From: Bacteroidota bacterium
GTDB taxonomy: Bacteria; Bacteroidota; Bacteroidia; Bacteroidales; VadinHA17
Assembly: GCA_003250475.1 (NCBI GenBank)
Contig: QKGI01000064.1
Coordinates: 1,629 to 65,628 of the forward strand
Length of the DNA stretch: 64,000 nt
Reading direction: 5' to 3'
Shown: piece after piece, positions 1-64,000 of the stretch
How positions within the stretch are numbered: position 1 is the stretch's first letter
Layout of the letters: the number at the start of each line of letters is the position of its first letter
Notes under the pieces: generated by a model
What the model saw: the letters and a program-made list of their open reading frames with translations, nothing else
Told to the model about the DNA's origin: nothing
The model's database searches: none
Program-made: the position numbers and the translations under genes

Positions 1-741
1 CCGTCGATAGACAAGTACAGGAACGATGTCCCGGCACAGAAGGAGATGAGTTCCGACAAAAAGATACCAGTCAGGGAACTGTTCGTCAAGTATATCTTCA
101 AGAATAAGATACTATGGCTGATAGCAATAGCCAATGTCTTTGTTTACCTCATAAGATACGGCATCGGCGACTGGGCCCCCACCTACTGTGAAGAGGCCGG
201 GCTCCTTACCAGTGAGCAGAGCAAGATGGCTTTCTCTCTTCATAACTATGCAGGTGTGCCCGGCATGATACTCATCGGATGGATATCTTCGAAGCTCTTT
301 AAGGGACGGTGTGCACCTGTTAACGTCATTTATATGGTCCTGGTGCTGTTCAGCATACTGCTTTACTGGAAAGCCGTTCCCGTGGCCTCTTTTCTCTCCG
401 GTACTTTCGGAACCGACATGGATCATACCAGGGTGACGGTGGTCTATTCGGCATTGATAGCAATAGGGTTCTTCATCTACGGCCCGGTGGCCCTAATAGG
501 CGTGCAGGCCATTAACCTGGTACCCAAGAATGCAGCAGGGACAGCCGCAGGGTTCGTCGGACTCTTCGGATACCTCCTGGGTGACGCCCTGCTGTCAAAG
601 GTGCTGATCGGGGCTGTGGCTGACAATATAAAACTGGGATGGGAAGCAACATTCTGGATCTTCATCGTCGCAAGCATACTGGCAGCCATCTTCTCTGCCA
701 CCACATGGAAAACAGAAAAATCAAGTTACCACGGACAATAA
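1..741 (+). CDS. MFS organophosphate:phosphate antiporter (GlpT/UhpC-like), C-terminal part; 5' end outside window
   Basis: Frame 1 is open from base 1 (no stop before the listed Met at 46). Multi-TM protein with GlpT/UhpC-like stretch 'LIRYGIGDWAPTY...YAGVPGMILIGWISSKLFKGR'. Heads a phosphoesterase cluster. Confidence 0.7.
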   Translation, partial: PSIDKYRNDVPAQKEMSSDKKIPVRELFVKYIFKNKILWLIAIANVFVYLIRYGIGDWAPTYCEEAGLLTSEQSKMAFSLHNYAGVPGMILIGWISSKLFKGRCAPVNVIYMVLVLFSILLYWKAVPVASFLSGTFGTDMDHTRVTVVYSALIAIGFFIYGPVALIGVQAINLVPKNAAGTAAGFVGLFGYLLGDALLSKVLIGAVADNIKLGWEATFWIFIVASILAAIFSATTWKTEKSSYHGQ

Positions 742-751
742 TACGAGACCA

Positions 752-1681
752 ATGAAAAGACTCATTTCAACGATCCTTCTTACATACATCTGCCTCACAG
801 CTGCAGTAAATGCCCAGACATACCGTGAAATAGACGGATGGTCACAGGAGATCAATGACAGGATTGAAGGGTTCCTCAACACTACCCTGGCCATGAACAT
901 CAGGAAGGTTGCTGTGTTTGACAGTGACGGGACGACCTTCGGGCAGGTGCCATATTACCTGGCAGACGAGGCGCTCTACCGGTATGCCGACCTGGTGCTG
1001 AAGGAGCGTAAGGACAAGGAGGCAAAGGAGAAACTGAAGATCATCGCGCGGATGGTTAAGGACGGTAATAACGTGGGCAAGCCATACGTGGAGGACAGGG
1101 TTCATTTCCTGGCAGGTCTGACCCAGGAAGAGATAGAACGTATCGGTTATGATTGTTTCACAGAGTCATACCGCGGAAAGATATACCCGGAGATGCTGCA
1201 ACTGGTGGCTAACCTTAAGGAGTACGGATTTGAGGTCTACATCCTTACAGCGTCGCCTGAATTCCTTTATCAGAAATTCGTTTCCGAACAGTACGGCATA
1301 CCTGTTACAAATGTTCTCGGCGCCAAATGTGTCGTCAAGGATGGGGTGACAACGGATGAGATCATCCTCCCTATTCCCCAGGATGATGGCAAGGCTCATA
1401 CCATCGAAACATTTATCAAGACCCGTCCGCTTATCGTCGGAGGAAACAGCCGCGGTGACATGGACATGCTGAATGAGTCGGCAGGACTGAAGATAGTTGT
1501 CAATCCTGATGATATCACCGTTCGCGGTCCGCAGGACGGCCCGATGAACGGATATACCGTCAGGAGCTACTGGGAAAAGGAGGGTGCCCTGATAGTTAAG
1601 TGCAACGATGTCAGGGACATGAAGGTGAAGTTTCACACGGAAGAGTGGAAGATAAGGCAAAACATAGCTAATCCTAAATGA
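752..1681 (+). CDS. Secreted HAD-superfamily hydrolase (SerB/HAD-IB-like phosphatase)
   Basis: N-terminal signal peptide 'LLTYICLTAAVNAQ'. HAD motif I DxDxT in 'VAVFDSDGTTF'. Late 'GGNSRGDMDML' resembles HAD motif IV. Confidence 0.6.
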   Translation: MKRLISTILLTYICLTAAVNAQTYREIDGWSQEINDRIEGFLNTTLAMNIRKVAVFDSDGTTFGQVPYYLADEALYRYADLVLKERKDKEAKEKLKIIARMVKDGNNVGKPYVEDRVHFLAGLTQEEIERIGYDCFTESYRGKIYPEMLQLVANLKEYGFEVYILTASPEFLYQKFVSEQYGIPVTNVLGAKCVVKDGVTTDEIILPIPQDDGKAHTIETFIKTRPLIVGGNSRGDMDMLNESAGLKIVVNPDDITVRGPQDGPMNGYTVRSYWEKEGALIVKCNDVRDMKVKFHTEEWKIRQNIANPK

Positions 1682-1690
1682 TACAGGTAT

Positions 1691-2875
1691 ATGAAGAGAA
1701 AAACAATAATACTCATGGCACTGCTCCCTCTCCTGGCAGCAGGCTGCGCTCAAAGCAACAGGGCCACTGACGGCAGTGTGCAGGATTATATGCCCGACAA
1801 CGCTGTCATAGCCCACCGCGGGACAGTATACTGGGCACCGGAACTGACTGAAGCGGCATTCCGCTGGGCGCGTAACATGGGCGCCGACTACGTCGAGCTT
1901 GACGTCCAGAGGTCAAAAGACAGTGTCCTGATAATAATGCATGACAAGACCTTCAAGCGTACCACAAACGTGGCAGACATTTTTCCCGGAAGGGAGAGCG
2001 ATCCGGTAAGTACATTCACCTTTGAGGAGATAATGCAGCTGGATGCCGGCAGCGCCTTCAACAGAAAGAACCCGGAACAGGCGCTGGAGAGCTTCGCAGG
2101 AGAGGATGTCCTGGCTTTTGAAGATGTCTTCCGCATAGCCGAAGGGAAACGGATAAAGCGTGATGCCGGTGGCAACCGCCTGTTCACAAGGGACGGGAGC
2201 GGGGTATATCACTTCGAATATGAGGCCGACCCCGCAGATAAAGGGCACAGACCGGGAGTGTACATAGAGATGAAGAGCCCTGATGACTACCCGGGCATTG
2301 AGGAGCAGGTATATGACCTGCTGACAGCCATTGACTGGAACCCGCTCGAGGGCGCTATCCCCGCTGCTGACGAGCCCTTCGTCAGAGAAGGCAGGGTAAA
2401 TGTCGGTAACACAAGGGGTAAGATACTGGTACAGTCCTTCTCACGCAACGGTATGATGAACCTGAAGAGAGTATTCAGGGAGGCAGTGCCCGCCAGCTTC
2501 CTGGTGTCAAACCCCAAAACAGATGAATTTGCAAAAGAGGAGGTGATGGACGAGATTGTGAAATATGCGACTGAATGCGGAGCCCAGTTCATAGGTACCA
2601 ACCTGGGTGAGGTGAATGACGGCCTCTCCCCTGCCTTTGCCGGGAAGATCCATGCGGCAGGGCTGAAAGCCAACATATATTCTATCAACACCATCGAACA
2701 GATGGAAAAATATTTCGGCCCGGGCAAAGGGGCCAAAGCCGCTCCGCTGGCTGACGGCATGATCACCAACAGGAGCGACCTGACGATAGATTTCTACGCA
2801 GGCAGGCAGGTGCGCAAATATGGCACGGAGCAGACGCCGCAGGAGGTTCTAGCCGACCTGGGATATAAACAGTAA
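1691..2875 (+). CDS. Glycerophosphodiester phosphodiesterase (GDPD family) lipoprotein
   Basis: Lipobox 'LLAAGCAQ'. GDPD signature 'IAHRGTVYWAPELTEAAF...GADYVELDVQRSKDSVLIIMHD'. Confidence 0.8.
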   Translation: MKRKTIILMALLPLLAAGCAQSNRATDGSVQDYMPDNAVIAHRGTVYWAPELTEAAFRWARNMGADYVELDVQRSKDSVLIIMHDKTFKRTTNVADIFPGRESDPVSTFTFEEIMQLDAGSAFNRKNPEQALESFAGEDVLAFEDVFRIAEGKRIKRDAGGNRLFTRDGSGVYHFEYEADPADKGHRPGVYIEMKSPDDYPGIEEQVYDLLTAIDWNPLEGAIPAADEPFVREGRVNVGNTRGKILVQSFSRNGMMNLKRVFREAVPASFLVSNPKTDEFAKEEVMDEIVKYATECGAQFIGTNLGEVNDGLSPAFAGKIHAAGLKANIYSINTIEQMEKYFGPGKGAKAAPLADGMITNRSDLTIDFYAGRQVRKYGTEQTPQEVLADLGYKQ

Positions 2876-2888
2876 CGGAGAGGGATAG

Positions 2889-4838
2889 ATGCCAGAGATA
2901 AGGAAAATACTAATCATTCTTTTCGTGGCGGTGATGACCGCCTGTGCAGGGTGCAGGGAAGAACCCCTTCCACCAGAGGAGGAAGGACTTAATATTACAG
3001 GTATCTCGATCCCGTCGAGCATCAATGTGGCTCCCGGGGGTGAGATCACCATAACGGGCAAAGGCTTTGCTGCCGGCGACAGGATTGAGTTTGTATTAAC
3101 CAGCGACCCTGGCAAGGTTTACAGCAGCACAGTGACGGCCGTCACCGCCACGGGCGCCACCCTGGCACTGCCTGCAGGTATCTCGTCAGGCTCTTACAGC
3201 CTGACGGTGATTCGCGGTGACGAGAGCATGTTGCTTGGCACACTGACAATAAATGTCATTGCTGACAGTACCATCCCCGACAAGCCCGGGATGACATTAA
3301 AGGGAGTGGTGTATTGTGACGGTGAGGGAGTAGCAGGGGTGGTTGTTTCCGACGGAGTGGAGGTAACGGTTACTGACAGCCAGGGAATATATTACCTCCC
3401 TTCTGCCAAAGCCAACGGTTTTGTCTTCATCTCCCTGCCCGCCAACTATGAGATCGCCGCCAGCGATAACATACCTCAGTTCTTCGCACGGCTGTCGGGA
3501 GGCACTGCTGTTGAACAGCATGACTTCTCACTGCTGCATACCGACAACAGCAAACATGTCGTCATTCCAATGGCAGACTGGCACCTGGCCAACCGCAACA
3601 ACGACCTTACACAGTTTGCTGCCGGGTTTATCCCCGACGTAAATTCTACCATCGGCACCTATACCGCCGAAGGCATAAAGGTATACGGGGTACCCCTGGG
3701 CGACATGACATGGGATCTCTACTGGTACGACAATAATTTCAGGCTGCCGGATTACCTTACCGAGATGAAGAAGGTCAACTGCCAGATGTTCAATGTGATG
3801 GGCAACCATGACAATGATCCGTATGTAGCCTCCGACAGGGGCGCCGAGGAACCGTTCAGGGACATCCTCGGTCCCACATATTACTCCTTTAATCTCGGCG
3901 ATGTCCATTATGTCGTGCTTGATAATGTGCAATATATCAATGCCGGGGGCACGCAGGGGGTTGTGGGCGACCGCGATTACAACGATGTGGTGATCTCTGC
4001 ACAGACCGGCTGGCTGGCAAAGGACCTGGCAGCCGTTACGGATAAGAACAGGCCTCTTGTGATCTTCATGCACACGCAGCTGTATACCAACCCGACACTG
4101 AACGCATCAGGGGAGCAGGTAAGCAGCTTCGCCCTGGATAACGGAAGTACTCTCTATTCGCTCCTAAGCGCTTTCAGCGAGGTGCATGTGGTCACCGGAC
4201 ACACACACATCAATTACAATGTGGAATCAGGTAATGTGACGGAACATAATACTGCCGCAGTATGTGCCACCTGGTGGTGGACCGGCAAGACCGGCTATGC
4301 CGGCAACCATATCTGCAAGGACGGCAGTCCCGGCGGATATGGAGTGTGGGAAGCGGACGGCACAGGGCTGAAATGGTACTATAAGAGTATCGGATATCCG
4401 AAGGACTACCAGTTCAGGAGCTATGATCTCAACACCGTACAGATCACTGCTGCTGCATTCGCTCCCAACTCTACGGATGAAGCGCTGGCTGATTACGCAG
4501 ATGTCTATGCCAGTTCTAACCAGGTCAATGACGTCCTTCTGAATGTATGGGGATATGACCCTGGCTGGACCGTTGAGGTAAAGGAGGGTGAGACTCCTCT
4601 TACAGTTGAGCGGGTGACAGCCAAAGACCCGCTGCACATTATCTCATATGAAGCATTAAGACTGAACGCCGGTGCTGTTCCCACCAGCTCATTTGTCACC
4701 GGTAACACCGCTCACATGTTCAGGGTGAGGGCATCATCGGCTACCTCAACATTGGATATTACCGTTACCGACAGGTTTGGGAATGTGTACAGTGAGACAA
4801 TGACCCGGCCCAAGGAGTTCACATGGTCTATGCAATAA
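2889..4838 (+). CDS. Calcineurin-like metallophosphoesterase lipoprotein with N-terminal Ig-like (IPT/TIG-type) domain
   Basis: Lipobox-like 'VMTACAGC'. Metallophosphatase motifs 'GDMTWD', 'GNHDND', 'FMHTQ', 'GHTHINY'. N-terminal beta-rich region 'ITGISIPSSINVAPGGEITITGKGF'. Confidence 0.75.
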   Translation: MPEIRKILIILFVAVMTACAGCREEPLPPEEEGLNITGISIPSSINVAPGGEITITGKGFAAGDRIEFVLTSDPGKVYSSTVTAVTATGATLALPAGISSGSYSLTVIRGDESMLLGTLTINVIADSTIPDKPGMTLKGVVYCDGEGVAGVVVSDGVEVTVTDSQGIYYLPSAKANGFVFISLPANYEIAASDNIPQFFARLSGGTAVEQHDFSLLHTDNSKHVVIPMADWHLANRNNDLTQFAAGFIPDVNSTIGTYTAEGIKVYGVPLGDMTWDLYWYDNNFRLPDYLTEMKKVNCQMFNVMGNHDNDPYVASDRGAEEPFRDILGPTYYSFNLGDVHYVVLDNVQYINAGGTQGVVGDRDYNDVVISAQTGWLAKDLAAVTDKNRPLVIFMHTQLYTNPTLNASGEQVSSFALDNGSTLYSLLSAFSEVHVVTGHTHINYNVESGNVTEHNTAAVCATWWWTGKTGYAGNHICKDGSPGGYGVWEADGTGLKWYYKSIGYPKDYQFRSYDLNTVQITAAAFAPNSTDEALADYADVYASSNQVNDVLLNVWGYDPGWTVEVKEGETPLTVERVTAKDPLHIISYEALRLNAGAVPTSSFVTGNTAHMFRVRASSATSTLDITVTDRFGNVYSETMTRPKEFTWSMQ

Positions 4839-4872
4839 CCCAATATATATCACAAACTAAAACCACTAATCT

Positions 4873-7800
4873 ATGAAATTCAAACCAGATCTTAAGATTG
4901 TTCTTGCCACTCTCCTGATGGCACTGGTCATGTTGCCGGTGTCGGCGCAGGACAGGCAGGTGACAGGTACAGTTTTTGAGCCGGACGGTGTCACCCCGGT
5001 CTTCGGGGCCACCATAGTGCTTAAAGGGACTGCCACCGGTACCAGCACTGACAGCAAGGGTACCTATTCTATCAGGGTGACGGGCATAAACCCGGTGCTC
5101 GAGATACAGTTCCTGGGCTACATCAAACAGGAGATACCGGTGGGTGACAGGAGTGTCATCAATGTAACACTCCAGGAGGAAGCTATTGAGGTGTCAGCTG
5201 TTGTTGTCACTGCCCTGGGTATCACACGTGAAGAGAAATCTCTCGGATATGCCGTTACCAAGGTTGACAATTCTGATATCACACAGACTGTTGCCAGCAA
5301 CTGGCTCAACGGTATGTCAGGCAAGGTTGCCGGTCTTACCTTCAACAGCGCCAGTACCGGGCCCATAGCATCGATGCGCGTAACCCTCCGCGGGGACCAG
5401 TCGCTCAATTACGGTGCCAACGAAGCTCTCTTTGTCGTTGACGGCATTCCTATACGGTCAGGGACGACGGCCACCTCCTCAAGCAGTCCGTACACCAACT
5501 CGGGAGCCGACTTCCCCGTTGACTTCGGCAACGGCGCCAGCGACATTAATCCTGATGACATTGAGACCGTCTCGGTACTTAAAGGACCTGCAGCCACTGC
5601 CCTTTACGGCTCGCGCGCTGCCAACGGCGCCATAGTCATAACAACCAAGTCGGGACGCAAAGATAAAGGCATAGGCGTCACCGTCAACTCGTCGATGGTT
5701 GTCGAGAGAGCTGGATACTGGCCTGATTTCCAGACTCAGTATGGCTCCGGCTCAGACATGGGACTGAACGAATTCTGCTTCTGGACACTTGACCCGAGCC
5801 TTGTCGGCACTACCGACTACCCTTCCAGGAACCTCTCGCGTTACGCATGGGGTGAAGAGTTCAGTGAGGACAAGCTCCGTTACCAGTATGCGGGCAAAGA
5901 CTGGGAGACAGGAATGATCACAGCCACTCCTTTCGTTTACCAGGACGACTGGTTCACAGGGATATTCCAGGATGGTGTAACCCTTAACAACTCGATCGCT
6001 ATCAGCGGCAGCAACGGCGAGGGTACCAACACACGTTTCTCGGTCACGGATACACGTAACAAATGGATCCTGCCCAATACCGGGTTCAATAAGCAGGCCT
6101 ATGCTTTTTCCTTTGAAACACCCGTTAACAGATGGGTTGATTTCCAGACGAAAGTAAATTACTATCGTACTCAAAGCGACAATATGCCTATGGCAGGTTA
6201 CCATCAGACAACAGTGATGTATGACCTGATGTGGGGTTACAACTCAAACTCGATGAATGACTGGAAAACCGAATATTTTGAGGGCAGGTTCAACGAGATC
6301 AACAGGCTTGCCACGATATCGGAGAACGGTAATAGTCTCGTTGTTGCAGGCACCGGGTCATACAACCCCTACAGGGTACTGTATGAAGAGCTTAACTCCA
6401 CTGACAAGGACAGGGTGTTCGGCACCGCAGGCTTTACCGCCCGCCTGGCCGAAGGGCTCACTCTCGATGTCAAATCGGGAATGGATATGAGTACAGAGTT
6501 CCGGACCCAGAGAAAACCCAAGCTGACGTATGTCTGGAACAATGGTTTCTACAGGGAACAGTCGCTTGCCAATTTTGAGTTTAACACCGACTTCCTGCTA
6601 AGATACAAAAAGGATTTCTTTGAAGGCAGGCTTACCTCAACCGCCGCCTTTGGCGGAAATAATATGGTCCGTAAGTACAGAAGCAACACTGTTCAGCTCG
6701 ATGAACTGGATATTGATGGCATATACCATACCAATAATGTCCCCACGGGCATCAACCCCGATCCTTCAAACTACAGGAGTATCAAGGTGATTAACAGCCT
6801 GTACGGCTTCCTTAACTTCGGATGGAGAAACACCTATTTCCTTGACATAACAGGCCGTAACGACTGGTCGAGCACACTGTCAAGAGATTACTGGTCATAC
6901 TTCTACCCCTCGGTTGCTGCGAGCGTGTTGCTCGACCAGGCTTTCGACTTCGCAACAAACCTTCCGTTTGTCTCCTTTGCCAAGCTTAGGCTGTCATGGG
7001 CAAATGTCGGTAATGACACCAATCCCTATTCACTTGACCAGTACTACTCGGCCTCGTCAATCAGTGGCGGTCACACACTGCCGTCAGACATTACCGACCC
7101 GATGATCAAGCCTGAGAATATTGAGAGCTGGGAGCTGGGACTTGATGCCAGGTTCCTGAAAAACAGGCTTGGTTTTGACCTGGCGCTTTATAACTCGTCA
7201 GCCACAAACCAGATAATAGAAGTTGATGTTGACCCGATAGTAGGTATCTCATCAATAGAAATAAACTCGGGAGAGATCAACAACAAGGGTATCGAGGTAT
7301 CTATGTTTGCCACACCGGTCAGGACCAGGGACTTTACCTGGGACCTTAACTTCAACTGGGCAAAGAACAAGAACACGCTGGTCAGCATGAATGAGGGTTA
7401 TAACCCGGACCAGCCTATTGAAACCAACATGGGAACAACCATCGGGGGAAGATTACACGTCTATTCATATGTCGGGCAGGAGATGCATCAGATTTATGGC
7501 TTTGCCCTCCAGAGAGCCCCGGAAGGTTCTTACTATATCGATGACAACGGCAAGCAGGTCGACTGTTCAGGCATGGTCATCCTTGATGCCACGACAGGCC
7601 TGCCCTCGGTGGAGGCAACGGCTGACCACTTCCTCGGAAAGGTCAACCCCGACTGGAGAGGCGGCTTCAGCACCTCACTGAGATACAAGGGCCTTTCACT
7701 GAACATGGTATTCTCATACCAGTGGGGCGGACACAGGTATTCCGTCACAGACGGTATCCTCTCATACCAGGGCAAGCTCACCAACTCACTTGAAGGCCGT

Positions 7801-8205
7801 TATGACGGGATCGTGGCAGAAGGAGTAAATGTGCTGTCAACAAACGACGACGGTTCTGCTGTATGCCAGGTCAACAATACCGTAACGAGCAATATCTACA
7901 CCTACTACCAGTCGCGTACACTCGATCGTTACCTGGGTGAAGCCCACACATACAGCACCTCTTTCCTTAAGTTCAAGGAGGTAAGACTTGAATACGCCCT
8001 TCCTGCTGCACTCTGTAGCAAGACAAACGTGCTGCAGAATGCCAGCATTGCTGTCTTTGCCACCAATATATTCAGCTGGGATAAGTGGCCGCAGTTCGAT
8101 CCTGAAGGTGGTATAATGACCGGCACTAATGTCTTCAACGGTATTGAAGCCGGTGCGTTCCCTATGACCCGCACCCTGGGTGTTAACCTGAAACTGTCAT
8201 TCTAA
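4873..8205 (+). CDS. SusC/RagA-type TonB-dependent outer-membrane transporter
   Basis: 1110 aa. CarboxypepD_reg-like N-terminus 'VTGTVFEPDGVTPVFGATIVLKGT'. Plug motifs 'DGIPI' and 'SVLKGPAATALYGSRAANGAIVITTKSG'. C-terminal beta-barrel ending in F. Followed by SusD. Confidence 0.9.
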   Translation: MKFKPDLKIVLATLLMALVMLPVSAQDRQVTGTVFEPDGVTPVFGATIVLKGTATGTSTDSKGTYSIRVTGINPVLEIQFLGYIKQEIPVGDRSVINVTLQEEAIEVSAVVVTALGITREEKSLGYAVTKVDNSDITQTVASNWLNGMSGKVAGLTFNSASTGPIASMRVTLRGDQSLNYGANEALFVVDGIPIRSGTTATSSSSPYTNSGADFPVDFGNGASDINPDDIETVSVLKGPAATALYGSRAANGAIVITTKSGRKDKGIGVTVNSSMVVERAGYWPDFQTQYGSGSDMGLNEFCFWTLDPSLVGTTDYPSRNLSRYAWGEEFSEDKLRYQYAGKDWETGMITATPFVYQDDWFTGIFQDGVTLNNSIAISGSNGEGTNTRFSVTDTRNKWILPNTGFNKQAYAFSFETPVNRWVDFQTKVNYYRTQSDNMPMAGYHQTTVMYDLMWGYNSNSMNDWKTEYFEGRFNEINRLATISENGNSLVVAGTGSYNPYRVLYEELNSTDKDRVFGTAGFTARLAEGLTLDVKSGMDMSTEFRTQRKPKLTYVWNNGFYREQSLANFEFNTDFLLRYKKDFFEGRLTSTAAFGGNNMVRKYRSNTVQLDELDIDGIYHTNNVPTGINPDPSNYRSIKVINSLYGFLNFGWRNTYFLDITGRNDWSSTLSRDYWSYFYPSVAASVLLDQAFDFATNLPFVSFAKLRLSWANVGNDTNPYSLDQYYSASSISGGHTLPSDITDPMIKPENIESWELGLDARFLKNRLGFDLALYNSSATNQIIEVDVDPIVGISSIEINSGEINNKGIEVSMFATPVRTRDFTWDLNFNWAKNKNTLVSMNEGYNPDQPIETNMGTTIGGRLHVYSYVGQEMHQIYGFALQRAPEGSYYIDDNGKQVDCSGMVILDATTGLPSVEATADHFLGKVNPDWRGGFSTSLRYKGLSLNMVFSYQWGGHRYSVTDGILSYQGKLTNSLEGRYDGIVAEGVNVLSTNDDGSAVCQVNNTVTSNIYTYYQSRTLDRYLGEAHTYSTSFLKFKEVRLEYALPAALCSKTNVLQNASIAVFATNIFSWDKWPQFDPEGGIMTGTNVFNGIEAGAFPMTRTLGVNLKLSF

Positions 8206-8222
8206 TCATTAACTGACACGAA

Positions 8223-9800
8223 ATGAAAAAGTTGAAAATAATCATAATATGTGGGTTTGTACTGGGTTCACTCTTCTCATGCACAAGAAATTTTGAAGAG
8301 ATCAATACCAATCCCAACAAGACTACCGTGGGCATGATTCAAGCCTCCGGTATGTTCGAGCCTATACTTTACAACTCAGCCAACCAGTGGCTTTACCGTA
8401 CCTGGTACTATAACGATGAGCTCATCCAGTTCACCGCTTTCACCGGGGGTGTGACAAGAAGGGAGCACCAGTATTTCCTTGAGGATTCAAGAGACTGGTA
8501 CGGGTTCTGGAACCACTATGCCACCTATGGCAAGAACGTGGACCATATGTACGATCTGGCCGTGGAACAGGGAGACGAATCACTTGAGGCCATAGCACTC
8601 ACTTTCAAGGTATTGTTCTTTGCCAACATGACTGACATGTTCGGCAGCGTGCCCTATGTTGAGGCCTTTACAGGAAGAAAGCTGGGCGGCACCCTCACAC
8701 CGGTGTTCAACACCCAGGAGGAGATATACCAGCTGATGTTCGAAGACCTTGAGGAGGCCAACGCCATCTATGCCACCAACCCTGTCTTCCTGATCCCCTC
8801 GATGGACGGTATGTACGGAGGTAACATGGCTGCCTGGAGAAAGTTCAACAACTCACTCTACCTGAGGCTCCTCTGCAGGATAAGCGGCAGGTCGGAGATG
8901 AATGCAGGGGCGAAAATGACAGAGATACTCAACAATCCTTCAACGTATCCTATTTTTACTTCCAACGCTGATAATGCTGCAGTGAAATTCACAGGCAATG
9001 ATCCGTATATAAGTGAATTCGGGACTACGACAGAGAGTGACTTCACCTCCAGCGGGAGGAAGCTGACTGAACAGCTTATCAAAATGACCGTCGAGACTGA
9101 CATCAACGGCAACCAGGTCTATGTTGACCCCCGTCTGCCGGTCATCGGCAAGAAAAACCCGAATGCCGTTGTCAACCCCGATAACATATGGAAAGGAACG
9201 GTATCAGGATGCACTGATCTCGAGAGAAGTACTGTCGACATCGGCACCTCATGGCTCAATTACAGGATTTTCTGCAGGAAGGATGCCCCGGCCACATATA
9301 TGGATTATGCAGAGACGCGTTTCATCTTTGCTGAAGCTGCACTTAAGGGCTACATCGCAGGAGGACAGGCTGCTGCAAAGAACTATTATGAAGCCGGAGT
9401 AAGGGCATCGATGGAGAAATGGTCGGAGCAGGGAGCCTACTCAGACCCTGCAGTTACTATCACCTCCGCAGAGGTTGACGCCTACCTGGCCTCTTCTCTC
9501 GGCTCATGGGATCTTGCTGCCGACAAGGAAGAGTTCCTCGGCAACCAGAAATACCTGGCTCTCTTCTGGGTGGGTATGGAGGCCTATCATGAATACCGCA
9601 GGACCGGCTACCCGGTGCTGACCATCGGGGAGGGCACGATCTATAACGACCATGTTCTGCCCACCCGCCTAGGATACCCCAATATCACCATCACTACCAA
9701 CAGTGCAAATGCAAATGCAGCCCTGGAGGAGATGGGTGGCCCGAACGACATGAAGACACCGGTATGGTGGAGCAAACAGGCTATCACCGGAGGCAAATAA
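8223..9800 (+). CDS. SusD-like outer-membrane lipoprotein
   Basis: Lipobox 'GSLFSC'. 525 aa TPR-like helical protein immediately downstream of SusC. 'YHEYRRTGYP' motif typical of the SusD-like_2/3 group. Confidence 0.85.
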   Translation: MKKLKIIIICGFVLGSLFSCTRNFEEINTNPNKTTVGMIQASGMFEPILYNSANQWLYRTWYYNDELIQFTAFTGGVTRREHQYFLEDSRDWYGFWNHYATYGKNVDHMYDLAVEQGDESLEAIALTFKVLFFANMTDMFGSVPYVEAFTGRKLGGTLTPVFNTQEEIYQLMFEDLEEANAIYATNPVFLIPSMDGMYGGNMAAWRKFNNSLYLRLLCRISGRSEMNAGAKMTEILNNPSTYPIFTSNADNAAVKFTGNDPYISEFGTTTESDFTSSGRKLTEQLIKMTVETDINGNQVYVDPRLPVIGKKNPNAVVNPDNIWKGTVSGCTDLERSTVDIGTSWLNYRIFCRKDAPATYMDYAETRFIFAEAALKGYIAGGQAAAKNYYEAGVRASMEKWSEQGAYSDPAVTITSAEVDAYLASSLGSWDLAADKEEFLGNQKYLALFWVGMEAYHEYRRTGYPVLTIGEGTIYNDHVLPTRLGYPNITITTNSANANAALEEMGGPNDMKTPVWWSKQAITGGK

Positions 9801-9818
9801 CCGCAAAAATATCTAGAG

Positions 9819-11057
9819 ATGAATAAAAATATTTCCAACATATTGATAAGGAGAGCATGGCATATCTTTCCGTTGTTGTTGCTCCCCGTACTCCTTCTCA
9901 CCTCCTGTGAGGAGAAGATTGTCCAGGAGGATCCGTACTTTTCAATAGAGGGAGACCCTACAGGACTGACCGCAACCGTGAAGGCAAAAACCGCGAGTTA
10001 TGTTGTACGCTCCAACAGGCACTGGGACGTGGTGAAGCAGGGTGACTCCGACTGGGTGAAGGCCTTCCCTGCTAAGGGTGATGACGATGGCATTTTCAAG
10101 ATTATAGTAGATGCAAACCCGACTTTCTACACCCGTACCGAGAACTTTGCCTTTGTTGTCGACGGCGAAGAACAGCCTGTGCTTTTCAGGGTTGACCAGG
10201 AGGCAAACGTGCCATACATAACCATGCCTGACACCGTGACAGTACTTGCAGCAGGAGGTGAATTCACTGTCACAGGCACTGCCAATGTTCCGTGGAACTA
10301 CTCACTGGTCAACGGCTCGTGGCTGACTGAAGTAGGCACCACCGCGACATCCATTACATTCAGCGCTACTGAAAACACAAGCATCGATAAGCGTTATGCC
10401 ACACTGACAGTGACTTCGATAGAGTTCCCCTCCGTTTCCGCGACAGTTACCCTTACACAATCTGCAGGTACAGTGGTGCTTGAGGAAAACTTCAGCTGGC
10501 TTGAATATGGTAGTGCGGTATTCTACACCACCACAGGCGAGACCCGCTATGACAACTGGACACAGGAGCAGAAGGATATGGGATGGGTCAGCGAGGTCAG
10601 CCCGATAGCCACGGCAGGAGGCACGCCTCTCTGTTACGCCCGCCAGGGATTTGTCAAGCTGGGTAAGACAGGATATGGAGGCGACCTTTACTCCCCTGCC
10701 CTGTCAAAGATCGTCGGCACAACCGACGTTCTCGTGACCTTCAAGGCTATACCCTATATGACAGCTGCCGGGACGAAGGATGATAACTTCCTCAATATAT
10801 TCGTCATAGGCCCCGGAACGATAAGCCAGAGCCAGTTTATCATCGACAACTGGCCCGTTTACCCGGCCGAGTCGGTCGAAGCATATTGCATAGGGATGTG
10901 GAGTGCACCGGAGGCTACACGTACTTTCACCATTACAGGCGCGACTGCCGAGACCAAGATAAAATTCCTCGGCGGCGACTATGACCTTGTAGGTGTCGGT
11001 GCGGGTAAGAACCGTATTTTCCTTGATGATGTCAAGGTTGAGATCATACTGCCATAG
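9819..11057 (+). CDS. PUL-associated surface lipoprotein with BACON-like repeats, function unknown
   Basis: Lipobox 'LLLTSCEE'. Two Ig-like/BACON-like segments ('RSNRHWDVVKQGDSDWVKAFPAKGDDDG', 'ANVPWNYSLVNGSWLTEVG...ATLTVTS'). Positioned as third gene after SusC/D. Confidence 0.5.
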   Translation: MNKNISNILIRRAWHIFPLLLLPVLLLTSCEEKIVQEDPYFSIEGDPTGLTATVKAKTASYVVRSNRHWDVVKQGDSDWVKAFPAKGDDDGIFKIIVDANPTFYTRTENFAFVVDGEEQPVLFRVDQEANVPYITMPDTVTVLAAGGEFTVTGTANVPWNYSLVNGSWLTEVGTTATSITFSATENTSIDKRYATLTVTSIEFPSVSATVTLTQSAGTVVLEENFSWLEYGSAVFYTTTGETRYDNWTQEQKDMGWVSEVSPIATAGGTPLCYARQGFVKLGKTGYGGDLYSPALSKIVGTTDVLVTFKAIPYMTAAGTKDDNFLNIFVIGPGTISQSQFIIDNWPVYPAESVEAYCIGMWSAPEATRTFTITGATAETKIKFLGGDYDLVGVGAGKNRIFLDDVKVEIILP

Positions 11058-11080
11058 CTTCATCTGAAACAAACATTTAT

Positions 11081-11123
11081 AAAAAGGGGTGCCGGCCATA
11101 ACAGACCGGCACCCCTCATTTTT
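11081..11123. terminator. Bidirectional intrinsic terminator hairpin (copy 1 of an identical 43-bp sequence)
   Basis: 'AAAAA GGGGTGCCGG ccataacaga CCGGCACCCC TCATTTTT': perfect 10-bp GC-rich stem, 10-nt loop, A-run upstream and T-run downstream. 24 nt after the stop of 9819..11057. Confidence 0.7.
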
Positions 11124-11343
11124 AAACAGCCACTGCTCCACCAGCCGGGATTCCCCAGATAAATTTGTCATTGTCAGCTGCAACTGTCTTTTGATCATAG
11201 TCAGGACCGGTTTCAATCAGGTTGATTTTCTGTGGGGTAGACCTGCTGAATCCCAGGTGCCACCTTTTAAGGTCATCAAGTCTCATCCCTTCACAGATAA
11301 GTTCCCTTGTTCTTTCTTCCCTGATTGCATTTATAAGATCAGA
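11122..11343 (-). pseudogene. 3' remnant of a SusD-like gene
   Basis: Minus-strand frame reads 'DLINAIREERTRELICEGMRLDDLKRWHLGF...DKFIWGIPAGGAVAV*'. This matches the conserved SusD C-terminus (compare intact SusD here: 'AILQERSVELCYEGHRWFDLVRTG...LVWPI'). The frame is closed by a TGA just upstream, and the neighbouring frame carries 'FNDISLDLIL*', consistent with a frameshift. No N-terminal part is present. Confidence 0.55.
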
Positions 11344-11570
11344 TCAAGGGAAATATCATTGAACTGCTGTCCTGCTAAATTGTTCCACAATATCATTATG
11401 AAAAATATAGTTGAAATTTCTTTTCTCCGCATTATTTTTTCTTTGGTGTTTATCAATAGTGTCCAGGCATATCTAACAGCCATTTTTCAATTGTTTTACT
11501 ATTTTAGAGTATGATAAAAACGATTTCCAGGTTGTACTTTCCCTTACGTTTTCTTTTCGGCACAAATCTA

Positions 11571-11819
11571 TCATATCAAAATACCGGTATGGGCATATGT
11601 CGCACCACATGTCCTTTTCGTAATACCCTCGAGGAAATACCAATAGTATGTTTTACCAGTTACTTTCGAGAGAGTAAACTCACCACCCTTATATACAGGA
11701 AGTGTAAAATCTGCTAAAGGATTTTATAAGAAAGCCATTTCCATTGGTTTTATCCCGGAGTAAACACAAGTTACACCTGATAATAGCAGAGCTATGGCAA
11801 CACAGATTTTTCTAATCAT
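11571..11819 (-). pseudogene. Possible decayed lipoprotein gene (redoxin/TlpA-like N-terminus) interrupted by an in-frame stop
   Basis: Minus strand: 'MIRKICVAIALLLSGVTCVYSGIKPMEMAFL*NPLADFTLPVYKGGEFTLSKVTGKTYYWYF...'. It has a signal peptide plus lipobox, then a TAA. The 'DFTLP..G.EFTLS...GK' pattern is typical of AhpC/TSA-type thiol-disulfide oxidoreductases, but there is no CxxC and the frame stops early. Confidence 0.3.
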
Positions 11820-11856
11820 TACTGACTGATTTAGTTCAAGTAAATAAGGGCTATAA

Positions 11857-13581
11857 CTATTTTATCTTTTTTAAGGGAATATTTTTAAAATGTGGCTCGT
11901 CAGTCCTCAAATCAACACATTCTCCATCACTGGTAAAGAACAATCCGGGTAAATATTCTTCACATTTTAAGTCCATTGCATTAAGATACCCGTTTTTAAT
12001 GGTTATCTCAATTTGAAATACTGTTGTATCCTGTAATTCGCCATATTTATATCTGCAATAGGTTCCAAGATATTTCGACCACTCTTTTTTATTTGGGCCA
12101 ATAGGATCGTTTGGACCATAATTATATTCAAAAACGAATCTGCACCTGCTACCATAAGCACGATGCATTTGTAATAACGACGGCTTTTTGCCTTGGTGAT
12201 ATGGACTTAAAAATCTTATTTCGCTGTACTTTCCAAGCATACCCACAAGCTCACCATTATCATTATAAAAATTTAACGGATAAAAATCATTATCGATACC
12301 ATACCCCAAAATACTGTCTTTGTAATATATCGATCGGCTATTCCACGGTGGTCCGTAGGTACCAATAACCGCTTCTACCTGTTCATCCTCATTGGCCAGC
12401 TTTGTCATGGATTCAACTCGCGAAGGGTCAATAGGTGTATCACCATAATATTTTGAAAGGACGTCTTCTACAATGTTCTTAAATGCCATTGCAGATAAAT
12501 TTGTTCTGGAATCAAGGTTCTGATCATTGGTTAAAAGGAAGATTCCCAGGTTTTTTTCAGGGTACATAATCATATTGCTGCTAAAGCCATACCCTCTTCC
12601 TAACTTATAAGCCAAATAACTATCACATACCGGTTCAATCTCAAGGTTTATTCCTTCTCCAGCTCGCTGATCTGGACACGCAAACTGAATCTGATACATT
12701 TCTTTTATCAAGTCTTCACGAAGTATTCTCTTTCCATCAACAACCCCATTATTTAAAAAGAACTGAATGTAATTAACCATATCATTTAAACTCATATATT
12801 CGGCTCCTGCACCCAGCATTGGAATGTAGAGAGGATACTTTCCACTAATTGGTACTGCCCTGTTCTTATTCTTTTCGATTTCAACAAAATCTAACGATGA
12901 ATTTTTCATTTCAAGAGGATCAAAAATTCTTTGTTTAACATACTCTTCGAAGGTCAAACCTGTTTTCTCCTGCAAAATATAAGCTGCCAGATCGAGCCCA
13001 AGGTTGGAATAGGCAAACCTTGTCCCAACGGGATAACGAAGCCAGGTATCAGAGATACTTCTAATATGTTCTTCAAAATTTTTACAGAGAGTAAAGCTGC
13101 TTCCAAGAGGTGCTTCGTGCGTAAAACCTGCCCGGTGCGTTAATAAGTGTCTTATTGTTATTATATCCGCTGGAGACTTATCATAAATACTATTTACTTT
13201 AAATTCTGGCAGGTATTTTTTAATGGGTGTATCCAAATCTAATATGCCATCCTGAACCGCAATGAGTACTGCGATTGTGGTAACCGTTTTTCCCATGGAC
13301 TGAATACTAAATATAGTAGATGGATCAATGGCCCTTGATTTTGTAGTATCAGTATATCCAATTGTATTATGCCACATGACGCTTTTGTTATTTACAAAAG
13401 CCACTGCAATACCGGGAGTTTCTGACCCGATTTTGGCGGTTTCAGAAACAAACAGACTGTCAATCTTTTGAATGATCTCATTTGTTATTATATCATAGGA
13501 TTGCCTTGCATTTTGAGCAGCAGAATGGTAATTGGCACAAAAAGCAAAAGTTAAAATCAGAAAAAGTGTAATTTTTTTCAT
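11857..13581 (-). CDS. Secreted serine hydrolase of the beta-lactamase/class-C/esterase family with extra C-terminal domain
   Basis: Signal peptide. S-x-x-K 'SIQSMGKTV' and Y-x-N 'FAYSNLG'. 574 aa, about 200 aa longer than a plain class C fold. Confidence 0.8.
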   Translation of the reverse strand: MKKITLFLILTFAFCANYHSAAQNARQSYDIITNEIIQKIDSLFVSETAKIGSETPGIAVAFVNNKSVMWHNTIGYTDTTKSRAIDPSTIFSIQSMGKTVTTIAVLIAVQDGILDLDTPIKKYLPEFKVNSIYDKSPADIITIRHLLTHRAGFTHEAPLGSSFTLCKNFEEHIRSISDTWLRYPVGTRFAYSNLGLDLAAYILQEKTGLTFEEYVKQRIFDPLEMKNSSLDFVEIEKNKNRAVPISGKYPLYIPMLGAGAEYMSLNDMVNYIQFFLNNGVVDGKRILREDLIKEMYQIQFACPDQRAGEGINLEIEPVCDSYLAYKLGRGYGFSSNMIMYPEKNLGIFLLTNDQNLDSRTNLSAMAFKNIVEDVLSKYYGDTPIDPSRVESMTKLANEDEQVEAVIGTYGPPWNSRSIYYKDSILGYGIDNDFYPLNFYNDNGELVGMLGKYSEIRFLSPYHQGKKPSLLQMHRAYGSRCRFVFEYNYGPNDPIGPNKKEWSKYLGTYCRYKYGELQDTTVFQIEITIKNGYLNAMDLKCEEYLPGLFFTSDGECVDLRTDEPHFKNIPLKKIK

Positions 13582-13926
13582 GGTTATTGTAATTAATTAG
13601 AATGTTAGAAAGCTTACTTAATGACGATAGGCGTATAATGCTGCTGCACAAATAGATAGTTATTCTGCCAGTGGCATTATATGTCTGCGAATAAGCGCTT
13701 TTCTATGACAAAATGATTGAGATGTACTCGAAGAATTCGAATTTGCCGGTTTTTTAAGCAGGATTAACAAAGTGGTCTGACTAATTGGACACTATTCGTC
13801 TCCATTGAATAGTGGTCTGCGTTCTGTGTTACCAATAATTCCGACTATCCCTTTTGTAAGGTTTACTGTCTTTATAATCTTATCGAAGCTGACATCATTT
13901 TTCTCATCATCCGGACCATTTAAGCT

Positions 13927-14463
13927 TTAATCTATTTTTTGTCTGAACACAATGGTATGTCCGGGCAACCAGGGTCCAAAAGCATTCATAAACCATCTGT
14001 CGATGAGGTTTCCCTCAGGTGTCAGCTCAAATGAGTTTTTAAAGCCGTAGGATTGCTTTACTCCTTGCTCCTTTTTTGTTGGCCAGGTCATTATGCCTTC
14101 AATAGTGAATGTGTTTCCAGCCCAAGCTACACTTCCTGTCTGGAACACACCACTTTGTTCTATAAAGAAGGAATGGATTTCAGCCTCAACGTCATTCCAG
14201 TAGAAAAACCCCTCGCCCACCATTCCATTGAAAGAGCTCTGCCGCCTTATTTTAAGTGCATTTCCTTCACCAAACAGTTCAAAGGTGAGGACCACCGTTG
14301 AGATTTTCTCCCCATCCGGAGACAGAAGATCACCTTCCCATGTTTTTCCGGCCAAAGGCAGGAAAGAGGCAAGTCGCGGATTGAAATCCTGAGCACATAT
14401 AAGGTTGAATGACCTGAGAAGAAGGAGTAGTACAAAAGCTGGGATAAATAATCTGCCTTTCAT
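13927..14463 (-). CDS. Small secreted protein, unknown function (beta-rich)
   Basis: 178 aa with signal peptide 'LFIPAFVLLLLLRSFNLICAQ'. No motif recognised. Low-GC codon usage like its neighbours. Confidence 0.45.
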   Translation of the reverse strand: MKGRLFIPAFVLLLLLRSFNLICAQDFNPRLASFLPLAGKTWEGDLLSPDGEKISTVVLTFELFGEGNALKIRRQSSFNGMVGEGFFYWNDVEAEIHSFFIEQSGVFQTGSVAWAGNTFTIEGIMTWPTKKEQGVKQSYGFKNSFELTPEGNLIDRWFMNAFGPWLPGHTIVFRQKID

Positions 14464-14563
14464 GATAATCAGAATTTAAAAGTTATGTAAAATCTTAGCG
14501 GGTTAAGAAAACAGACAGCATGGTCCGGAGCGGATCAACAGAAACAAAGAATAAAAAGCAAAT

Positions 14564-15298
14564 TCATAAGTACCTCTCTCTAAGGATGTTATAAAACGTC
14601 CGACTTAAAGATACCGGCTCAGGGTGATTCTTTAGAAACACTTTCGCGGTAGATGTGGAATTTCTTACAATTCTGTCGATATGGTTCATATTGACAATAA
14701 AAGATCTGTGTATTCTGATGAAGTGCTCTGCCGGCAGGCGGTTCATCCAGTCTACCATTGATCTCATAATCAGACTTTTCTTTCCGTCGATGGTTTCAAT
14801 GGTCGTATAATCGCGTGCAGCAGATATCATGGTTACATTTTCAAGAAGCACAAATCTGATCTGGTTTTTCTCCAGCACCAGAATCCGGTCAGAATACCTG
14901 TACCTGGCCGATCCCGGGATACTCTCCAGTACCACTGGGGGATCAGATGATCTTACCCTGTCAATTGCTGCCTGCAATCTCTCCTGTGAAATTGGTTTAA
15001 GAAGATAATCCAGTGCATTGATCTCAAAAGCCCGGAAAGCGTACTCATCAAAGGCAGTAATGAAAACCACCTTCCCGCAAAACTCTATTTTGTCCAGGAG
15101 GTCAAAACCGGTTCCTTCAGCAAGTTGAATATCAAGAAAAAGGATTTCGGGTTTGAGGGCACTGATCTCGGCAACTGCCATTTGCATCCGTGTTGACTCT
15201 CCAACTATTACAATCTCCGGGAACTGTTCAAGTCTCTTTTTAAGTGAGCGAATGGCGAGGGGCTCATCATCTACAATATAGGCGGATAATGTTTTCAT
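14564..15298 (-). CDS. LytTR-family response regulator
   Basis: Receiver domain 'YIVDDEPLA...LFLDIQLAEGTGFDLL'. C-terminal LytTR 'FIRIHRSFIVNMNHI'. 4-bp overlap with the upstream kinase gene. Confidence 0.85.
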   Translation of the reverse strand: MKTLSAYIVDDEPLAIRSLKKRLEQFPEIVIVGESTRMQMAVAEISALKPEILFLDIQLAEGTGFDLLDKIEFCGKVVFITAFDEYAFRAFEINALDYLLKPISQERLQAAIDRVRSSDPPVVLESIPGSARYRYSDRILVLEKNQIRFVLLENVTMISAARDYTTIETIDGKKSLIMRSMVDWMNRLPAEHFIRIHRSFIVNMNHIDRIVRNSTSTAKVFLKNHPEPVSLSRTFYNILRERYL

Positions 15299-16365
15299 TC
15301 TCCTGTCTGGATTTCAATTGTAATATGGACCATACCTTCAGTCTTTTCTATGTTGAGTTTATAACTGTCAGGATATGCATTCTGTAGTCTTTCAAATACA
15401 TTCCTGATGCCTGTACCCTCATTATCAGACTCAAACCACATTCCGTTGTTGATTACTTCGAGGATAAGCAATCGACCCCGGCGAAATCCGTTAACCATTA
15501 TATTCAGTGAATCAGGAGAGGCTTTCATCCCGTATTTTACAGCATTTTCGACGAAGGGTTGCAGGATGAAAGCAAGGACTTCAACATCTGATGCCTCGCT
15601 GGTAACGTTGATCTCAAAGTTCAGTCTGTCAGGAAACCGCACCTTTTCCAGAGACAGATACTTTTCAACAATAATAACTTCCTCCCTGAGCGGGATAAAC
15701 AGCTTATCCTTGTCCCTGATAGTGTACCTTAAAAAGTCTGACAGCTGGGATATCATCCTGTCGGCATTTGAAGGGTCCTCGTAAATCAGGGCCTGAATCG
15801 AGTTAAGAGAGTTGAACAGGAAATGCGGATTTAGCTGGTATCGGAGCATTTTCAGCTGAGATTTCTGAGCCAGAAGGGCAGCTTTCTGAGAGCGTTCCTT
15901 TTCCTTCATAAGTTCCAGCCAGAATTTAATTCCAAAATATAACAGGCTCCAGATAACAAGAGGGAACGCAAGAAAGAAGGTTCTGCTCAGAAATTCCGAC
16001 AGGTCGGCCGGTTTAGAGACAGTTACATCCCATCTTGTCAGAAACTCGACAATATGCTCCAGCAGAAAAGTGTTAAAAAGAACCCATATAGCAGCGGAAA
16101 AAAATGAAAGCAATAATCCGCTCACGGCAATCAATATGAACCCCGGCCGTCTGTTGAACAACTTCCTGTATACTTTTCTCAGCACCAGGGTTATCAAAAA
16201 GAGGAACGACATTGACAAAGTCCACCGGAACGTATCCTGAAATCCCTTTAACTCATTATAAAACTGAATATACTGCTGGAAATAAAAAACAACCCATCCA
16301 GTTATCTGAAAAAACCAGAACCCCGGAGTCCTTGCCAGCAGGCCGTTATTTCCTCCTCCTTTCAT
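15295..16365 (-). CDS. Membrane sensor histidine kinase (LytS/YehU-type His_kinase domain)
   Basis: N-terminal TM helices. 'LRYQLNPHFLFNSLNSIQALI' H-box region. HATPase 'ILQPFVENAVKYG' and 'NEGTGIRNV'. Confidence 0.8.
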   Translation of the reverse strand: MKGGGNNGLLARTPGFWFFQITGWVVFYFQQYIQFYNELKGFQDTFRWTLSMSFLFLITLVLRKVYRKLFNRRPGFILIAVSGLLLSFFSAAIWVLFNTFLLEHIVEFLTRWDVTVSKPADLSEFLSRTFFLAFPLVIWSLLYFGIKFWLELMKEKERSQKAALLAQKSQLKMLRYQLNPHFLFNSLNSIQALIYEDPSNADRMISQLSDFLRYTIRDKDKLFIPLREEVIIVEKYLSLEKVRFPDRLNFEINVTSEASDVEVLAFILQPFVENAVKYGMKASPDSLNIMVNGFRRGRLLILEVINNGMWFESDNEGTGIRNVFERLQNAYPDSYKLNIEKTEGMVHITIEIQTGE

Positions 16366-17142
16366 ACTTGAAAAATAATAATCTGTCTGATATAAACCAC
16401 ACTTCTGATCTTTAATAATTTAAAAAAATGGCAGCTCCTTCTTTCAGGATCCAACCCTCAGATGTCTATCGTATTTCAGCACCATTCCCCTGTCTATTTT
16501 CACGAAAAAGGATTGATTTATCTGTGCGATTTCCATAATGAGGCAGGAATGATTCGATGCAAAGGCGCTTAAAGTCCGTTAGCAGTTTTTTCTCATGCTG
16601 CGACCTGGCATAAACTAAGTACCACTTATAATTCCTTCCGATCATTTAACAACTGCCATTACCATTTTATGCAAAAGCTTCGCCTTTGCGAGTCACATCG
16701 CAGAGCTCCTGCAGATGAGATTTGAATGAAAGTATATCAAATCTAACCAAAAGGAGGTTAAAAGGGATAATGATTCTGCGAACGGCACTTTGCATCGACA
16801 ACTGACACTACGTAACTGCAAACAGCACTTTGAAATGTGTTCCGGCAGAGCATTGCTGGCGTGTTTTACGACCCGGTGCTGCTGGCAGCGCAGGAGCAAG
16901 TATCCCGTACCGAGCGGTGTAAAGTGAGGCTGAAATAATAATTGGTTAAGTGAAGGCGGAGACCCGTTTTAAGTTTTCTGTCCAGGGTAAAAAGACATAG
17001 TAGGAGGAAAACATAGCAGTTATCCTCCGGATTCATTCATATCCCACTTTATAATGGACACCCTCGCCTTCAGCCAACGTTACCCGCTGCCGGGATGCGT
17101 TCAGGACTCTCACCCTATGCTTAACGCCAATGCCGGGTACAA

Positions 17143-17185
17143 AAAAAGGGGTGCCGGCCATAACAGACCGGCACCCCTCATTTTT
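17143..17185. terminator. Bidirectional intrinsic terminator hairpin (copy 2, identical to 11081-11123)
   Basis: Same 43 nt 'AAAAAGGGGTGCCGGCCATAACAGACCGGCACCCCTCATTTTT'. Lies 75 nt downstream of the minus-strand gene ending at 17260. Confidence 0.7.
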
Positions 17186-17259
17186 GCCGTCGTGTTCAAC
17201 CAACGGACAGTTTCAGACCTGATTCATGTATATTTGACTGTATCCCGTGTTCTTTTACT

Positions 17260-18114
17260 TTACCTGCCTTCCCATCCGGCAATGCTGGCCCAGAGGTGCC
17301 AGGCAGCATATGCCTTCATGTTGGCATTCAAAGGCTGGGTATGAGCGGCCCCGCAGCTATACCAGTCAACCCCGGCCGTATGTGTCTCCTGCCACCTGAT
17401 AGCCCAGTTGGATTCGAGTGATCCGTTGTTGTCATGGTCATAATAACAGCCGTCATTAGCCCATTTGTCAAGATAATAAACACCGTCAGGATCATAAGAC
17501 TCTATATCCGCGAAGTCAAACAGGTACTTTTTATGTGTGCGGCAGTAACTTCTTATCTGCTCATTTCGTTTATACAGGTTGCCCGTCAGGCCTGTACCGT
17601 CAAGATGACCGGTCATATATACAAACGTCACCCCCGGAAAGTCTCTCTCCAGCCCCTCCATCAGTTCCAGATAGGTATTTATGTCTGCCTCCGTGGCCGA
17701 AGATACCTGACCGCACCATGACCATATTATCACATTGACATCACTGTTGGCTGCCAGGTAACTCCTGGTCTCTGCCTCCCATTGCCTGTAATCGGGATTG
17801 CCCAGGTCGCCTGGCATGGCATAATCGTGAAGATCAAGGGCCCCGCCAGTTCCACCGTTATTCCATGCGTACTCTGCTCCTTTAAAGGAGACAAGCCCGC
17901 TCATACCGTCGGTTATCTGGCTTCCGTGCGAGGTATGCCCGTAGGCTATGTGCAGGTCGGTCTTTGCCTTTGTGATCCATTCAGCAGGGACAGACGAGAG
18001 ATCTATGGTCGTATGATCAAATATCCCATCTTCCACTTCCCTCATGTCATTCTCCTTGGAGCAGGAATAAGAGAGAAGACAAATCATCAACGTAATAGAC
18101 AGAATGTTCTTCAT
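17260..18114 (-). CDS. Lipoprotein of unknown function (His/Cys/Trp-rich)
   Basis: Lipobox 'LLSYSCSK'. 284 aa. Conserved-looking 'HIAYGHTSHGSQ', 'VIIWSWCGQ', 'VYMTGHLDGTG'. Family not recognised. Confidence 0.55.
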   Translation of the reverse strand: MKNILSITLMICLLSYSCSKENDMREVEDGIFDHTTIDLSSVPAEWITKAKTDLHIAYGHTSHGSQITDGMSGLVSFKGAEYAWNNGGTGGALDLHDYAMPGDLGNPDYRQWEAETRSYLAANSDVNVIIWSWCGQVSSATEADINTYLELMEGLERDFPGVTFVYMTGHLDGTGLTGNLYKRNEQIRSYCRTHKKYLFDFADIESYDPDGVYYLDKWANDGCYYDHDNNGSLESNWAIRWQETHTAGVDWYSCGAAHTQPLNANMKAYAAWHLWASIAGWEGR

Positions 18115-18288
18115 GACTTCCGTTTTTACCCTTTCAACATGTAAGAGTATTATACTGAAGAGGCAACCAAAATGTTACAGTCGCCGGTCTGTTAATAAAC
18201 GGCTCAGTTCCTGAGACATTTCAATTAATAAAGCTTTTATCCTAACTTTGCCTGAACCAACAATCCCTTCACAAGGGGACCAAATGAG

Positions 18289-19191
18289 ATGAAGAAGACA
18301 TTTCAACTAGTAGCCGCAGCTGTAATCCTTGTTGCATTTTCATCATGCACGACTATGATCAGGATAGAGAGGACCTATCCTCCGGAGGCCGATCTTCCGT
18401 ACGATTCCAATAGTTTTGTGTTTGTCAATTTCTATGATTACCAGGTTCCCGACTTTATCAAAGACAGGCACAAAATTGCCTATACGGCTGCGGTAAAAGG
18501 ATATGCCGACGGCCTGGCCTCGATCATCAGGCAGGATCGCAGAGCTTCATTAATTGTTGATGACACTCTCAGGAAAGGATTTACTGTTATGTCTATGCAA
18601 TACCCTGATTTTGCGGACACCGTCAGGGCTATCTGCAGGAACCACGGGGCCGGCTTGCTTATTGCCCTTGATTCACTCAGCCTCTGGGTCGACTCAGAGT
18701 TCTATTTTGCCGAAAATGATGAGGGAGGAAGCATGATGGCAAAAGACTTCTATCTTTTTGTCAACAGCTACATGACGCTCTATTCCTCTGATGGTGCTGT
18801 CATAGACCGGTGTGCGGGTGAACTCTCTGATTATATTAAATCAAAATACACTGTCTTCGGGATGTTCGGCGGGCCTACTCTTGCCAGGATAAGCGACCGG
18901 GTAGCGGTACTTGCGGCTGGTGCTGCAAAAGACTGTATTGGCAAGTTCTACCCTTTCACCGACAGCTATACCGAGAAGCTTTATACCGGCGGCCCCCTAA
19001 ATAAACCTAACCAGAGTATATTTGAAGGTTATCCGGAGAGGGCGGTGGAACCCCTGAGACAACTGGCAGGATCTCCTTCGCCCTCCATTGCAAAAAAAGC
19101 ATCCTGGAATCTCAGGGTTGTCAATGACATTCTTGAGAACCGTAAATTATCGGACGAGATATGGAACAGGTTCTCGGGTACCGAACATTAA
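18289..19191 (+). CDS. Lipoprotein of unknown function
   Basis: Lipobox 'VAFSSCTT'. 300 aa, no recognisable catalytic motif. Confidence 0.5.
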   Translation: MKKTFQLVAAAVILVAFSSCTTMIRIERTYPPEADLPYDSNSFVFVNFYDYQVPDFIKDRHKIAYTAAVKGYADGLASIIRQDRRASLIVDDTLRKGFTVMSMQYPDFADTVRAICRNHGAGLLIALDSLSLWVDSEFYFAENDEGGSMMAKDFYLFVNSYMTLYSSDGAVIDRCAGELSDYIKSKYTVFGMFGGPTLARISDRVAVLAAGAAKDCIGKFYPFTDSYTEKLYTGGPLNKPNQSIFEGYPERAVEPLRQLAGSPSPSIAKKASWNLRVVNDILENRKLSDEIWNRFSGTEH

Positions 19192-19215
19192 CAGTGTCTC
19201 TGAAGAAATAACCTT

Positions 19216-21540
19216 TCAGTTGAACAGGGCCTCGGCAGGAACAGTCTCTCTCGCCATCCCGGGACCTTCCCAGCTCACATTAAGGCTCTGTCTGTAGAGC
19301 CTCTGGAAATATCTGATGCTGATCCGGTGAAGTCCCGATTTCATCGCCACTGGACCTTCATTAACAATGCCATGGTGCATCCTGTCACCGTCGACAATGA
19401 GTTCATCATCAATATAAAGAGCTACACCGTCGTCAGAGCCGGTGTAGAATGTATAGATCCCATCCTCAGGCACTTCAATGAATCCTTCCAGCAACAGTCC
19501 GTAGTTTGCTGCAGGAGCACCGGGAGGTATGCCTGCAGTGGGATTTATGCCCGTGGTGTCAGGTGTGCCCTGGATATCGTGGACGGAATCAAAGATCCCC
19601 TTAAAGAGACTGAACCTTATTCCCGGAAGCATAGTGTCAGGCTCCTGTGCCTCTTTGAACTCAGCCTTCCTGAAGATGCCCGACATGACCTGGCTCTTCC
19701 TGCCACCGGGCATCACGGTAACAGCCTTCAGCTGTCTCTCTTCCCGGAGGCCCAGTGCCAGCTGACCCTCATAAAGATCTGATCTCTCGTCAGGCTCGCT
19801 GCCGTCAAGGGTATAGTATATCCTTGATCCGGGAATGCCATTCGAGAGGCTGACGATGACCGTATCCTCTCCGGAGAGATTGACCGGCTTGAAACCTTCC
19901 GGATAGGGCACCCTGTACGGTATATCCATAGCATCATACCTTGCATACTGTTCGTTCATGCGTGCAGTAAAGCCGACAAAGTCAAGTGAAGCAAGGGGTG
20001 TCCACAGGGCTTCGGCCAGTGCTGCCAGCCTTGGGAATACCATATACATCACATGATCTTCATCAGCCATGTACTCTGTCCATACGTTTGCCTGTGCCCC
20101 GATGATATGACGCCTTTTATCCTCATCGATGTCAGATGGCATGATGTCTATCGAGTAGACCTTTTGCAGGTCAAGCATACCTCCTATAGCCAGCGGCTCA
20201 TTGTACTTCGACTGGTAGTAGTCGAGGTAGACGAAGGTATGAGGTGTCATCACCACATCATGACCCAGGTTTGCCGCCTGTATCCCACCGGCATGGCCTC
20301 TCCATGACATCACCGCAGCGTTATCTGCTATACCGCCTTCAAGGATCTCATCCCACCCTATTATCTTCTTTCCCTTTGTGGCAAGAAAAGCCTCTATACG
20401 CCTGATAAAATAACTCTGTAACTCATGCTCGTCCTTAAGGTTATTGTCAGCTATCCTCTTCTGGCAAAGGTCACATTCCTGCCACCTCACCTTGGGACAC
20501 TCATCACCGCCTATATGGATATATTCATAAGGGAACAGTTCCGCCACCTCCTCAAGCACTCCTGTCAGGAACTCAAATGTCTCCTCCTTTCCGGCACAGA
20601 ACACATCTTCTGACACTCCCCACCTGTTAAACGGTGTTATGGGGCCCCCGGTGCATGACAGTTCCGGATATGCCCTGAGGGCGGCAACGGCATGACCGGG
20701 CATCTCTATCTCAGGCAATACGTTGATATGCAGCCTTCCGGCATAGGCCACTACCTCGCGTATATCGTCCCGGGTATAGCAGCCGCCATATCTCAGGCCG
20801 TCATATACCCACGGTGTCTCACTGCCGTGACCTACAAGAGTCTCATCCCTCCAGGCAGCGGTCTCACTGAGCCCGGGATACCTCTCTATCTCTATCCTCC
20901 ATCCCTGATCATCGGTCAGATGCCAGTGAAAGGTGTTGAGCTTATGCATTGCCATGGCGTCAAGCATCCTGAAGATAAACTCCTTAGGAAAAAAATGTCT
21001 TGACACGTCAAGGTGCATTCCCCTCCATGCATACTGCGGAGCGTCACCTATTGACACGCAGGGCAGTGTTATCACTCCCCCTTTCTCTTTCTGCGACGGA
21101 AAGATAAGCTGCATCAGTGTCTGGAAGGCATAAAAGAGGCCTGCCTCACCCGAAGCCTCAATGATGACCGAGTCTTTCCGTATGAAGAGGTTATAGGCCT
21201 CGCTGCCGGAGAGGTGAGGGTCATGCCTGGCGATGATGACATTCCTGATGTCTCCTTCACCCGGCCCACCGACCTGTATCCTGCTGTAGCGGTCAGACAG
21301 AAAGCGGTTAAAGAACCCGGTCACATCCCCTCCAGTGGTGAAGAGGGTATCGATGATCAGTGCGGTTGAAGAGCTGAGGGGGAAACCTCCCTCCTCCTGC
21401 ACTAAGGAGACCGGTTCCGGTATCACTGAATAAGGACTCCAGCCTGTCTGTTTATCATCTGAACTGCATGATGAATTGGTCAGGAACAAGATGACCAGGC
21501 CAACAGCCATCATAGCTGCTGCAGGTGGGTAGTGTTTCAT
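19216..21540 (-). CDS. GH20 beta-N-acetylhexosaminidase with C-terminal PA14-like domain
   Basis: Lipobox 'TNSSCSS'. GH20 motifs 'NTFHWHLTDDQGWRIEI' and 'YIHIGGDECPK'. C-terminal 'GIYTFYTGSDDGVALYIDDELIVD' is PA14-like. Confidence 0.85.
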   Translation of the reverse strand: MKHYPPAAAMMAVGLVILFLTNSSCSSDDKQTGWSPYSVIPEPVSLVQEEGGFPLSSSTALIIDTLFTTGGDVTGFFNRFLSDRYSRIQVGGPGEGDIRNVIIARHDPHLSGSEAYNLFIRKDSVIIEASGEAGLFYAFQTLMQLIFPSQKEKGGVITLPCVSIGDAPQYAWRGMHLDVSRHFFPKEFIFRMLDAMAMHKLNTFHWHLTDDQGWRIEIERYPGLSETAAWRDETLVGHGSETPWVYDGLRYGGCYTRDDIREVVAYAGRLHINVLPEIEMPGHAVAALRAYPELSCTGGPITPFNRWGVSEDVFCAGKEETFEFLTGVLEEVAELFPYEYIHIGGDECPKVRWQECDLCQKRIADNNLKDEHELQSYFIRRIEAFLATKGKKIIGWDEILEGGIADNAAVMSWRGHAGGIQAANLGHDVVMTPHTFVYLDYYQSKYNEPLAIGGMLDLQKVYSIDIMPSDIDEDKRRHIIGAQANVWTEYMADEDHVMYMVFPRLAALAEALWTPLASLDFVGFTARMNEQYARYDAMDIPYRVPYPEGFKPVNLSGEDTVIVSLSNGIPGSRIYYTLDGSEPDERSDLYEGQLALGLREERQLKAVTVMPGGRKSQVMSGIFRKAEFKEAQEPDTMLPGIRFSLFKGIFDSVHDIQGTPDTTGINPTAGIPPGAPAANYGLLLEGFIEVPEDGIYTFYTGSDDGVALYIDDELIVDGDRMHHGIVNEGPVAMKSGLHRISIRYFQRLYRQSLNVSWEGPGMARETVPAEALFN

Positions 21541-21547
21541 TGTGTGC

Positions 21548-22681
21548 CTATACTTTAAGGAAGATTTTTTTACGATAGAGAAACCAGAGGAACAGCCATA
21601 CTACAGCAATATAACCGACAGCGCTTATAAAAGGCTGCACGGTGGCCGGCGACAGGTCGCTTATTCCTTTCAGGAAAAAGTCCCTGATCAGGTCAAACTT
21701 GAGAATCCTGAACTGAAGCACGTAGATGGTTATGGAATTCATTCCTATGACTGCAAAGAAGAAGGCCCATTTCCTCAATCTCCAGACATCAATCACCAGG
21801 TAGAAAATACCAAGGAGTATCAGGCTCCAGCCACCTGCGTAAAGGACGAAGGAGCTTGTCCACAGGTTTTTGTTGATCGGGAAGAAGAGGCCCCACAGCT
21901 TGCCCAGGAGCAGTCCGGCCACCCCGGCAGCAATTATTACCAGTGCCTTCTTCATTCCTGTCAGGCTTTTTGTCTCAAGGCGCAGCAGATGGCCTGCAAA
22001 GACACCGAGCAGGGCTGTTGACACGGCGGGGATTGTACTTAGTATACCCTCGGGGTCCATCACTCCCATGTAGAGGGTTCCCGGCATGAGCAGCCTGTCA
22101 ATGAAACCCGACAGGTTACCCTCGGGGGTGAGCACTCCGGCACCATATCCGGGGACAGGTACGAGGAGCATCAGCAGGCAATAGAGAACGAGCAGGCCCC
22201 AGAACCATACCACCTGCCATTTTATCCTGGAGTTGAGCACAATCATCGCAGCAGCAAACCATGCCACCCCGATCCTCCCCAGGACACTGGCAAACCGCAG
22301 GTTCTCTGGGTTGAGTTCAAGTATCCTGTTAACAAGCATGCCGAGGATCACAAGTATAATCATCCTTTTAAGGGCATGGAGAAAGATCTCTCTTTTTGTG
22401 GCTCCCCTGCTTTTTCTTGAGGCAAAGGAATAGGGCATGGACACCCCTGCCAGGAAGAGGAACAACGGAAAAATCATGTCATAGAATGCAAAACCATTCC
22501 ATTTGACATGATGCATCTGTTCATTCATCCATACGAATGCGGGCCATCCGGTTACTGTTGCAAAGGCAAAAATGAGCTTCTGCCCGCCGGTGATCCACAA
22601 CATGTCAAAGCCACGCAGGGCATCAAGGCTGTAGAGCCTTCCGGTATCATCAACCTTTTTGTCGGGTTTGTTCCCTTCCAT
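21548..22681 (-). CDS. DUF5009/HGSNAT-like polytopic membrane protein (putative transmembrane acyltransferase)
   Basis: 377 aa, about 10 TM segments. N-terminal 'RLYSLDALRGFDMLWITGG' is typical of the DUF5009/DUF1624 family related to heparan-alpha-glucosaminide N-acetyltransferase. Confidence 0.6.
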   Translation of the reverse strand: MEGNKPDKKVDDTGRLYSLDALRGFDMLWITGGQKLIFAFATVTGWPAFVWMNEQMHHVKWNGFAFYDMIFPLFLFLAGVSMPYSFASRKSRGATKREIFLHALKRMIILVILGMLVNRILELNPENLRFASVLGRIGVAWFAAAMIVLNSRIKWQVVWFWGLLVLYCLLMLLVPVPGYGAGVLTPEGNLSGFIDRLLMPGTLYMGVMDPEGILSTIPAVSTALLGVFAGHLLRLETKSLTGMKKALVIIAAGVAGLLLGKLWGLFFPINKNLWTSSFVLYAGGWSLILLGIFYLVIDVWRLRKWAFFFAVIGMNSITIYVLQFRILKFDLIRDFFLKGISDLSPATVQPFISAVGYIAVVWLFLWFLYRKKIFLKV

Positions 22682-22699
22682 AAATAGCTATCTGTTTTA

Positions 22700-23431
22700 T
22701 CAATGTATCTCAACACGGTTTATTATCACCTCTGTCTCACGGCCGTCAGAAGGGGGTGTTCCCCTGAAAAGCCACAGGTTGATCTTGAGCCTCTCATCTC
22801 TGTCAGGCGGAATATCGTTGCCGGTATATCTCCAGCGGGCAATGATATCGGTCTCTTTATCCGGCTTAAGCCTGTGGCCGTGATAACTTGCAAAATCTAT
22901 TCTTTTCTTCTTCCAGTCGATAATATGTGTCGTATAGTTTCCCTCCAGGTTCATCCTGAACCTTACCCTGTTCCCCGGTTGTGAAGGCTGTATGACATAC
23001 TGTGCCTCCTGGTTGTTATCAATACCCCATCGTGAGAACTCAATATCTATCTCCTCATCATCATTACGGTAGGTATAGAGTCCCCATACTACCTGCCTGT
23101 CAAGGTTGTCGGGCCTTGACGACACAAAGAAGACATACCTGTTGTAGCCATATGATTTTGCCATCTCAACCCTGGCGCAGTTCCAGCGTCCATCGCGGAA
23201 GGTTATCTTCAGGTGCAGCTTTCCCTCACCGTCCACCCACACGTTATCTTCTGAGTCAGAGAAATAATTCGGGCCCGGACCGCCTTTTCTGTCGCCTGTT
23301 GAAGAGACTATCCAGTCATATCCCGAGAACCTTATTATCCTGGCTCCTTCAGGTATGATACCCCCGGGTTCTTTCCCGGGGCATCCCTGGAAAATAAACA
23401 ACAGTGATATGAGTAATATTTTGCTCATCAA
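22700..23431 (-). CDS. Concanavalin-A-like/GH16-like secreted protein
   Basis: Lipobox-like 'IFQGCPG'. 'NDDEEIDIEFSRWG' fits the GH16 ExDxE catalytic pattern. Beta-sandwich-type composition. Confidence 0.5.
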   Translation of the reverse strand: MMSKILLISLLFIFQGCPGKEPGGIIPEGARIIRFSGYDWIVSSTGDRKGGPGPNYFSDSEDNVWVDGEGKLHLKITFRDGRWNCARVEMAKSYGYNRYVFFVSSRPDNLDRQVVWGLYTYRNDDEEIDIEFSRWGIDNNQEAQYVIQPSQPGNRVRFRMNLEGNYTTHIIDWKKKRIDFASYHGHRLKPDKETDIIARWRYTGNDIPPDRDERLKINLWLFRGTPPSDGRETEVIINRVEIH

Positions 23432-23455
23432 GCATGACCCTGAGGTGATCCTCTC

Positions 23456-24619
23456 TTATTTCATTTCAAATACCGTCTCCCCGGCTTTTATTGTCCTTAC
23501 CACTTTCAGACTGCAATTCTCCTTCTTAAGAATTACCAGGTCCGCCACTGCGCCGGGTGCAGGAAACATCTCTCCCGGTAGCCCTGCAAAATGATACGGA
23601 CGTTTTCCAGCCATATCAAGGGCCTCTGCCAGGGACACCAGGCCCTTTGCTGCCAGCGTGCTCACACAGTGCAGCAATGAAAGCCCTGACCCGGCAAGCA
23701 CCTCCGGGTTGCCTTTCAGGTGCAGTTTGCCTGCTTCCGTCACTGTCACCTCCCCTCCTATATGTGTTGAGTAATCCCCGGGAGGCATGCCCGTGAAGTT
23801 GGTGGAGTCACTGACAAGCATTGTCCTGCCGGGCTTCATTCTTATGAAAACCTTCATCACGGAATCAGGCAGGTGAAACCCGTCGGCAATAAATGTGGCA
23901 TACAGCTCATCGGCAGCCAGCTGTTCCCATAAATAATTCCTGTGCCTTGGCAGCATCTGGTGTGAACCGTTACCGAGGTGTGTTGAGAGTGTTGCTCCTG
24001 CCATGACAGCCTCCCTGATCATCTCAGGTGATGCCGCGGTATGGCCTATAGCTGTTATCACCCCGCTGCCCGATGCCTGCCTGATAAAATCCACTGCCCC
24101 GGGCCACTCGGGAGAGAGGGTGGTAATCCTGATGATACCCCCGCATGCCTGCTGCCATTCAGAAAAGAGCTCCCAGTCCGGTGGCCGTGTATATTCGCGC
24201 GGGTGAGCTCCCCTGGCGCCATCCTCCGCTGATATGAAAGGACCTTCAAGATGAATGCCACCGACAGCGCCTGCTGCCTCCGGGTAGATACGGCAGGCTT
24301 CGGCTATCGCCTTCACTGACCTGAGGATGTTATCTGCACTGTTGGTGATGAGGGTGGGAAAGAATGTCGTCACCCCCTCGCTACGTAGTTTGATGGAGAT
24401 GTCCCTTACTGTTGATGGAAGAAGTGGCACGGTATTCAGATCATGACCCGCATATCCGTTAACCTGAAGGTCGGTCAGCCCGGGAGCGATTATGTATCCT
24501 GCATCGCTCCCCCGTTGGGCCTCCTCCGTACCGGTAATATATCCCCCCCTGATGGTCACCCTGACCGGTGTCCCGGTGAGATAGTGGCTTCCTGTGATAG
24601 TGTGATCGTCCTTTACCAT
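23456..24619 (-). CDS. nagA: N-acetylglucosamine-6-phosphate deacetylase
   Basis: 'GLTDLQVNGYAGHD', 'GIHLEGPFIS', 'IGHTAASPE', 'THLGNG' are NagA amidohydrolase motifs. Confidence 0.85.
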   Translation of the reverse strand: MVKDDHTITGSHYLTGTPVRVTIRGGYITGTEEAQRGSDAGYIIAPGLTDLQVNGYAGHDLNTVPLLPSTVRDISIKLRSEGVTTFFPTLITNSADNILRSVKAIAEACRIYPEAAGAVGGIHLEGPFISAEDGARGAHPREYTRPPDWELFSEWQQACGGIIRITTLSPEWPGAVDFIRQASGSGVITAIGHTAASPEMIREAVMAGATLSTHLGNGSHQMLPRHRNYLWEQLAADELYATFIADGFHLPDSVMKVFIRMKPGRTMLVSDSTNFTGMPPGDYSTHIGGEVTVTEAGKLHLKGNPEVLAGSGLSLLHCVSTLAAKGLVSLAEALDMAGKRPYHFAGLPGEMFPAPGAVADLVILKKENCSLKVVRTIKAGETVFEMK

Positions 24620-24631
24620 GCCTTACCCGGC

Positions 24632-26101
24632 TTATTTACTCTTCAAAGAGTTCAAAAGGGTATTGACTCTTTCAGGCACCTGTCTCCTGCTAAGCAATCC
24701 TGCTGCAATATACAATAATAATGAAGTAAACAGGGGCACTCCAACCTCCAGGGCCAGCGAAGCGCCGGGAATTATCTTCACAATAATGAATCCGGCTATC
24801 CCTGCGACAATGGAGACGACAGCGACCTTGCTGTCACACCTGCGGAACGCCGGGAGCAGCCCCAGTATCATTGGTATGGCTATCGGCCCGAGGAGTGCTG
24901 CGAACCATGAGACGATAAGGCCGAAGACCCCGCCGAAACTCTTGGCGTTGACAGCAATAATAATTGTTAGCACAGTGAAGGAGAAGGTCGATATCCTTGC
25001 ATACAACAGTACTCTTTTCTTACTGTATCCGGAAAAGCCTTTTATGAAGCGCGGAAGGATGTCACGTGTGATCACCGCGGAGATGGTGTTGGCATCCGAG
25101 GAGGTCATCGACAGCGTATTGGTAAACAGTGAAGCCATCACCAGCCCGACAAGGCCTGCAGGAAGGAATTTTATTGCCAGCAGTCCGTATGAACGTGTCG
25201 GATCTTCAAGCCCGGGGAGGAACAGAGGCGCCGCGAACATGGGGAAAAAGAGGACGATGGGCCACAGGAGATATAGTATTGAGGAGAGTGTCGCTGCCTT
25301 TCGTGCCACACTGCCCGAGGAAGAGGCTATGAAACGTGTTGCCAGGTGCCAGGTGCCACCGCTGTAACTGAAGAAGTCTATTATCACCATGGCTATCAGG
25401 AACTGCCATGTGTAGGGGTCGCTGAAGGCAGCTGCATGTGTGTCGGGAAGGCGCTGCCACATAGTCAGGAAACCTGCTGCACCGTCACCCAGGTTGACAA
25501 GGACAATAACAAACATGGTAATACCGGCCACCAGCTGTACGAGAAACTGGGCAAAGTCATTTACCACATCAGCCCACAGACCTCCCAGCGTGCTGTATAT
25601 CAGCGATACAGAGCCGGCAAGCAGGATGCCTGTCAGGAATGAGGTGCCTGCAAAGATGTTGAGCAGGATAGCTATAGCAGCCCATTTGGCTCCCACATCA
25701 AAAATCTTTATGATGACACCTGACCAGGCTATCAACTGCTGTGTGTTGAGATTATAGCGGGTAAGGAGGTATTCGGTGGGCGACTGTATACCTGTTGCTA
25801 TCCTCAGGCGTGCCCAGCGGGGAGCCACCAGGTGCGCTCCCAGGAAAGTAGCCGCGGCAACAGCACAGGCCCACCATACATATATCGTCAGCCCGTGGGT
25901 ATAGGCTATCCCGGCATAGGCAACAAATACGGCTCCACTGTAACCTGAAACATGGTGTGATACCCCGGAAAGCCACCAGGGTAACCTGCCGCCGGCGGTG
26001 AAAAAATCGGCGGAATTCTTTACCCTGCGGTAAGCCCAGAAGCCTATCGAAATGAGAAACAGAAAATAGAATGTCAGGACGACCCAATCAATAAACTGCA
26101 T
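24632..26101 (-). CDS. Sodium:solute symporter (SSS family)
   Basis: 489 aa, 12-13 TM segments. N-terminal 'FFTAGGRLPWWLSGVSHHVSGYSG' is SSS-like. Embedded in an amino-sugar cluster. Confidence 0.7.
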   Translation of the reverse strand: MQFIDWVVLTFYFLFLISIGFWAYRRVKNSADFFTAGGRLPWWLSGVSHHVSGYSGAVFVAYAGIAYTHGLTIYVWWACAVAAATFLGAHLVAPRWARLRIATGIQSPTEYLLTRYNLNTQQLIAWSGVIIKIFDVGAKWAAIAILLNIFAGTSFLTGILLAGSVSLIYSTLGGLWADVVNDFAQFLVQLVAGITMFVIVLVNLGDGAAGFLTMWQRLPDTHAAAFSDPYTWQFLIAMVIIDFFSYSGGTWHLATRFIASSSGSVARKAATLSSILYLLWPIVLFFPMFAAPLFLPGLEDPTRSYGLLAIKFLPAGLVGLVMASLFTNTLSMTSSDANTISAVITRDILPRFIKGFSGYSKKRVLLYARISTFSFTVLTIIIAVNAKSFGGVFGLIVSWFAALLGPIAIPMILGLLPAFRRCDSKVAVVSIVAGIAGFIIVKIIPGASLALEVGVPLFTSLLLYIAAGLLSRRQVPERVNTLLNSLKSK

Positions 26102-26111
26102 ATCCGTGTTG

Positions 26112-26960
26112 TTATCTGTTTGTTTTATTTACAAGCGAGAGCCAGGCTGCAGCGTACCTCCTGCCCATAGTCCTCTGCGAGGTGCCGTCAAAGTGCACAT
26201 TATCATCCTTAGGCGTTGTGCCGAATGAACGGACAACTATCATATGAGGATCCTCATTGGCTATCTCATGCATAATATCATTTATCTGAAGGTACTCCAG
26301 GCGGTTCTTCTCCACGCCCGGGAAGAGGCCCAGCTCTCCTGCAACAACAGGCAGCCCGGCATCACCTGCCACCTCCCTGAAATAGTTGAAGAGTGCAACA
26401 GTGTTGGCTTTGAAGAAAGGGATCTTTTCAGCGGTGGCATCAGATTCACCCTGGTGCCATATGATGCCTTTAACAGTGCCGTAAGATTGTGCCCACTGAA
26501 GCTTCTCCCTGAGATTGCTTTTCAGTCTTACCCCGTTGTACAGAGAGTCACTGAGCCAGTTTTCAGTTGAGCTGCCACCGACGGCACAAGGTATCAGTCC
26601 GATATAAATATCCTCACCCAGATACCCGATCAGTGCCTTTGCAAATGCCAGTCCCGGACCCAGTCCGGTAAGTGCAGGCTGGTACAATTGCAGGGGCTCC
26701 TTGGCTATTGCCCACCGCATATCAGGAGTGACTGAGAAGATGCGGGGATCAGGTATGGTATCAGCTGGCTCCACAAGACCCCTGCCCGCCATATTGGACT
26801 GCCCGGCAAGGACAAACAGCCACACCCTGTCTGCAGGTGGCATCTCACTGACATAATCCCTGGCACGGGGGAAAAATGCCGTGCGGACATCCTGTGCCGG
26901 TAGTGTGACAGTGCCGGAAAGCAGGGTCAGCAGAAGAAAAAAACCGATCCGTACGCCCAT
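26112..26960 (-). CDS. Sialate O-acetylesterase-like (SASA/DUF303) carbohydrate esterase
   Basis: 'VLAGQSNMAGRG' nucleophile motif and 'IIWHQGESD'. I chose the internal Met (MGVRIGFFLLL, a signal peptide), which removes the overlap with the upstream gene. Confidence 0.7.
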   Translation of the reverse strand: MGVRIGFFLLLTLLSGTVTLPAQDVRTAFFPRARDYVSEMPPADRVWLFVLAGQSNMAGRGLVEPADTIPDPRIFSVTPDMRWAIAKEPLQLYQPALTGLGPGLAFAKALIGYLGEDIYIGLIPCAVGGSSTENWLSDSLYNGVRLKSNLREKLQWAQSYGTVKGIIWHQGESDATAEKIPFFKANTVALFNYFREVAGDAGLPVVAGELGLFPGVEKNRLEYLQINDIMHEIANEDPHMIVVRSFGTTPKDDNVHFDGTSQRTMGRRYAAAWLSLVNKTNR

Positions 26961-26961
26961 A

Positions 26962-28566
26962 TCATAAATTTCTGTCACCGGTGAGCCTTGCATGAAGCAG
27001 CACCAGCTTCCTGTTCCGGATCATGTTCTGTTGTGCTATCTCGGTGTCATACAGAAAGCCTTTATTGAGCCGTGCAAATCTTTTATCCAGCTGCCGTGAT
27101 TCCCTGATGAGTTTTTCAAGGTCCGCTGCCAGGCTCTCTTTATCGTTAACTGAAAACCCGGGATCATTGAACCTTGTTTCGGCCTCCCTGAAGGCCAGGT
27201 AGTGGTCCCTGAGATCAAGCATGAGCCTCAGGTGCTCAAACTCATTGATATTGCTTTTGGCCTTAAGATTATTCATCTTTCTGACAGCCGCTGTCACTGT
27301 CTCTCTCATTGCCGTTATCGACGGCGATGCAGCCGGTTTGCCGTTTATGATGAGCTCCGGCGGAATTGTGAGTATCTCCCACAGCATCTCCCCTTCTGCT
27401 TCAGTGAGTCCGAACCGTTCGCCGGCATACCTCACCACAAATGCGTGGGGATCAACAGGGGCATCCTGTTTAAGTGCTTCAGCATAAGAAGCAAGGAGTA
27501 TCCTGAAACCTGACAGCGGGTAGGTGTTCCGGATCTGCTCCATATCCATCACCTCGTAGTTAACATCCCATGTGAACCCGTAAAGACCTGAGGTAGACCA
27601 TGATGTCATCACTATGCCGGTATACCCTGCCTGCCTGGCATAGGGAATGAAATCGCGCTGGTTGTTGAAATGTTTCTCCCAGCAGGTGACATAGGCATTG
27701 TCAGGATGGCTCCTGAGAGAGGGAGAGCCCCAGAACTGCCATCCCTGTTCCTGCAGCGCTGCGATATCGCCAAAATAGTTTGTCTTCCATCCGTAGTTCC
27801 AGTCGACAAAGATGGTCTCCGCGGGCAGCTCCTCTGCAGCCTCGGGGTACTTGAGAAGAATGTCCGCCCACATCACCGGTTTCTTGCCGAGGCTGATGAC
27901 AATGTCACACATCATCTTCATATAATCGACGAAGAGTTTCGACTTGCCTTCGGTTGCAGCCTTGAGGGCACATTCGGGGCAATGGCCAAGAAGATAGGTC
28001 TCATCACCTCCGATATGGATATAGTCAGAGTTATGCATCGCGGCCATATCGGCGAAGAGGTCGGCAAACAGCAGGCTATCCTCCTGCACCTTCAGAGGAC
28101 AGAGCTGAGAGATATCCTTGCGGTCTTCCCTCATCGCACTGTACCTGTCGTGCCGCAGTATATACTCTACATGCCCGAAGCACTGCTGCAGGGGAATGAC
28201 ATCTATTCCCTTTGCCTTGCAGTAGTCGATGAATGAAGCGACCTCCTCCCTGGTATATGCCAGTTTGTTTGTTATTGTTGCATTATTGAGATAAGGGTAT
28301 GATGCCTCCCACTCCATGACAAGGGTGTTGATACCCAGTCCTGCCAGGTCATCTGCAAGCGCCCTGAGAGCATCCATCGTCATCACCTGGATACGGAGAT
28401 CAACATGAAATCCTCTTACTGCAAATGAGTTGTCAGCGTTCCGGGGAACAGGGTTTTCCGTTACAGCTTCCGATGGTGCATTTCTGCACCCGGTGAGGAT
28501 AAGCATCACCGCTGCCAGGAGCAGCATTGCCTTTCTGGTTTTGTCAGTCATCAACATCAGGTTCAT
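26962..28566 (-). CDS. GH20-like glycoside hydrolase (catalytic TIM-barrel type), lipoprotein
   Basis: Lipobox 'LILTGCRN'. 'RGFHVDLRIQVMT', 'GINTLVMEWE', 'YIHIGGDETY' (GH20 D-E pair). Confidence 0.65.
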   Translation of the reverse strand: MNLMLMTDKTRKAMLLLAAVMLILTGCRNAPSEAVTENPVPRNADNSFAVRGFHVDLRIQVMTMDALRALADDLAGLGINTLVMEWEASYPYLNNATITNKLAYTREEVASFIDYCKAKGIDVIPLQQCFGHVEYILRHDRYSAMREDRKDISQLCPLKVQEDSLLFADLFADMAAMHNSDYIHIGGDETYLLGHCPECALKAATEGKSKLFVDYMKMMCDIVISLGKKPVMWADILLKYPEAAEELPAETIFVDWNYGWKTNYFGDIAALQEQGWQFWGSPSLRSHPDNAYVTCWEKHFNNQRDFIPYARQAGYTGIVMTSWSTSGLYGFTWDVNYEVMDMEQIRNTYPLSGFRILLASYAEALKQDAPVDPHAFVVRYAGERFGLTEAEGEMLWEILTIPPELIINGKPAASPSITAMRETVTAAVRKMNNLKAKSNINEFEHLRLMLDLRDHYLAFREAETRFNDPGFSVNDKESLAADLEKLIRESRQLDKRFARLNKGFLYDTEIAQQNMIRNRKLVLLHARLTGDRNL

Positions 28567-28586
28567 TGTCCCGTCTTTTTAATCTG

Positions 28587-30491
28587 TTATAGGAGCCTGA
28601 CTCCCTCTGTGGCAAGCGCTATCCGGATTGCTTTTTCACCGGACCTGCTGACACTTATGTGAGTCGTGCCCTTTTTGTTATGACATTTTACTTTCGCCCT
28701 TTCCCCGTCTCCTGACCATGGTACAACCAGCAGGTGGGATCTTACGATACCTTTTCCCTGAATAACGAATGATGCCAGTGGCGCCATGGTGGTTACCCCC
28801 CTGAGGCTTACCATCCCTTCCGTTACGCTGAACCCGCCGTCTGACCCGGGGCAGGCTGCTATCACATCGGCTGTTATACCCGAGCTTACAGTCAGTGATT
28901 TACCTGTCAGCCCGGTGATAACAGCTGCATGGGGGAGGTGAAGCAGTATCTCGTACCTGTGCTCCCCCCCGGTCTCAAACGTATCACTTATTACTGCTAG
29001 CCGGTCCCCGACGAGACTGATTGTCCTGCTCCAGCGCACACCCGCGTTGGTAGCCTCTTCAGGGGGGGAGACCATTGTCAGGCAGGATATCTCATCTCCC
29101 GGCATCCATGATGTTATCCTGTTGGGTGTCTCCCTCCTGGGGACCCACAGCTGGTCCGATGATGTTGCTGCCTCAGTCACACCGTCAATTATGACGCTGT
29201 TGTGTGCCCTTGTTGTACGGTACCATTTCACCAGGGCCGGATCATCATAGTTACAGCATCCGCTTTCTGTCATCAGCGGCATGCCGGAATGCCACAGCTC
29301 AAAGCCCAGCCGTCCGGCATGGGCATGAGACCCTATTACCGGGGCAGGGTTGGCAAGGAGATACCAGCCATTGTCACCTCCTTGTCTCATGACGGCTACC
29401 TGGGTGTCGGGGAAAAGGACCGACCCCTGCCTCTCAGCCAGCGCCATGGTTCCAAGTAGTTCATTGATGGTCTCCGTGATGGTCGGGGCGGGCATCTCGT
29501 AAGAATCATTGACAGGAGGCATGGTGCCGTCAGGCCGCACCACGGCGGTGAGGTAGCGAACCATGGAACGGAGCCTGGACAGTGTAGCCGGCGGGGGCTC
29601 AATGCCGTTTGCAGTACAGAGAAGGAAGGCATCCCTGAAGAGATGTGCCTCAAAAGGATAATAACCGAACATCTGTTCCACATTCCCCCCGTCATCGTAG
29701 AAAGCATGTTCCAGATGATGATTGAGTATCACAAGTGCTTTTTGCCTCAGTTCCTGTGCCTCCTCCAGCAGGGGGAAGAGCACACCCAGGTATAGCATGG
29801 CCAGTGCCCCGTGCGACTGGTGATTAAACTCATTGAGCCTGGCCTGTCCGAAGCCGGTGGCAAGGATGTGTGCATGATCCTCCAGGGAGTCGGTGATAAG
29901 CTTCTTCTCCTCTGCCGACAATCCCTTCTCTCCGAGGTAATAGCACCACGAGAAATGTATTGAGCGCCAGGCGACCTGCATGTCCCTCCAGTTATAGGTG
30001 GTGCGGTGCGAATCAGGGAGAAGGGGATTATCAGATATCCACTGCCTGATAATATCCATCATGTCATCCAGGTAGCTCCTGTCACCGGTGAGGTGGTACA
30101 TCCTGGCAAAGGAAGGGAGAAAGTAAAACCTGTTCAGCCAGACGCTCTTTTCCACCTCGGTGGTTTCAAACCTGCTCCAGCCTGTCGGCTCTCCGTATAC
30201 TTCAGCTATCAGGCCTCCCCTGATGGCTTCGACGATCTTCTCATCCTCCTCTGTGCCGAGGAGAGCCATCTGAATGAACTTGCCCCCCTGGTCCTTGGGG
30301 ATATAATCGCCGATATTGTACCTGCCGGCGTACCTGGTAAATGGGAAGAGAGGTGAATCTCCACAGGGCTGGTCAAAGAACAGCTTTCTGAAGGCATCCG
30401 CCGGTGCTGCACTGATATACAGTCCCCCCATGGCAACACCGGCAGTTCCTGCAAAGAACCTTTTTACGAATAGCCTTCTTCCGCTGGTCAT
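28587..30491 (-). CDS. Heparinase II/III-like (polysaccharide lyase-like) protein with twin-arginine signal
   Basis: 'SGRRLFVKRFFAG' fits the TAT consensus (S/T)RRxFLK. 'NWRDMQVAWRSIHFSW' and 'SHAHAGRLGFELWHSGMPLMTESG' resemble the Hepar_II_III N and C domains. Confidence 0.7.
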   Translation of the reverse strand: MTSGRRLFVKRFFAGTAGVAMGGLYISAAPADAFRKLFFDQPCGDSPLFPFTRYAGRYNIGDYIPKDQGGKFIQMALLGTEEDEKIVEAIRGGLIAEVYGEPTGWSRFETTEVEKSVWLNRFYFLPSFARMYHLTGDRSYLDDMMDIIRQWISDNPLLPDSHRTTYNWRDMQVAWRSIHFSWCYYLGEKGLSAEEKKLITDSLEDHAHILATGFGQARLNEFNHQSHGALAMLYLGVLFPLLEEAQELRQKALVILNHHLEHAFYDDGGNVEQMFGYYPFEAHLFRDAFLLCTANGIEPPPATLSRLRSMVRYLTAVVRPDGTMPPVNDSYEMPAPTITETINELLGTMALAERQGSVLFPDTQVAVMRQGGDNGWYLLANPAPVIGSHAHAGRLGFELWHSGMPLMTESGCCNYDDPALVKWYRTTRAHNSVIIDGVTEAATSSDQLWVPRRETPNRITSWMPGDEISCLTMVSPPEEATNAGVRWSRTISLVGDRLAVISDTFETGGEHRYEILLHLPHAAVITGLTGKSLTVSSGITADVIAACPGSDGGFSVTEGMVSLRGVTTMAPLASFVIQGKGIVRSHLLVVPWSGDGERAKVKCHNKKGTTHISVSRSGEKAIRIALATEGVRLL

Positions 30492-30500
30492 TCTATAAAC

Positions 30501-31265
30501 TTACTCAAAATCCACGTCACCGAAAGAATCCCTGTCAAAATAAAAGCTGCAGTCAGGATGGTTCTGCAGCACTGATGCAGGACAGGCGGTGGTGACAGGA
30601 CCGTTGATAGTATTGTATACTGCATCTCTCTTACTCATTCCCGGTACGACGCAGAAGAGATGCGATCCGCCAGTGATGACCGGGATAGTCAGTGTCAGGG
30701 CCTTACGAGGCACCTCATCGAGTGTTGCAAAGCATCCTTCATTGACCTGCTGCATGCGGCATGATCTGTCAAGACTCACCTTTTTAACAGTCAGGGGGTC
30801 ATTGAAGTCGGCCACAGGCGGGTCGTTGAAGGCAATATGTCCGTTCTCGCCAATCCCAAGGCAAATGACATCTACCGGCGCCTCATGTATCAGGCGGGAG
30901 TATCTCTCCGCCTCCTGCCGGGTATCTTCATTTGCATTTATCAGGTGGACATTTTTCATCTTCACCTTGCTGAACAGCCGCCGGGTGAGGTAGAGGGAGA
31001 AGAGTTGTTCGGCACCGTTATTCAGCCCTATGTACTCATCCATATGAAACGCTGTGACCCTCCTCCAGTCGATAAGCTCAGAACCTGCCAGGTAATCGAG
31101 CATCTCATTTTGCGAAGGTGCAGCAGCAAAAATCATCCTTACCTCATCCTTAACTCTCAGCAGCCCGGCAACCCGGGCCTCAACATCTCTCCCTGCAGCC
31201 AGGCCCATATCGTGCCTGGTTGGAAAAACATTGACATTAAGGTGTTTATATCTGTTAATCCTCAT
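30501..31265 (-). CDS. nagB: Glucosamine-6-phosphate deaminase
   Basis: 'DVICLGIGENGHIAFNDPP' and 'AFHMDEY' are NagB signatures. Confidence 0.85.
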   Translation of the reverse strand: MRINRYKHLNVNVFPTRHDMGLAAGRDVEARVAGLLRVKDEVRMIFAAAPSQNEMLDYLAGSELIDWRRVTAFHMDEYIGLNNGAEQLFSLYLTRRLFSKVKMKNVHLINANEDTRQEAERYSRLIHEAPVDVICLGIGENGHIAFNDPPVADFNDPLTVKKVSLDRSCRMQQVNEGCFATLDEVPRKALTLTIPVITGGSHLFCVVPGMSKRDAVYNTINGPVTTACPASVLQNHPDCSFYFDRDSFGDVDFE

Positions 31266-31353
31266 TGCGGTAAAGCATTAGTTCACGGCCCGGTATAAAA
31301 GTGTCAGGCCACATGTAAAATATCATCTCCAATCGGGGCAGATTTTTAAAGAA

Positions 31354-31409
31354 TCAGATGGGTATGTCGTTACTATTCTCCAATCACCCTCATAAAATAC
31401 CCATCTGAT
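31354..31409. other. 12-bp perfect inverted repeat with 32-nt spacer in the fasciclin-nagB intergenic region
   Basis: 'TCAGATGGGTAT' (31354-31365) and 'ATACCCATCTGA' (31398-31409). Function unknown. Confidence 0.5.
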
Positions 31410-31454
31410 CTTCAACCTTTAAAAACTAACCCTAAAAAACCCGGTGAGAGTTCA

Positions 31455-32045
31455 TCATAACGACAGGTACACGATGTCTGCCGTCACATGTATCACCCCG
31501 TTGGTCGGTTCAATGTTTGATGTGATGATAGTCCAGCTCTTCTTTGTACCCTGGTTGATCAGACCCTGATAATTGGTATTATGAGAGAGGTACATTATTG
31601 AACCGCTTTCAGTGGGGTATGATATCGGGTTGTTGCTTAAAAGAAGGTCCGGGTCGGAAAAGATGACCCTGGCGTTCACAATATGGTACTTGAGGATCCC
31701 ATCAAGGGTTGCAACAGGGATCGCAGCAATATTTGCATAGCTGTTGGTCTTCATATAAGCCCTGAAGGCACTGTTCCTCGGAGCGATGAATGTCCTCACC
31801 GAGGTGCCGGAATAGAGGCTTTCAAGCCCTGTGGCAGTGATTGCCTCCTCCATCAGCGAAAGAGAGTCGGTTGCCTGGATAAACTCCCAGGCAGTCATAT
31901 CAACCTTGCCGCCGGGATTACCGTACACGTATTCATAATCCTCCTGTATCTCGCATGAAGCGAACATCATGGCAAGGGCAAGGGGGACAAGCAGCATCTT
32001 GACCGGATGGAGCTTTCGAAATATTATTTTATTCGTTTTCATCAT
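31455..32045 (-). CDS. Fasciclin (FAS1) domain lipoprotein
   Basis: Lipobox 'MFASCEI'. 'TFIAPRNSAF', 'ILKYHIV', 'TNGVIHVTADIV' are FAS1 H1/H2-type motifs. Confidence 0.7.
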   Translation of the reverse strand: MMKTNKIIFRKLHPVKMLLVPLALAMMFASCEIQEDYEYVYGNPGGKVDMTAWEFIQATDSLSLMEEAITATGLESLYSGTSVRTFIAPRNSAFRAYMKTNSYANIAAIPVATLDGILKYHIVNARVIFSDPDLLLSNNPISYPTESGSIMYLSHNTNYQGLINQGTKKSWTIITSNIEPTNGVIHVTADIVYLSL

Positions 32046-32168
32046 AACAATATTTAATTATGTAAGGTATGATTGACACACCCGGTATTGATCTCAATAC
32101 TGTTGTTCATGTATCTCGAAGAGCAGGTGTGTTTCATTTTACGTTTCATTGATAATATTCAGCAGCAA

Positions 32169-33551
32169 TTAGTTATAAAAGCTGTTTTGCGTCAGGTTAG
32201 GATTCTTGTTCAGAGAGTTCTGGTGTATAGGCCATACTAGGTTATCTTCATTGCTGAGACCGTTTATCGGGCCCATGGTAGAGATAGCCTTTCCTGTTCT
32301 GACAAGATCAAACCAGCGGTGTCCTTCATAGCACAGCTCAACCGATCTCTCCTGCAGTATGGCTGATTCAAGGTCGCCATACATGGCAACGGCATCTGCT
32401 TCGGTGTCGAAGGCGGGTATACCTGCCCTGGTCCTGATGGTGTTCAGCAGTGAGAGAGCTTCTGCCTTGTTGGCGGCGCCACCTATCTGGTTGAGGGCTT
32501 CTGCCCTGAGAAGCATAATATCAGCGAGCCTGATCAGGATGATGTCCTGCTTTGCAGGCGTTGAGACCTCATCACTGACTCCCATGCCGAGATATTTCCA
32601 TATGGCCTTCGGATCAGCCGGGACAATGTCATAAACAAAGTCTCTCCTGAGGTCACCTGCCTCTATTGATGCCTTCCACTTCTCAGAAGGAGTGTATATT
32701 GCGTAAGACCCGACAGCATAAAGAGTCCTTAAGCCGTTGGTCTCGGTGTCATTGTAACCTACCTCAAAGATGCTCTCTTTGGCAAAGCTCTCTGAGAACA
32801 TCTTACCCCAGTCGGCGATGGCTACCAGGCTGTAGAGCGGGTTTGCCATGACCAGCGAAGAGGTTGTGACAGCCTCAGCATACTTATGCCTCCACATGTA
32901 TACCTGTGTCAGGAGGCCATTGGCGCCGCCCCTGGTAAACATGATGCGGTCATTGTTGCTGTTGTACTTCTCGACACAGTTTTCAGCAGCGTATTTAAGG
33001 TCTGCCTCTACCTGGTCAAGGATGATCTCCTTGTCGGTCTTACCGATGAATATATCCTGGTCGCCCGAGGTATAAGGTTCGGTGATGAACGGCACGTCGC
33101 CCCACACTCTTACGAGGTAGAAATATGCAAGAGCCCTGAGGGCACGGGCCTGCCCGATAAGCTGCCTGCCCGCCACATTATCCTCCTCATATACATTGGG
33201 TATGTATTTGATGGCATAGTTAGCCCTGCTGACCATGGTATAGAGGTTGGTCCAGTCGGCAGATGAAGCCGTGGCTGTCAGGTTGTTGGAGCTGAGTACG
33301 AGAGACTCACCCGACTGTGCGGTCTGCACATTGTCAGCCCTTCCTTCACCCCAGTAGCAGAAGTTTAGTCTGAAGACTGACTGCGCAGCATCGTAAATCC
33401 CGTAAACGCCTGCCTGTGCATCAGCTGTTGTCTTGTAAAACCCTGAGGCTGAGAAGCTGCTGACGGGATCTTTTTCAAGTAAATCGGTACAGGCAGTCAC
33501 CTGCAACAGTACGATTACCGCTATGGCTGTTTTTATATATTTTAATTTCAT
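32169..33551 (-). CDS. SusD/RagB-family outer-membrane lipoprotein
   Basis: Start chosen at 'MKLKYIKTAIAVIVLLQVTAC' (lipobox). 'RALAYFYLVRVWGDVP' and 'ILQERSVELCYEGHRWFDLVR' are classic SusD motifs. Confidence 0.85.
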   Translation of the reverse strand: MKLKYIKTAIAVIVLLQVTACTDLLEKDPVSSFSASGFYKTTADAQAGVYGIYDAAQSVFRLNFCYWGEGRADNVQTAQSGESLVLSSNNLTATASSADWTNLYTMVSRANYAIKYIPNVYEEDNVAGRQLIGQARALRALAYFYLVRVWGDVPFITEPYTSGDQDIFIGKTDKEIILDQVEADLKYAAENCVEKYNSNNDRIMFTRGGANGLLTQVYMWRHKYAEAVTTSSLVMANPLYSLVAIADWGKMFSESFAKESIFEVGYNDTETNGLRTLYAVGSYAIYTPSEKWKASIEAGDLRRDFVYDIVPADPKAIWKYLGMGVSDEVSTPAKQDIILIRLADIMLLRAEALNQIGGAANKAEALSLLNTIRTRAGIPAFDTEADAVAMYGDLESAILQERSVELCYEGHRWFDLVRTGKAISTMGPINGLSNEDNLVWPIHQNSLNKNPNLTQNSFYN

Positions 33552-33564
33552 ATCCGTCATTTTT

Positions 33565-36500
33565 TTAGAATTCCATATTGAGACCAAATATTACGGTACG
33601 GCTCTGAGGATAAGCACCATCATCGACCCCTACCTGCAATCCGCTGTAAGAGTTAACCTCCGGATCATAACCGGTGTAATGGGTGAAAGTAACCAGGTTC
33701 TGGCCGGTGACATATGCGCGAAGCATACTTATACCCACCTTGTTTGTTATGGATGACGGGATGGTATATGACAGGGTCACATTCTTAATCCTCATGTACG
33801 AACCATCTTCAACCCACCTGTCGGATACCCTGAGATATTCATTTCTCATCGGGTCATTACGTACCGGTGCCGGGTAGTCTGTAACATCACCCTGTTCCCT
33901 CCATCTGTTAAGAGCATCGGTTGAGACGTTATTGTAAGCGAATACCCAGTTCCTCATGTTGTTGAGGTTGCTATAGATGTCGTTTCCATAGCAGAACTGC
34001 AGGAAGACATTGAGAGAGAAGTTCTTGTATGAGAAATCGTTATTGAGACCGCCGGCAAAGAGAGGCTGTGCATCACCAATGATCTGCTTGTCCTCATCAT
34101 TGATGATATGGTCATTATTGAGGTCATCCCAGATAATATCGCCGCCCTTGAATATCTTGCCTGTAGCGGAGCCGAACCTTACCTGGTCAACGTTATCCTC
34201 GTCGCGTGAATAAACACCGAGGAACTTCCAGCCGTAGAAAGTACCGATGGGCTCACCCTCCTTCAGGATGTGATAGGTCCCGTTCTGTATGTAACCATTT
34301 GTGAGAACGTCATCAGGAAGGTTTACAACCACGTTTTTATTGAACCCTATATTGAAACTTGTGGTCCACTGGAATGCTCTGTTAATATTATGAGTGATAA
34401 GTGAGAACTCCATCCCCTTGTTTGAGATATCGCCTATGTTCTGCGTTATATAACCGAAGCCTGTTGTTTCAGGAATGGGTACTGCAAAGAGGAGGTCCGA
34501 AGTGTTCTTGATGTAGAAGTCGCCCACAAAGTTCACCCGGTTTTTGAACATTGCAAGGTCAATACCGAGGTTGTACTGAGTGGTGACCTCCCACTTGAGA
34601 GCCTGGTTGGGCATCACTGTGGGAGCAGCACCTGAGTATGTGAGGTAATTGGTTCCTATTGAGAACTCACCGCCTGACACATAGTTGGGAATGGATTCGT
34701 TTCCACCCTGGCCTACGCTCACCCTTAACTTACCGTCGGTGAGGAATCCCAGCCCGTCGGCAAACGACTCGTCGGAGAAGCGCCATGCAGCCGAAGCTGA
34801 AGGGAAGTAACCGAACCTGTTCTCGGCGCCGAACCTGGATGATCCGTCAGCCCTGATGTTTGCCTCGGCAAGGTACCTTCCCTTGTAGTTGTATGTCAAC
34901 CTTCCATAAAATGACGCCATAGCATGTTCATCGGTCCTGTTGACAGCCTGGTTGGAGATTGTACCGGCTCCATTGAGGGTGCGGACATTGTCACTGGCAA
35001 AATACATACCGTTGAGGCCTGTGGTTTCCAGCTTCCAGTTCTGCATACTGAACCCTGCCATTGCAGAGATGTCATGATCCTCACCAAGTGTGGTATTATA
35101 GGTAAGGTAATTCTCGTTAGCCCAGGTCATATTTGTCGTTGCCCTGACCGAGCCCCAGTTGTAACCTGCGCGGTAGTCGACGGTAGTTGGATAGAACTCA
35201 TCCTCCTTCATGTTTATATAATCGATGCTCAGGCTTGTCCTGAACATCAGTCCTTCTATAATATTATATTCAAGATACTGGTTACCGATGATCCTGTTGG
35301 TGACATTGAGGTGCGTGCACTCTTCAGCCATGCCCACAGGGTTTCTTTTACCATTGAAATAATATATAGGTGATCCGTCAGGATAGGTGAGCGAATAAAT
35401 AGGTGGCCTGACGAGTATTGACTGCACGAGGCTGAGGTTTCCCGTACCGCCGGCATTTATCCTGTTGTTTCTGCCGTTGGTAAATGAGATATTCTGGCCT
35501 ATTGTCACCTTGTCGGATACCTTGAAATCGGTGTTTAGCCTTGAGGTGATCCTTTTGTAGTTGGAAGCCAGGAAGATGCCATCCTGGTCGAGGTAAGAGG
35601 TGCTGAATGCATATCTTGCTGCTTCAGTTCCTCCCTGCACTCCCAGTTCGACCTGATGCTGCCATGCTTTGCGATACATCACGCTCTGCCAGTCGACATC
35701 GCCGTTATTCATCGGGTTGAGAGAATCGATGGCTGTCCAGTGAGGTTCGGTAGGTGTGGTGGCATTGTTATACCTGTCAAGGTTCTTATAGGAGTCGATA
35801 ATAACCTGGCGCCATTGCTGGGCATTGAGAACCCCCAGGTGGCGTGTTATTTCGCTTATCCCGCTGAAGTAATTAAGACTCACCTTTGCCTGTCCTGCTT
35901 GTCCCCGTTTGGTTGTAATGAGGACGACACCGTTGGCGGCCCTTGATCCGTAGATAGCCGTTGAGGCGGCATCTTTAAGAACCTCTACTGATTCTATATC
36001 ACCGGGGTTGATGTCTGCCAGCGGGTTCAGACCGTGCTGGTCATAACCGTTGAGCTGCGTAAGGCTTGATGATTCAACAGGTACACCATCGATGACATAC
36101 AGAGGGTCATTACCTGAGTTCAGTGACGAATATCCCCTCACCCTCACTGTTATGCCATCACCCGGGGCACCCGAGTTTGATGTCACCACAACGCCGGGGG
36201 CACGTCCCTGCAGTACCGACAGAACATCCTTGACTGGTGTGTTCTCTATGCTGGCAGAGCTTATTGAAGAGATGGATCCTGTGAGGTCTCTCTTCTTCTT
36301 GAAGCCGTAGCCGACGACGACCAGTTCCTCAATCATGGTCACATCACTCTGCATCGCCACATTGATGACTGTGCGCGATCCTACGGTCACCTCCTGGGGA
36401 GCATAACCGACAGATGTAAACTGCAGAACGGTGTTGTTTGACGGTACATCGATGGTAAAGGAACCGTCAAGATCAGAGGCCACACCGGTGGTGGTGCCCT

Positions 36501-36711
36501 TGATCACAATTGTCACTCCGGGAAGCAGTTCACCTGTTGTTGCGTCGGTGACCTTCCCGGTGACTTTTTTCTGCTGCAGCTCCAGGGTAGATGATGCAGC
36601 AACGCTGTAGGTAATCAGCATTGACAACATGATCACTAACCCCGACAGCAGAACCGGTTTCTTCCATTTCATTTCTGAACAGAAGAGCACGTTCGATTGC
36701 TTTTTTTTCAT
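33565..36711 (-). CDS. SusC/RagA-type TonB-dependent transporter
   Basis: 1048 aa. 'VTGKVTDATTGELLPGVTIVIKGT', 'YVIDGVPV', 'SVEVLKDAASTAIYGSRAANGVVLITTKRG'. Ends in F. The start could also be the Met 13 codons in. Confidence 0.9.
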   Translation of the reverse strand: MKKKQSNVLFCSEMKWKKPVLLSGLVIMLSMLITYSVAASSTLELQQKKVTGKVTDATTGELLPGVTIVIKGTTTGVASDLDGSFTIDVPSNNTVLQFTSVGYAPQEVTVGSRTVINVAMQSDVTMIEELVVVGYGFKKKRDLTGSISSISSASIENTPVKDVLSVLQGRAPGVVVTSNSGAPGDGITVRVRGYSSLNSGNDPLYVIDGVPVESSSLTQLNGYDQHGLNPLADINPGDIESVEVLKDAASTAIYGSRAANGVVLITTKRGQAGQAKVSLNYFSGISEITRHLGVLNAQQWRQVIIDSYKNLDRYNNATTPTEPHWTAIDSLNPMNNGDVDWQSVMYRKAWQHQVELGVQGGTEAARYAFSTSYLDQDGIFLASNYKRITSRLNTDFKVSDKVTIGQNISFTNGRNNRINAGGTGNLSLVQSILVRPPIYSLTYPDGSPIYYFNGKRNPVGMAEECTHLNVTNRIIGNQYLEYNIIEGLMFRTSLSIDYINMKEDEFYPTTVDYRAGYNWGSVRATTNMTWANENYLTYNTTLGEDHDISAMAGFSMQNWKLETTGLNGMYFASDNVRTLNGAGTISNQAVNRTDEHAMASFYGRLTYNYKGRYLAEANIRADGSSRFGAENRFGYFPSASAAWRFSDESFADGLGFLTDGKLRVSVGQGGNESIPNYVSGGEFSIGTNYLTYSGAAPTVMPNQALKWEVTTQYNLGIDLAMFKNRVNFVGDFYIKNTSDLLFAVPIPETTGFGYITQNIGDISNKGMEFSLITHNINRAFQWTTSFNIGFNKNVVVNLPDDVLTNGYIQNGTYHILKEGEPIGTFYGWKFLGVYSRDEDNVDQVRFGSATGKIFKGGDIIWDDLNNDHIINDEDKQIIGDAQPLFAGGLNNDFSYKNFSLNVFLQFCYGNDIYSNLNNMRNWVFAYNNVSTDALNRWREQGDVTDYPAPVRNDPMRNEYLRVSDRWVEDGSYMRIKNVTLSYTIPSSITNKVGISMLRAYVTGQNLVTFTHYTGYDPEVNSYSGLQVGVDDGAYPQSRTVIFGLNMEF

Positions 36712-36891
36712 AGTTTTGAGAGTTTAGGGTTTAATTTAAATCCTTTCACATACCTGCTCCCGGGATGCATCGTCACAATATGCCCGGGAGCGGTTTTGTT
36801 TATCTGATTAATGTCAAGAAGTTAATTTTCAATGATTTGCTAATTTGAGCCAAACCTCACAGATCAAATTTATGACATAAAATTTCAAAAA

Positions 36892-36903
36892 GCAAACGTT
36901 TGC
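36892..36903. promoter_or_regulatory. Putative LacI-family operator (perfect palindrome GCAAACGTTTGC)
   Basis: 12-bp perfect palindrome in the AT-rich divergent region between susC (36711, minus) and the LacI gene (37110, plus). Matches the PurR/CcpA-type consensus core AAACGTTT. Confidence 0.55.
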
Positions 36904-37070
36904 GTAAATTTTTGCTTCAAAATATCTGTTTTTAACATTTGAATACTTTTCGCAGTATATAATGTACCCGGCGAAAAGATAAGATGTCATACATATTTTA
37001 CTCTTTTTCTGTTATTTAATTTATACAAGAGAAATATATAATGGAATTTTATTTATTTTCGTAACATGAT

Positions 37071-37080
37071 CAAACGTTTG
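37071..37080. promoter_or_regulatory. Second putative LacI-family operator (CAAACGTTTG)
   Basis: 10-bp perfect palindrome with the same core, 30 nt upstream of the LacI start codon. Confidence 0.5.
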
Positions 37081-37109
37081 CACATTTTAATTAATACTAA
37101 CTTTATCCC

Positions 37110-38147
37110 ATGCCCGGCACGAGAGTTACCATAAAGGATCTGGCGAAAAGGATGAACCTTTCCGTTTCCACAATCTCGAGAGCCCTACACAACCATCCCA
37201 GTATAGGCGCCGAGACCACTGCGGAGGTTTGGAAGCTGGCCAAGCAGCTTGGCTATTTCCCGAACTCGGTGGCCTCAAACCTGCGCCGCAGGAAGACGAA
37301 CATGATTGGTGTGATAGTCCCCCGCATCGACATCACATTCCATTCACATGTGATCAGCGGTGTTGAAGAGGTGGCTTACAAGATGGGTTATAACGTCACC
37401 ATCTACCAGTCGCGCGACTCCCTGGAAAGAGAGGTAGCTATAACAAGTATCCTTCAGACGAACATGGTTGCCGGCATAATAGCATGCCTGGCGCTTGAGA
37501 CACAGGACTGCAGTCATTTTGCCAGGTTCAACAGCCAGAAGGTGCCTCTTGTATTCTATGACAGGGTGAGCAATGAGCTGGAGGCCAGCAAGGTGATAAT
37601 AGACGATTTCGATGCAGCCTTCAGGGTCACACAACACCTTATTAATATAGGATGCAAACGTATCGCCCATATTGCAGGGTGCCTCACCACCTCAATCTTC
37701 TCGGCAAGGCTTGAGGGTTATAAGGCCGCTCTTCAGAAGAACAACATCCCCTTTGACCAGAACATGGTATGCTGCGCCAGCAACCTGACCTACGAAGAGG
37801 GTGGCCGGTGTACAAAGAAACTCCTGAAGCTGCCCGAGATGCCCGACGGTATGTTTTGTGCAAATGATTATACAGCCATCGGTGCTATACAGGTCATCAA
37901 GAAAAATAACCTGAGAATACCGGAAGACATTGCTGTGGCCGGATTCAGTAACTACCCGGTATCGACAATCATCGAACCGGCACTGACTACAATAGATGAC
38001 CGTGCCTTTGAGATGGGCAAGACTGCCGCCCGTATGCTCATCAGGCAGGTCGAAGAGAGAGACGTGAATATAGCTTCCGAGACTATCGTCATCAGGACCG
38101 ACCTGATAGTACGTGATTCTACCAGGAGACAACCTGTTCAACCCTGA
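37110..38147 (+). CDS. LacI-family transcriptional regulator
   Basis: N-terminal HTH 'VTIKDLAKRMNLSVSTISRALHNHPSI'. Periplasmic-binding-protein-like sugar-binding core. Confidence 0.85.
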   Translation: MPGTRVTIKDLAKRMNLSVSTISRALHNHPSIGAETTAEVWKLAKQLGYFPNSVASNLRRRKTNMIGVIVPRIDITFHSHVISGVEEVAYKMGYNVTIYQSRDSLEREVAITSILQTNMVAGIIACLALETQDCSHFARFNSQKVPLVFYDRVSNELEASKVIIDDFDAAFRVTQHLINIGCKRIAHIAGCLTTSIFSARLEGYKAALQKNNIPFDQNMVCCASNLTYEEGGRCTKKLLKLPEMPDGMFCANDYTAIGAIQVIKKNNLRIPEDIAVAGFSNYPVSTIIEPALTTIDDRAFEMGKTAARMLIRQVEERDVNIASETIVIRTDLIVRDSTRRQPVQP

Positions 38148-38402
38148 GTAGACAAACCTGAGCCGGAAAAACCATCTGTAGCACCCTGACAGCCATATCG
38201 CACTTTCTTCCCTGATTGCTCTATTAATCAGGAAATCAGAACTATCTGCCCGTAAGCATGCCCCAACAGCCACCATCAATAGTGAATCAGACAGACATTT
38301 TGCCTCCACGGAGGACCATATTTCATTTTTTTTCATACTTTTACGCCACTTTTAGAAAATATGCACAGTAAAACCAAAAATGTGTCATTAAAACCGAAGC
38401 TC

Positions 38403-39872
38403 ATGAAAAAATTCCTAACCCTGTTTTCCGCACTGCTAGTTACCGGTTCCCTTCTTGCAGGCGGTCTGGTAACAAACACCAACCACAGCGCATACATGGT
38501 GCGCATGCTGAGCCGCCAGGCTTCAACCGGCGTGGATGCAGTATATTACAACCCTGCAGGACTGACAAGCCTGGCAGACGGATTTCATTTTTCACTTAAT
38601 AACCAGATCATCGGTCAGACAAAGACTATCACTAACAATTACTATTTCCTGACTGAGAAACCGACTGAATATATCGGTACTGTAAGCGCTCCTGTCTTTC
38701 CGGGTGTATATGCCGTTTACAAGACCGGCAAATTAGCCTTCTCTGCAGGTTTCAACCCGATCGGCGGTGGCGGCGGCGCTGAATATGCTACCGGCCTTCC
38801 CTCATTCGAAAAGCAGATTGCGAACCTGGTGCCCGGGCTGCAGACTCAGCTGGCTCCGCTTGACCAGGGCGTAATAGATGCAACTACTCTGGACCCCACC
38901 TTCAGAAACGTAACCGGTTATGACGGTACCATATTTTTCGAAGGAAGCTCAATCTACTTCGGCTACCAGGCTAATGTATCATATGAAATCAATGACTTCA
39001 TTTCCGTGGCGCTTGGAGGAAGGTATGTGACAGCAAAAAACACCTACCAGGGTTACGTAAATAATGTTACCATTACTGCTTCACCGGCAGCATTACCGGG
39101 GAGTGTTCCTGCTCCGTACAGCGGCTCACCCGGCAACTATCTGAGAGCTATAGCCCAGACACCTTACGGTGCCACACAGGCAACCAGCCTCAACGCTACA
39201 GCTGCAGCCCTTGATGTCATGACAAATATCGAGGCAGACGTTGTTGAGGAAGGAAGCGGATTCACTCCCATAGTAAGCGTCAATATCACTCCTGGTGGTG
39301 ATATGTTCAATATCTCGCTCAAATACGAGTTCAAGACTACCCTGGACCTGACCACTACTGTCATCGACGGCAAGGACGGAGGCGGGATGTTTGAGGATGG
39401 TGGAACCAAGGTAGCTGACATGCCCGCAGTTCTCTCTGCAGGTGTCGGCATACGTCCCATGGGAAAACTCTATATCGCAGCTGGTATGAATTATTACTTC
39501 GACAAGAATAACGATTATGACGGCAGCAGAGACCTCGAGGTCGCAATGATCGACAAGAATTTCTACGAATATTCAGTAGGCGTGGAATATGCACTTACCA
39601 AGATGATTAAGCTTAGTGCCGGTTACAGCGGTACACAGACAGGTGTAAACGACACCTATCAGAGTGACCTGAGATATAGTCTCAACACATCTACATTTGG
39701 CGGAGGTATCGGTCTTACCCTTTCACCTATGATCGACATCAACCTCGGTGGAATGTGGACAATGTACCAGGATGGAAGCAAGTCAACCCCGGTTACCGGT
39801 TTACCTGATACAATCGAAACCTATGACACCGAAACATGGGTGGTAGGTATCGGTGTGGATCTCCACTTCTAA
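38403..39872 (+). CDS. Outer-membrane beta-barrel protein, FadL/OmpP1/TodX-like
   Basis: Start taken at 'MKKFLTLFSALLVTGSLLAGG'. 'NTNHSAYMVRMLSRQASTGVDAVYYNPAGL' resembles the FadL-family N-terminus. C-terminal residue is F. Confidence 0.5.
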   Translation: MKKFLTLFSALLVTGSLLAGGLVTNTNHSAYMVRMLSRQASTGVDAVYYNPAGLTSLADGFHFSLNNQIIGQTKTITNNYYFLTEKPTEYIGTVSAPVFPGVYAVYKTGKLAFSAGFNPIGGGGGAEYATGLPSFEKQIANLVPGLQTQLAPLDQGVIDATTLDPTFRNVTGYDGTIFFEGSSIYFGYQANVSYEINDFISVALGGRYVTAKNTYQGYVNNVTITASPAALPGSVPAPYSGSPGNYLRAIAQTPYGATQATSLNATAAALDVMTNIEADVVEEGSGFTPIVSVNITPGGDMFNISLKYEFKTTLDLTTTVIDGKDGGGMFEDGGTKVADMPAVLSAGVGIRPMGKLYIAAGMNYYFDKNNDYDGSRDLEVAMIDKNFYEYSVGVEYALTKMIKLSAGYSGTQTGVNDTYQSDLRYSLNTSTFGGGIGLTLSPMIDINLGGMWTMYQDGSKSTPVTGLPDTIETYDTETWVVGIGVDLHF

Positions 39873-39893
39873 TACTAACCTATGATCTATTAA

Positions 39894-39927
39894 AGCCCCG
39901 CACTGAATACAGGCGGGGCTTTTTTTT
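39894..39927. terminator. Bidirectional intrinsic terminator between convergent genes
   Basis: 'AGCCCCGC actgaatacag GCGGGGCT TTTTTTT': 8-bp stem, T-run, and 'TTAAA' upstream. Confidence 0.7.
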
Positions 39928-40607
39928 CAGTAACTCACCCCCTCCCATCTCAGGGTTTCAAGATAGAGTCCCAGGTCAGGAGTGTCGGATGTCATCATCC
40001 TGTCATACCATGACCTGGCTTTCACCTCCCTGCCCCTCTTGTGATCAATAAGAATAAGGGAGGTGTAAACTGATCCTTCAATTCCCAGGTTAAGAGAATC
40101 CGTTTCATTGATGATCTCCTCAAAAATGCTGTAAGCAGCCAGATCCTGGCCCCTGTCCGACAGGCTATAAGCCTCATTAAGTTTACTGTTCAGAGCCGGA
40201 TCGGTAACAATCCCCCTGAAAGAGAGGCAGCCGCCAACACAATCCTCGATTATTGAAAACCACGTGGGCATCCCCGTGGGTGGGAATGTCAGTGAGAAAG
40301 CAGCTTTTTCCCCCGGGCGTTTGAACTTACGGGTTGACGGACAGTATGGCAATCCCTTTAAACCCTTCATCTTTATCCTTGTGCCGTCCGGCATGACCAG
40401 GTAAGTGTTCCTGTCGATGCAAAACCATGCATTGTTGATGTCACTCATTACAGTCATCGAGACAACAGTGGCGTCTCCGTTGAAATCCACCCTCACTATC
40501 TCGGCGGTGAGGGGTGACTTAATGCCGTAATTGGGACTTAGCACACTCTGTGCAGCCGCAGTATAACCTAATGCAGCTAGTATCAATATGATCGTTCCCT
40601 TTTTCAT
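39927..40607 (-). CDS. Secreted protein of unknown function
   Basis: 226 aa with signal peptide 'MKKGTIILILAALGYTAAAQS'. No family recognised. Its start codon lies inside the 31-bp inverted repeat. Confidence 0.5.
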   Translation of the reverse strand: MKKGTIILILAALGYTAAAQSVLSPNYGIKSPLTAEIVRVDFNGDATVVSMTVMSDINNAWFCIDRNTYLVMPDGTRIKMKGLKGLPYCPSTRKFKRPGEKAAFSLTFPPTGMPTWFSIIEDCVGGCLSFRGIVTDPALNSKLNEAYSLSDRGQDLAAYSIFEEIINETDSLNLGIEGSVYTSLILIDHKRGREVKARSWYDRMMTSDTPDLGLYLETLRWEGVSY

Positions 40608-40630
40608 TTTATCGTTATGATTGTTGGTTC
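40600..40630. repeat. Left arm of perfect 31-bp inverted repeat (partner 42121-42151)
   Basis: 'TTTTTCATTTTATCGTTATGATTGTTGGTTC' is the exact reverse complement of 42121-42151. Contains the ATG of gene 39927..40607. Confidence 0.9.
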
Positions 40631-40637
40631 TTTATAA

Positions 40638-40725
40638 GTCTGAAGGTCCGAAGGTCTGGTGTCTGAAGGTCTGAGGTCTGAAGGTCTGAAGTCTTGCGGT
40701 CCTGCAGTCTTGCAGTCTTGCAGAC
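40638..40725 (+). repeat. Mosaic GTC-unit array A
   Basis: Read directly: GTCTGAAG GTCCGAAG GTCTGGT GTCTGAAG GTCTGAG GTCTGAAG GTCTGAA GTCTTGCG GTCCTGCA GTCTTGCA GTCTTGCA GAC, followed by GCGAAGC at 40729-40735. Confidence 0.9.
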
Positions 40726-40919
40726 TTGGCGAAGCGTAGCGGGGATCTTCGACCGTAAGGTAGGGACAGTCTTCCTGTGCCGTTGTCTGCCACCTTTAAA
40801 AGGAGGTTTTTGACCCCTTTTACTATATTCCTCAATTATCATACCGTAAAGTTAGTGATTTAACTGAGAGCCTTTTCAGTCTTTGTACTCACTCCATAAA
40901 CAGATGCTAATACTATGTT

Positions 40920-40980
40920 TGTAACAACTTTGTAACATTTGTGTAATCCGAATGTAACAAAAGTGCAGGTATTTTGTAAT
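40920..40980 (+). promoter_or_regulatory. Phased TGTAA(C/T) direct repeats, candidate Pho-box array/promoter of the porin-pst cluster
   Basis: TGTAAC at 40920, 40931 and 40953; TGTAAT at 40942 and 40975. All are on an exact 11-bp register. The last ends 25 nt before the porin ATG (41005). Confidence 0.4.
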
Positions 40981-41004
40981 GTCAAACCATCAACTTCAAT
41001 TCTG

Positions 41005-42000
41005 ATGAAAATTAAGATCTTATCACTAATGTTCACCCTTCTTGTTCTGACAGCAGTTACAGCCTCAGCCCAGGATAGTGACGAATTCAAACCGGGAGGT
41101 AAAATGTACGGGCTGTTTTTCACCAACTTCCATACCACTTATGAAGGCGGGTCAAACAGTTCTGCTTTTGAAGTCACACGTTCATACCTTGGATTCGAAT
41201 ACAGGTTCTCCGAAGAGATATCTACGCGTATCCTGTATGACGGCACAACAAATGTCATTGACGGAAAAACTCTCTATTCGGGATATCTCCGTAATGCCTT
41301 TATCCAGTATAAAAAAGGCAGTTTCATTTTACAGGGCGGCCTCATAGGTATGGAGCAGGTCTCGGCGATGGAAAAGATATGGTCATACCGGTTCATATCA
41401 AAGCCTCCGATTGATTATTCAGGGATGGTACAGGTTGCCGACCTCGGTGTAAGTACAAAGTTCAACGCCGTGGAATGGCTCTCGGTTGATATCTCTGTCA
41501 CGCAGGGACGCGGGGTTAAGAACCTGGTTGCTGACGGCACCTATAAGCTGTCTGCAGGCTTTACCATGACTCCGGCCACCCACATGATCATAAGAGGCTT
41601 TTATGATATGATGGGATCATCAGGCAGCATGCAGCGAACAGCAAGCATCACTGCGGCATATACCGGACCCCGGCTTACTGCCGGCGCTGAATATTTCAGG
41701 CAGGACAACAACAAGATGACTGTGGGAAACGACTATTCGGGTGTCAGTTTCTTCACCAGTATCCCCCTCGCAGAAAAGGTGAACCTGTTTGCCAGGTATG
41801 ACCGCATAAGCTCTACCATACCTGAAGGAGAAACAGATCCGTGGAATATTACAAAAGACGGGTCATATCTTTTTGCAGGTATTGCCTTCTCGCCGGCACG
41901 AAATATAAGAATATCACCTAACTTTATTGGGTATATTCCATCAGACAGCGAATCGGATATGAGGAGTACAATAGGATTGAACGTGGAGGCAAGATTCTGA
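41005..42000 (+). CDS. Outer-membrane porin, probably phosphate-selective porin O/P-like
   Basis: Start at 'MKIKILSLMFTLLVLTAVTASAQ'. Alternating beta-strand pattern with C-terminal F. Immediately upstream of pstS. Confidence 0.5.
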   Translation: MKIKILSLMFTLLVLTAVTASAQDSDEFKPGGKMYGLFFTNFHTTYEGGSNSSAFEVTRSYLGFEYRFSEEISTRILYDGTTNVIDGKTLYSGYLRNAFIQYKKGSFILQGGLIGMEQVSAMEKIWSYRFISKPPIDYSGMVQVADLGVSTKFNAVEWLSVDISVTQGRGVKNLVADGTYKLSAGFTMTPATHMIIRGFYDMMGSSGSMQRTASITAAYTGPRLTAGAEYFRQDNNKMTVGNDYSGVSFFTSIPLAEKVNLFARYDRISSTIPEGETDPWNITKDGSYLFAGIAFSPARNIRISPNFIGYIPSDSESDMRSTIGLNVEARF

Positions 42001-42058
42001 CAGTTAAATACTTAACCCTGATCAGGCACTGACATAATGAAACAACCGGCCATAAAAA

Positions 42059-42116
42059 GACCTTCAGACCTTCAGACACCAGACCTTCAGACCTCAGACC
42101 TTCAGACCTTCAGACC
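42059..42116 (-). repeat. Mosaic GTC-unit array B (inverted relative to A)
   Basis: 'GAC CTTCAGAC CTTCAGAC ACCAGAC CTTCAGAC CTCAGAC CTTCAGAC CTTCAGAC C', the reverse complement of GTCTGAAG-type units. Confidence 0.9.
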
Positions 42117-42120
42117 AAAA

Positions 42121-42151
42121 GAACCAACAATCATAACGATAAAATGAAAAA
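42121..42151. repeat. Right arm of perfect 31-bp inverted repeat
   Basis: 'GAACCAACAATCATAACGATAAAATGAAAAA'. Contains an ATG (42144) that is out of frame with pstS. Confidence 0.9.
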
Positions 42152-42201
42152 TCAGAGCGGCCTCCTGCGGCAGCGGCCCGTCAACAGGCAAAGGAAGCAA
42201 A

Positions 42202-43173
42202 GTGACTCTCTCGGCTGCCGGGGCGACTTTCCCACAGCCGTTCTATAACCTAGCATTCAAGAAACACAGTGAGGCAGGTGGACCCCTTATCAACTACGGA
42301 GGAATAGGCTCCGGAGGGGGCATCAAGAGTCTGCGTGACCAGGTAGTTGACTTCGGCGCAACCGATGCCTACCTCTCCGATGCCGAGCTGGCGGAGATGC
42401 CGGGTGAGGTGGTACACATACCCACATGCATAGGCGCCGTGGTCATAGCCTACAACCTTCCCGGGGTGAACGGGCTGCAACTTACTCCTGCCCTCCTTGA
42501 AGGTATCTTTCTTGGCACTATAAAGACATGGAACGATCCGCAGATTACAGCCGTCAACCCGGATATCACGTTGCCGGCCATGGACATCACAGTTGTGTAC
42601 CGCTCTGACGGAAGCGGCACCACATACATCTTCAGTGACTATATGTCGAAGGTAAGCGCAGTCTGGAATGAAGAGATGGGCACCGGCAAAGCTCTTAACT
42701 GGCCGGCAGGTATCGGAGCCAAGGGTAACCCCGGCGTTGCAGGCACCATCAGCCAGAGCCAGGGGACGGTAGGCTATATCGGCTTTGAATATGCTTACGC
42801 GCAGAAAATCCCGATGGCCAGGGTGATGAACAGCTCGGGCTACTTTATCGAGCCTACGCTTGACTCATTCACTGCCGCGGCTGATGTCGACATGCCTGCT
42901 GACACGAGGGTGATGATAACCAACTCGCCAAACAGCGAGGCCTACCCTATCACCAGCTTCACATGGATCATCATGTACAGGGAGCAGTCGTACGGCAGGC
43001 ACTCCCGCGAAGCAGCCGAGGCAACAGTACAAACTGTCAAATGGCTTACCGGTCCCGACGCACAGGCCATAGCCACCAGCGTGCATTATGCCTCACTGCC
43101 TCAGAACGCCGTTGACCAGGCAGCCATATTGCTGAAGGGTATCACATTTGACGGAGAACCACTCCTGAAGTAA
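42202..43173 (+). CDS. pstS: Phosphate ABC transporter substrate-binding protein PstS, 5' end anomalous (no signal peptide encoded)
   Basis: 'SAAGATFPQPFY', 'GGIGSGGGI', 'YRSDGSGTTYIF' are PstS motifs. The listed start is a GTG. The same frame upstream reads '*KIRAASCGSGPSTGKGSK' (a lipobox relic) and is closed by a TGA at 42145. Confidence 0.8.
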   Translation: MTLSAAGATFPQPFYNLAFKKHSEAGGPLINYGGIGSGGGIKSLRDQVVDFGATDAYLSDAELAEMPGEVVHIPTCIGAVVIAYNLPGVNGLQLTPALLEGIFLGTIKTWNDPQITAVNPDITLPAMDITVVYRSDGSGTTYIFSDYMSKVSAVWNEEMGTGKALNWPAGIGAKGNPGVAGTISQSQGTVGYIGFEYAYAQKIPMARVMNSSGYFIEPTLDSFTAAADVDMPADTRVMITNSPNSEAYPITSFTWIIMYREQSYGRHSREAAEATVQTVKWLTGPDAQAIATSVHYASLPQNAVDQAAILLKGITFDGEPLLK

Positions 43174-43177
43174 CGGG

Positions 43178-44029
43178 ATGGCAGGCGACAGGATAACAAA
43201 AGCCCTGCTCTTCATCTCGTCACTGACAATACTGCTGCTCAGTGCCGGAATAATCCTCTCCCTTGCCGGAGGGGCTGTTCCGGCTTTTAAGGAATACGGG
43301 ATAGGGTTCATCACCTCCACGAAATGGAACCCCACAGCCGGAAGCGAGGAGTACGGGGCGATGTCGTTCATTGCCGGCACGGTAATCACCTCGATACTGG
43401 CACTGATAATATGTATCCCTATGGCCTTCTCCACCTCCCTGTTCATAGCGGAATACTACAGAGGCACGCGGACAGCTGGTATACTGCGCAGCCTTGTAGA
43501 TCTCCTGGCAGGTATCCCATCGATTGTTTACGGATTCTGGGGGTTCTATGCTCTCCGGCCGTTGCTTGTAAGCACCGGTCTTACCGACCAGGGGTTCGGC
43601 ATATTCACTGCCTCGCTGGTGCTGGCGATAATGATCGTCCCCTATGCCACCTCTCTCAGCGCCGAGATCATCTCCATGGTGCCCTCCGAACTCAAGGAGG
43701 CCGCCTACTCCCTCGGGGCGACACGCCGGGAGGTTATTTTCCACGTGGTCATCCCTTCAGCACGCTCGGGTATAATAGCCAGCTTCATCCTGGCACTGGG
43801 CCGTGCACTCGGTGAGACCATGGCAGTTACGATGCTTATCGGCAACGCCAACATAATGCCCCGGGGACTCTTTGCGCCGGGTAACACAATGGCATCGGTC
43901 ATCGCCAACCAGTTCGGAGAGGCTGACGGACTGAAGATGAGCGCCCTGATTGCAATAGGGCTGCTGCTCTTCCTGATAACCGCCCTGGTCAACGCCCTTG
44001 GTAAAATGATCATCAAACGCTTTGCCTGA
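43178..44029 (+). CDS. pstC: Phosphate ABC transporter permease PstC
   Basis: 6-TM permease with 'EAAYSLGATRREVIFHVVIPSA' EAA loop. Operon position after pstS. Confidence 0.85.
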   Translation: MAGDRITKALLFISSLTILLLSAGIILSLAGGAVPAFKEYGIGFITSTKWNPTAGSEEYGAMSFIAGTVITSILALIICIPMAFSTSLFIAEYYRGTRTAGILRSLVDLLAGIPSIVYGFWGFYALRPLLVSTGLTDQGFGIFTASLVLAIMIVPYATSLSAEIISMVPSELKEAAYSLGATRREVIFHVVIPSARSGIIASFILALGRALGETMAVTMLIGNANIMPRGLFAPGNTMASVIANQFGEADGLKMSALIAIGLLLFLITALVNALGKMIIKRFA

Positions 44030-44918
44030 CAGACAGATGAAGAAGGAACTGAGTGACAATATAGGCAGGCGTAACCGTGCAAACGGCTGGTTCAGATCTC
44101 TGGTCATTGCAGGATCGGTGATCACGATTATTCCGATATTCCTTATCGTCGGCAACCTCGCCGTCAAGGGGTACCGCCAGATAAACCTGGCTTTCTTCAC
44201 CGAGCCGGCCCCCGATACTTTCCAGGCGATGATGGCAGCCTCATCCGGCGAGATCATCCCGGGCGGTATTGCCAACGGTCTCACAGGATCACTCCTCATG
44301 GTGCTTATGGCATCCCTGATAGCTGTCCCCCTGGGGCTCATGACAGGGATATACATCTATGAGAACAGCACCAGGAGGTATGCCGCTTTCATCAGGAGCC
44401 TGACAGAGATATTACAGGGGGTGCCGTCAATCATACTTGGTATCATAGCCTACTTATGGATCGTTAAGAACATCACCAGGGGCTATTCTGCCCTGGCTGG
44501 CAGCGTTTCCCTGACCATCATGATGCTGCCGCTTATAATACGGTCAACGGAGGAGACGATGCGTATGATACCGGTGACCATCAGGGAGGCAGCCTTTGCC
44601 CTGGGCACCCCCTATTACAAGATGATATACAAGATACTTATACCCGTCAGCTTCAGCGGTCTTGCCACCGGCATACTGCTGGCCCTCTCGAGGATACTGG
44701 GAGAGACAGCCCCGCTCATGCTCACTGCCCTGGGAAGCCCTGCCATCAGCCTTGACATCACCCGGCCCGTCAGTGCAGTGCCACTGCTTATATGGGATTT
44801 TTACAATGATCCCAATATGGTCAACCTGGTATGGAGTGCATCACTATTCCTTATGGCCTTTGTTCTCTCAATGAACCTGCTGGCGCGCAGCGTGGCCTCA
44901 AAACATAAATATATCTGA
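44022..44918 (+). CDS. pstA: Phosphate ABC transporter permease PstA
   Basis: 'REAAFALGTPYYKMIYKILIP' EAA loop. 8-bp overlap with pstC. Confidence 0.85.
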   Translation: MPDRQMKKELSDNIGRRNRANGWFRSLVIAGSVITIIPIFLIVGNLAVKGYRQINLAFFTEPAPDTFQAMMAASSGEIIPGGIANGLTGSLLMVLMASLIAVPLGLMTGIYIYENSTRRYAAFIRSLTEILQGVPSIILGIIAYLWIVKNITRGYSALAGSVSLTIMMLPLIIRSTEETMRMIPVTIREAAFALGTPYYKMIYKILIPVSFSGLATGILLALSRILGETAPLMLTALGSPAISLDITRPVSAVPLLIWDFYNDPNMVNLVWSASLFLMAFVLSMNLLARSVASKHKYI

Positions 44919-44923
44919 TACAG

Positions 44924-45700
44924 ATGAACGATACCCCTGACAGCGAACATGTACTTACAATAAAAGAGCTCTCTATCGCCTATGAGCCGGGCCGTTATGC
45001 CGTCAATGACGTCAGTGCCGCCATCAGGCGTAACAGCATCACCGCCATTATGGGCCCCTCGGGTTGCGGCAAGAGCACCCTGCTGCGGGCCATGAACCGC
45101 ATGCATGAACTCTACCCGAACATTGAGACTAAAGGCGACATCCTGCTTGACGGCCAGAGCATATTCTCCATGTCAGTTATCGAGCTCAGACGAAAGGTCG
45201 GCATGGTCTTCCAGAGACCGAACCCCTTTCCCAACATGACAATTTATGAAAATGTGGTTGCTGGTTTCAGCCTGAACGACATAAGGATGAAGAAGAGTCA
45301 GCGTGACGACATAGTGGAGGAGGCTCTCAGAAACGTTGCACTATGGGATGAGGTCAAGGAATCGTTATACAGGAAGGGGACATTCCTTTCCGGGGGACAG
45401 CAGCAGCGGTTGTGCGTGGCAAGAGCCATAGCCTTCAACCCGGAGGTACTGCTGCTCGATGAACCGACCTCGGCCCTTGATCCTGTCGCCACCTCCAAGA
45501 TAGAGGATCTCCTCGGCGAACTGAAGAAAAAATATACGCTTGTCCTTGTAACCCATAACATGTCACAGGCGGCAAGGATATCAGACGACTCCATGTTCAT
45601 GTACCTGGGCGAGCTCGTCGAGTCGGGACGTACGGAGATACTCTTTACCAACCCGAAGGATTCACGCACCGAAGCATATCTTACGGGGAAATTCGGATGA
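44924..45700 (+). CDS. pstB: Phosphate ABC transporter ATP-binding protein PstB
   Basis: Walker A 'GPSGCGKST', signature 'LSGGQQQRLCVARA', Walker B 'LLLDEPTSALD'. PstB-typical 'MVFQRPNPFP'. Confidence 0.9.
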   Translation: MNDTPDSEHVLTIKELSIAYEPGRYAVNDVSAAIRRNSITAIMGPSGCGKSTLLRAMNRMHELYPNIETKGDILLDGQSIFSMSVIELRRKVGMVFQRPNPFPNMTIYENVVAGFSLNDIRMKKSQRDDIVEEALRNVALWDEVKESLYRKGTFLSGGQQQRLCVARAIAFNPEVLLLDEPTSALDPVATSKIEDLLGELKKKYTLVLVTHNMSQAARISDDSMFMYLGELVESGRTEILFTNPKDSRTEAYLTGKFG

Positions 45701-45739
45701 TTATGAGACATTTTCATACATTTGTTAAAACGCCTTACC

Positions 45740-46432
45740 ATGAGTGAGAAAAAAGAACTGGCATTGAACGAGATACAGGCCAGCTTCAACGAGATGGCAA
45801 ACATGGTCCTTCACCAGCTTACTCTCCTGGAGAAGCTGATGAATACGGCCGATGAGAAATCATTTAATGAGATTGCTGCAGAGATTGACACTGCCGAGAA
45901 CCGTATTGACAACCTTGAGGTTGTCATCAGTGAGCAGTTCACCAACACCATTGTACTGTATCAGCCCGTAGCCTCCGACGTGCGCCGGCTTGTGGCAATA
46001 TACCGTATGACTATCAACATTGAACGTATCGGTGACCGTATCGTCAACCTATGCAGGATCATCAGGACTATCCGTAATAGCAATGAATACGCCTCTGTCT
46101 CCATGCTGATATCCAACATGCTGACTTCCGGCACCATTATGGTTGAGAAATCTCTCCTCTCTTTCATTAACTCGGATCCGGACTATGCCATATGGACTAT
46201 CAAGAACGACTCGGTGGTTGACGAGATGAACCATAAGCTTCTGCTGGGCCATATCCGTAAGGAGGTTTTAGACGACAAGACAAGGCTGATGCTGATGAGT
46301 TATATCGAGCTGAAGGATATGATCTCCAATATTGAAAGGATTGCCGATCATGCCACCAACATTGCCGAAGCCTCAATCTACTCCCTCCAGGGAACAGACA
46401 TCAGGCATACAGGCATAGGCAAGGAAGAATGA
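45740..46432 (+). CDS. phoU: Phosphate signalling regulator PhoU
   Basis: Two PhoU repeats with 'INIERIGDRIVNL' and 'SNIERIADHATNIAE'. ATG at 45740 preferred over the listed TTG. Confidence 0.85.
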   Translation: MSEKKELALNEIQASFNEMANMVLHQLTLLEKLMNTADEKSFNEIAAEIDTAENRIDNLEVVISEQFTNTIVLYQPVASDVRRLVAIYRMTINIERIGDRIVNLCRIIRTIRNSNEYASVSMLISNMLTSGTIMVEKSLLSFINSDPDYAIWTIKNDSVVDEMNHKLLLGHIRKEVLDDKTRLMLMSYIELKDMISNIERIADHATNIAEASIYSLQGTDIRHTGIGKEE

Positions 46433-46456
46433 CAACAGGGTATCAAACACCATAAC

Positions 46457-46564
46457 CTTGAGACTTCAGACCTTCAGACCTCAGACCTTCAGACCTTCAG
46501 ACCCCAAACCTTCAGACCTCAGACCTTGAGACCCCAGACAGAGCGAAGCGACAGACCTTCAGAC
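46457..46564 (-). repeat. Mosaic GTC-unit array C
   Basis: About 13 CTTCAGAC/CTCAGAC/CTTGAGAC/CCCAGAC units plus GCGAAGC at 46543-46549. Fills 108 of the 142 nt between phoU and the response regulator and ends 10 nt before its ATG. Confidence 0.9.
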
Positions 46565-46574
46565 GTACCACACA

Positions 46575-47252
46575 ATGAATGAAAGAAAAAAAATACTGGC
46601 AGTTGATGATGAGGAGGATATCCTTGAGATCCTCTCCTTCAACCTAGCTGCTGAAGGATATGACGTAGACACCTGTACCTCGGCGGAGGAGGCCCTGCGT
46701 AAGAACCTGGCATCATATGACCTGCTTATCCTGGATGTGATGATGAGTCATGTCTCCGGCTTCCGGCTGGCGGAAAAAATCAGGAAAGAACTCTCACTGG
46801 CAACACCTGTAATATTCCTCACCGCCAGGGATACGGAAAACGACAGGATCACAGGATTCAGCCTCGGCGCTGACGACTACCTGGCCAAACCATTCAGTAT
46901 CAGGGAACTGACTGCAAGAGTGAAGGCCGTACTGCGCAGGTCGGCACCGGCCCGCATGACCAGGACCACACCGGCAGGCAGCTTCACCATCGATACCGAA
47001 AACAAGACTGTCTATTCTGACGGGAAACCCCTGGGGTTGACCCGCAAGGAGTATGAGATACTCTCGCTGTTATTGCGCAGCGAGGGCAAGATCTATTCAA
47101 GGAACGAGATACTGTCAAGAGCATGGGGCGATGATGTCATTGTCACTGACAGGACAGTTGACGTTACGATTGCGCGCATCAGGAAGAAGCTTGGTGTGAA
47201 TGGCAACATGATTAAAAATAAATCGGGTTACGGATATTACCTGGGCGAATGA
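46575..47252 (+). CDS. OmpR/PhoB-family response regulator (PhoB-like by context)
   Basis: Receiver 'ILAVDDEEDILE...LLILDVMM'. Winged-helix 'LTRKEYEILSLL...RTVDVTIARIRKKL'. Downstream of pstSCAB-phoU. Confidence 0.8.
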   Translation: MNERKKILAVDDEEDILEILSFNLAAEGYDVDTCTSAEEALRKNLASYDLLILDVMMSHVSGFRLAEKIRKELSLATPVIFLTARDTENDRITGFSLGADDYLAKPFSIRELTARVKAVLRRSAPARMTRTTPAGSFTIDTENKTVYSDGKPLGLTRKEYEILSLLLRSEGKIYSRNEILSRAWGDDVIVTDRTVDVTIARIRKKLGVNGNMIKNKSGYGYYLGE

Positions 47253-47264
47253 AAATATGTTCCT

Positions 47265-49025
47265 ATGACAGAAAGTAGAAGCTACAGACGAAAACTTTTC
47301 CTTTACTACTTCAGCATCTTCCTGCTATTCTCAGTGGTGATTCTTGCATTCCAGTACCATCGTGAGAAAAAGATCAGGATTGCTGCCCTCGATACCAGGC
47401 TGAATGACATGACATTGCTTGTCGATAACTATATAAAAGTGAACTCCCTGTTTGAGACTGGTAACTACAGGCTTATAGACTCCATCTTCAACCTGATACC
47501 TGTACCCGACCTGCGCATCACCATTATAGCCATTGACGGCACAGTACTATATGACAGTTCGGTGGACGACTGGTCTGCTATGGAGAATCACCTGAGGCGG
47601 CCAGAGGTGGGTAAATCGCTTTATTCACCTTACAGCACGGCAGTGCGACGGTCAGACTCTACAGGCAAGGAGTATTACTATCTGTCGAGATACTTCAGCA
47701 ACTACTATATCAGGCTTGCGGAAGAGTATAACATCAATATAAAAGGATTTCTCAAGCGTGAGCAGGTGTTCCTGCTCTTTATGGGGGTAGTGTTTCTATG
47801 TATATGGGCGCTCCTGGCTGCCGTAACACGCCAGATGGGAAAAAGCATCACCATGCTGCGCGATTTTGCTGCACGTATGCGACGCGGTGAAGGAAACGAC
47901 AGGTCGATCATCTTCCCCAGGAACGAGATCGGAGAGACAGGTAAGGAGATTGTAAGAATCTACAAGAACCTTGCGCAGAACACTGCCGAGCTCACCCTCC
48001 AGAAGGAAAAGCTCTTCAGGCATCTCCATGTCCTGAATGAGGGTGTAGCCTTCTGTGCTCCTGACAGGACAGTGACCTTCTCAAACAGCCACTTCATGGT
48101 GTTCCTGAATGCCATCACCGGAGAACACTCTCTCACACCCGACGGCTTCATCGACCATCCCCTTTTTGCCGGGATAAAATCGTTCCTCGACAACCATCAG
48201 AATACCGATGTCCGCAAACAGGAGAATCCATCCACCGAGATAAGGGCGGAAAAGGGAGGCAAATATTTCGGCATAAGATGCATTCTCTTTAACGACAACA
48301 GTTTCGAGGTTGTCATTACTGATATCACCAGGGCTGAACAGAACAGGGCCATGCGGCAGCAGATGACCTCCAACATAGCTCATGAGCTCAAGACCCCGAT
48401 AGCTTCAGTGAGAGGATACCTTGAAACACTGATAGTCAACAGGTCGCTCGATGAAGAGAAGAAACTGCACTTCCTTGAGAAAGCTCTGTCACAGTCTACC
48501 CGGCTCACGGATCTTATCAATGATATAGTCACCCTGAACAAGCTTGATGAGACAGGCAGCAACTTCCCGTTTGAAGATGTTGATATTGCAGGGGTGGTAA
48601 GAGAGGTGAATGACAACCTCCAGACAGCCATAGGGAAGAAGAAAATAACCGTTGAAATCGACATAGAACCGGGTACCGTTATCAATGCCAACAGGTCGCT
48701 GATAGTCTCAGTATTCCAGAACCTGATGGAAAATGCCATTGCCTATGCCGGTGAGAATGTCACGGTAACGGTCAGGAGCATTGCCGGGGAGCCGGGATTC
48801 AGCACATTCTCATTTGCTGATAACGGCATCGGGATACCCGAGGAGCATCAGCCAAGGATCTTCGAGAGGTTCTACAGGATTGACGACGGCCGTTCACGAA
48901 AGAGCGGTGGCACAGGGCTTGGACTTGCCATTGTCAAGAATGCCGTGCTGCTTCATAAGGGAGAAATCTCCGTACGAAGCAGGCCCGGAGGAGGAGTTGA
49001 ATTCATCATTGCAATACCGAAGTAA
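47265..49025 (+). CDS. Sensor histidine kinase (PhoR-like by context)
   Basis: Two TM segments flanking an extracytoplasmic domain. H-box 'SNIAHELKTPIASVRGY'. 'FQNLMENAIAY', 'DNGIGIP', 'GGTGLGLAIVK'. Confidence 0.8.
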   Translation: MTESRSYRRKLFLYYFSIFLLFSVVILAFQYHREKKIRIAALDTRLNDMTLLVDNYIKVNSLFETGNYRLIDSIFNLIPVPDLRITIIAIDGTVLYDSSVDDWSAMENHLRRPEVGKSLYSPYSTAVRRSDSTGKEYYYLSRYFSNYYIRLAEEYNINIKGFLKREQVFLLFMGVVFLCIWALLAAVTRQMGKSITMLRDFAARMRRGEGNDRSIIFPRNEIGETGKEIVRIYKNLAQNTAELTLQKEKLFRHLHVLNEGVAFCAPDRTVTFSNSHFMVFLNAITGEHSLTPDGFIDHPLFAGIKSFLDNHQNTDVRKQENPSTEIRAEKGGKYFGIRCILFNDNSFEVVITDITRAEQNRAMRQQMTSNIAHELKTPIASVRGYLETLIVNRSLDEEKKLHFLEKALSQSTRLTDLINDIVTLNKLDETGSNFPFEDVDIAGVVREVNDNLQTAIGKKKITVEIDIEPGTVINANRSLIVSVFQNLMENAIAYAGENVTVTVRSIAGEPGFSTFSFADNGIGIPEEHQPRIFERFYRIDDGRSRKSGGTGLGLAIVKNAVLLHKGEISVRSRPGGGVEFIIAIPK

Positions 49026-49072
49026 GATAGCTCCCTCTTCCTGACGAAGATTAATCCTTCGCTCGCTACCCG

Positions 49073-49297
49073 ACCGCATGACTGCATGACTGCATGACTG
49101 CAAGACTTCAGACCTTCAGATTGAAGAGCGAAGCTCTGAAACCCCGCACACGAAGTGTCGGGGCCTTCAGACTTCAGACCTTCAGACGGAGCCCCGCACC
49201 GCGGGGCGACAGACTGCATGACTGCAAGACCGCATGACTGCAAGACTTCAGACCTTCAGACCTTCAGACTTCAGACCTTCAGACCTCAGACCCTGAC
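49073..49297 (-). repeat. Mosaic GTC-unit array D (largest, two sub-elements)
   Basis: CGCATGAC/TGCATGAC/TGCAAGAC and CTTCAGAC units. Hairpins at 49126-49136 (GAGC GAA GCTC), 49142-49163 and 49191-49207 (GCCCCGC acc GCGGGGC). Abuts the selD stop codon. Confidence 0.9.
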
Positions 49298-49298
49298 C

Positions 49299-50336
49299 TC
49301 ACCCCAGCACCAGCACCTCTTTCTCCCTCTTCACCGCCTCACCTATAACCGATGCCTCCGGGTGCCCGGCAGCATGCAGCTCCTGCAGCAGACCGGCGGC
49401 CCTGTCAGGGGCGATGGCCATCAGCAGGCCACCGGAGGTCTGAGCATCATGAGCTATCATCCTGAGATTGTAATCAAGCCCTTCCCTGAATCCCGTCTCT
49501 GCCTCTGTGTATTCAAGGTTTCTGAAGGCAGCCCCGGGGATGCATCCCTGTTGTGCCAGGCCATAGGTACCCTCTATCAGCGGCACCCTGTCGAGCGTGA
49601 GGCGTATTGTCACACCTGATGCCCGTGCCATCTTCAGCGCATGCCCCGCCAGTCCGAACCCCGTGATGTCTGTCGCTCCCCTCACCCCGTAATTCTGCAT
49701 CAGCCGGGCCCCGTCGTTGTTAAGACGCATCATCATCTTCCTGGCCCCGTCTGTCTGGCCGGCACCGGTCATATTCAGCCTGTGCCCGGCCAGTATGATC
49801 CCGGCACCGACAGGCTTGGTTAGGATGAGCTTATCTCCCTCCCTGACTCCTGCATTTGTAATTACCCTGTCAGGATGAACGGTGCCTATTACTGCAAGAC
49901 CGTATTTAGGGGGGTAGTCGTCTATGCTGTGACCCCCGATGATGCTTACTCCTGCTTCACGGGCCTTGTCATACCCTCCCCTGATAATATCAGAATAGAC
50001 CTCCAGGGGAATGGTGGCGGAAGGAAACATCATGATGTTAAGGGCCAGGAGGGGTGTGCCTCCCATAGCATAAACATCGCTTATCGAGTTTGTGGCCGCA
50101 ATGAGCCCGAAATCGTAGCCATCACTGACCATCGGCGGGAAAAAGTCGGTGGTGAACACAAGAGCCAGTTCATCCGTCAGGCGGTAAACTCCGGCATCAT
50201 CGTGGGTGGCAATATCAACAAGTATCTTCGGGTCAACAGGCAGGGGCAGGTCTTTCAACAGCGCCTCAAGCTGCCCGGGAGGTATCTTGGATGAGCAACC
50301 CCCCGTCTCTACGGTTGTAAGCAGGTTAAATGCCAT
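49299..50336 (-). CDS. selD: Selenide, water dikinase
   Basis: N-terminal 'GGCSSKIPPGQL' (Cys-type active-site loop). PurM-like 'DDAGVY...DFF', 'SDVYAMGGTPLLAL'. Confidence 0.85.
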   Translation of the reverse strand: MAFNLLTTVETGGCSSKIPPGQLEALLKDLPLPVDPKILVDIATHDDAGVYRLTDELALVFTTDFFPPMVSDGYDFGLIAATNSISDVYAMGGTPLLALNIMMFPSATIPLEVYSDIIRGGYDKAREAGVSIIGGHSIDDYPPKYGLAVIGTVHPDRVITNAGVREGDKLILTKPVGAGIILAGHRLNMTGAGQTDGARKMMMRLNNDGARLMQNYGVRGATDITGFGLAGHALKMARASGVTIRLTLDRVPLIEGTYGLAQQGCIPGAAFRNLEYTEAETGFREGLDYNLRMIAHDAQTSGGLLMAIAPDRAAGLLQELHAAGHPEASVIGEAVKREKEVLVLG

Positions 50337-50344
50337 GGTTTCTG

Positions 50345-50965
50345 TCAGGGACGGATAATATGATCCGCATCCTTGAGGATGTTGAGTATCTGGTACATAT
50401 CGCTGAAACTGCCGACCGGCAAACGGTCCTTAATGCCGAAATGGTTTATGCAGGTGGAACAGAGGTATATTCCTGTACCCTTTTCTATTAATTCCCTGAT
50501 ATGATCGAGTACCGGTGAATCATCCATGGCAAGCTTCACCCCGGCATTATAGAACACCACGGAGTCAGGTGCAGGTTCCAGCATGACCATTGTCCTGAAG
50601 AACGATATCATCAGTTTCGTGCCGAGCGTATCGTCACCGTCGCCCATCTTGTCAGAGGTAACAGCCACCACGGTAACTCTCTTGCCCGTGGAGGGTGATG
50701 TGGGTTCTGTGGTACAGTACTCAGTCTCATTGGCCGCCAGGGTGGTTTGATCTCCCCTGCCCACTGTGACGATGGAGAGGCCTCCCTCCTCCTTAACGGT
50801 AAAGTCGAGCTTATTGTCAGCCAGGTATCTCTTCACATTACTCAATGACACAGGATTATCAATTACCACCTGGACATCCTCCCCCGGCGCCGCCTCTGTC
50901 AGCCCCTGGCGTGTCTTAATAAGAGGTGCCGGACATGTAAGTCCGCGTGTATCAACTATCTTCAT
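50345..50965 (-). CDS. yedF: YedF-like selenium-metabolism protein (TusA/SirA domain + DsrE-like domain)
   Basis: 'DTRGLTCPAPLIKTRQGL' CPxP TusA motif. About 200 aa. Directly upstream of selD. Confidence 0.7.
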   Translation of the reverse strand: MKIVDTRGLTCPAPLIKTRQGLTEAAPGEDVQVVIDNPVSLSNVKRYLADNKLDFTVKEEGGLSIVTVGRGDQTTLAANETEYCTTEPTSPSTGKRVTVVAVTSDKMGDGDDTLGTKLMISFFRTMVMLEPAPDSVVFYNAGVKLAMDDSPVLDHIRELIEKGTGIYLCSTCINHFGIKDRLPVGSFSDMYQILNILKDADHIIRP

Positions 50966-51143
50966 TTATCCGATTTAGCCCACAAATATAGCCAGAAATG
51001 GCTATTTTTGAAAGTCAATTAATCTGTGCCATGAAACCCGCATCACCTCAAAACATAACAAGTGTTGAACGAAACGTGGCACCATGTGAATTCTCATTCT
51101 TTGCGGGGCATTGTCTCATCTCTTATCACCAAATTTTATTCAG

Positions 51144-52562
51144 ATGAAGAAGTATAGTCTGTTTTTGCTATTGTCGGCACTGTGCATAGGAACAGCGGCA
51201 GGACAGCCCTCCCTGAAAGATATAGAAGGCTCATGGTCCGGCGTTTTAAAAACCATTGCCGGTGATTTGAACCTGGTACTTCATTTCACGATGACCGAAG
51301 CAGATACCATCAGTGCCACCCTCGACTCACCTGACCAGGGAGCGAAAGGCATACCATGCGGCAGGGTAAGTCTGGAGGATGACACTGTTTGTGCTGATAT
51401 ACCCGTTATCAAGGGACAATATAAAGGCGTTTACGATGGAGATTCACTCCTCCGGGGAACATGGACCCAGCTGGGCAGGAGCTATGAGATGACACTGAGA
51501 AGAGGCGCTGCCCCGGTGACTTATAACCGCCCGCAGGAGCCTGAGCCTCCCTATCCATACCGTGTTGAGGAGGTTACTTTCCATAATGCAGCGGAGGATT
51601 TTGACCTGGCGGGCACACTGACACTGCCTGAGGGTGACGGGCCTTTCCCTGCGGTTGTCCTTATCACAGGATCGGGACCCCAGGACCGTGATGAGACAAT
51701 CTTCATGCATAAGCCTTTTCTTGTCATTGCCGATCACCTGACACGTAATGGTATTGCCGTGTTGCGGTATGATGACAGGGGCACCGGCAAATCGAAGGGA
51801 AGGATGAATGATGCTACCACACTGACCCTGGCAGACGATGCGGAGGCAGCCGTAACATACCTGCTGCTGCGCCCTGAGATAGACAGGAACAAAGTAGGCC
51901 TGGCAGGTCACAGCGAGGGTGGGATGATCGCGCCGATAGTGGCTTCGCGAAACAGCCACATTGCATTCATCGTTTCACTTGCCGGCCCGGGTGTGAAGGG
52001 TTATGACATACTGCTGCAGCAGGCCCGTGACATCCTGACCGCAACAGGAGCGAGCGAAGCGGAGATATCGGAGACAACAGCCACCAACAGCAGGCTCTTC
52101 AAAATGGCCGTCGAGGTGCAGGACCAGCGCCAGTTTGCAAAGGATGCGATGGCCTGGTATGGCAGTGAACTTGATAAACAGGGACTCGGAGTGGAAGAAC
52201 GCAAGGAGAAGATGACAGCTTTCACCCAGGGACTGGTATCGGTTAATAACCCATGGATGAGATACTTCATCGACACTGATCCTTCACAGTTCTGGGCGGG
52301 GGTGAAATGCCCGGTGCTGGCGATGAACGGGGAAAAGGACCTGCAGGTGAACTGTGGGATAAACCTTCCGGCAATAAAAGGAGCTGTCATCAAAGGCGGA
52401 AACAGGAAGATAAAGACGGTGGCGATACCGGGATTGAACCACCTCTTCCAGACCGCCGATAAGGGATCTCCCGATGAATATGTAAAGATCGGGGAGACCT
52501 TCTCCCCCGCTGCTCTCGACATTATTACGGACTGGATAAGGAAGACATTGAAGATGAGGTAG
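51144..52562 (+). CDS. Secreted alpha/beta hydrolase
   Basis: Start at 'MKKYSLFLLLSALCIGTAAGQ'. Nucleophile elbow 'GLAGHSEGG'. 'ITGSGPQDRDE' is typical of the S9/dienelactone-hydrolase-like group. Confidence 0.75.
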   Translation: MKKYSLFLLLSALCIGTAAGQPSLKDIEGSWSGVLKTIAGDLNLVLHFTMTEADTISATLDSPDQGAKGIPCGRVSLEDDTVCADIPVIKGQYKGVYDGDSLLRGTWTQLGRSYEMTLRRGAAPVTYNRPQEPEPPYPYRVEEVTFHNAAEDFDLAGTLTLPEGDGPFPAVVLITGSGPQDRDETIFMHKPFLVIADHLTRNGIAVLRYDDRGTGKSKGRMNDATTLTLADDAEAAVTYLLLRPEIDRNKVGLAGHSEGGMIAPIVASRNSHIAFIVSLAGPGVKGYDILLQQARDILTATGASEAEISETTATNSRLFKMAVEVQDQRQFAKDAMAWYGSELDKQGLGVEERKEKMTAFTQGLVSVNNPWMRYFIDTDPSQFWAGVKCPVLAMNGEKDLQVNCGINLPAIKGAVIKGGNRKIKTVAIPGLNHLFQTADKGSPDEYVKIGETFSPAALDIITDWIRKTLKMR

Positions 52563-52579
52563 GGATTGTGTTGAATATT

Positions 52580-52736
52580 GTCTTGCAGTCTTGCAGTCTT
52601 GCGGTCGTGCGGTCGTGCGGTCGTGCGGTCTGTCGCCCCGCAGGGCGGGGCTCCGTCTGAGGTCGGAAGGTCTGAAGGTCTGAAGTCTGAAGGTCTGAGG
52701 TCGGAAGGTCTGAGGTCGGAAGGTCTGAGGTCGGAG
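52580..52736 (+). repeat. Mosaic GTC-unit array E
   Basis: GTCTTGCA x2, GTCTTGCG, GTCGTGCG x3, core GTCTGTCGCCCCGCaggGCGGGGCTCC (52628-52654), then GTCTGAGG/GTCGGAAG/GTCTGAAG units. Lies between convergent stop codons (17 nt and 4 nt gaps). Confidence 0.9.
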
Positions 52737-52740
52737 CTGG

Positions 52741-53718
52741 TTATTTCCTGCCTGCTGACTGGAGCCTCACAATGACCTTGCGTCCTGCAGCCTTCATGCC
52801 TCCTGACGCGTCATTGATGGCCAGCTGTACCAGTCCGGTCACCTCGTTGATCATATCGGGATATAGCCCGCAGAAGGATGCCAGTATCTCCATCCCGTAT
52901 GCCCTGGGCGCCACCGGTGTGTTTCTCTCCCGCATTATTGACATGCAGTAGTCAATAAGAACTGTATGATGAGACTGTGGTATGTCATTTATGTCGCTTC
53001 TCATGATCACCCTCATGAACGACCTCTGGACGCTCTCATTGGGCACCACGGGCAGAGCATCTATCATCATCGCCAGGTAGGGCGAAAGCAAAGCAGGGTT
53101 AATATCCGATACTTTCGAGAGGGCCCAGGACGACATGAAGCCTACACGCTTCTCCCTGCTTGACGACAGGGTTACCAGTTGTGACAGCAGGGTGGCGTCA
53201 GCGGCAGCCGAACCGGCTATCATGGTTATCTCCTCCGTACTGGTTACCCGTCCCATCATCCTGGCCATCTCATCCCCGGCCTCAGCAGTAACAACCGGGT
53301 CCGGGCTCTCCTGATCCGTGATGGTAAAATCGATATGCACTGATGAGTATTGTTTTGCCACAGGTATGTCTGCCGCCGTCATGTCAAGGCTGGTCAGCTC
53401 ATCAGGTTTCATCCACCGGTAATCGTCATGTTCCCTCAGCTGTGGCTTGGTACTAAGCGTCTCGCATAGAAAAGGTATCAGCCTGATCTGCCTGTCGCCG
53501 TAATCATATTCAACACTGTCAAGGCTACCTGTAATGATAATATTCATGCCAAGCTCCTCGTCAATCTCCCTGATTATGCAATCCTCATGATCCTCTCCCG
53601 GCATGGTCTTTCCACCGGGAAACTCCCACTTTCCGCTGTTGGCCATTCCCGGGCCACGTCTTACGGCAAGTACCAGCCCGTCATCATTGCGTATCACCGC
53701 ACAGGTCACATCAGTCAT
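52741..53718 (-). CDS. NUDIX hydrolase (MutT-like) fused to a C-terminal alpha-helical domain of unknown function
   Basis: Nudix box 'GKWEFPGGKTMPGEDHEDCIIREIDEELG'. The remaining ~190 aa are helical-repeat-like. Confidence 0.75.
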   Translation of the reverse strand: MTDVTCAVIRNDDGLVLAVRRGPGMANSGKWEFPGGKTMPGEDHEDCIIREIDEELGMNIIITGSLDSVEYDYGDRQIRLIPFLCETLSTKPQLREHDDYRWMKPDELTSLDMTAADIPVAKQYSSVHIDFTITDQESPDPVVTAEAGDEMARMMGRVTSTEEITMIAGSAAADATLLSQLVTLSSSREKRVGFMSSWALSKVSDINPALLSPYLAMMIDALPVVPNESVQRSFMRVIMRSDINDIPQSHHTVLIDYCMSIMRERNTPVAPRAYGMEILASFCGLYPDMINEVTGLVQLAINDASGGMKAAGRKVIVRLQSAGRK

Positions 53719-54179
53719 TGCTGCCGGCTTGTAATAGTGACATAATCAGGTATATTATCAAGAAGAGCAAATGTATGCGCATCCATATCCACCCTGCCGG
53801 CAAAATGTGTTATGCCATTTGTAACCACAAGGTATCTCACGCCGTAGTTGAAATTGTAGTTGATGATCTGGTCAAAGACCTCCTGGCTGATCTTCACCTG
53901 CGGAGCCTTGCATTCGACGATCATTACCGGATCTCCGGCCCTGTCATGAACCAGTATGTCTGCCCTGCGAAGCATCGAATGGAGTCTGAAAGAGGCCTCA
54001 ATGCTGATCAGTCCCGGAGGGTAACCAAGATATTCAATGAGATAGCAGACAAAGTGCTGTCTTACCTGTTCTTCAGGCGTAAGCGTCACATACTTCCTCC
54101 TTACAGGGTCAAAGATGAGCCTGTTCTCAGGACCATCTTTTATGGTCAATGAACATGGAGGCAGTTTCAGCGGTTTCAA
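53715..54179 (-). CDS. HsdR_N-like (type I restriction enzyme R N-terminal domain) small protein
   Basis: 'EEQVRQHFVCYL...RADILVHDRAGDPVMIVECKAP' shows PD-(D/E)xK-like 'D...ECK'. 4-bp overlap with the NUDIX gene. Confidence 0.6.
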   Translation of the reverse strand: MKPLKLPPCSLTIKDGPENRLIFDPVRRKYVTLTPEEQVRQHFVCYLIEYLGYPPGLISIEASFRLHSMLRRADILVHDRAGDPVMIVECKAPQVKISQEVFDQIINYNFNYGVRYLVVTNGITHFAGRVDMDAHTFALLDNIPDYVTITSRQQ

Positions 54180-54241
54180 CTTTTATTGTATTTTTGGTTA
54201 CGCTTAGCAAGGGCAAATATAAACAAACAGCAACGGAGATC

Positions 54242-55012
54242 ATGAGAACCAAGGAAGATATAGTTAACAACTGGCTGCCGCGCTATACAGGCAAGACCCT
54301 GGATACGTTCGGTGATTTTATCCTGCTGGTTAACTTCACCCTTTATGTCGAGATGTTCGCCAAATGGCATAATGTGGAGGTTGAGGGCAGGGACAAGAAC
54401 TGGCCCAGTGCCACTGCGGACGGGATCAGCATCATAAACTTCGGGATGGGCAGTCCTAATGCCGCTACGATCATGGACCTCCTTAGTGCCATCCAGCCCA
54501 AAGCCGTCCTCTTTCTTGGCAAGTGCGGCGGTCTGAAGAAAAAGAACAAGCTTGGTGATCTGATACTGCCTATCGCTGCTATAAGGAGCGATGGTACCTC
54601 GAACGATTATCTTCCGCAGGAGATCCCGGCACTGCCGGCATTCAAGCTCCAGAGCGCCGTCTCGGCTGCCATTGTCAGGAACTCTCTCGAGTACTGGACC
54701 GGGACGGTATATACAACCAACAGGCGCGTCTGGGAGTATGATGACCGCTTTAAAAAATACCTTGTTAAGACAAGGGCCATGGCCATCGATATGGAGACAG
54801 CAACCATCTTCACGGTAGGCTTTGCCAATGAGATACCTACGGGGGCCCTTCTCCTTGTCTCCGACCAGCCTATGATCTCTACAGGCATCAAGACGGAACT
54901 GAGCGACATCAAGGTGACATCACAGTTTGCCGAGACACACCTCCGCATCGGGATTCAGGCCCTGACAGAGATAAAGGATAACGGAATATCTGTTAAACAT
55001 CTGCGGTTCTGA
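54242..55012 (+). CDS. Nucleoside phosphorylase-fold protein (AMP nucleosidase-like)
   Basis: PNP_UDP_1-like 'NFGMGSPNAATIMDLL', 'FLGKCGGL', 'AIDMETATIF'. Start moved to the Met at 54242. Confidence 0.6.
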   Translation: MRTKEDIVNNWLPRYTGKTLDTFGDFILLVNFTLYVEMFAKWHNVEVEGRDKNWPSATADGISIINFGMGSPNAATIMDLLSAIQPKAVLFLGKCGGLKKKNKLGDLILPIAAIRSDGTSNDYLPQEIPALPAFKLQSAVSAAIVRNSLEYWTGTVYTTNRRVWEYDDRFKKYLVKTRAMAIDMETATIFTVGFANEIPTGALLLVSDQPMISTGIKTELSDIKVTSQFAETHLRIGIQALTEIKDNGISVKHLRF

Positions 55013-56019
55013 TGGCTGCCGATTACAAAGAGATTGTCAGGGACCTGAAAAACAGGATCTACAAACCGGTCTATTTTCTTGCCGGCAAGGAGCCATATTA
55101 CATAGACCTTATAACAGATTATATTGAAGAAAAGGTCCTCGATGAGTCGGAGAAGGCTTTCAACCAGACCGTCCTCTACGGGCTTGACGTGTCGGTGACA
55201 CAGGTGATCGAGACATGCCGCCGTTTTCCGATGATGTCGAACCAGCAGGTAGTGGTTGTGCGTGAAGCACAGAAGATGAAGAAGATAGACGACCTGCTTG
55301 TATATGTCGAAAACCCTCTCAACTCAACCATACTTGTCATTGCCTATAAGTATGAGGACCTTGACAAACGCAAATCGTTGTATAAATCACTCTCAAAAAA
55401 GGGATGGTATTTTGAGTCGGACAAGGTACCCGAGTACCAGATCCCGGGATGGATTGACAGGTATCTTACTGACAGGGGCATTATGACCGGTACGGATGCC
55501 TCCCGGCTGCTGTCGGAGTTTCTCGGTAATGACCTCGGCAAGATCGCGAATGAGCTTGACAAGCTGATCATCTCGCTTCCGAAGGAGAACCCGCGCATTA
55601 CTACCGGGCTTATTGAAAAGAGCATAGGCATCAGCAAGGACTACAGTCCCAACGAGCTGTGGAAAGCCATTGTATACCGCGATCCGCTCAAGGCAGCCAG
55701 GGTAGTCAACTACTACTCGGCCCACTCCAAGAAGGAGATAATACCTCTTATCTTTCCGGTGCTCTTCTCCAGCTTCAGCCGTGTTCTGATCTTTCACAGC
55801 CTCAAGGACAGGACCGACAGCAACGTGGTGGCGATGCTGAAGACCTACCCGGGCTACGTCAGGGATTTCCGGGCGGCGGCAGCGCTTTATAACGCAGGAG
55901 CCTGTATGAACATCATCACTCTGATACGTTCATATGACCTCAAGGCAAAGGGGTTCGGCGAGGCAGGCAGTGATACCGGCGACCTGCTGCGGGAGCTGGT
56001 TTTTAAGATCATGCATTGA
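55012..56019 (+). CDS. holA: DNA polymerase III delta subunit
   Basis: 335 aa. 'PVYFLAGKEPYYID', 'VVVVREAQ'. Helical C-terminus typical of HolA. Confidence 0.75.
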   Translation: MAADYKEIVRDLKNRIYKPVYFLAGKEPYYIDLITDYIEEKVLDESEKAFNQTVLYGLDVSVTQVIETCRRFPMMSNQQVVVVREAQKMKKIDDLLVYVENPLNSTILVIAYKYEDLDKRKSLYKSLSKKGWYFESDKVPEYQIPGWIDRYLTDRGIMTGTDASRLLSEFLGNDLGKIANELDKLIISLPKENPRITTGLIEKSIGISKDYSPNELWKAIVYRDPLKAARVVNYYSAHSKKEIIPLIFPVLFSSFSRVLIFHSLKDRTDSNVVAMLKTYPGYVRDFRAAAALYNAGACMNIITLIRSYDLKAKGFGEAGSDTGDLLRELVFKIMH

Positions 56020-56206
56020 TTGAAGCCGGCAGTAACTGTAACTCAAAGAGAGTATCCTCTCCCCGGACCGGTTTAACGGTGATGCGGCCGAAAAACTCAC
56101 CGGCACCTGTACTCCTGCAGGGACTCTTTTCAATCATTGCCACCATCGTGGTTTCTCCCCGGGCTTAAGTAGGATACCCTGCCTATGACCTCAGGTATGA
56201 GTGAAC

Positions 56207-56232
56207 AAAAACTGCCGCATCATGGGCGGCAG
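56207..56232 (-). terminator. Intrinsic terminator of the yqgE-like gene
   Basis: 'AAAAA CTGCCGC atcatgg GCGGCAG' on the plus strand, giving hairpin plus U-run on the minus strand 29 nt after the stop. Confidence 0.6.
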
Positions 56233-56260
56233 GCATATGGTTATTCTCATCTTCAACGGA

Positions 56261-56848
56261 TCAGTTCATATCCGGTGATTCGGGGAACTCAGCCCAGATG
56301 CGGTACTTGTTGTTGAGTGATCTCAGCACGTCACGCCACACATTGCCGCGGCTCTTCATTATCACATCGGCAGGCACCCTGGCTATGACCCATGAGTTCT
56401 CACCGAGCTCACGCTTGAGCTGACCCTTCTCCCACCCGGAATAGCCGAGGAAGAAGCGCACCTGGTCACGGCCTACAGTACCGGTGGCGATAAGATTGCG
56501 CAGTGCATCTATCTCCCCTCCCCACCATATGCCGGGCAGAACCGGCACGCTGCCGGGCACCCTGGTGCCCAGTGTATGGAGGTAATGCAACGTGTCAGGC
56601 GCTACCGGCCCGCCAACGGAGAGATGCTCATCCCAACCGTCAAAGCCCTCCACGGCACTGCTGACCATAAGATCGATGACACGGTTAAGGATAAAACCTA
56701 CTGTGCCATCCGCAGTATGTTCGGTGATAAAAACGATTGTACGGTTGAAAAAGCGGTCGGTCAGGAAAGGTTCCGAGATGAGGACCCTGCCCTTACCCGC
56801 TATCTTGTCCTCGGGATTGATGCTGAATATATCAGGATACTGGCCCAT
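56261..56848 (-). CDS. YqgE/AlgH-family (UPF0301) protein
   Basis: 'GRVLISEPFLTDRFFNRTIVFITEHTADGTVGFILN', 'GGPV', 'FFLGYSGW'. Confidence 0.75.
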   Translation of the reverse strand: MGQYPDIFSINPEDKIAGKGRVLISEPFLTDRFFNRTIVFITEHTADGTVGFILNRVIDLMVSSAVEGFDGWDEHLSVGGPVAPDTLHYLHTLGTRVPGSVPVLPGIWWGGEIDALRNLIATGTVGRDQVRFFLGYSGWEKGQLKRELGENSWVIARVPADVIMKSRGNVWRDVLRSLNNKYRIWAEFPESPDMN

Positions 56849-56950
56849 GTGACAATTGGTATGAAAAGACAAAATAATAACTTTTGACGTCAAAATCAAG
56901 AAAAATCATGGAAAATAGTAAATTGCACGTTCCAACTTTCAAACCCTTTC

Positions 56951-58462
56951 ATGTCCGTTAAGAAGACCCGAGTCCCCACAATGCTGCAATCGGTACTGCC
57001 ACTGGCGGTACTCATCCTGCTGCTCGCCCTCAATGTAAAATACTTTCGCGATGACACTCTCTCAGGCGCCAATCAGATAGCCCTGATCCTTGCTGCTGCC
57101 GTAGCAGGAGTCATTGCTATCTTCCTGGGCTTCAGGTGGACTTTCCTTCTCAAGAGAGTGACAAACACAATTATGACTGCCATGCCGGCTATGCTGATCC
57201 TGTTTCTCATAGGGTCACTGGCAGGCACCTGGATGGTCAGCGGTGTCATCCCGATGCTTATCTATTATGGCCTGGAGATACTCAGCCCGACGATCTTTCT
57301 CTTTGCCACGGTATTCATCTGTTCACTGGTCTCTGTTTCAACGGGAAGCTCCTGGTCGACTGTTGCCACCATAGGTGTTGCCCTGCTGGGCATAGGGACT
57401 ACACTGGGGTTCAACGAGGCCATGGTTGCCGGGGCTATTATCTCCGGCGCCTACTTCGGCGACAAGATGTCACCCCTCTCCGATACCACCAACCTTGCTC
57501 CTGCTGTTGCCGGCACCGACCTCTTCACCCATATAAGATATATGGTATTAACAACAGGACCGTCGTGGATCATTACCCTGGTTATCTTTCTTATCATCGG
57601 TTTTTCAGGTGACTACACCGATGCTGCAACAACAACCACAGCCGTACGGAGTGCAATACTGGCAAAGTTCAATATCAGTCCCATACTCCTCATTGTACCT
57701 GCCTTCCTGATTTTCATCATAGTAAGGAAGGTGCCGCCTCTGCCGGCGCTGCTGGCCGGAACGCTTCTCGGGGCTATCTGTGCTGTCATATTTCAGCCCG
57801 ACCTGCTCAGGGAGATTTCGGGCACAGGGGGCTCTTTTGTAAAACAGGCGTACATTGCAGTGACAAAGGCAATGTTCGGACCGGTTTCAGTGGCCACAGG
57901 AGACGCCTCCGTGGATGAGCTGCTGCGGACCAAAGGCATGGCCGGCATGCTTAATACCGTCTGGCTGATAATATGCGCTATGTTCTTCGGTGGAATGATG
58001 GAAGCGTCAGGTATGCTGAAGACTATCACAGAAAGGATGATGAAGTCAGTACGCAATGCAGGGACACTGGTCGGGTCAACGGTGGCTACCTGCCTCTTTT
58101 TCAATGTCACTGCCTCCGATCAGTACCTCTCAATAGTTATTCCCGGGAGGATGTATGCAAAGAAATTCCGTGACATGGGCTATAAACCCGAGCTTCTGAG
58201 CCGTACCCTTGAAGACTCAGGCACAGTCACCTCGGTGCTTGTACCGTGGAACACCTGCGGGGCTACACAATCGAGTGTACTGGGAGTATCAACATGGGCA
58301 TACGCTCCATATTGCTTCTTTAATATCATCAGTCCCCTCATGACGGTCTTTGTGGCAGCTGTAAAATTCAGGATAAGACGTTATACGCCTGAAGAGCTCG
58401 CCAGGGTTAAGGAGGAGGCCGACAGGGCTGACCGTGAGCTCTACAGCGAGGAGGAGTCGTGA
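56951..58462 (+). CDS. Na+/H+ antiporter, NhaC family
   Basis: 503 aa polytopic membrane protein. 'GSSWSTVATIGVAL' and 'SPLSDTTNLA' are NhaC-type motifs. Confidence 0.7.
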   Translation: MSVKKTRVPTMLQSVLPLAVLILLLALNVKYFRDDTLSGANQIALILAAAVAGVIAIFLGFRWTFLLKRVTNTIMTAMPAMLILFLIGSLAGTWMVSGVIPMLIYYGLEILSPTIFLFATVFICSLVSVSTGSSWSTVATIGVALLGIGTTLGFNEAMVAGAIISGAYFGDKMSPLSDTTNLAPAVAGTDLFTHIRYMVLTTGPSWIITLVIFLIIGFSGDYTDAATTTTAVRSAILAKFNISPILLIVPAFLIFIIVRKVPPLPALLAGTLLGAICAVIFQPDLLREISGTGGSFVKQAYIAVTKAMFGPVSVATGDASVDELLRTKGMAGMLNTVWLIICAMFFGGMMEASGMLKTITERMMKSVRNAGTLVGSTVATCLFFNVTASDQYLSIVIPGRMYAKKFRDMGYKPELLSRTLEDSGTVTSVLVPWNTCGATQSSVLGVSTWAYAPYCFFNIISPLMTVFVAAVKFRIRRYTPEELARVKEEADRADRELYSEEES

Positions 58463-58538
58463 ACACCTCCGGCTGAAGAACAAAGACGCCCGGCAATTGT
58501 TACATAATGGATATATCCGACAAAAAAAAATTTAAAAG

Positions 58539-58763
58539 ATGCTTGTGAAACTTCTTCTGATATCTGCAGTTCTTTTGGCCCTTGCCATGGCAGGACTTGC
58601 AATTACCATCCTCCTGAAACCAAAGGGACGTTTTCCAGATACCCATGTCGGACATAACAGGGAGATGCGGAAAAGAGGTATCACCTGTGCCCAGCATACA
58701 GATACCGGATGCAACCCGGTCGACGGGGCCGGATGCGCCGGCTGCGCCCTGATCGAAGATTAA
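58539..58763 (+). CDS. Small single-TM, four-Cys membrane protein (possible NqrM-like maturation factor)
   Basis: 74 aa: TM helix 'LLLISAVLLALAMAGLAITILL', then 'KPKGRFP...' and 4 Cys (C-x7-C-x7-C-x2-C). Convergent with and overlapping the apbE stop by 4 nt. Confidence 0.45.
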   Translation: MLVKLLLISAVLLALAMAGLAITILLKPKGRFPDTHVGHNREMRKRGITCAQHTDTGCNPVDGAGCAGCALIED

Positions 58764-59761
58764 TGCTTTTGTATCAGGCGTTTCATGCCTGGTGACACCC
58801 AGCTGTTCATGTCTCCAGTCTCATCAGAGTAGATGAGATAGCCTTCAAGGAAGTCGTTTCCCTCTATCAAGGAAATTGCGCTATCCGGGCCGGCAACCAT
58901 GCAGGCCGTAGCCCAGGCGTCGGCTACAGCTGCCTCCCGTGATATTATCGTTGCGCTGAGAAGCGTGTGCCTTACCGGGTAGCCAGTCCGGGGATCGATG
59001 GTATGAGAATACTTTATTCCATCCTCCACATAAAACTTCCTGTAGTTTCCGGAGGTGGCAAGAGAGCTGTTGTCTAGCCTGATCCTGGCCTGCAGGTCAG
59101 CCCCGGGAATATAGTTGCCGTCTGCAGGAGTGTCTATTCCCACAATCCATCCTTTGCCGTGTTTATCGCCCATTGTCCGTACCTCTCCTCCCACCTCAAC
59201 AAGAAACTCTCTGATTCCGGAACGTGCCAGCATGTCGGCAACAAGGTCAACGGTATACCCCTGGGCAACTGCGTTTACATCAATATACATGTTGGTGTCA
59301 GCCCTGACCAGCCTGTCACCTTCGAGATGCAATTTGTCCATCCCCACCAGGGCAAGCAACGAGTCGAGCATAGACTCATCAAACCTCTTCATGGCATCCG
59401 GACCAAAGCCCCAGGCCTCCACAAGAGGACCTATGGTAATATCAAAAAGCCCATGGCTCTGCCCGGAAACCATTGATGAGACCCTGAATACCTGGCGGAG
59501 AAGGCTGTCCGCAATATCGCTTCGGTTGCTGTTGATCTTCGATATTACCGAAGAATCATTATAAATGGACAGTGAATTGTCAATCTCTGCCAGCAGGGCT
59601 TCAGTCTGCTGCCTGAGAGCCATGATATCCACGCCCGGGGTCTTCTCTACCATTATGTGATAGGTTGTGCCCTGGGTAAGGCCGTTAATCGCCGGATACT
59701 CATGCCCGGAACAACCGGTTATGGCCAGGATGGCCGCCAATATTACGGGGAATCGGTTCAT
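58760..59761 (-). CDS. apbE: FAD:protein FMN transferase ApbE (lipoprotein)
   Basis: Start at 'MNRFPVILAAILAITGCSG'. 'GLFDITIGPLV', 'AVAQGYTVD', 'LATSGNY', 'HTIDPRTGYP'. The longer listed ORF only reads back into the repeat array. Confidence 0.85.
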   Translation of the reverse strand: MNRFPVILAAILAITGCSGHEYPAINGLTQGTTYHIMVEKTPGVDIMALRQQTEALLAEIDNSLSIYNDSSVISKINSNRSDIADSLLRQVFRVSSMVSGQSHGLFDITIGPLVEAWGFGPDAMKRFDESMLDSLLALVGMDKLHLEGDRLVRADTNMYIDVNAVAQGYTVDLVADMLARSGIREFLVEVGGEVRTMGDKHGKGWIVGIDTPADGNYIPGADLQARIRLDNSSLATSGNYRKFYVEDGIKYSHTIDPRTGYPVRHTLLSATIISREAAVADAWATACMVAGPDSAISLIEGNDFLEGYLIYSDETGDMNSWVSPGMKRLIQKH

Positions 59762-59771
59762 TATTTTTATT

Positions 59772-59930
59772 GTCTTGCGGTCTTGCGGTCTTGCAGTCTT
59801 GCAGTCTGTTTGCCAGCCCTGCAACCTGGCTCCTTCTCCGCCAGCCGGCGGATCGGCCCTGGTCTTGCGGTCTGTCGCCCCGCGGGGCGGGGCTCCGTCT
59901 GAGGTCTGAAGGTCTCAAGTCTGAAGGTCT
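59772..59930 (+). repeat. Mosaic GTC-unit array F (inside the nqr-apbE gene string)
   Basis: GTCTTGCG x2, GTCTTGCA x2, a 58-nt non-repeat insert (59804-59861), GTCTTGCG, core GTCTGTCGCCCCGCgggGCGGGGCTCC (59870-59896), then GTCTGAGG GTCTGAAG GTCTCAA GTCTGAAG. Confidence 0.9.
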
Positions 59931-59948
59931 ATAAGGACCTCCGGGAGA

Positions 59949-61202
59949 TTATCCTCCGAAGTCGTCAAACGCAATGTTCTCTGCAGGCACGCCCAGGTTG
60001 TCAAGCATGTTGAGCACGGCGGCATTCATCACCGGCGGACCGCAGAGATAGTACTCTATCTCCTCAGGCAGGTCGAGCTTGCCCAGGTAATGGTCAAGCA
60101 GCACCTGGTGTATGAATCCCTGGTAGCCGGTCCAGTTATCTTCCGGCAACGGTTCCGAGAGCGCTATATTAAAGGTGAAGTTCGGAAACTTCTTCTCCAG
60201 CTCCCTGAACTCATCTTCATAAAAGATCTCCCTCCTTGACCTGGCACCGTACCAGTATGATATCTTCCGGTTCGACTTCAGTGTCTTCAGCATGTGGAAT
60301 ATATGTGATCTCAGGGGAGCCATGCCGGCACCTCCGCCCACATAAACCATTTCATTCTCCGTATCCTTGATATGGAACTCTCCGTAAGGTCCGCTGATAA
60401 TCACCTTGTCTCCGGGTTTGCGGGAGAAGATATATGATGAGCTGATTCCCGGGGGCACGTTCAGCCATTTGTGGTTCTTGTCCATCGGCGGGGTGGCAAT
60501 CCTGATATTCAGGATTATCAGGTTCTTTTCCGCCGGGTAGTTAGCCATTGAATATGCTCTGAAGGTCTCCTCGGTATTCTTCGTCTTCAGGCTCCAGAGG
60601 TCATACTTGTCCCAGTCAGGACGGTATTCTTCCTCGACATCTATGTCATTACGGAAATCCACATCGTAGCGCGGTATATCTATCTGGATATATTCCCCGG
60701 ATCTGAAGTTCAGGTCCTCGCCCTCAGGCAGTTTAACCACGAACTCCTTGATAAATGTTGCCACATTCCTGTTGGACACTACTTCGCACTCCCATTTCTT
60801 TATGCCCAGTATTGCCTCCGGCACTTTTATGGTCATGTTCTCACGCACTTTGACCTGGCATCCCAGGCGCCAGTCTTCGTGTTGTTCGCGGCGGGTAAAA
60901 AAGCCTGTTTCGGTAGGAAGTATCGCTCCCCCGCCTTCCGTTATCTGGCATTTGCACAGTCCGCACGTACCACCCCCTCCGCAGGCAGACGGAAGGAAGA
61001 TACCGTTGTTTGAGAGTGTTGAGAGCAGGCTTGAGCCCGGCGAGACAACCATCTCGTTTTCATTGATAGTGAGTGTGACATCTCCCTGTGGTGTTAGCTT
61101 CTGCCTGGCATAGAGCAGCAGCACCACCAGCAGTATCATCACCAGCACAAATACTGCAATGCTTGCAAGAACGGTACCTGTAATTGATAAACCTAATATC
61201 AT
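59949..61202 (-). CDS. nqrF: Na+-translocating NADH:quinone oxidoreductase subunit F
   Basis: N-terminal TM helix, 2Fe-2S '[12 protein letters not shown]', FAD/NADH domain 'RAYSMANYP', 'GGGAGMAP'. Confidence 0.9.
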
Positions 61203-61313
61203 TTCTTTACGGATTTCTTCATGATAATTATTGACAGATATAGATTGATGAAATGCCCATTTTACCGGTGTATTGATAAATGCTGTTGTTTGTCCGGATA
61301 CATGGGTATCTCA

Positions 61314-61931
61314 TTATAGTTTTATGCCCAGGAAGCTCATGAAGGCTATTCCCATCAGTCCTGTCAGGATAAACGTGATCCCCAGTCCGCGCAGGGGTGC
61401 AGGGACGTTTGAATAGCGCATCTTCTCCCTGATGGCAGCAAGAGCCACGATAGCCATCAACCAGCCTATCCCTGAACCTAGTCCGAACACTGCGGCCTCG
61501 CCTATGTTGCTGTACTCTCTCTCCTGCATGAAGAGTGAAGCGCCGAGGATGGCGCAGTTCACTGCTATGAGCGGCAGAAAGATACCGAGTGAGTTATAAA
61601 GGGCAGGACTGAATTTCTCTATTACCATCTCAACCAGCTGAACGATTGAGGCGATGACGGCGATAAACATGATGAAAGAGAGGAAGCTCAGGTCAAGATC
61701 GGCGAAGCTGTCGCTCAGCCATACCAGTGCCCCCTTCTTAAGTATATATTGTTCAAGCAGGAAGTTGACAGGTACTGTTATCAGTAGCACAAAGACAACC
61801 GCTATCCCAAGTCCCATAGATGTTTTCACGGTCTTCGACACTGCCAGGTATGAGCACATACCCAGGAAGTATGCGAAGATCATGTTGTCGATGAAGATCG
61901 ACTTGACGAATATATTTAACAGGTGTTCCAT
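61314..61931 (-). CDS. nqrE: Na+-NQR subunit E
   Basis: 205 aa, 6 TM. '[18 protein letters not shown]', 'VNCAILG'. Confidence 0.9.
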
Positions 61932-61942
61932 GGTCTGCTGTG

Positions 61943-62596
61943 CTACTTGGTTTCAATAAGTGATTTGTTACGGCTTCTCTGAACCCATATTATAAGACCC
62001 ACCGTTATCAGGGCCATTGGTGGCAGTATCATCATGCCGTTATCCTCATATCCGAAGTTATATACCCCGAGCTTCTCCATCACAGGGAAACCCATTATGC
62101 TTCCGCTGCCAAGGAACTCGCGGAAGAAAGAGACAATTATCAGTATCAGGCCATAACCGCCCGCGTTACCCAGTCCGTCAAGAAATGAGGGCCATGGTTT
62201 ATTTGCCATCGCAAATGCTTCCAGGCGGCCCATCAGTATACAGTTTGTAATTATCAGCCCGACAAACACCGAAAGCTGCTTGCTTACATCAAAGGCGAAG
62301 GCCTTCAGAAACTGGTCGACGATGATAACCATGGTTGCAATAACGACCAGCTGCACGATGATCCTTATTCGTCCCGGTATCTTCTCCCTCAAAGCGGCAA
62401 TAACCACGTTTGATACTGCCAGCACCACCATCACCGAGATTGTCATGACAATGGCAGGCTTCATCTTTACCGTCACAGCGAGTGCAGAACATATCCCGAG
62501 CACCTGCACGGTGATCGGGTTATCCTGGCCGAGAGGATTCCTCAGCAGTTTTATATTCTTTGCCGACAACAGCGGCTCCTTCTCATTCTGTTCCAT
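61943..62596 (-). CDS. nqrD: Na+-NQR subunit D
   Basis: 217 aa. '[17 protein letters not shown]', '[12 protein letters not shown]'. Confidence 0.9.
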
Positions 62597-62598
62597 AT

Positions 62599-63300
62599 CT
62601 ATCTCCTTTCTTCCTTAAAGTACTTGTCATATTTGACCAGGCAATCGTGCATCATGGCTTCAAGACCCTTGCTTGTTATTGTGCCACCGGATATGGCATC
62701 CACCTTGTGCGGGTCTGCCTTGTCAGCACCGCCCTTGACCACCTGTACCGATACAAATGATCCGTTATCGTAAAGGGTTTTACCCAGGAACTGGCTTTCA
62801 AAGCCGGTGGTGTTGATCTCGGCGCCCAGGCCCGGGGTCTCTCCCTTGTGGTCAAAAGTGACACCTGCGATGGTCTCAAGATCGGGCTTCAGTGCCACAT
62901 ATCCCCAGATGGGACCCCATAACCCTTTTCCCTCAACGGGCAGGATATGAAGGGTATCCCCCTGGTCTGCCACGGCAATGAAGACCGGCAGGTACTGTTC
63001 GGCCAGGGGCTTTTTCTGCTCTGCACGGAGTGAGACGGTGAAAGCATCGACACCCTCTATCACGGTACCCTCCGTATTGATGACATAGCTTTCCTTTATA
63101 TACTTGTCGTAAAGTTTTTCCGCATCAGCCTTGGCAGAGGTCACATTCATCGAAGAGAGGATATTCATCTTCTTCTCCACCTCTACATTCTTCTCCTGCC
63201 TCGGCTGTAGCAGCAGGGCCGTAAGTGAGAGGAGGATGGCGACGGAGACAACCATCACCACCGAGAAGACCATAATGTATTTGTTACTGAAATCTTTCAT
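62599..63300 (-). CDS. nqrC: Na+-NQR subunit C
   Basis: N-terminal TM anchor. FMN-attachment motif 'DAISGGTITS'. Confidence 0.8.
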   Translation of the reverse strand: MKDFSNKYIMVFSVVMVVSVAILLSLTALLLQPRQEKNVEVEKKMNILSSMNVTSAKADAEKLYDKYIKESYVINTEGTVIEGVDAFTVSLRAEQKKPLAEQYLPVFIAVADQGDTLHILPVEGKGLWGPIWGYVALKPDLETIAGVTFDHKGETPGLGAEINTTGFESQFLGKTLYDNGSFVSVQVVKGGADKADPHKVDAISGGTITSKGLEAMMHDCLVKYDKYFKEERR

Positions 63301-63311
63301 CTCGTGTGTTG

Positions 63312-64000
63312 TTAAGCTGTCCGTACTCGTTTTAACCTTCTTTTGATATTGGCATTAACCACATAGTGGTCTATCAGCGGGGCAAAGACGTTCATCAGCA
63401 GGATGGCAAGCATGGTGCCTTCCGGGTAAGCCGGGTTAAAGACCCTGATGATAACTACCATTATGCCTGTCAGGGCTCCGTAAATAAACTTACCTGTATT
63501 GGTCTGGGCTGCCGTGACAGGGTCAGTGGCCATAAAGACCATCCCGAAAGCAAAGCCGCCCATGATAAGATGATAGTAGGCAGGTATCTGTGTATATTCG
63601 CCGGTGCCTGCCACATTCAGCAACAGACCCATACCCAGTGCACCCAGTGTCATGCTGAGCATGATACGCCAGCTGCCGACACCGGTTACCAGAAGTATCA
63701 GGGCGCCGATAAGTATGGCAATGACCGAAGTCTCACCCACCGATCCAGGTATGGTACCTATGAACATATCCATCGCTGACGGCAGATGACCAATGCCGTC
63801 GAGCTTAGCCACGGCCAGCGGTGTGGCCCCTGAGAAGGCGTCGATACCTCCGCCGTTCATCAGACCTTCTATCCACACCTTGTCGCCCGTCATCCATCCG
63901 GGGTAACTGAAAAACAGGAATGCCCGCGCGGTAAGCGCAGGGTTGAGGATATTCATCCCCGTGCCTCCGAATATCTCCTTGCCTATTATAACGGCAAAGG
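63312..64000 (-). CDS. nqrB: Na+-NQR subunit B, C-terminal part (5' end outside window)
   Basis: The frame stays open upstream of the listed Met to the window edge ('...[22 protein letters not shown]'). FMN-attachment motif '[10 protein letters not shown]'. Confidence 0.85.

Follow-up and report, generated by a model that had tools for sequence, protein, structure and literature searches.

The analysed window, a stretch of 64,000 nucleotides from a Bacteroidota bacterium, holds at its start the last seven genes of a PUL-like operon with links to glp genes. With a probability of about 0.6, we propose that this operon is dedicated to extracellular glycerol-phosphate phosphodiesters. Its most likely role is to give the bacterium access to glycerol-phosphate diesters, or to polymers such as teichoic acids, as nutrients. 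SusCD transporters have long been regarded as importers of glycans. Import of organophosphates was demonstrated for two Flavobacterium SusCD-like pairs only between 2020 and 2026, and the F. johnsoniae systems Pus1/Pus2 with PusCD1/PusCD2 were described by Lidbury et al. 2021 (PMC8115612) and Connolly et al. 2026 (bioRxiv 10.64898/2026.09.03.749221). The preliminary description of the window had pointed to such a SusCD-phosphatase precedent, and correctly so. The locus is an uncharacterised variant of these Pus/PusCD organophosphate systems, and its family extends the idea of organophosphate SusCD import to a different SusD clade tied directly to the glycerol-3-phosphate pathway. We infer the enzymatic steps, their localisation, the effector of the regulator and the substrate from the anatomy of the genes.

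Layout and conservation of the operon

Our check of open reading frames returned seven co-directional genes inside the window, separated by 10, 9, 13, 34, 17 and 18 nt (Table 1), and their coordinates, strand and order agree exactly with the preliminary description. Domains of all seven products were assigned with Pfam and NCBIfam. None of the seven proteins matched a GH or PL family in either collection, and CE families were likewise absent in Pfam. The 412-aa and 649-aa proteins, in which a glycoside hydrolase might have been concealed, display only Ig/β-sandwich and metallophosphoesterase folds in their AlphaFold models. All operon enzymes in the window are phosphoesterases, none a glycoside hydrolase or lyase, in line with the earlier view of a Sus-like locus that has phosphoesterases but lacks CAZymes. 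The operon is closed by a strong terminator, a hairpin with a U-run behind it, 27 nt past the last stop codon (-24.5 kcal/mol, z = -4.86), and 0 of 200 shuffled sequences were equally stable.

Table 1. Genes and terminator of the operon, in window coordinates
Feature	Position	Strand	Families or structural basis
glpT-type organophosphate:phosphate antiporter, 3′ part (246 codons)	1..741	+	TIGR00712, MFS_1
Secreted HAD-IB family phosphatase	752..1681	+	PF12710, TIGR01490
GlpQ-type glycerophosphodiester phosphodiesterase (GDPD), lipoprotein	1691..2875	+	PF03009
Metallophosphoesterase (MPE) lipoprotein, phosphodiesterase	2889..4838	+	TIG/Ig + MetallophosN + calcineurin-like Metallophos + MetallophosC (Pfam)
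SusC/RagA-type TonB-dependent transporter	4873..8205	+	TIGR04056
SusD-like lipoprotein lid	8223..9800	+	PF12771/PF12741
Surface lipoprotein, BACON x2 + ~195-aa C-terminal β-sandwich	9819..11057	+	BACON (Pfam), AlphaFold model
Intrinsic terminator	11085..11124	+	hairpin of 11 G/C-rich bp, then UCAUUUUU

The locus does not start at the first base of the window, as had been assumed. The window cuts it, and its upstream part runs beyond both the window and the contig end. The full glpT-type gene (L002:915-2369) encodes 484 aa, and its start lies 714 nt before the window. Further upstream genes, namely an fGly sulfatase, glpD and a divergent DeoR/GlpR regulator, lie on another contig of the same genome, with glpD and the regulator at C125:38736-41267. 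The end of contig C125 carries glpR on the minus strand, glpD and residues 41-304 of the sulfatase, while residues 323-584 are found at the start of contig C35, which holds the window. Since the sulfatase is split between their ends, the two contigs abut.

The core of MPE, SusC, SusD and BACON protein recurs in Bacteroidales, Cytophagales, Sphingobacteriales and Flavobacteriales. We fetched 48 MPE-SusC-SusD(-BACON) loci from the four orders and counted glp-type genes within 10 kb. A BACON protein was present in 42 of these core loci, GlpT in 29, GlpD in 27, a DeoR regulator in 23, GDPD in 14, HAD in 11, GlpK in 7 and GlpF in 5. At least one glp-type gene (glpT, glpD, DeoR regulator, GDPD, glpK or glpF) occurred within 10 kb of 33/48 loci, and in two Cytophagales loci (L028, L029) the DeoR gene lies immediately next to the MPE-SusCD-BACON core in divergent orientation. 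The orthologous dehydrogenases carry DAO and DAO_C domains and the regulators DeoRC and HTH_DeoR. As the same order was found again in dozens of genomes, the gene arrangement is not due to chance. GDPD, HAD and GlpT are missing from many of the core loci, which means that the product may not be glycerol-3-phosphate in all of them. An fGly sulfatase orthologue with the motif CSPSR occupies three different locus positions, depending on the lineage; a pure glycerol-phosphate substrate leaves its conservation within the locus unexplained. Lamin-tail-domain proteins adjoin some related loci. A GH20 gene near related loci was considered as an operon CAZyme and rejected, being on the opposite strand and part of the next PUL.

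Proposed capture, import and cleavage of the substrate

The gene set suggests the following route. At the cell surface, the BACON/β-sandwich lipoprotein would bind the substrate, and the TIG-metallophosphoesterase, an Rv0805-like diesterase, would cut it to importable pieces. SusC/SusD would then import these pieces with energy from TonB. In the periplasm, the GlpQ-type GDPD would free sn-glycerol-3-phosphate and the HAD-IB phosphatase would strip monoester phosphates. GlpT would exchange glycerol-3-phosphate for phosphate across the inner membrane, and GlpD, encoded just upstream, would oxidise it to DHAP. Given this last step, the substrate would supply both carbon and phosphorus.

The MPE motifs D230xH232, GD272, GNHD305-308, H395 and GHTH437-440 show no variation among 32 orthologues. 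Its model has a pLDDT of 85.6, and the best solved fold for the catalytic domain is the Rv0805 cyclic-nucleotide phosphodiesterase (E 6e-8). The lipobox is followed by CREEP; at least two acidic residues stand at +2 to +6 in 19/32 orthologues, and this acidic export motif is absent from 13/32. In a natural fusion protein (P0021), the BACON-protein C-terminal domain occurs twice (33-34% identity) ahead of an MPE (40% identity over 596 aa). Because of the surface-export-type signal and this fusion, the MPE is probably surface-exposed and cuts outside the cell, before import, rather than in the periplasm. The BACON protein itself (412 aa) contains two BACON Ig-like domains (1.3e-12), and its model is all-β with a pLDDT of 92. 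The conserved C-terminal domain of ~195 aa matched no Pfam family in 32 members and is confined to 204 representative clusters. The acidic export motif is present in 31/32 BACON proteins. We suggest that this lipoprotein is the substrate-binding partner of the MPE.

SusC matches TIGR04056 at 571 bits and contains only CarbopepD_reg_2 and Plug domains, with no STN signalling domain. Its identity across syntenic loci is 48-85%, and 33-35% in four Sphingobacterium loci. SusD (PF12771 at 5.6e-79, PF12741 at 1.2e-57) is unusually conserved across orders, with up to 79-84% identity; Bacteroidales and Cytophagales copies share up to 79%. The GDPD (PF03009 at 5e-24) has intact HRG...ELD...HD motifs, and its catalytic residues H42, R43, E69, D71, H84 and D85 are invariant in 16 orthologues. 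A profile of these orthologues spans the whole barrel of the Gram-positive GlpQ structures 4r7o, 2oog and 5t91 (E 4e-35 to 3e-33), the nearest solved relatives, which include the B. subtilis enzyme (5t91). The enzyme has an insert of ~40 aa (residues ~149-189). It bears a lipoprotein signal, and 0/16 orthologues have at least two acidic residues after the lipobox Cys, which is consistent with a periplasmic location. A periplasmic location is also predicted for the HAD-IB phosphatase (PF12710 at 7.6e-14), which has the motif FDSDGTT and a signal peptide ending AVNA/QT. Its 15 orthologues share 66-85% identity with an invariant DxDGT, and its relatives in the PDB are uncharacterised HADs only. 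For the antiporter, TIGR00712 (glpT) is the best match, with residues 1-478 aligned to positions 1-439 of 440; the score of 521.5 bits stays below the equivalog cut-off of 632, and the runner-up PgtP reaches 346 bits. These results support the earlier proposals that a phosphodiester compound probably enters through SusCD and that sn-glycerol-3-phosphate flows from a GlpQ-type GDPD to a GlpT-type antiporter. Both diesterases had been placed in the periplasm, which fits the GDPD and probably not the MPE.

For the substrate itself, our tentative choice, rated clearly below even odds, is a poly- or oligo(glycerol phosphate) of the teichoic-acid kind, with the head groups of deacylated phospholipids only slightly less likely. 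The surface capture and cleavage parts of the locus imply a polymer. Counting against a teichoic substrate, the operon lacks enzymes to remove the substituents that teichoic acids carry, whether an esterase for D-alanyl or a glycosidase for glycosyl groups. It is possible, though doubtful, that the locus is dedicated to teichoic-acid utilisation, a Gram-negative taking poly(glycerol phosphate) from Gram-positive walls by means of a β-sandwich phosphopolymer-binding domain, a surface MPE and SusCD, for carbon and phosphorus. If so, it would represent the first case of a PUL-type system directed at a cell-wall polymer other than a carbohydrate, and the C-terminal β-sandwich of the BACON protein would found a new family of phosphopolymer-binding modules. 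With either teichoic acid or membrane-lipid head groups as substrate, the locus would allow Bacteroidota to recycle the necromass of other bacteria, which is rich in phosphorus and carbon. The question of the substrate is directly testable, since cultured carriers exist, among them Phocaeicola coprophilus, Gaoshiqia hydrogeniformans and a Sphingobacterium species.

Alternatively, the operon may handle no polymer and serve the high-affinity uptake of small glycerophosphodiesters alone (GroPC, GroPE, GroPG and GroPI, derived from deacylated membrane lipids), much as PusCD1 imports GroPI/IP1; we give this less than an even chance by some distance. The S. aureus GlpQ (2oog), among the best GDPD matches, is reportedly active on GroPC, and the high conservation of SusD would also fit one small, invariant ligand. 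Moreover, PusCD1/2 take such small ligands, and the 2026 preprint notes pusCD-like pairs beside glpQ homologues, mentioned there only as something that 'should be explored' (bioRxiv 10.64898/2026.09.03.749221). However, a surface-signalled MPE, a dedicated surface binding protein and the fusion of the two make sense for a polymer that is captured and cut before import, and a surface diesterase would destroy small diesters outside the cell.

Possible regulation by GlpR or Pho

The divergent DeoR/GlpR-type regulator would be the most likely controller of the operon, probably sensing glycerol-3-phosphate. The presence of glpD and this regulator in the locus, together with glpK/glpF in other members, points to glycerol-3-phosphate catabolism and GlpR control rather than to pure phosphate scavenging. 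The earlier emphasis had been on phosphate scavenging.

Control by the Pho regulon was considered as an alternative. The Pho cluster noted earlier is indeed in the window, with pstSCAB-phoU-phoBR at 42202-49025, and the genus keeps the locus linked to the pst/pho cluster at 3.5-30 kb. PhoBR would then induce the operon at phosphate depletion, and it would supply phosphorus and not carbon, like F. johnsoniae Pus1/Pus2. A precedent is B. subtilis glpQ, which is Pho-controlled. The Pus loci are also induced by low Pi (PMC8115612). As for the TGTAAY boxes anticipated in the preliminary description, the glpT promoter has one perfect TGTAAC, 52 nt upstream of a -7-like TATTTG; this spacing nearly equals the 50 nt of box 1 in the four-box array before the pst cluster. 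Furthermore, T(G/T)TAA(C/T)A-N4-nTTAA(C/T) is the main conserved block of 11 orthologous promoters. The second unit, however, is degenerate. Scored with a Pho-box PWM built from the pst arrays of the genus, the glpT site reaches 8.5 bits (unit 1 +10.7, unit 2 -2.2), and 612 genome positions score as high. Two-unit sites with at most two mismatches number 15 in intergenic DNA, against ~13 expected by chance (hand estimate). Moreover, the conserved neighbours are glpD and the DeoR regulator with no adjacent Pho gene, and GlpD is sensible only if the carbon skeleton is used. We therefore consider Pho-driven scavenging unlikely and GlpR control more probable. The conserved element before glpT may give a second regulatory input.

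Other possible substrates and known systems

The fGly sulfatase raises the question whether the substrate is a glycoconjugate or lipid head group with phosphodiester linkages and perhaps sulfate groups, such as GIPC-type inositol-phosphoglycans or phosphoglycerol-decorated glycans, from which glycerol-3-phosphate would be one product among several. In favour are, besides the sulfatase orthologues at their three positions, the calcineurin-like diesterase of Pus1, which has been likened to a GIPC phospholipase C (bioRxiv 10.64898/2026.09.03.749221), and the fact that BACON domains are common in glycan loci. The fGly gene may, however, encode merely another diesterase, as it matches PehA at 96 bits; fGly 'sulfatases' include phosphodiesterases and phosphonate-monoester hydrolases. 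With the operon and most related loci devoid of a glycosidase, we judge this substrate improbable. More improbable still is a locus for eDNA or RNA, in which the BACON-protein C-terminal domain would act as a nuclease at the surface or bind nucleic acids there, and the MPE would trim oligonucleotides or cyclic phosphates: residues 272-408 match the T9SS surface endonuclease family NF052644 (NCBIfam; E 3.5e-5), whose founder degrades DNA and RNA (PMC12398890), Rv0805-type enzymes cleave cyclic nucleotides and lamin-tail-domain proteins are adjacent in places, but the match is weak (23 bits against a cut-off of 260), the domain is an all-β sandwich without a recognisable nuclease fold, the locus has no nucleoside/nucleotide transporter, nucleotidase or nucleoside hydrolase, and the conserved neighbours are glp genes.

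Like the Pus systems, the operon clusters a SusC/SusD-like pair with phosphodiesterases and phosphatases and no CAZymes. In both, a calcineurin-like diesterase and a PLC/GDPD-superfamily enzyme adjoin the transporter, and the cargo, here predicted from the genes, belongs to the organophosphates that are related to the head groups of glycerophospholipids. By the families listed, the SusD proteins are set apart: PF12771/PF12741 here, and pf07980 + pf14322 in PusD1/PusD2 (PMC8115612 Table 1). In contrast to Pus1, the window and contig C125 hold no PI-PLC and no ECF sigma/anti-sigma pair, SusC lacks STN, and the diesterase has a predicted location on the cell surface, against a predicted periplasmic one for the Pus1 enzymes. 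GlpT, GlpD, the DeoR/GlpR regulator, the surface BACON/β-sandwich protein and the sulfatase are additional to Pus.

The E. coli glp regulon (glpTQ divergent from glpACB, glpD, and GlpR of the DeoR family) uses glycerophosphodiesters as a carbon source that enters by porin diffusion. It shares with the operon the order of GlpT and GlpQ-type GDPD as well as a linked glycerol-3-phosphate dehydrogenase and DeoR-family regulator; the TonB-dependent SusCD, surface diesterase, binding lipoprotein, secreted HAD phosphatase and sulfatase homologue are added here. B. subtilis recycles teichoic acid under phosphate starvation with GlpQ (exo) and PhoD (endo). A Gram-positive-type GlpQ is similarly paired here with a second metal-dependent diesterase, which is of the Rv0805-like calcineurin type and not of the PhoD family, and the putative use of teichoic acid would have a Gram-negative preying on the polymers of others. 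A classical glycan PUL (SusCD + SusG + SusE/F) likewise combines a surface enzyme, an Ig-spacer surface binding lipoprotein, SusCD import and periplasmic exo-enzymes. In place of its glycoside hydrolases or lyases the operon has phosphoesterases, and at the inner membrane and in the cytoplasm it follows the glp pathway. A few of the related loci (L015, L022, L042 and L050) do contain ECF/FecR pairs. The locus family as a whole is found in Bacteroidota from sediment, soil, termite gut and animal gut.

Gene content of the locus and its upstream part

The seven open reading frames at the start of the window have exactly the coordinates and the common strand given in the preliminary description (table), and are separated by gaps of 10, 9, 13, 34, 17 and 18 nt. 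A strong hairpin with a U-run (-24.5 kcal/mol, z = -4.9) was found 27 nt downstream of the last gene, and a search for terminators inside the operon returned none that was convincing. Thus, the seven genes form one operon. That it carries no CAZyme also held: families of the GH, PL and CE classes were absent from all seven products by Pfam/NCBIfam, and a glycoside hydrolase in the 412-aa or the 649-aa protein was ruled out by these searches together with the predicted folds.

Features of the locus and its surroundings. Positions are those of the window unless a contig is named; C35 is the contig of the window and C125 a second contig of the same genome
Feature	Coordinates	Strand	Basis or remark
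GlpT-type MFS antiporter, C-terminal half	1-741	+	Pfam/NCBIfam
Secreted HAD-IB hydrolase (HAD)	752-1681	+	Pfam/NCBIfam
Glycerophosphodiester phosphodiesterase (GDPD)	1691-2875	+	Pfam/NCBIfam
Metallophosphoesterase lipoprotein (MPE): TIG, MetallophosN, Metallophos, MetallophosC	2889-4838	+	Pfam/NCBIfam
SusC/RagA transporter without STN domain	4873-8205	+	Pfam/NCBIfam
SusD-like protein	8223-9800	+	PF12771/PF12741
BACON lipoprotein: two BACON domains and about 195 residues without family	9819-11057	+	Pfam/NCBIfam
Lower-GC stretch	11081-17185
Beta-lactamase-fold serine hydrolase, 574 aa	11857-13581	-	PF00144, AmpH/D-aminopeptidase-like
DUF6340-like and GH20-PA14 genes	about 18286-21495
Four-unit TGTAAC/TGTAAT array	40920-40958
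pstSCAB-phoU-phoBR cluster	42202-49025
glpR	C125:38736-39497	-	own genome, 3′ end of contig
glpD	C125:40080-41267		own genome
Sulfatase residues 41-304	C125, up to contig end		own genome
Sulfatase residues 323-584	C35, 5′ end		own genome

The window starts 1628 nt into its contig, where glpT is preceded by a 107-nt spacer and, beyond it, by a sulfatase gene that the contig end truncates to its 3′ part. When gene neighbours were clustered across 80 related loci, the usual genes upstream of glpT were an fGly sulfatase (CSPSR motif), an FAD glycerol-3-phosphate dehydrogenase (GlpD; domains DAO and DAO_C) and a divergent DeoR-family regulator. As the sulfatase residues are split between C125 and C35, the 3′ end of the former and the 5′ end of the latter abut inside this gene, and joining them restores glpR-glpD-sulfatase-glpT. 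The assembly break is likely due to the many sulfatase paralogues of the genome. The full locus is glpD-sulfatase-glpT-HAD-GDPD-MPE-SusC-SusD-BACON with a divergent glpR. The complete glpT (L002:915-2369), which begins upstream of the window, encodes 484 aa. Aligned over its full length, GlpT scored 521 bits against TIGR00712, the top score among all organophosphate antiporter models and below the equivalog cut-off of 632 bits.

A scan of genome contigs found 222 MPE relatives, of which the best 80 were fetched for comparison; these 80 of 222 come from Bacteroidales, Cytophagales, Sphingobacteriales and Flavobacteriales. Cultured carriers among the relatives include Phocaeicola coprophilus, Gaoshiqia hydrogeniformans, Sinomicrobium weinanense and Sphingobacterium spp., and the record labels of the MAGs suggest lake-sediment, biofilm and other environmental samples. 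What stays constant is a core of MPE-SusC-SusD-BACON. Among the 48 loci holding MPE, SusC and SusD, at least one glp-type gene is present in 33; the BACON protein was counted in 42, GlpT in 29, GlpD in 27, the DeoR regulator in 23, GDPD in 14, HAD in 11, a sulfatase in nine, GlpK in seven and GlpF in five. Two Cytophagales loci (L028 and L029) have the DeoR gene directly divergent from the core, some Sphingobacterium genomes show the order glpD-glpK-glpF-SusC-SusD-DUF5689-MPE-MPE-GlpT, and in a few related loci ECF sigma/FecR pairs are found instead. Conservation is highest for SusD, with up to 79% identity between orders. The BACON protein has a patchy distribution: in the own genus it was found in 17 of 37 species, in none of the 24 other families of the order, and in 1 of 401 genomes (the own genome alone) of an even phylum-wide sample, where distant copies may have escaped the first-look filter.

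Orthologues of the fGly sulfatase, with its CSPSR motif, recur in L021, L027, L030 and L034 besides the contig upstream of the window, with 57-83% identity in most such loci and 40% in L034. The position of the gene varies with the lineage: glpD and glpT flank it in some, GDPD and MPE in others, and elsewhere it lies downstream of the BACON gene. Its product may be a sulfatase-fold diesterase, or else the substrate may be sulfated.

Promoter elements and the question of Pho control

The pst-pho cluster named in the preliminary description is present in the window. On the 5′ side of the porin-like gene that precedes pstS are four 11-bp-phased TGTAAC/TGTAAT units with a -7-like TATTTTG 11 nt later. 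The array is kept, with TGTCAC variants, in 19 of 37 same-genus genomes, and three-unit arrays gave 40 matches in the genus compared with one in a reversed-pattern control, which makes it a credible Pho box and a good candidate for that of the lineage.

Upstream of glpT we found TGTAACaaaaaGTTAAC, followed 35 nt later by TATTTG. The columns T.TAA.A....TTAA and AATATT.G are invariant in 11 orthologous glpT promoters, and the element is a conserved regulatory site. The alternative that the operon is mainly under Pho control draws on this conservation and on the distance from box to -7 element (50-52 nt), which is that of box 1 in the pst array. However, a genome scan for two-unit phased TGTAAC sites gave 15 intergenic sites of the same quality against about 13 expected by chance (a hand estimate), and on a Pho-box PWM built from the pst arrays of the genus the glpT site reached 8.5 bits, with -2.2 for its second unit, a score equalled or exceeded at 612 genome positions. 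The proposed inspection for phased TGTAAY boxes thus yielded a conserved element that cannot be called a Pho box, and we regard Pho control as the main control of the operon as rather unlikely. Gene linkage alone suggests a putative control by GlpR; the glpT-promoter element was not clearly present in the glpR-glpD intergenic regions.

Weak two-unit TGTAAC-type sites in the own genome (C14:34592, C112:28055, C155:24168 and C164, minus strand) lie ahead of pgk and of the genes for a PPi-dependent phosphofructokinase, an ATP-phosphofructokinase and a 945-aa TonB-dependent receptor. About as many such sites would arise by chance, so they may be meaningless. By eye, we also noticed GAAA(T/C/G) / TTTC repeats spaced by about 5 or 10-11 bp in DeoR-adjacent promoters of several lineages, namely in the DeoR-MPE spacer of L028/L029 and, among relatives, ahead of glpD and glpT (e.g. 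L011, ...ctgAAAGAAACGAAAGAttgacaatattgg); these repeats might serve as a GlpR operator. In two same-genus genomes (G431:C44 and G432:C14) only some 3.5 kb separate the Pho-box array from the BACON gene of the homologous locus; the distance is 23-30 kb in the own genome, G429 and G417. Thus, the locus and the pst/pho cluster stay linked in the genus. The DNA between them is variable; in the own genome it holds an amino-sugar PUL and the 11-17 kb island.

Phosphoesterases, proposed binding protein and proposed substrate

The catalytic residues HRG / ELD / HD of GDPD are invariant. A profile of 16 orthologues matched the Gram-positive GlpQ structures 4r7o, 2oog and 5t91 along the entire TIM barrel, apart from an insert of about 40 residues (E 4e-35 to 3e-33). 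Of these, 5t91 is the B. subtilis GlpQ, which trims unsubstituted glycerol-phosphate teichoic acid. In MPE the motifs DxH, GD, GNHD, H and GHTH are invariant across 32 orthologues, and no solved structure was found to match it by sequence. The closest fold to its model (pLDDT 85.6) is Rv0805, a cyclic-nucleotide diesterase, hence MPE is predicted to be a diesterase rather than a monoesterase.

The model of the BACON protein (pLDDT 92) shows three beta domains. The C-terminal one has the strongly conserved motifs LEE(D/N)FSW, YARQGFVKLGK, VTFKA and NRIFLDD, matched no Pfam family in 32 of 32 members, and is represented by only 204 clusters among 1.84 billion proteins. Foldseek with the whole model gave only generic tandem-Ig matches, uninformative on this domain. 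In P0021, a metagenomic protein of 1085 aa, two copies of the domain (33-34% identity) are naturally fused to MetallophosN-Metallophos-MetallophosC (40% to MPE), which argues that the domain is a substrate-binding partner of MPE. Other relatives combine the domain with as many as four BACON repeats, a Fib_succ_major domain or DUF4988. Its weak similarity (23 bits) to a reported T9SS endonuclease family (PMC12398890) is the sole match behind a reading as nucleic-acid utilisation, which we reject as the main reading in view of the glp genes and regard as improbable.

Acidic residues after the lipobox Cys are the surface-export pattern of Bacteroidota. At least two at positions +2 to +6 were counted in 31 of 32 BACON proteins (CEEKIV in the window), 19 of 32 MPEs (CREEP in the window) and 0 of 16 GDPDs; HAD has an ordinary signal peptide. 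This pattern predicts that the BACON protein and MPE face the outside and that GDPD and HAD are periplasmic. If the system works like a glycan PUL, the substrate would be bound and pre-cut at the cell surface and imported by SusCD. GDPD and HAD would then yield sn-glycerol-3-phosphate (with phosphate and alcohol), which GlpT would take up and GlpD oxidise; we infer every enzymatic step of this pathway.

DeoR-type regulators typically sense sugar phosphates. Because glpD is present (glpK/glpF elsewhere) together with a regulator of this type, we argue that the carbon skeleton is used besides phosphate. That an enzyme and a putative binding protein are predicted at the surface, and that the two occur as a fusion, speaks for a polymeric or cell-bound substrate. 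Our first choice, held tentatively at a probability of about 0.35, is a poly(glycerol phosphate) of the teichoic-acid type, with deacylated phospholipid head groups a close second.

Known systems and the downstream island

The SusCD-like pairs of Flavobacterium, induced by phosphate depletion, that the preliminary description mentions do exist: Lidbury et al. (PMC8115612) reported low-Pi-induced Pus loci in which PusCD pairs adjoin phosphodiesterases, and Connolly et al. (bioRxiv 10.64898/2026.09.03.749221, September 2026) showed by genetics and cryo-EM that PusCD1/2 import GroPI/IP1. By published Pfam assignments, on which the comparison with Fjoh_4173 of F. johnsoniae was also based, PusD1/2 belong to pf07980 and pf14322, whereas the SusD here is PF12771/PF12741. 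Unlike Pus, our locus is without PI-PLC, ECF signalling and the STN domain, and has glp linkage and surface parts. It is also the Bacteroidota counterpart of E. coli glpTQ/glpACB/GlpR with an added outer-membrane import stage. Literature searches for teichoic acid with SusD, or for a calcineurin-like phosphoesterase with SusC/D and BACON, found no characterised homologue.

In four relatives (L003, L004, L007 and L041) a DUF6340-like lipoprotein gene and then a GH20-PA14 gene directly follow the BACON gene. Since these flanking genes are contiguous there, the lower-GC stretch that separates them from the operon in the window is, by gene order, an insertion specific to the own genome. This island includes, just downstream of the operon, the 574-aa serine hydrolase. 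The teichoic-acid D-alanine esterase FmtA of S. aureus is another protein with the beta-lactamase fold; because the relatives are without the island, the position of this gene next to the operon is probably a coincidence.

Follow-up and report, generated by a model that had tools for sequence, protein, structure and literature searches.

The 64-kb stretch of DNA analysed here (the window) carries the Pho locus of a member of the Bacteroidales, in which a gene for a putative outer-membrane protein (the porin) is the first gene of a porin-pstSCAB-phoU unit and keeps its position and strand in relatives. Facing away from this unit lies gene X (Table 1), which has no Pfam or NCBIfam match and whose 172 homologues come, every one, from uncultured Bacteroidales. 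The AF2 model of its product (pLDDT 83.7) has a beta-sandwich that leads into a helical C-terminus, and a Foldseek search of the PDB with this model returned no significant match, the C-terminal helices having a TPR-like resemblance only. Exact-protein look-ups found no record for gene X, the pstS remnant or a FadL-like neighbour, and the porin likewise belongs to no Pfam or NCBIfam family.

Table 1. Features of the gene X-pstS region, with positions counted from the first nucleotide of the window
Feature	Position	Strand	Description
Gene X	39927..40607	-	Conserved 226-aa secreted protein, function unassigned; lies divergently beside the Pho operon in most relatives
Left arm	40600..40633	-	pstS leader and ATGAAAAA, copied exactly in inverted orientation
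Array A	40638..40691	-	About 7 units of CTTCAGAC (minus-strand reading) in the gene X 5' UTR; inverted relative to array B
GTCTTGCR octamer array and rest of a lineage-specific insertion	40690..40790 (array 40690-40728)	-	Gene X 5' UTR
Putative gene X promoter, -7 element	40844..40854	-	TAACTTTAC on the minus strand
Pho-box-like array	40920..40985	+	TGTAAC/TGTAAT repeats phased at 11 bp, ahead of the porin gene
Putative outer-membrane beta-barrel protein (porin)	41005..42000	+	331 aa, signal peptide, C-terminal Phe
Array B	42058..42116	+	Between porin and pstS; about 7 units of CTTCAGAC
Right arm	42118..42151	+	Native pstS translation-initiation region, ATG at 42144
pstS, disrupted	42152..43173	+	PBP_like_2 domain; 32-nt deletion between 42155 and 42156

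Two promoter-like regions, both predicted from conservation, lie between gene X and the porin. On sequence grounds the -7 element is the putative promoter of gene X: it fits the Bacteroidetes consensus (TAnnTTTG), and the block that contains it, GCAATTATCATACCGTAAAGTTA, is kept in nearly all relatives. Its distance to the gene X ATG is ∼35-40 nt in distant relatives, compared with ∼240 nt in the window. The second region is the array of TGTAAC hexamers (at 40920, 40931, 40942, 40953 and 40975), which resembles the E. coli Pho box with its 7-bp repeats every 11 bp. As TGTAAC/TGTCAC it is deeply conserved, being present in relatives at 62-88% gene X identity. A scan for sigma-70 promoters and terminators returned counts no different from those of shuffled sequence, its model being unsuited to Bacteroidetes.

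Both of these regions and the porin gene lie within a segment of ∼1.5 kb that is bracketed by a perfect inverted repeat. The two arms are exact reverse complements of each other over 34 nt (AAAGAACCAACAATCATAACGATAAAATGAAAAA), and each is adjoined on its inward side by an array of GTCTGAAG-type octamers. These arrays are themselves mutually inverted (40638-40691 against 42062-42115, 91% identity over 54 nt) and bring the total inverted homology to ∼95-100 bp at ∼90% identity. A preliminary description of this DNA had reported a perfect repeat of 31 bp within ∼100 bp of inverted homology; the repeat and the total are confirmed, while the exact match proves to be 3 nt longer. Its placement of the TGTAAC array and the porin gene within the bracket agrees with the coordinates found here, as does that of the gene X ATG within the left arm, which now supplies both the start codon (40607-40605) and the proximal 5' UTR of the gene. 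The right-arm ATG, described as standing directly in front of pstS, is the authentic start in relatives; in the window the 32-nt deletion just past the arm has put it out of frame with pstS.

This deletion is seen in the window alone; relatives carry ATCATCATTCTATTAGCAATCGTTGCACTGGC after ATGAAAAATCAG at pstS. Through it the signal peptide loses its hydrophobic core and the reading frame is shifted, and the open frame that remains begins at GTG 42202. Apart from the deletion, a Logan contig of the same species (L110) is ∼99.8% identical to the window. The right-arm sequence, over 30-34 nt, also stands before pstS in the related loci L002-L006 and in the Logan contigs L109 and L110, where its ATG is the start of a PstS of 353 aa that has a lipoprotein signal peptide.

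The arm itself is rare. In the window the 34-mer has these two copies only, even when up to three mismatches are allowed, and it does not occur in 100 shuffles. Neither the 34-mer in the genome-contig collection scanned nor its 24-mer core in the metagenome-contig collection scanned had a match (both collections being without the source genome and its closest relatives), and in the related loci the 34-mer is seen solely as the pstS leader or, in L005 and L006, as the gene X copy. The preliminary description had suggested looking for further copies of the repeat elsewhere in the genome; none came to light in the window or in these collections.

The adjoining octamer arrays behave differently from the arms, as they belong to a dispersed repeat family. 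Octamer arrays occupy six intergenic sites across the window, convergent gene ends among them, with 23 matches to a 16-mer against 0.05 expected, and tandem arrays are also called by TRF. The dispersed arrays are composite, of the form (TGCAAGAC)n(CTTCAGAC)n; we know of no published description of these units or of the composite architecture, and did not search the literature for one. Their length varies at the same porin-pstS position among L002-L006. At all four array sites whose transcription orientation is unambiguous, including those upstream of pstS, phoB and gene X, the mRNA reads CUUCAGAC. We rejected the 34-mer as a terminal module of this family, common to many unrelated sites (a possibility that the preliminary description had raised), since it is missing from the other four array sites.

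Homology between the two sides of the segment ends at the inner end of the arrays. The insertion at 40690..40790 has no counterpart on the pstS side of the window; it is homologous to the gene X leader of L005 and is absent from the ancestral intergenic region of ∼190 bp. Array A may have been copied from array B or may have inserted independently as a member of the repeat family. When the two arrays were compared unit by unit, we found a unit variant, ACCAGAC, that only these two arrays of this genome carry, which indicates that exchange between the two copies continues.

To follow the origin of the arms we fetched ∼100 related Bacteroidales loci, in ∼60 of which both leaders were comparable. 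Among these, only the window, L005 and L006 have more than 11 nt in common between the leaders of gene X and pstS, the latter two being independent JGI assemblies (from two JGI samples) of a sister species; the longest stretch shared by both leaders in these three is 34-37 nt. The right-arm sequence is native to pstS, serving it as leader and start codon in all close relatives, including L002-L004, which are without the left arm. The left-arm copy, confined to the window, L005 and L006, replaces the resident proximal leader of gene X together with its first 7-8 coding bases. Gene X starts with ATGAAACA in relatives and with ATGAAAAA in the window and L005, as pstS does, which places the copy junction between CDS nucleotides 7 and 9. 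The ancestral gene X start, ATGAAACAG, has accordingly become ATGAAAAAG in the window, with CDS nucleotide 7 changed from C to A in the repeat-bearing loci. The copied tract is bounded inward by the inverted octamer arrays and outward by ATGAAA, which is common to both genes. Copying thus went from pstS to gene X, and the repeat is confined to one lineage.

We also considered, and rejected, a deletion as the source of the repeat-free allele of L002: its proximal leader retains ancestral-type motifs (CAAATGG...ATGAAACAGG), so this allele is not a deletion derivative.

Once copied, the arms have remained perfect. The two species, whose flanking DNA has diverged by ∼9%, carry four copies of the 34-36-mer without a single difference among them, and under neutrality such identity would have a probability of roughly 0.03-0.04 per pair. 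This improbability points to constraint or homogenisation, and a functional recombination site would predict likewise.

On balance we favour the view that an inverted duplication, specific to this lineage, left the repeat behind and that it is not a dedicated switch. In the ancestral state gene X and porin-pstSCAB-phoU would have diverged from a region of ∼190 bp that held the gene X promoter and the Pho-box promoter. In the lineage of the window, dispersed composite octamer arrays would then have ended up inverted relative to each other, the first ahead of pstS and the second within the 5' UTR of gene X. With these arrays as the priming site and probably as the source of homology, a template switch or gene conversion may have carried the pstS leader, as far as ATGAAAA, over to gene X and resolved at the ATGAAA microhomology common to both start regions. 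The template-switch mechanism is one that we infer from the anatomy of the junctions. As an outcome both genes now share an array predicted to be unstructured, a 26-nt proximal leader and ATG AAA AA, and transcription of gene X is predicted to start near 40840, for a 5' UTR of ∼230 nt. Gene X is therefore most likely translated from a pstS-type initiation region, with a presumed effect on its translation, and the ∼100-bp inverted homology is most likely a by-product that still trades sequence occasionally.

If the duplication has since been put to use, then the array and leader may form a selected cis-regulatory module that couples translation of gene X to that of pstS, either as a site recognised by a single RNA-binding protein or small RNA or as a preferred ribosome-loading region. 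Such a module would be a functional extension of the duplication model and not an alternative origin, and the inverted geometry would be incidental to it. Several points would suit a common regulatory function: the deep conservation of gene X beside the Pho operon, with which it has the Pho-box control region in common, the perfect match of the arms in two species, an mRNA that reads the same way at every orientable array site, and a leader region that is predicted to be unstructured. On the other side, most relatives and the co-occurring L002-L004 strains manage without the module, and four orientations out of four are weak statistics. The fold z-scores (-0.97 for the gene X 5' UTR and +0.44 for the porin-pstS spacer) are not significant and give no sign of a structured element, and an Rfam scan of 39800-42400 returned sub-threshold noise only and no family. 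We regard a selected module as rather unlikely.

The preliminary description had instead taken the bracketed segment for a candidate invertible cassette, whose inversion would re-point the promoter-porin unit from pstSCAB-phoU to gene X. The geometry on which it built, a perfect repeat with two start codons around promoters and porin, is correct; the cassette itself is unsupported, as there is one orientation in all assemblies that cross the repeat, the right arm is the native pstS leader and the left arm is lineage-specific. Re-pointing would also not be one-way. Since both predicted promoters are inside the segment, an inversion would swap promoters between the outer genes, with the Pho-box promoter and porin reading into gene X and the gene X promoter into pstSCAB-phoU, while the identical leaders and start codons would keep the outer genes translatable either way. 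Inversion could proceed via an unlinked site-specific invertase or via RecA acting on the ∼100-bp inverted homology.

The case for inversion draws on this geometry (34 perfect nt within ∼100 bp, with both predicted promoters inside), on the perfect preservation of the arms in two species ∼9% apart and on the private variant common to arrays A and B, which shows that the copies recombine. In addition, invertons are plentiful in Bacteroidales and some overlap genes (PMC10028968). Against this, the window, L005 and L006 assemble through the repeat unbroken and in identical orientation (three of three, as assemblies and not as reads), and a flipped porin was found in none of the ∼100 related loci at the assembly level. 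The comparison of orthologous loci proposed in the preliminary description thus yields a constant porin strand and a left arm limited to three loci. A domain search of the 51 ORFs of the 64-kb window found no Phage_integrase, Resolvase or transposase domain, which bears out the earlier statement that no recombinase gene is in the window. The arm is a pre-existing pstS leader found nowhere else, and the gain from a swap is doubtful because both promoters flank the same Pho boxes. Logan contigs are uninformative on orientation because the exact repeat, at 34 nt, exceeds k-1 (30). We consider it improbable that the segment inverts at all, and slightly more so that it is a genuine promoter-swap switch (by RecA or an unlinked invertase) in which arm conservation reflects selection for recombination competence; programmed inversion of the porin segment is unsupported, although RecA may invert it on rare occasions. 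If true, inversion would constitute an unusual switch that trades promoters between a phosphate transporter operon and a secreted protein.

An assembly artefact, either the mis-join at the repeats envisaged in the preliminary description or octamer arrays in which a repeat was collapsed or duplicated, is highly improbable: short-read graphs do break around the repeats (Logan contig L001 spans 40665-42099 and breaks within both arrays, and L109 and L110 break in the arm), and the window alone has an odd 32-nt deletion 4 nt past the right arm, but L005 and L006 independently carry the same repeat in the same gene context, the pstS-type base in the third codon of gene X is present in both lineages, and L109 and L110, both from the window's species, start exactly at 42122, which is 30 nt (k-1) inside the outer edge, as a true two-context repeat predicts.

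Read as the footprint of an inverted duplication, the locus provides a case of a dispersed short-tandem-repeat family seeding a local rearrangement, one that moved a complete translation-initiation region, start codon included, to a divergent neighbour gene. It also establishes a firm link between gene X, which is widespread and uncharacterised, and the Pho locus in these bacteria. For inverton prediction from sequence only it is a caution, as a switch-like perfect repeat around promoters is here explained comparatively as a one-off duplication.

The setting resembles the Pho regulon of Enterobacteria, where PhoB boxes lie upstream of pstS and phoE. Here 11-bp-phased TGTAAC/TGTCAC repeats precede a gene for an outer-membrane protein, followed by pstSCAB-phoU and phoBR. 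In contrast to the enterobacterial arrangement, the control region is shared with the divergent gene X, and the core hexamer of these candidate PhoB sites is slightly off the E. coli CTGTCAT. The octamer arrays in turn recall dispersed intergenic repeats such as the cyanobacterial STRR heptamer arrays and the enterobacterial REP/BIME elements: arrays of 7-8-nt units sit at many intergenic sites in either orientation, often beside GC-rich hairpins, and their copy number differs among strains. The units CTTCAGAC and TGCAAGAC and their composite architecture are, however, specific to this Bacteroidales lineage, and the arrays are the substrate for the inverted repeat and not the inverted repeat itself.

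Among invertons, E. coli fimS, Salmonella hin and the Bacteroides fragilis capsule promoters flipped by Mpi are well-known examples, and the present locus is like them in that inverted repeats flank a segment with predicted promoters between outward-facing genes in a Bacteroidales genome. Its arms also run into coding sequence, a feature of the 'partial intergenic' invertons that PhaVa catalogued as overlapping genes (PMC10028968). It differs in having no recombinase nearby and arms that are a pre-existing pstS leader in place of a recurrent recognition motif, in a segment of 1.5 kb with a whole gene and two predicted promoters, in its single orientation in every assembly and in the lack of the repeat from most relatives with the same locus.

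A parallel in the anatomy of the tract itself is quasipalindrome-type template switching, reportedly described by Ripley and by Lovett, or intrachromosomal conversion between inverted repeats. The gap between donor and recipient is ∼1.5 kb here, beyond classical quasipalindrome corrections, and the tract carries a functional unit (leader and start codon), transferred by a mechanism that we infer. As in such events, a short tract has been copied in inverted orientation from a nearby site, is bounded on one side by pre-existing inverted homology (the arrays) and on the other by microhomology (ATGAAA), and replaces resident sequence with no net addition.

The window contains a perfect inverted repeat of 34 nt (AAAGAACCAACAATCATAACGATAAAATGAAAAA), whose left arm includes the opening 8 nt (ATGAAAAA) of the gene for a secreted protein (gene X) and whose right arm, on the pstS side, includes an ATG. 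This confirms the 31-bp repeat with start codons in both arms given in the preliminary description, and adds three bases on its inner side. No further copy of the 34-mer occurs in the 64 kb at ≤3 mismatches (2 copies in all; 0 in 100 shuffles). Directly inside each arm lies an array of GTCTGAAG-type octamers, A on the left and B on the right, which are inverted to each other and agree over 54 nt at 91%. When the two leaders are aligned globally, each toward its own outer gene, the homology amounts to ∼95–100 nt at ∼90% identity and ends where the arrays end on the inner side, in line with the ∼100 bp first estimated. The repeat is best described as an inverted duplication of a translation-initiation region, specific to one lineage and seeded by a family of dispersed octamer repeats.

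Features of the locus and octamer-repeat sites of the window
Feature	Position	Strand	Remarks
LacI-type regulator			leftmost in locus order
FadL-like outer-membrane protein			between LacI-type regulator and gene X; convergent with gene X
GC-rich hairpin, then T-run (GCCCCGCACTGAATACAGGCGGGGCTTTTTTTT)	39895-39927		between FadL-like gene and gene X; likely bidirectional terminator; Rfam matches are small RNAs, all sub-threshold
Gene X	39927-40607	minus	226 aa; no Pfam or NCBIfam family
Gene X–porin intergenic region			~400 bp
Left arm	40600-40633		exact reverse complement of right arm
Octamer site, 40.6 kb	40638-40728		array A, 40638-40691
Conserved control region	40834-41004		counterpart of relatives' ~190-bp region
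TGTAAC/TGTAAT repeats	40920, 40931, 40942, 40953, 40975		phase 11 bp
'Porin'	41005-42000	plus	331-aa putative outer-membrane beta-barrel protein; no family match
Octamer site, 42.1 kb	42058-42116		array B
Right arm	42118-42151		ATG at 42144
Deletion point in pstS	between 42155 and 42156 (42152-42202)		32 nt absent
pstS, pstC, pstA, pstB, phoU			after porin, in that order
Octamer site, 46.5 kb	46455-46564
Octamer site, 49.1-49.3 kb	49072-49292
Octamer site, 52.6-52.7 kb	52580-52735
Octamer site, 59.8-59.9 kb	59772-59930
OmpR-type response regulator, histidine kinase			last in locus order, after phoU

We collected ∼100 loci carrying gene X homologues of 58–88% identity, all from uncultured Bacteroidales MAGs or metagenomes. 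Where both starts were available, we matched the leader of gene X (120–150 nt before the start and the first 12 coding nt) against that of pstS: an identical run longer than 11 nt exists only in the window (34) and in L005 and L006 (37 each), which are two assemblies from a sister species. Every close relative (L002–L006 and the Logan contigs L109 and L110) has the arm's 30-mer core ahead of pstS; ahead of the relatives' gene X it is present in L005 and L006 only. L002–L004, which are conspecific with L005 and L006, carry a gene X leader of their own (…CAAATGGTAAAGAAATGAAACAGGG) similar to that of distant relatives (…GGCAAATGGAATGAAACAGG). The right arm is clearly the donor and the left arm the derived copy. 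Gene X opens with ATGAAACA in nearly all relatives and with ATGAAAAAG in the window and L005, while pstS opens with ATGAAAAATCAG; the copied tract, which extends from the arrays across the leader of pstS, therefore reached at least coding nt 7 and stopped before nt 9. L004 combines the two types in a mosaic, with gene X and the intergenic region on the left identical to the L002 type and with the porin–pstS spacer, pstS and far flank of the L005 type, and thus homologous recombination among co-occurring strains mixes repeat-bearing and repeat-free alleles.

The boundaries of the tract are those that a template switch from one inverted repeat to the other, or gene conversion primed in the arrays, would leave: the inner one falls within pre-existing inverted homology, the arrays, the outer one at a 6–7-nt microhomology (ATGAAA), and the copied tract takes the place of resident sequence without adding to it. 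Array A may be a copy of array B or an independent insertion of an octamer-family element. It also bears (TGCAAGAC)n, one half of the composite architecture of the family; array B of the window has no such half, and L002 keeps a short form of it upstream of pstS. Arrays A and B of this genome are alone in having the unit variant ACCAGAC: the other four arrays and those of L005 lack it, which argues for sequence exchange between A and B after the species split. A 34–36-mer is identical in all four copies across the two species, between which the adjacent non-array gene X leader is ∼91–92% and the flanking genes 88–93% identical; the neutral chance of zero change in 34–36 nt is ∼0.03–0.04 per pair. 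This suggests either constraint, as expected of a translation-initiation region, or homogenisation. Both the ACCAGAC exchange and the identity of the arms fit a passive duplicate and a recombination site alike.

The usual gene X–porin intergenic region of the relatives (∼190 bp) is strikingly conserved although their proteins share just 60–75% identity. It holds four Pho-box-like TGTAAC/TGTCAC repeats in 11-bp phase, the porin promoter region, and the conserved blocks GCAATTATCATACCGTAAAGTTA, TTTTCAGTCTTTTTACTCAC and GATTTTTGTATTGTCAAACC. Going by PhoB boxes, the phased array of the window looks like a Pho-regulon operator. The reverse complement of the first block, TAACTTTAC/G, lies ∼35–40 nt from the gene X ATG and fits the Bacteroidetes −7 promoter consensus (TAnnTTTG), which makes it a candidate gene X promoter. 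In the window the predicted transcript would start near 40840, with a 5′ UTR of ∼230 nt ending in a (CUUCAGAC)n array and a 26-nt A-rich leader, both as in pstS. Neither leader has significant predicted RNA structure (z = −0.97 and +0.44) or matches an Rfam family. The simplest consequence would be translation of gene X from an initiation region of the pstS type. The deep conservation of gene X as a partner of the Pho locus makes co-tuning of the two genes plausible; the pstS-type leader is clearly dispensable, since L002–L004 and all distant relatives do without it.

The reading of the bracketed segment as a candidate invertible cassette, made from its geometry in the preliminary description, is not supported. 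The geometry, the conservation of the arms between two species and the exchange between arrays A and B speak for inversion. Against it, each of the three assemblies spanning the repeat reads through it in the same orientation (assemblies give the majority state), the arm sequence does not recur as a motif, and no recombinase, resolvase or transposase domain was found in the 51 non-overlapping ORFs of the window, as had been claimed. Across the ∼100 loci, gene X is mostly divergent from porin–pstS, the porin lies on the pstS strand in every relative that has both and is never flipped, and the inverted repeat recurs in L005 and L006 only. We consider inversion at a biologically meaningful rate, programmed or RecA-mediated, improbable. 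The Pho boxes and the porin do lie inside the segment, as first described, but so does the overlooked putative gene X promoter on the minus strand; inversion would thus make gene X and pstSCAB-phoU trade promoters rather than re-point one, and since the same Pho boxes lie next to both promoters it is not obvious what regulation would gain.

A mis-join by the assembler is very unlikely. The arrangement is identical in L005 and L006, two independent JGI assemblies (∼91% nucleotide identity over the locus; exact repeat of 37 nt, arrays adjoining). A Logan contig 99.7% identical to the window spans 40665–42099 with both ends within the arrays, and the contigs from SRR36066756 and SRR7216773 (98.2% and 98.3% identical over their full length, the latter ∼99.8% when a 32-nt gap is left out) both start exactly at 42122, with 30 nt of the right arm left to its outer end. 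Logan uses k = 31, and in a de Bruijn graph a contig starts with the last k−1 bases of a repeat when that 30-mer can continue in two ways, here with T (pstS) and G (gene X).

In the window 32 nt of pstS (ATCATCATTCTATTAGCAATCGTTGCACTGGC) are missing directly after ATGAAAAATCAG, just 4 nt past the repeat. The frame is thereby shifted and the lipoprotein signal peptide loses its hydrophobic core; the 353-aa gene is intact in the near-identical strains (L109, L110) and in every relative. The deletion could be a real null mutation, in which case the Pho regulon would probably be constitutive, or a consensus error. The locus is rearrangement-prone in relatives: L111 (1–400) has lost the porin save its first ∼33 codons, codon ∼33 being fused to the pstS leader; L022, L024 and L073 have no porin; and L112 (4874–5001) and L113 lack the entire porin-pstSCAB-phoU block, leaving gene X 126 nt from phoB. 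Gene X itself is widespread in uncultured Bacteroidales (homologues P0001–P0120), has invariant cysteines (C63, C89, C123, C127) and nearly always adjoins the Pho operon (phoBR alone in L112); it is a candidate new member of the phosphate-starvation regulon. Its model (pLDDT 83.7) combines an N-terminal beta-sandwich with a C-terminal helical-repeat (TPR-like) domain and has no significant match in the PDB.

The 34-mer is not a common terminal module of the octamer family, being absent from the other four array sites. With GTCTGAAGGTCTGAAG as probe (≤2 mismatches) the family gives 23 matches against 0.05 expected, clustered at six intergenic sites, gaps between convergent genes among them, all confined to 40–60 kb. 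The sites are often composite, (TGCAAGAC)n + (CTTCAGAC)n, with GC-rich hairpins such as GGAGCCCCGC...GCGGGGCGAC, and at all four sites of unambiguous orientation the transcript reads CUUCAGAC. Distant relatives likewise carry tandem arrays of short units immediately before pstS, but the units are quite unlike these (AGAATTA, ACAATGA/ACGATAA, GACTTTA(CA), CAGATAA, GCATGAC; the 60 nt before pstS in L010, L011, L014, L015, L030, L032, L045, L052 and L055), so that an array there seems to recur regardless of unit sequence. We know of no description of this octamer family in Bacteroidales; it is similar to cyanobacterial STRR elements or to REP elements, and the inverted duplication is a new example of an already known kind of event.

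Follow-up and report, generated by a model that had tools for sequence, protein, structure and literature searches.

Probably slippage-prone arrays of 7–8-nt GTC units and palindromic modules: a putative family of dispersed intergenic repeats in uncultured Bacteroidales

Six intergenic tracts in a 64,000-nt stretch of DNA from a Bacteroidota bacterium (the window) carry head-to-tail arrays of 7–8-nt units that begin with GTC. On balance, we lean towards the view that these tracts belong to a dispersed, non-coding intergenic repeat family, in which slippage-prone arrays grow on palindromic modules. The best reading of the GTC arrays is as the Bacteroidales counterpart of the STRR/heptamer arrays of cyanobacteria and of REP/BIME mosaics, and the copies are probably, for the most part, selfish or neutral.

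Arrays were detected by direct reading, with Tandem Repeats Finder and by a regular-expression scan of both strands, and each is assigned to the strand on which its units read GTC. The expression (GTC N4–5)×≥3 returned 10 array segments, all within the six tracts, with 0 in positions 1–40000 on either strand and 0 in 50 dinucleotide-preserving shuffles. A preliminary description of this DNA had given the coordinates of the six tracts and reported none in the first 40 kb, and the scan bears this out; the unit variants that it listed are all present. There are two classes of unit. Class 1 is GTCTGA(A)G, to which GTCTGAAG and its variants belong, and every position is conserved except A7, which is often deleted. 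In class 2, GTCNTGCR, the TGC varies no more than the GTC does. Thus GTC is indeed the shared start of the units, but it is not their sole conserved part, since class 1 is conserved almost throughout and class 2 keeps its TGC. The dominant period is 8, but 7-mers are frequent and the two lengths are freely mixed. Tandem Repeats Finder reports periods of 7, 8, 15 and 23 in the arrays, the last two being of higher order (8 + 7 and 8 + 8 + 7). Both classes are interleaved with small GC hairpins, and every one of the six tracts lies between genes, in a window with ~90% coding sequence, which upholds the earlier view of them as non-coding and mosaic. The statement that they nearly fill their gaps holds for four (76–88%) but not for the first two (15–22%).

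E1 (40638–40725, + strand) comprises seven class-1 units (40638–40691) and then four class-2 units (40692–40725), with a GCGAAGCG...GATC module downstream from ~40729. It lies 30 nt upstream of the start of a divergent gene, 39927–40607(−), and ~280 nt upstream of a porin-like gene. E2 (42059–42116, − strand) has seven class-1 units; it follows the porin-like gene (stop 42000) and precedes pstS. The two elements are inverted partners, with arms (40638–40691 and 42062–42115) that are 91% complementary. Besides these arrays, a perfect 34-nt inverted repeat surrounds the porin gene. Its left copy (40600–40633) is 100% identical to the right, includes the ATGAAAAA start and the leader of gene 39927–40607, and together with E1 makes an arm of ~92 nt. 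The right copy (42118–42151) abuts E2 and stands in place of the 5' end of pstS, whose frame, read by hand, has a TGA at 42145 and a lipoprotein signal peptide reduced to ...KIRAASC.

The other four elements are built around hairpins or palindromes. E3 (46457–46564, − strand) separates phoU (stop 46432) from phoB (start 46575) and has class-1 units on both sides of a mini-hairpin, GTCTGTC-GCTTCGC-TC (46541–46556; GAGCGAAGCGACAGAC on the + strand). E4 (49073–49297, − strand; 225 nt) occupies the gap where phoR (stop 49025) and selD (stop 49299) converge. On the − strand it reads six class-1 units, four class-2 units, hpA (49188–49214), three class-1 units, hpB (GCCCCGACACTTCGTGTGCGGGG + TTTC, 49142–49164), a GAGCTTCGCTC mini-hairpin, two class-1 units and four class-2 units. 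E5 (52580–52736, + strand), between convergent genes for an alpha/beta-hydrolase (stop 52562) and a NUDIX protein (stop 52741), consists of six or seven class-2 units, hpA (52628–52654) and ten class-1 units. E6 (59772–59930, + strand), flanked by apbE (start ~59761) and by the stop of gene 59949–61202(−), has four class-2 units, the module GCCCTGCAACCTGGCTCC (59816–59833), the palindrome TCCGCCAGCCGGCGGA (59837–59852), one class-2 unit, hpA (59870–59896) and four class-1 units.

The palindromic modules include hpA (a 7-bp GC hairpin), hpB, the GCTTCGC/GCGAAGC mini-hairpin and the palindrome TCCGCCAGCYGGCGGA. Of these, hpA is 27 nt long, sits between class-2 and class-1 arrays, and was found in the window only, in three copies, with no match in a metagenome scan; the 27-nt core singled out in the preliminary description, GTCTGTC-GCCCCGCnnnGCGGGGC-TCC, is genuine and occurs three times. 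Other modules are widespread. For hp-mini, there are 62 matches in 52 loci, and 58 of the matches adjoin arrays; hpB, hpC and modE also recur across loci; and the 20-mer GAGCGAAGCGACAGACCTTC is found in 47 metagenome contigs. Identical modules of 16–27 nt appear at unrelated loci and in different species. Altogether, the same units and modules occur at >110 genome loci and in 47 metagenome contigs, with copy numbers from 2 to >20 units. The carriers are mainly Bacteroidales MAGs of ~50% GC; the window is syntenic with Bacteroidales MAGs at 72–78% nucleotide identity, and SelD homologues likewise place its host in this order. Verrucomicrobiota and other phyla have simpler arrays of GTCTGAAG or GTCGAAG.

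Because assemblers have known difficulties with repeats, and because many contigs (as well as two independent unitigs at E4) end inside arrays, the arrays might be suspected of being assembly artefacts. Alternatively, with four of the six in the pst-pho locus, they might be gene-specific Pho boxes. We give either idea hardly any credence, and regard both as effectively refuted. The window arrays are embedded in unique sequence at both ends; the selD–E4 junction is reproduced exactly by Logan unitigs from two independent read sets (ERR2179510, SRR7216773); and the same architecture is present in >150 independent assemblies, including contigs of 0.3–1.2 Mb. Pho boxes are direct 7-nt repeats at 11-nt spacing and are restricted to Pho-regulon promoters, whereas the arrays have a period of 7–8 nt and lie between convergent stops and beside unrelated genes, including those for the hydrolase, NUDIX protein and apbE. 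No gene family recurs beside arrays elsewhere: 148 flanking ORFs matched 147 Pfam families. The clustering in the pst-pho locus noted in the preliminary description is therefore correct as to position, but the link to these genes is coincidental.

Evidence for slippage comes from related loci, as no within-species variants of the window's own arrays were recovered. Between pairs of contigs of 95–100% identity, indels of 8, 16, 23 and 32 nt are confined to the arrays, and near-identical contigs that were assembled independently show hardly any other differences. For example, L145 and L161 show no mismatches in 2021 nt and a single 32-nt indel; L036 and L137, 99% identical, differ by 8-nt and 16-nt indels; and L116 versus L144 and L137 versus L142 show indels of 23 and 16 nt, respectively. 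One caveat here is that the assemblies compared are mostly from short reads, and hence repeat collapse could yield some of the unit-multiple indels.

In syntenic relatives, the corresponding gaps hold arrays that are different or inverted, or no array at all. In the hydrolase–NUDIX gap, where the window has E5 on the + strand, L006 has a class-1 array on the opposite strand, L124 has a full palindromic composite, and L040 and L166 have other units (CTGAGRR, GCATGGR, GCGATTT). In the phoR–selD gap, neither L006 nor L166 has any array, compared to the 225 nt of E4, and in the phoU–phoB gap L166 has an orthologous array that is short but keeps the orientation (4 units versus 108 nt in the window). 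Gene content varies as well: L166 lacks the porin-pstSCAB block, L168 lacks phoU, and L040 lacks the whole pho block. Arrays lie at junctions of rearrangement within the pst-pho locus, where the variable pho/pst blocks are bounded by E1, E3 and E4, although not every such boundary has an array (there is none at pstB–phoU).

We propose that whole units or blocks of 2–4 units are gained and lost by replication slippage or unequal recombination, as the unit-multiple changes in relatives show, and that array length and composition outpace point mutation as a result. Palindromic modules would be copied among unrelated intergenic sites, with arrays growing on their arms. Selection would restrict the elements to gaps between genes, where they would not act as gene-specific regulators, and any hairpin role at transcript ends would be secondary. 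Long, near-identical direct and inverted repeats could then act as substrates for rearrangement, as suggested by the E1/E2 inverted duplication and the pho/pst blocks. PMC4679880 and PMC4692102 provide precedent for such behaviour in other repeat families.

Growth on palindrome arms would also explain the polarity of the arrays. In related loci, adjacent inverted arrays form 38 convergent pairs (5'-GTC units ... GAC units-3') versus 0 divergent, and the pairs form strong hairpins when folded (z-scores as low as −15). Complete palindromic composites exist, for example in L124 and L146, in the order class 1, hairpin, class 2, loop, class 2 reverse complement, class 1 reverse complement. For many pairs in Verrucomicrobiota, the RNA fold is far better on one strand than on the other (for example, −54.8 versus −29.4 and −68.3 versus −28.6 kcal/mol). 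Several hairpins begin 0–17 nt past a stop codon and fill convergent gaps.

These same features could reflect a REP-like action at the RNA level, in which array pairs and GC hairpins serve as 3'-end structures that end transcription, insulate adjacent genes or protect mRNAs from exonucleases. Convergent polarity would then be selected because the pyrimidine/U-rich arm (YUUYAGAC) falls 3' in the stem, and the strand asymmetry in Verrucomicrobiota fits G·U wobble and a U-rich 3' arm. In addition, on the selD sense strand TTTC follows hpB of E4. Yet we consider this explanation unlikely. Arrays occupy tandem, convergent and divergent gaps at ~50/25/25, the ratio expected for no preference (given crude gene calls and four flank orientations taken as equally likely), and paired arrays are present between divergent genes too. 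Stop or start codons lie directly beside arrays in related loci, and elements abut starts as often as stops, in either orientation. Moreover, the window arrays are unpaired, the inverted cases being a small stem in E4 centred on hpB (GTCTGAA...TTCAGA) and the distant E1/E2 pair, and neither strand of E4 folds better than its shuffles (z −0.9 and −0.6). A consensus scan found no intrinsic terminator inside any array but did find a canonical one elsewhere in the window, at 56232–56212; with no T-run behind hpA and only TTTC behind hpB, we rejected this identity for the modules.

Copying of modules raises the alternative of non-autonomous mobile DNA (REPIN, MITE or foldback), in which the arrays are terminal inverted arms and the transposase, for example a RAYT, is encoded elsewhere in the genome. 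RAYTs are single-copy. Identical 16–27-nt modules in unrelated loci and different species, presence or absence that varies among relatives, arms with a fixed inward polarity reminiscent of terminal inverted repeats, and the complete palindromic composites of L124 and L146 would all be compatible with this idea, and REPINs, too, are inverted doublets that form hairpins (PMC3116915). Nonetheless, it seems improbable, as no transposase family recurs in the 148 flanking ORFs, the elements have ragged boundaries and vary in copy number. Nor can a target-site duplication or precise empty site be defined, because the gaps of relatives are too diverged to align. The reading favoured here has a similar weakness, in that neither a transposase nor a target-site duplication nor a clean empty site was found to account for the copying of the hairpin modules.

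Strong positional conservation within units, and the occurrence of one GTC-purine-rich unit family in both Bacteroidota and Verrucomicrobiota, might instead point to protein-binding platforms, for either a cooperative DNA binder of the ribbon-helix-helix type (compare omega, ParG and MetJ) or a single-strand RNA-binding protein. Direct and convergent but never divergent arrangement is the rule described for omega heptads, and the same holds here. However, free mixing of 7- and 8-nt units puts the sites out of constant register; arrays hold anything from 2 to >20 units, a number that varies between strains; there is neither gene-class specificity nor a co-located candidate gene; and unrelated units substitute in the same gaps of relatives. 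We therefore deem such platforms very unlikely.

Pure neutrality does not predict conservation of octamers across phyla, conservation within units and absolute polarity, and hence constraint may exist. In its strongest form, this would mean that the GTC arrays are arms of cross-phylum palindromic elements with dedicated machinery, either a transposase or nickase acting at GTC units or a unit-reading protein. The 38:0 polarity, the cross-phylum octamers and the strand-asymmetric folding may then represent a real system rather than founder effects on junk DNA. We view this as a long shot, and continue to favour slippage-prone arrays on palindromic modules.

How do the GTC arrays relate to known systems? 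They are not CRISPR arrays, which have repeats of 23–50 nt and unique spacers of similar length, as the 7–8-nt units are contiguous; the preliminary description had said as much. Consistent with its failure to recognise a family, Rfam gave 0 matches at gathering thresholds over the whole window, and at E ≤ 1 over 40400–60100 only one irrelevant snoRNA match, outside the arrays. STRR1–3 units are CCCCAGT, TTGGTCA and CAACAGT; the named STRR1–3 and TAACTGA families were rejected, as their unit sequences differ from GTCTGA(A)G and GTCNTGCR. The heptanucleotides of Calothrix are reportedly the STRR that Mazel described in 1990. Small dispersed repeats (SDR) of 21–27 nt, capable of forming hairpins, are said to be inserted in the heptamer arrays of Nostoc punctiforme (Elhai, 2008). 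They resemble the 27-nt hpA in being hairpin-capable modules within tandem arrays, but their sequences and phylum are different, and hpA is limited to three copies in the window.

Although the preliminary description held that the arrays resemble nothing nameable, intergenic tandem arrays of heptamers and octamers are a class already described (PMC4679880, PMC4692102, PMC2700814). It is the GTC-unit family that seems to be undescribed, and the unit dimer had no match in the literature searched. Examples are TAACTGA arrays in Beggiatoaceae, cyanobacteria and five Bacteroidetes (MacGregor 2015, PMC4679880) and GGGAATC and GGGGAYT arrays in Xanthomonas and Nostoc, respectively (Rehm 2015, PMC4692102, which also cites the Calothrix heptanucleotides). 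Long simple sequence repeats have units of 5–11 nt (Mrazek 2007, as summarised in PMC4679880); the GTC arrays likewise have head-to-tail units in this range, a mostly intergenic location and, in related loci, whole-unit copy-number polymorphism. The heptamer arrays of PMC4679880 and PMC4692102 share with GTC arrays head-to-tail 7–8-nt units, an overwhelmingly intergenic location, several unit types per gap, unit-multiple length variation between strains, absence at the same site in close relatives, contigs ending in repeats, changes of flanking genes, a scattered cross-phylum distribution and no demonstrated function. They differ in that their unit sequences are unrelated, while GTC arrays have a period of mainly 8, hairpin modules in a recurring order and hosts among uncultured Bacteroidales and Verrucomicrobiota; a rule of strictly convergent inverted pairs, as in GTC arrays, does not appear in the consulted passages of these papers.

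The REP/BIME/REPIN elements of proteobacteria (Bertels and Rainey 2011, PMC3116915) are similarly extragenic and multi-copy, form mosaic clusters and differ strongly among close relatives, and their palindromic modules can form hairpins in ssDNA or mRNA, or larger ones as inverted doublets. However, they are palindromes of 20–40 nt, while GTC elements are mostly non-palindromic tandem units without sequence similarity to them. The earlier statement that the arrays are not a single REP unit thus holds, with BIMEs a fair analogy. Geobacter metallireducens has multicopy sites of four or five tandem hepta- or octanucleotides, often paired on opposite strands (Aklujkar 2009, PMC2700814); their sequences differ from those of GTC arrays, their copy number is fixed and small, and they were interpreted as regulator binding sites.

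In a widespread group of uncultured Bacteroidales, GTC elements account for much of the intergenic space, and related arrays are present in Verrucomicrobiota and other phyla. Short-read assemblies break at these elements, which therefore affect the contiguity and annotation of MAGs. They also mark junctions at which relatives differ by blocks of genes, here pst/pho. Because copy number outpaces point mutation, the arrays could serve as strain markers, and those directly upstream of start codons are a possible source of expression variation. If polarity and cross-phylum conservation do reflect a dedicated mechanism, the GTC elements would amount to a new system of repeats, comparable in scale to REP/RAYT.

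A preliminary description of six intergenic tracts of 7–8-nt units beginning with GTC was largely right, and the finding is real. Tract reading, Tandem Repeats Finder (TRF) and a strand-aware scan for at least three successive GTC N4-5 units on both strands agree on ten array segments, all within six tracts (the strand is that on which units read GTC): E1 (40638–40725, +), E2 (42059–42116, −), E3 (46457–46564, −, 108 nt), E4 (49073–49297, −, 225 nt), E5 (52580–52736, +) and E6 (59772–59930, +). The same scan returned zero segments in 50 dinucleotide-preserving shuffles and zero in the first 40 kb of the window, where arrays had been reported absent. To define unit classes, we aligned the arrays to tiled consensus units without anchoring on GTC. 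Class 1 is GTCTGAAG, with 87–100% conservation at every position but A7, which is missing in 12 of 49 units to give 7-mers; class 2 is GTCNTGCR. GTC is indeed common to both classes, as the proposed phasing implied, but other unit positions are invariant too. TRF also detects higher-order periods of 15 nt (8+7) and 23 nt (8+8+7). The array strand reading CTTCAGAC is open in all frames, with no stop codon, and hence a simple ORF-overlap test, which assigned many arrays to ORFs in error, is not usable.

On the GTC strand, blocks recur in the order class 1, class 2, hairpin, class 1. This order, together with the modules read in E3–E6, bears out the proposed mosaic of two unit classes and small GC hairpins. 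Module hpA (GTCTGTC-GCCCCGCnnnGCGGGGC-TCC, 27 nt) has a 7-bp GC stem with a 3-nt loop and is present in three copies (E4, E5, E6); a metagenome scan for its core with flanks gave 0 matches, making hpA so far private to this genome. Module hpB (GCCCCGACACTTCGTGTGCGGGG then TTTC) lies in E4 between TCTGAA and TTCAGA, with which it forms a longer stem (z = −4.3). In E3 there is a mini version of hpA (hp-mini, GTCTGTC-GCTTCGC-TC); its other strand reads GCGAAGC, the sequence of the very stable d(GCGAAGC) mini-hairpin. E6 contains a palindrome, TCCGCCAGCCGGCGGA, and a module, GCCCTGCAACCTGGCTCC. RNA folding of the whole of E4 was no better than that of shuffled sequence on either strand, and structure in E4 is confined to local hairpins.

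Several known identities can be set aside. An Rfam search, suggested at the outset, found no family matching the arrays: the whole window gave no match at gathering thresholds, and between 40.4 and 60.1 kb nothing overlapped any array at E ≤ 1. A tRNA/tmRNA scan of the window found none. CRISPR arrays are ruled out, as already argued, by contiguous units without spacers. Pho boxes are ruled out by the 7–8-nt period and by the same arrays lying beside unrelated genes and also between convergent stop codons. A terminator and promoter consensus scan placed no site in any array; the same scan detected a canonical terminator elsewhere in the window, at 56232–56212. Rho utilisation was considered in view of the C-rich CUUCAGAC, which is found downstream of genes, in sense orientation, in 3/3 co-oriented gaps of the window, but the idea fails in the wider set, where orientations are 30 versus 28 and many arrays read on the G-rich strand follow a stop codon directly.

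Based on Pfam, gene order runs from a FadL-like outer-membrane protein gene through gene A (39927–40607, −), E1, a porin-like gene, E2, pstS, pstC, pstA, pstB, phoU, E3, phoB, phoR, E4, selD (−), TusA/DsrE (−), an alpha/beta-hydrolase gene (+), E5, NUDIX (−) and further genes to apbE (−), E6 and gene 59949–61202 (−). The coding fraction of the window is ∼90%, and all six tracts are intergenic, in gaps that are divergent (one), co-oriented (three) or convergent (two). The arrays were said nearly to fill their gaps; this is true of four gaps (76–88% filled) but not of the first two, where only 15–22% is filled. Two long gaps, 11058–11856 (799 nt) and 16366–17259 (894 nt), have neither an ORF of ≥90 aa nor GTC arrays.

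The arrays had been thought to resemble nothing nameable. However, intergenic heptamer/octamer tandem repeats are the closest described class (PMC4679880, PMC4692102). TAACTGA arrays of Beggiatoaceae, cyanobacteria and five Bacteroidetes are long, mixed with other heptamers and absent in close relatives, with contigs ending there (PMC4679880). GGGAATC/GGGGAYT arrays of Xanthomonas and Nostoc are 89–93% intergenic with extensive length variation, and flanking-gene changes were examined in a between-species comparison (PMC4692102). Hepta/octanucleotide elements described in Geobacter belong to the same broad class (PMC2700814), as do Mrazek's long simple sequence repeats (Mrazek 2007, summarized in PMC4679880) and Calothrix heptanucleotides (cited in PMC4692102). 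The E1–E6 family has the features that define the class of long intergenic simple-sequence repeats. It matches neither the TAACTGA family nor the named STRR families, STRR being the name for the Calothrix heptanucleotides, since its units differ. The hairpin modules and inverted doublets seen here resemble small dispersed repeats found within the heptamer arrays of Nostoc. The earlier analogy to REP/BIME is also apt, in that hairpin modules and inverted doublets of the window family resemble REP/BIME/REPIN (PMC3116915); we do not claim REPIN membership, which would call for a link to a RAYT. The literature searches turned up no description of this GTC-unit family, and the unit dimer was in no paper searched by literal text. 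E1–E6 appear to be a new family in a known kind, slippage-prone 7–8-nt intergenic arrays with dispersed hairpin modules.

The family extends well beyond the window. When one genome per species was scanned, GTCTGAAGGTCTGAAGGTC was found at at least 113 loci, compared to an estimated chance expectation of about 4. Among the matches listed, with phyla counted from record titles, 65 are from Bacteroidota (mostly Bacteroidales MAGs, several titled 'uncultured Rikenella sp.', along with Lentimicrobiaceae, Saprospiraceae, Chitinophagales and others), 30 are from the Verrucomicrobiota group (Akkermansiaceae, Luteolibacter, Haloferula, Prosthecobacter and one Pontiella), and 18 are from other phyla, some at chance level. 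Periods of 7 and 8 nt dominate all tandem repeats in the listed loci, which also contain other 7–8-nt units such as GCGATTT. The cultured Butyricimonas synergistica DSM 23225 had a match to the 19-mer seed, but 8 kb of its sequence showed no array of three or more units. Class 2 together with class 1 was seen, among the matches listed, only in ∼50% GC Bacteroidales MAGs, the window's own clade, for which the MFD and GCA_037975375.1 MAGs offer contigs of 0.3–1.2 Mb. The 20-mer GAGCGAAGCGACAGACCTTC (mini-hairpin plus first unit) is present in 47 metagenome contigs, and oriented contigs share the composite [GTCTGARG]n-GTCTGTCGCTTCGCTCC-[GTCNTGCR]m, after which inverted arrays often come. The left end of this composite adjoins either a same-strand stop codon or an opposite-strand start codon, indicating that its orientation to genes is not fixed. 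Across 52 loci, hp-mini has 62 matches, of which 58 adjoin arrays; hpB and the modules hpC and modE also recur at other loci.

Where independent assemblies yield contigs that are nearly identical, almost the only differences are whole-unit indels inside arrays, with the caveat that most of these are short-read assemblies, in which repeat collapse could yield such unit-multiple indels. L145 and L161 have 0 mismatches in 2021 nt and one 32-nt indel; L126 and L145 differ by one 32-nt indel; L036 and L137 share 99% identity and show indels of 8 nt and 16 nt. Other pairs show indels of 16 nt (L137/L142, L134/L153), 23 nt (L116/L144) or 8 nt (L130/L156, L120/L131). At one metagenome locus (L116, L129, L140, L144, L154), class-1 unit number just ahead of an opposite-strand start codon (CCATGG...) varies between strains, with length differences of 8 to 38 nt, a possible case of repeat-driven expression variation. 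Read-level support, raised as a concern at the outset, was found for one junction. The window's SelD is 100% identical to the protein on two Logan unitigs from separate runs (ERR2179510 and SRR7216773), both of which match the window to ...GGGGTGAGGTCAGGGTCTGA and end at the first E4 unit, so the selD–E4 edge is backed by independent reads. The break reflects the effect of a multi-copy repeat on the de Bruijn graph; many other contigs start or end within arrays. Exact-protein look-ups with PhoB, the NUDIX protein and the product of gene A, for same-species contigs spanning arrays, returned no record.

In syntenic relatives at 72–83% identity (L006, L040, L165, L166, L168), the same gaps are repeat-prone, and their contents are not conserved. 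The hydrolase/NUDIX gap, occupied in the window by E5 on the + strand, contains a class-1 array running on the opposite strand in L006, a complete palindromic composite in L124/L146, a GCGATTT hairpin pair in L166, a duplicated ∼65-nt hairpin module in L168, and, in L040, CTGAGRR, GCATGGR and GTTAGCA units together with an N gap. The N run (L040 1510–1608) falls within the CTGAGRR tandem array and is a masked stretch or scaffold gap at the repeat. The L168 module comprises two hairpins (TCCGCCAGCCGGCGGA and CGTTCCGCTTCAGCGGAACG) and is tandemly duplicated at both 3690–3885 and 7039–7254, two separate convergent gaps in which it has opposite orientations, a behaviour resembling that of REP/BIME elements. 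The phoR/selD gap, site of the 225-nt E4, has GGACTGCC units in L165, GTCTTCA units with hairpin modules in L168, and no array in L006 or L166. The phoU/phoB gap of L166 carries a four-unit mosaic in the place and orientation of the 108-nt E3. In the window itself, the last codons of phoU include an 8-nt tandem repeat detected by TRF (ACAGGCAT x3, 46394–46417); it resembles the GCATGGR units of the L040 intergenic arrays and may represent an array that became part of a coding sequence at its 3' end.

Do the neighbouring genes offer a clue to function? A set of 148 distinct ORFs next to arrays of low-GC loci matched 147 different Pfam families, the commonest of them generic (ABC_tran 4, NMN_transporter 3), with no linked protein family. 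Nor was any transposase recurrent among these ORFs, which argues against REPIN-like mobility, a reading we regard as less probable. With no recurrent flanking family, the pst-pho setting is coincidental for function. It is not coincidental for genome dynamics. Every relative examined has a different pho/pst content between gene A and selD (40610–49210): L166 lacks the porin-pstSCAB block between phoU and gene A and keeps phoU-phoBR; L168 lacks phoU as well, with phoBR only; in L040 gene A adjoins selD directly, with no pho/pst genes between; and L165 has a degraded phoB (716-nt gap) and a phoU broken into two ORFs. E1, E3 and E4 lie at three of the boundaries of these variable blocks; the pstB/phoU boundary has no array. 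Around the porin gene, E1, E2 and a 34-nt perfect inverted repeat (40600–40633/42118–42151) form a ∼92-nt inverted duplication. Nearby, at 42118–42210, pstS seems to be without its N-terminus: an in-frame TGA at 42145 is followed by no more than KIRAASCGSG..., the tail of a lipoprotein signal peptide, and GTG 42202 is the first start listed in this frame. Where the 5' end of pstS should be, there is instead the leader and ATGAAAAA start of gene A, copied perfectly in inverted orientation. pstS may be a pseudogene, the product of a recent inversion-duplication or of local misassembly.

Array pairs at most 120 nt apart show a strict polarity: 36 are direct, 38 convergent (5'-GTC units ... GAC units-3') and 0 divergent. 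Convergent pairs form strong hairpins, with z-scores down to −15, and in many from Verrucomicrobiota the RNA of one strand folds much more stably than that of the opposite strand. One arm of such pairs is long and homogeneous; the other is short and A-rich, and thus U-rich on the better-folding strand. In seven loci from Verrucomicrobiota and others (L004, L021, L032, L033, L056, L085, L091), a long GTCTGAAG arm faces a short A-rich arm (GTCTAAAA, GTCAAAA), and one RNA strand is better by 15–40 kcal/mol. This asymmetry could reflect G·U wobble pairing plus selection on one transcript strand, or mutational bias. Several convergent pairs begin 0–17 nt after a stop codon, suggestive of a terminator-like role, yet co-oriented, convergent and divergent gaps are represented ∼50/25/25, the split expected with no gene-end preference (gene calls being crude and the four flank orientations assumed equally likely). 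This distribution weakens the terminator-only idea, and paired arrays occur in divergent gaps too; we give an RNA 3'-end function a lower probability. A simpler reading of the polarity is that arrays would be inherited from palindromic seeds, such as hpB in E4, which already has TCTGAA and TTCAGA on its two sides. If units slipped on each arm of a seed of this kind, only convergent arrays could arise.

Taken together, we consider it somewhat probable that a joint mechanism is at work. Arrays expand and contract unit by unit, as relatives show, and would grow on copied palindromic seeds; their persistence in intergenic gaps would be mostly neutral or selfish, with a side role as recombination substrates. 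That the arrays instead serve as a protein-binding platform seems to us less likely. Three features raise the family above the merely ordinary: an absolute convergent polarity, one octamer family recurring across phyla, and folding that favours one strand.

Follow-up and report, generated by a model that had tools for sequence, protein, structure and literature searches.

A phased array of TGTAAC repeats as the probable PhoB-activated promoter of a porin-pstSCAB-phoU operon in a Bacteroidota bacterium

In Proteobacteria, Firmicutes and Actinobacteria the control of genes by phosphate starvation has been worked out well, and the Bacteroidota of gut, soil and sea are major recyclers of organic phosphorus. 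The pstS promoter of Escherichia coli MG1655 reads CTGTCAT-aaaa-CTGTCAT-attc-CTTACAT-ataa-CTGTCAC, followed by 10 bp and TATTTT. The PhoP core of Bacillus subtilis is TT(A/T/C)ACA in direct repeats with a period of about 11 bp, and four repeats serve two dimers. Within the Bacteroidota, PhoB of Bacteroides fragilis (BF1576) binds a 512-bp fragment of the pst promoter in EMSA, the sequence of the box not being defined (Wakimoto et al. 2013, PMC3547664), and in a phoB deletion mutant the pst transcripts are down 16- to 540-fold (PMC3547664). No published sequence of a Bacteroidota Pho box was found in the open full-text literature, subscription journals and regulon databases being outside our reach.

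The window analysed here is a stretch of 64 kb (C35:1629-65628) from a Bacteroidota assembly of 3.47 Mb in 168 contigs, and its features are collected in Table 1. Reading of positions 40600-41200 placed TGTAAC at 40920, 40931 and 40953 and TGTAAT at 40942 and 40975, which bears out the original prediction of five TGTAAC/TGTAAT hexamers in an exact 11-bp register. The skipped register at 40964 is TGCAGG, and 24 nt lie between the hexamer at 40975 and the porin ATG at 41005. The single hexamer TGTAAY is without enrichment in the 64-kb window (62 observed, 51 expected); the phased pair TGTAAYN5TGTAAY occurs three times against 0.01 expected, always within the array, and none of 100 shuffles of the window reached three pairs. 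A strict motif search of the whole assembly returned no 11-bp-spaced TGTAAY pairs outside the three of the pst array, while a four-register scan (<=4 mismatches) gave the pst site and one weak site, in the promoter of a receptor gene on C164. When the scan was anchored on the whole architecture, the pst site scored 42.8, compared with a maximum of 20.3 at off-register control shifts. The pst array thus has what marks a Pho box, a core of 6-7 bp that recurs head to tail, at least twice, with a period of 11 bp.

Table 1. Features of the porin-pst locus and of the organophosphate operon; positions are those of the window
Feature	Position	Strand	Basis
Candidate second Pho operon (organophosphate): glpT (3' part), HAD hydrolase, GDPD phosphodiesterase, metallophosphoesterase, SusC-like, SusD-like, BACON	1..11057	+	
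Putative distal Pho box: R1 TTGTAAC (40919-25) and R2 TTGTAAC (40930-36)	40919..40936	+	11-bp period, conservation
Putative proximal Pho box: R3 GTGTAAT (40941-47, weakest) and R4 ATGTAAC (40952-58)	40941..40958	+	in place of -33 element
Non-conserved 10-bp spacer from R4 to core promoter element, with the TGCAGG register	40959..40968	+	about 0 information in columns 41-48
Predicted -7 promoter element GTATTTTG, TTTG at 40973-76	40969..40976	+	phylum alignment TAnnTTTGCA
Fifth hexamer TGTAAT, overlapping the -7 box and the start region	40975..40980	+	not conserved as a hexamer
Conserved leader GTCAAACCATCAA, 5' UTR	40981..40993	+	genus orthologs and leader of the C164 receptor
Porin-like protein, 331 aa, signal peptide, first gene of operon	41005..42000	+	structure model
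pstS (42202-43173), pstC (43178-44029), pstA (44022-44918), pstB (44924-45700), phoU (45722-46432)	42202..46432	+	Pfam and NCBIfam
PhoB response regulator, presumed binder	46575..47252	+	NF053854, 300.8 bits (cut-off 270)
PhoR sensor kinase	47265..49025	+	NF053855, 612 bits (cut-off 500)

The full layout of the promoter is TTGTAAC-aact-TTGTAAC-attt-GTGTAAT-ccga-ATGTAAC, followed by 10 bp and GTATTTTG, and R4 begins exactly 20 nt before the TTTG of the -7 element. It shares with the E. coli pstS promoter the four head-to-tail repeats, the 11-bp period, the degenerate third repeat, the 10-bp gap, the absence of a functional -35/-33 element, the TGT..A core and the pstSCAB-phoU genes downstream. 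By resemblance to the cores TGTCA and TTAACA it falls among known Pho boxes, TGTAAC being one mismatch from E. coli TGTCAC. Position 4 of the box, on the other hand, is A here (TGTAAC) and C in E. coli (TGTCAT/C), a porin gene lies between promoter and pstS, and the core element is a TAnnTTTG -7 box instead of a sigma-70 -10 hexamer, so that the sigma partner differs from that of E. coli. With the PhoP core of B. subtilis the resemblance lies in the four repeats, in the replacement of the upstream promoter element and in the unit itself, since the Bacteroidota repeat reads (G/T)TAACA one to two bases further along and many repeats are exactly TTAACA; the Gram-positive host and the sigma-A -10 promoter are different. 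The regulator of B. fragilis is an ortholog of the one encoded here, as judged by the NCBIfam equivalog for Bacteroides PhoB.

The sequence GTATTTTG at 40969-76 we take to be the Bacteroidota -7 box; it is one base off the consensus TAnnTTTG, which Bayley et al. reportedly gave in 2000. No TTTG is present at the -33 position of the pst promoter, that is about 19-21 bp upstream of the -7 box; 28 bp separate the nearest one (40938-41) from the TA. The site therefore lacks the full pattern of a housekeeping promoter of the -33/-7 type, as the -7-like box is there and the -33 TTTG is missing, and this combination fits an activator-dependent promoter. The repeats replace the upstream promoter element and end about 10 bp before a -10-type element, whose identity as a -7 box is taken from the consensus.

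Footprinting of the pst/porin upstream regions, which had been proposed along with the original prediction, came out in its favour within the genus and across the phylum. In 13 same-genus orthologous upstream regions that carry the array, repeats 1, 2 and 4 are kept as TGTAAC or TGTCAC (the latter at repeat 2 in relatives), repeat 3 is looser (TGTAAT, TATAAC or CTTAAC), and there is no constraint on the spacers or on the skipped register. The TTTG of 40973-76 is also kept in the genus, while the fifth hexamer varies, as TTTGTATT or TTTGCATT, with TGTATT, TGCATT or TGCAGT at its position in relatives. For the phylum, named genomes were scanned with PstC as the anchor, which gave 80 loci from Bacteroidales families, Marinilabiliales, Chitinophagales, Sphingobacteriales, Ignavibacteria, Balneolales and some outgroups, 77 of which extend far enough upstream. 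In 31 of these 77 the best four-register array had <=4 mismatches (controls: 1 on the reverse strand, 0 in shuffled and 0 in downstream sequence), and TTTG stood exactly 53 bp after R1 of the best array in 39 of the 77 (controls: 0, 0 and 1 in the same order). The consensus unit from 46 non-redundant pst promoters, nearly all from Bacteroidota, is TTTGTAACAtt, with the information peaking on T-A-A-C and amounting to 6.9 bits for R1 and 6.1 bits for R2. Moreover, columns 49-58 of these 46 sites read TAnnTTTGCA, and because the flanking TA and CA had not been used in the selection of the sites, the last TTTG can be assigned to the -7 box.

Ignavibacteria and Balneolales show the same spacing, TTAACA repeats are common across the phylum, and loci from MAGs labelled Bacteroides have weaker TGAAAC/TTTAAC repeats at the same offset; one deltaproteobacterial pst locus also has TGTAAC. 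Judged from these alignments, the same arrangement appears to serve as the pst promoter across the Bacteroidota and related lineages of the FCB group. A strongly lineage-specific Pho box, as had been put forward from the hexamer, does not agree with this: TGTAAC is a single base away from the TGTCAC of E. coli, TGTCAC itself is found at repeat 2 of relatives, and the deltaproteobacterial locus has the same hexamer. By its sequence the TGTAAC core departs only slightly from the Pho boxes already known.

The presence of a PhoB-like regulator and kinase after pstSCAB-phoU, also part of the original prediction, is borne out by matches above the cut-offs of NF053854 and NF053855, the NCBIfam equivalogs for Bacteroides PhoB and PhoR, and only one protein in the genome passes the cut-off of NF053854. 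The genome thus encodes the cognate PhoB/PhoR that a Pho box calls for. PhoB of the window is 36% identical to that of E. coli, with the recognition helix DRTVDVTIARIRK in the former and DRTVDVHIRRLRK in the latter. R193, T194, V197, R201 and R203 of E. coli PhoB are kept, and three others have been exchanged (H198T, R200A and, in the wing, R219S); these residues presumably have the DNA-contact roles described in the literature on PhoB-DNA crystal structures. Taken together, positions 40919-40976 are very probably a PhoB-activated promoter. Of the claim that Pho boxes lie at the porin-pst promoter, the PhoB sites themselves are strongly supported, by the footprinting, the fixed distance to the -7 box, the E. 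coli-like layout, the PhoB/PhoR pair and the arrays of like register before two further operons for phosphorus or transport, whereas their number of five and their strong lineage specificity are not.

The repeats could instead be bound by a different OmpR-family regulator, with pst under another two-component system, and this we regard as quite unlikely. The genome does encode at least five further full-length regulators of the OmpR type, and similar A/T-rich phased repeats of the TTAAC type lie beside other regulator genes on C74 and C46, so that this class of motif is common to the OmpR family. But the array accompanies the pst operon in many families and orders, the sole regulator that passes the PhoB equivalog sits in the same cluster, the layout equals that of the PhoB-dependent pstS promoter of E. 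coli, and PhoB of B. fragilis binds its own pst promoter. With PhoB as the binder, all five hexamers might still be its sites, the fifth being a low-affinity one that limits or represses transcription; the TGTAAT at 40975 keeps the register exactly, and TGTAAT is acceptable at R2-R4 in many taxa. We consider this very unlikely, since the hexamer at 40975 is unconserved even within the genus (TGTATT or TGCATT), the phylum consensus at that place is TGCA as part of the -7 box, and the register in between (TGCAGG) is not kept either, which leaves the site at 40975 without a dimer partner. The array of five Pho boxes first proposed is thereby reduced to the four conserved ones: the fifth coincides with the -7 element, relatives differ there and the phylum consensus is TTTGCA. 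This TGTAAT belongs, to judge from the alignments, to the -7/start region and is probably not a PhoB site.

A reading without any dedicated regulator, in which the TTTG repeats are stacked -33/-7 core elements or A/T-rich UP-like DNA, can point to three repeats that start with TTTG or TTG and to a last TTTG that is indeed the -7 box. It is highly improbable in view of where the conservation lies, as it peaks on T-A-A-C (1.0-1.75 bits per position) compared with about 0.5 bit for the TT before the hexamer, and Chitinophagales have GGTAAC or CTTAAC without TTTG. In addition, a TTTG is missing where the -33 element would be expected, a tandem winged-helix binder suits the strict 11-bp phasing and the fixed 53-bp offset, and E. 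coli has the same layout with a different type of sigma-factor promoter. The choice between Pho box and -33/-7 elements, as it had been framed at the outset, is a false one: the last TTTG is the -7 element, and the repeats upstream are conserved in TAAC and replace the -33 element. As for an origin by chance, or by recent duplication of functionless repeat DNA, the nearby intergenic DNA does hold further short arrays in tandem, those of the GTCTGAAG type. However, three phased pairs against 0.01 expected, and repeats kept in genus and phylum between diverging spacers, make such an origin almost inconceivable, and the conservation between species effectively refutes it. The four repeats are thus best read as PhoB sites upstream of a -7 box.

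Two further promoters in the genome resemble the pst site. On C164 an operon for a 945-aa TonB-dependent receptor and a Big_2-domain protein has six repeats in the same register upstream, the last register being TGTAAC, followed by 10 bp and then GATATTTG, and this array is kept in nine same-genus loci. The promoter of the organophosphate operon lies outside the window, at C35:814-871, and has TGTAAC-N5-GTTAAC 53-54 bp before AATATTTG; the pair keeps this offset in six of the seven other readable upstream regions of the genus, the seventh (L141) being degenerate. From its promoter sequence this operon is a candidate second Pho operon. Of the phosphate genes at which phased repeats might recur, pst and the organophosphate locus have them and the NPP/PafA-like phosphatase genes have none, and no genome-wide excess was seen. 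In the architecture-anchored scan of the genome, weaker arrays at shift 0 were about as frequent as at the control shifts, pst aside. In a separate count of TTTG at each distance after a repeat pair, the numbers were only weakly raised at 20-21 nt. PhoA and PhoX are absent from the genome, and neither of the two NPP/PafA-like phosphatase genes has an array upstream, so that the support for a regulon comes from the two extra promoters only. Two other scans were set aside. The top intergenic matches of a PWM for repeat pairs were taken as noise, lying mostly before unrelated genes (PFK, PGK, M20 peptidase, Lon, arginine decarboxylase, dnaN), and a degenerate hexamer-pair scan gave 298 matches, mostly intragenic and uninformative.

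Phased repeats were also seen near genes of other regulators. At C74:17019-19334 a histidine kinase gene is followed by the gene for an OmpR-type regulator, the second-best PhoB-like protein of the genome, and the pair has a direct repeat, TATTTAACATT-TTTTTAATCTT, at -106, possibly an autoregulatory site of this regulator. At C46:20420-20470 four TTTTAAC repeats with 10-11-bp spacing lie upstream of an ORF of 156 aa (C46:20509-20979), and the gene of an OmpR-type regulator (C46:18160-18810) is about 1.7 kb away from them.

The gene context claimed at the start, pstSCAB-phoU, is confirmed by Pfam and NCBIfam matches. The first gene of the operon (41005..42000) has no match in Pfam or NCBIfam. 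An AlphaFold model of its 331-aa product (pLDDT 78, pTM 0.74) is a 16-strand barrel, for which Foldseek returned PorB, OmpF and OprP at E values of about 1e-12, the highest TMq among the 50 listed matches being 0.72, for the phosphate porin OprP (2o4v). The protein is accordingly modelled as a 16-strand porin-like outer-membrane beta-barrel. No terminator-like hairpin was found between the porin gene and pstS. The order of promoter, porin gene and pstS, next to a divergent gene for 226 aa, is kept in 13 same-genus genomes. This divergent gene (39927-40607, minus strand) encodes a signal-peptide protein without a family match and always diverges from the Pho promoter in the genus. In one same-genus genome the porin ortholog (L007, G002:C2) is neither preceded by the repeat array nor followed by pstS, and short tandem arrays of the GGACCGGA type lie on the 3' side of its porin gene.

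The genes on either side have their ATGAAAAA starts within the arms of a perfect inverted repeat of 34 nt (40600-40633 and 42118-42151). It is adjoined by GTCTGAAG-type arrays, likewise inverted (40600-40715 and 42058-42151), and with them encloses the Pho promoter and the porin gene; relatives are without the extra ~200 bp. As to the idea of an invertible cassette, the same gene order and orientation in the 13 relatives argues that the present orientation of promoter and porin gene is ancestral. In the window pstS begins at a GTG and lacks a signal peptide, where the relative L002 has the lipoprotein signal MKNRIIFLMVAVALILASCGG. Between 42118 and 42260 an in-frame relic, ..AASCGSG.., remains, with the ATG at 42144 out of frame. 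A deletion, recombination or an artefact of assembly at the repeat arm could account for the loss of the signal. In the leader, TGTCAAACC(A/T)TCAA is conserved in the genus orthologs, and GTCAA(A)CCATCAA is common to the 5' UTRs of the porin gene and of the array-bearing TonB-dependent receptor gene on C164, being conserved in the relatives of both. Only five copies of GTCAA(A)CCATCAA occur in the genome, at sites that include 40981-40993 of the window, C164:42598 and C164:38067, and one of them lies immediately beyond the 3' end of the receptor/Big_2 operon, on the other strand.

By sequence and comparison, the four head-to-tail repeats of the TTTGTAACAtt unit make up two tandem Pho boxes, presumably with one PhoB dimer on each, and the proximal box ends 10 bp before the -7 element, in the place of the absent -33 TTTG. 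We propose that at low phosphate PhoR would phosphorylate PhoB, and that phosphorylated PhoB would fill both boxes cooperatively and recruit RNA polymerase through its sigma factor, and so make up for the absent contact at -33. Transcription would start near 40983, and the transcript may run from the porin gene through pstSCAB-phoU and possibly on into phoBR.

The switch is likely to be an ordinary one with a conventional mechanism, for which no operator sequence from the Bacteroidota appears to be on record. The geometry that joins Pho box and core promoter, with tandem 11-bp repeats of which the last ends 10 bp from the -10 or -7 element, might be an ancient fixed feature of activation by PhoB, left unchanged in the FCB group (Bacteroidota, Ignavibacteria and Balneolales) despite a different promoter for the primary sigma factor (-33 TTTG / -7 TAnnTTTG); the case for and against this reading seems to us evenly balanced. 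If it is true, the contact of PhoB with region 4 of sigma has outlived a change of promoter type. It would also follow that the derived rule, TTTGTAACAtt at offsets of 20+11n before TTTG, makes Pho regulons readable throughout the phylum, gut Bacteroides included. The rule points to members not linked to phosphate before, the TonB-dependent receptor with its Big_2 protein and the organophosphate SusCD locus. A defined box at a fixed distance from the -7 element would permit the prediction of Pho regulons in gut, soil and marine Bacteroidota, would supply phosphate-responsive promoter parts for the engineering of Bacteroides, and would allow one to test how an activator of the PhoB type cooperates with the sigma factor of the Bacteroidota, which is an unusual one.
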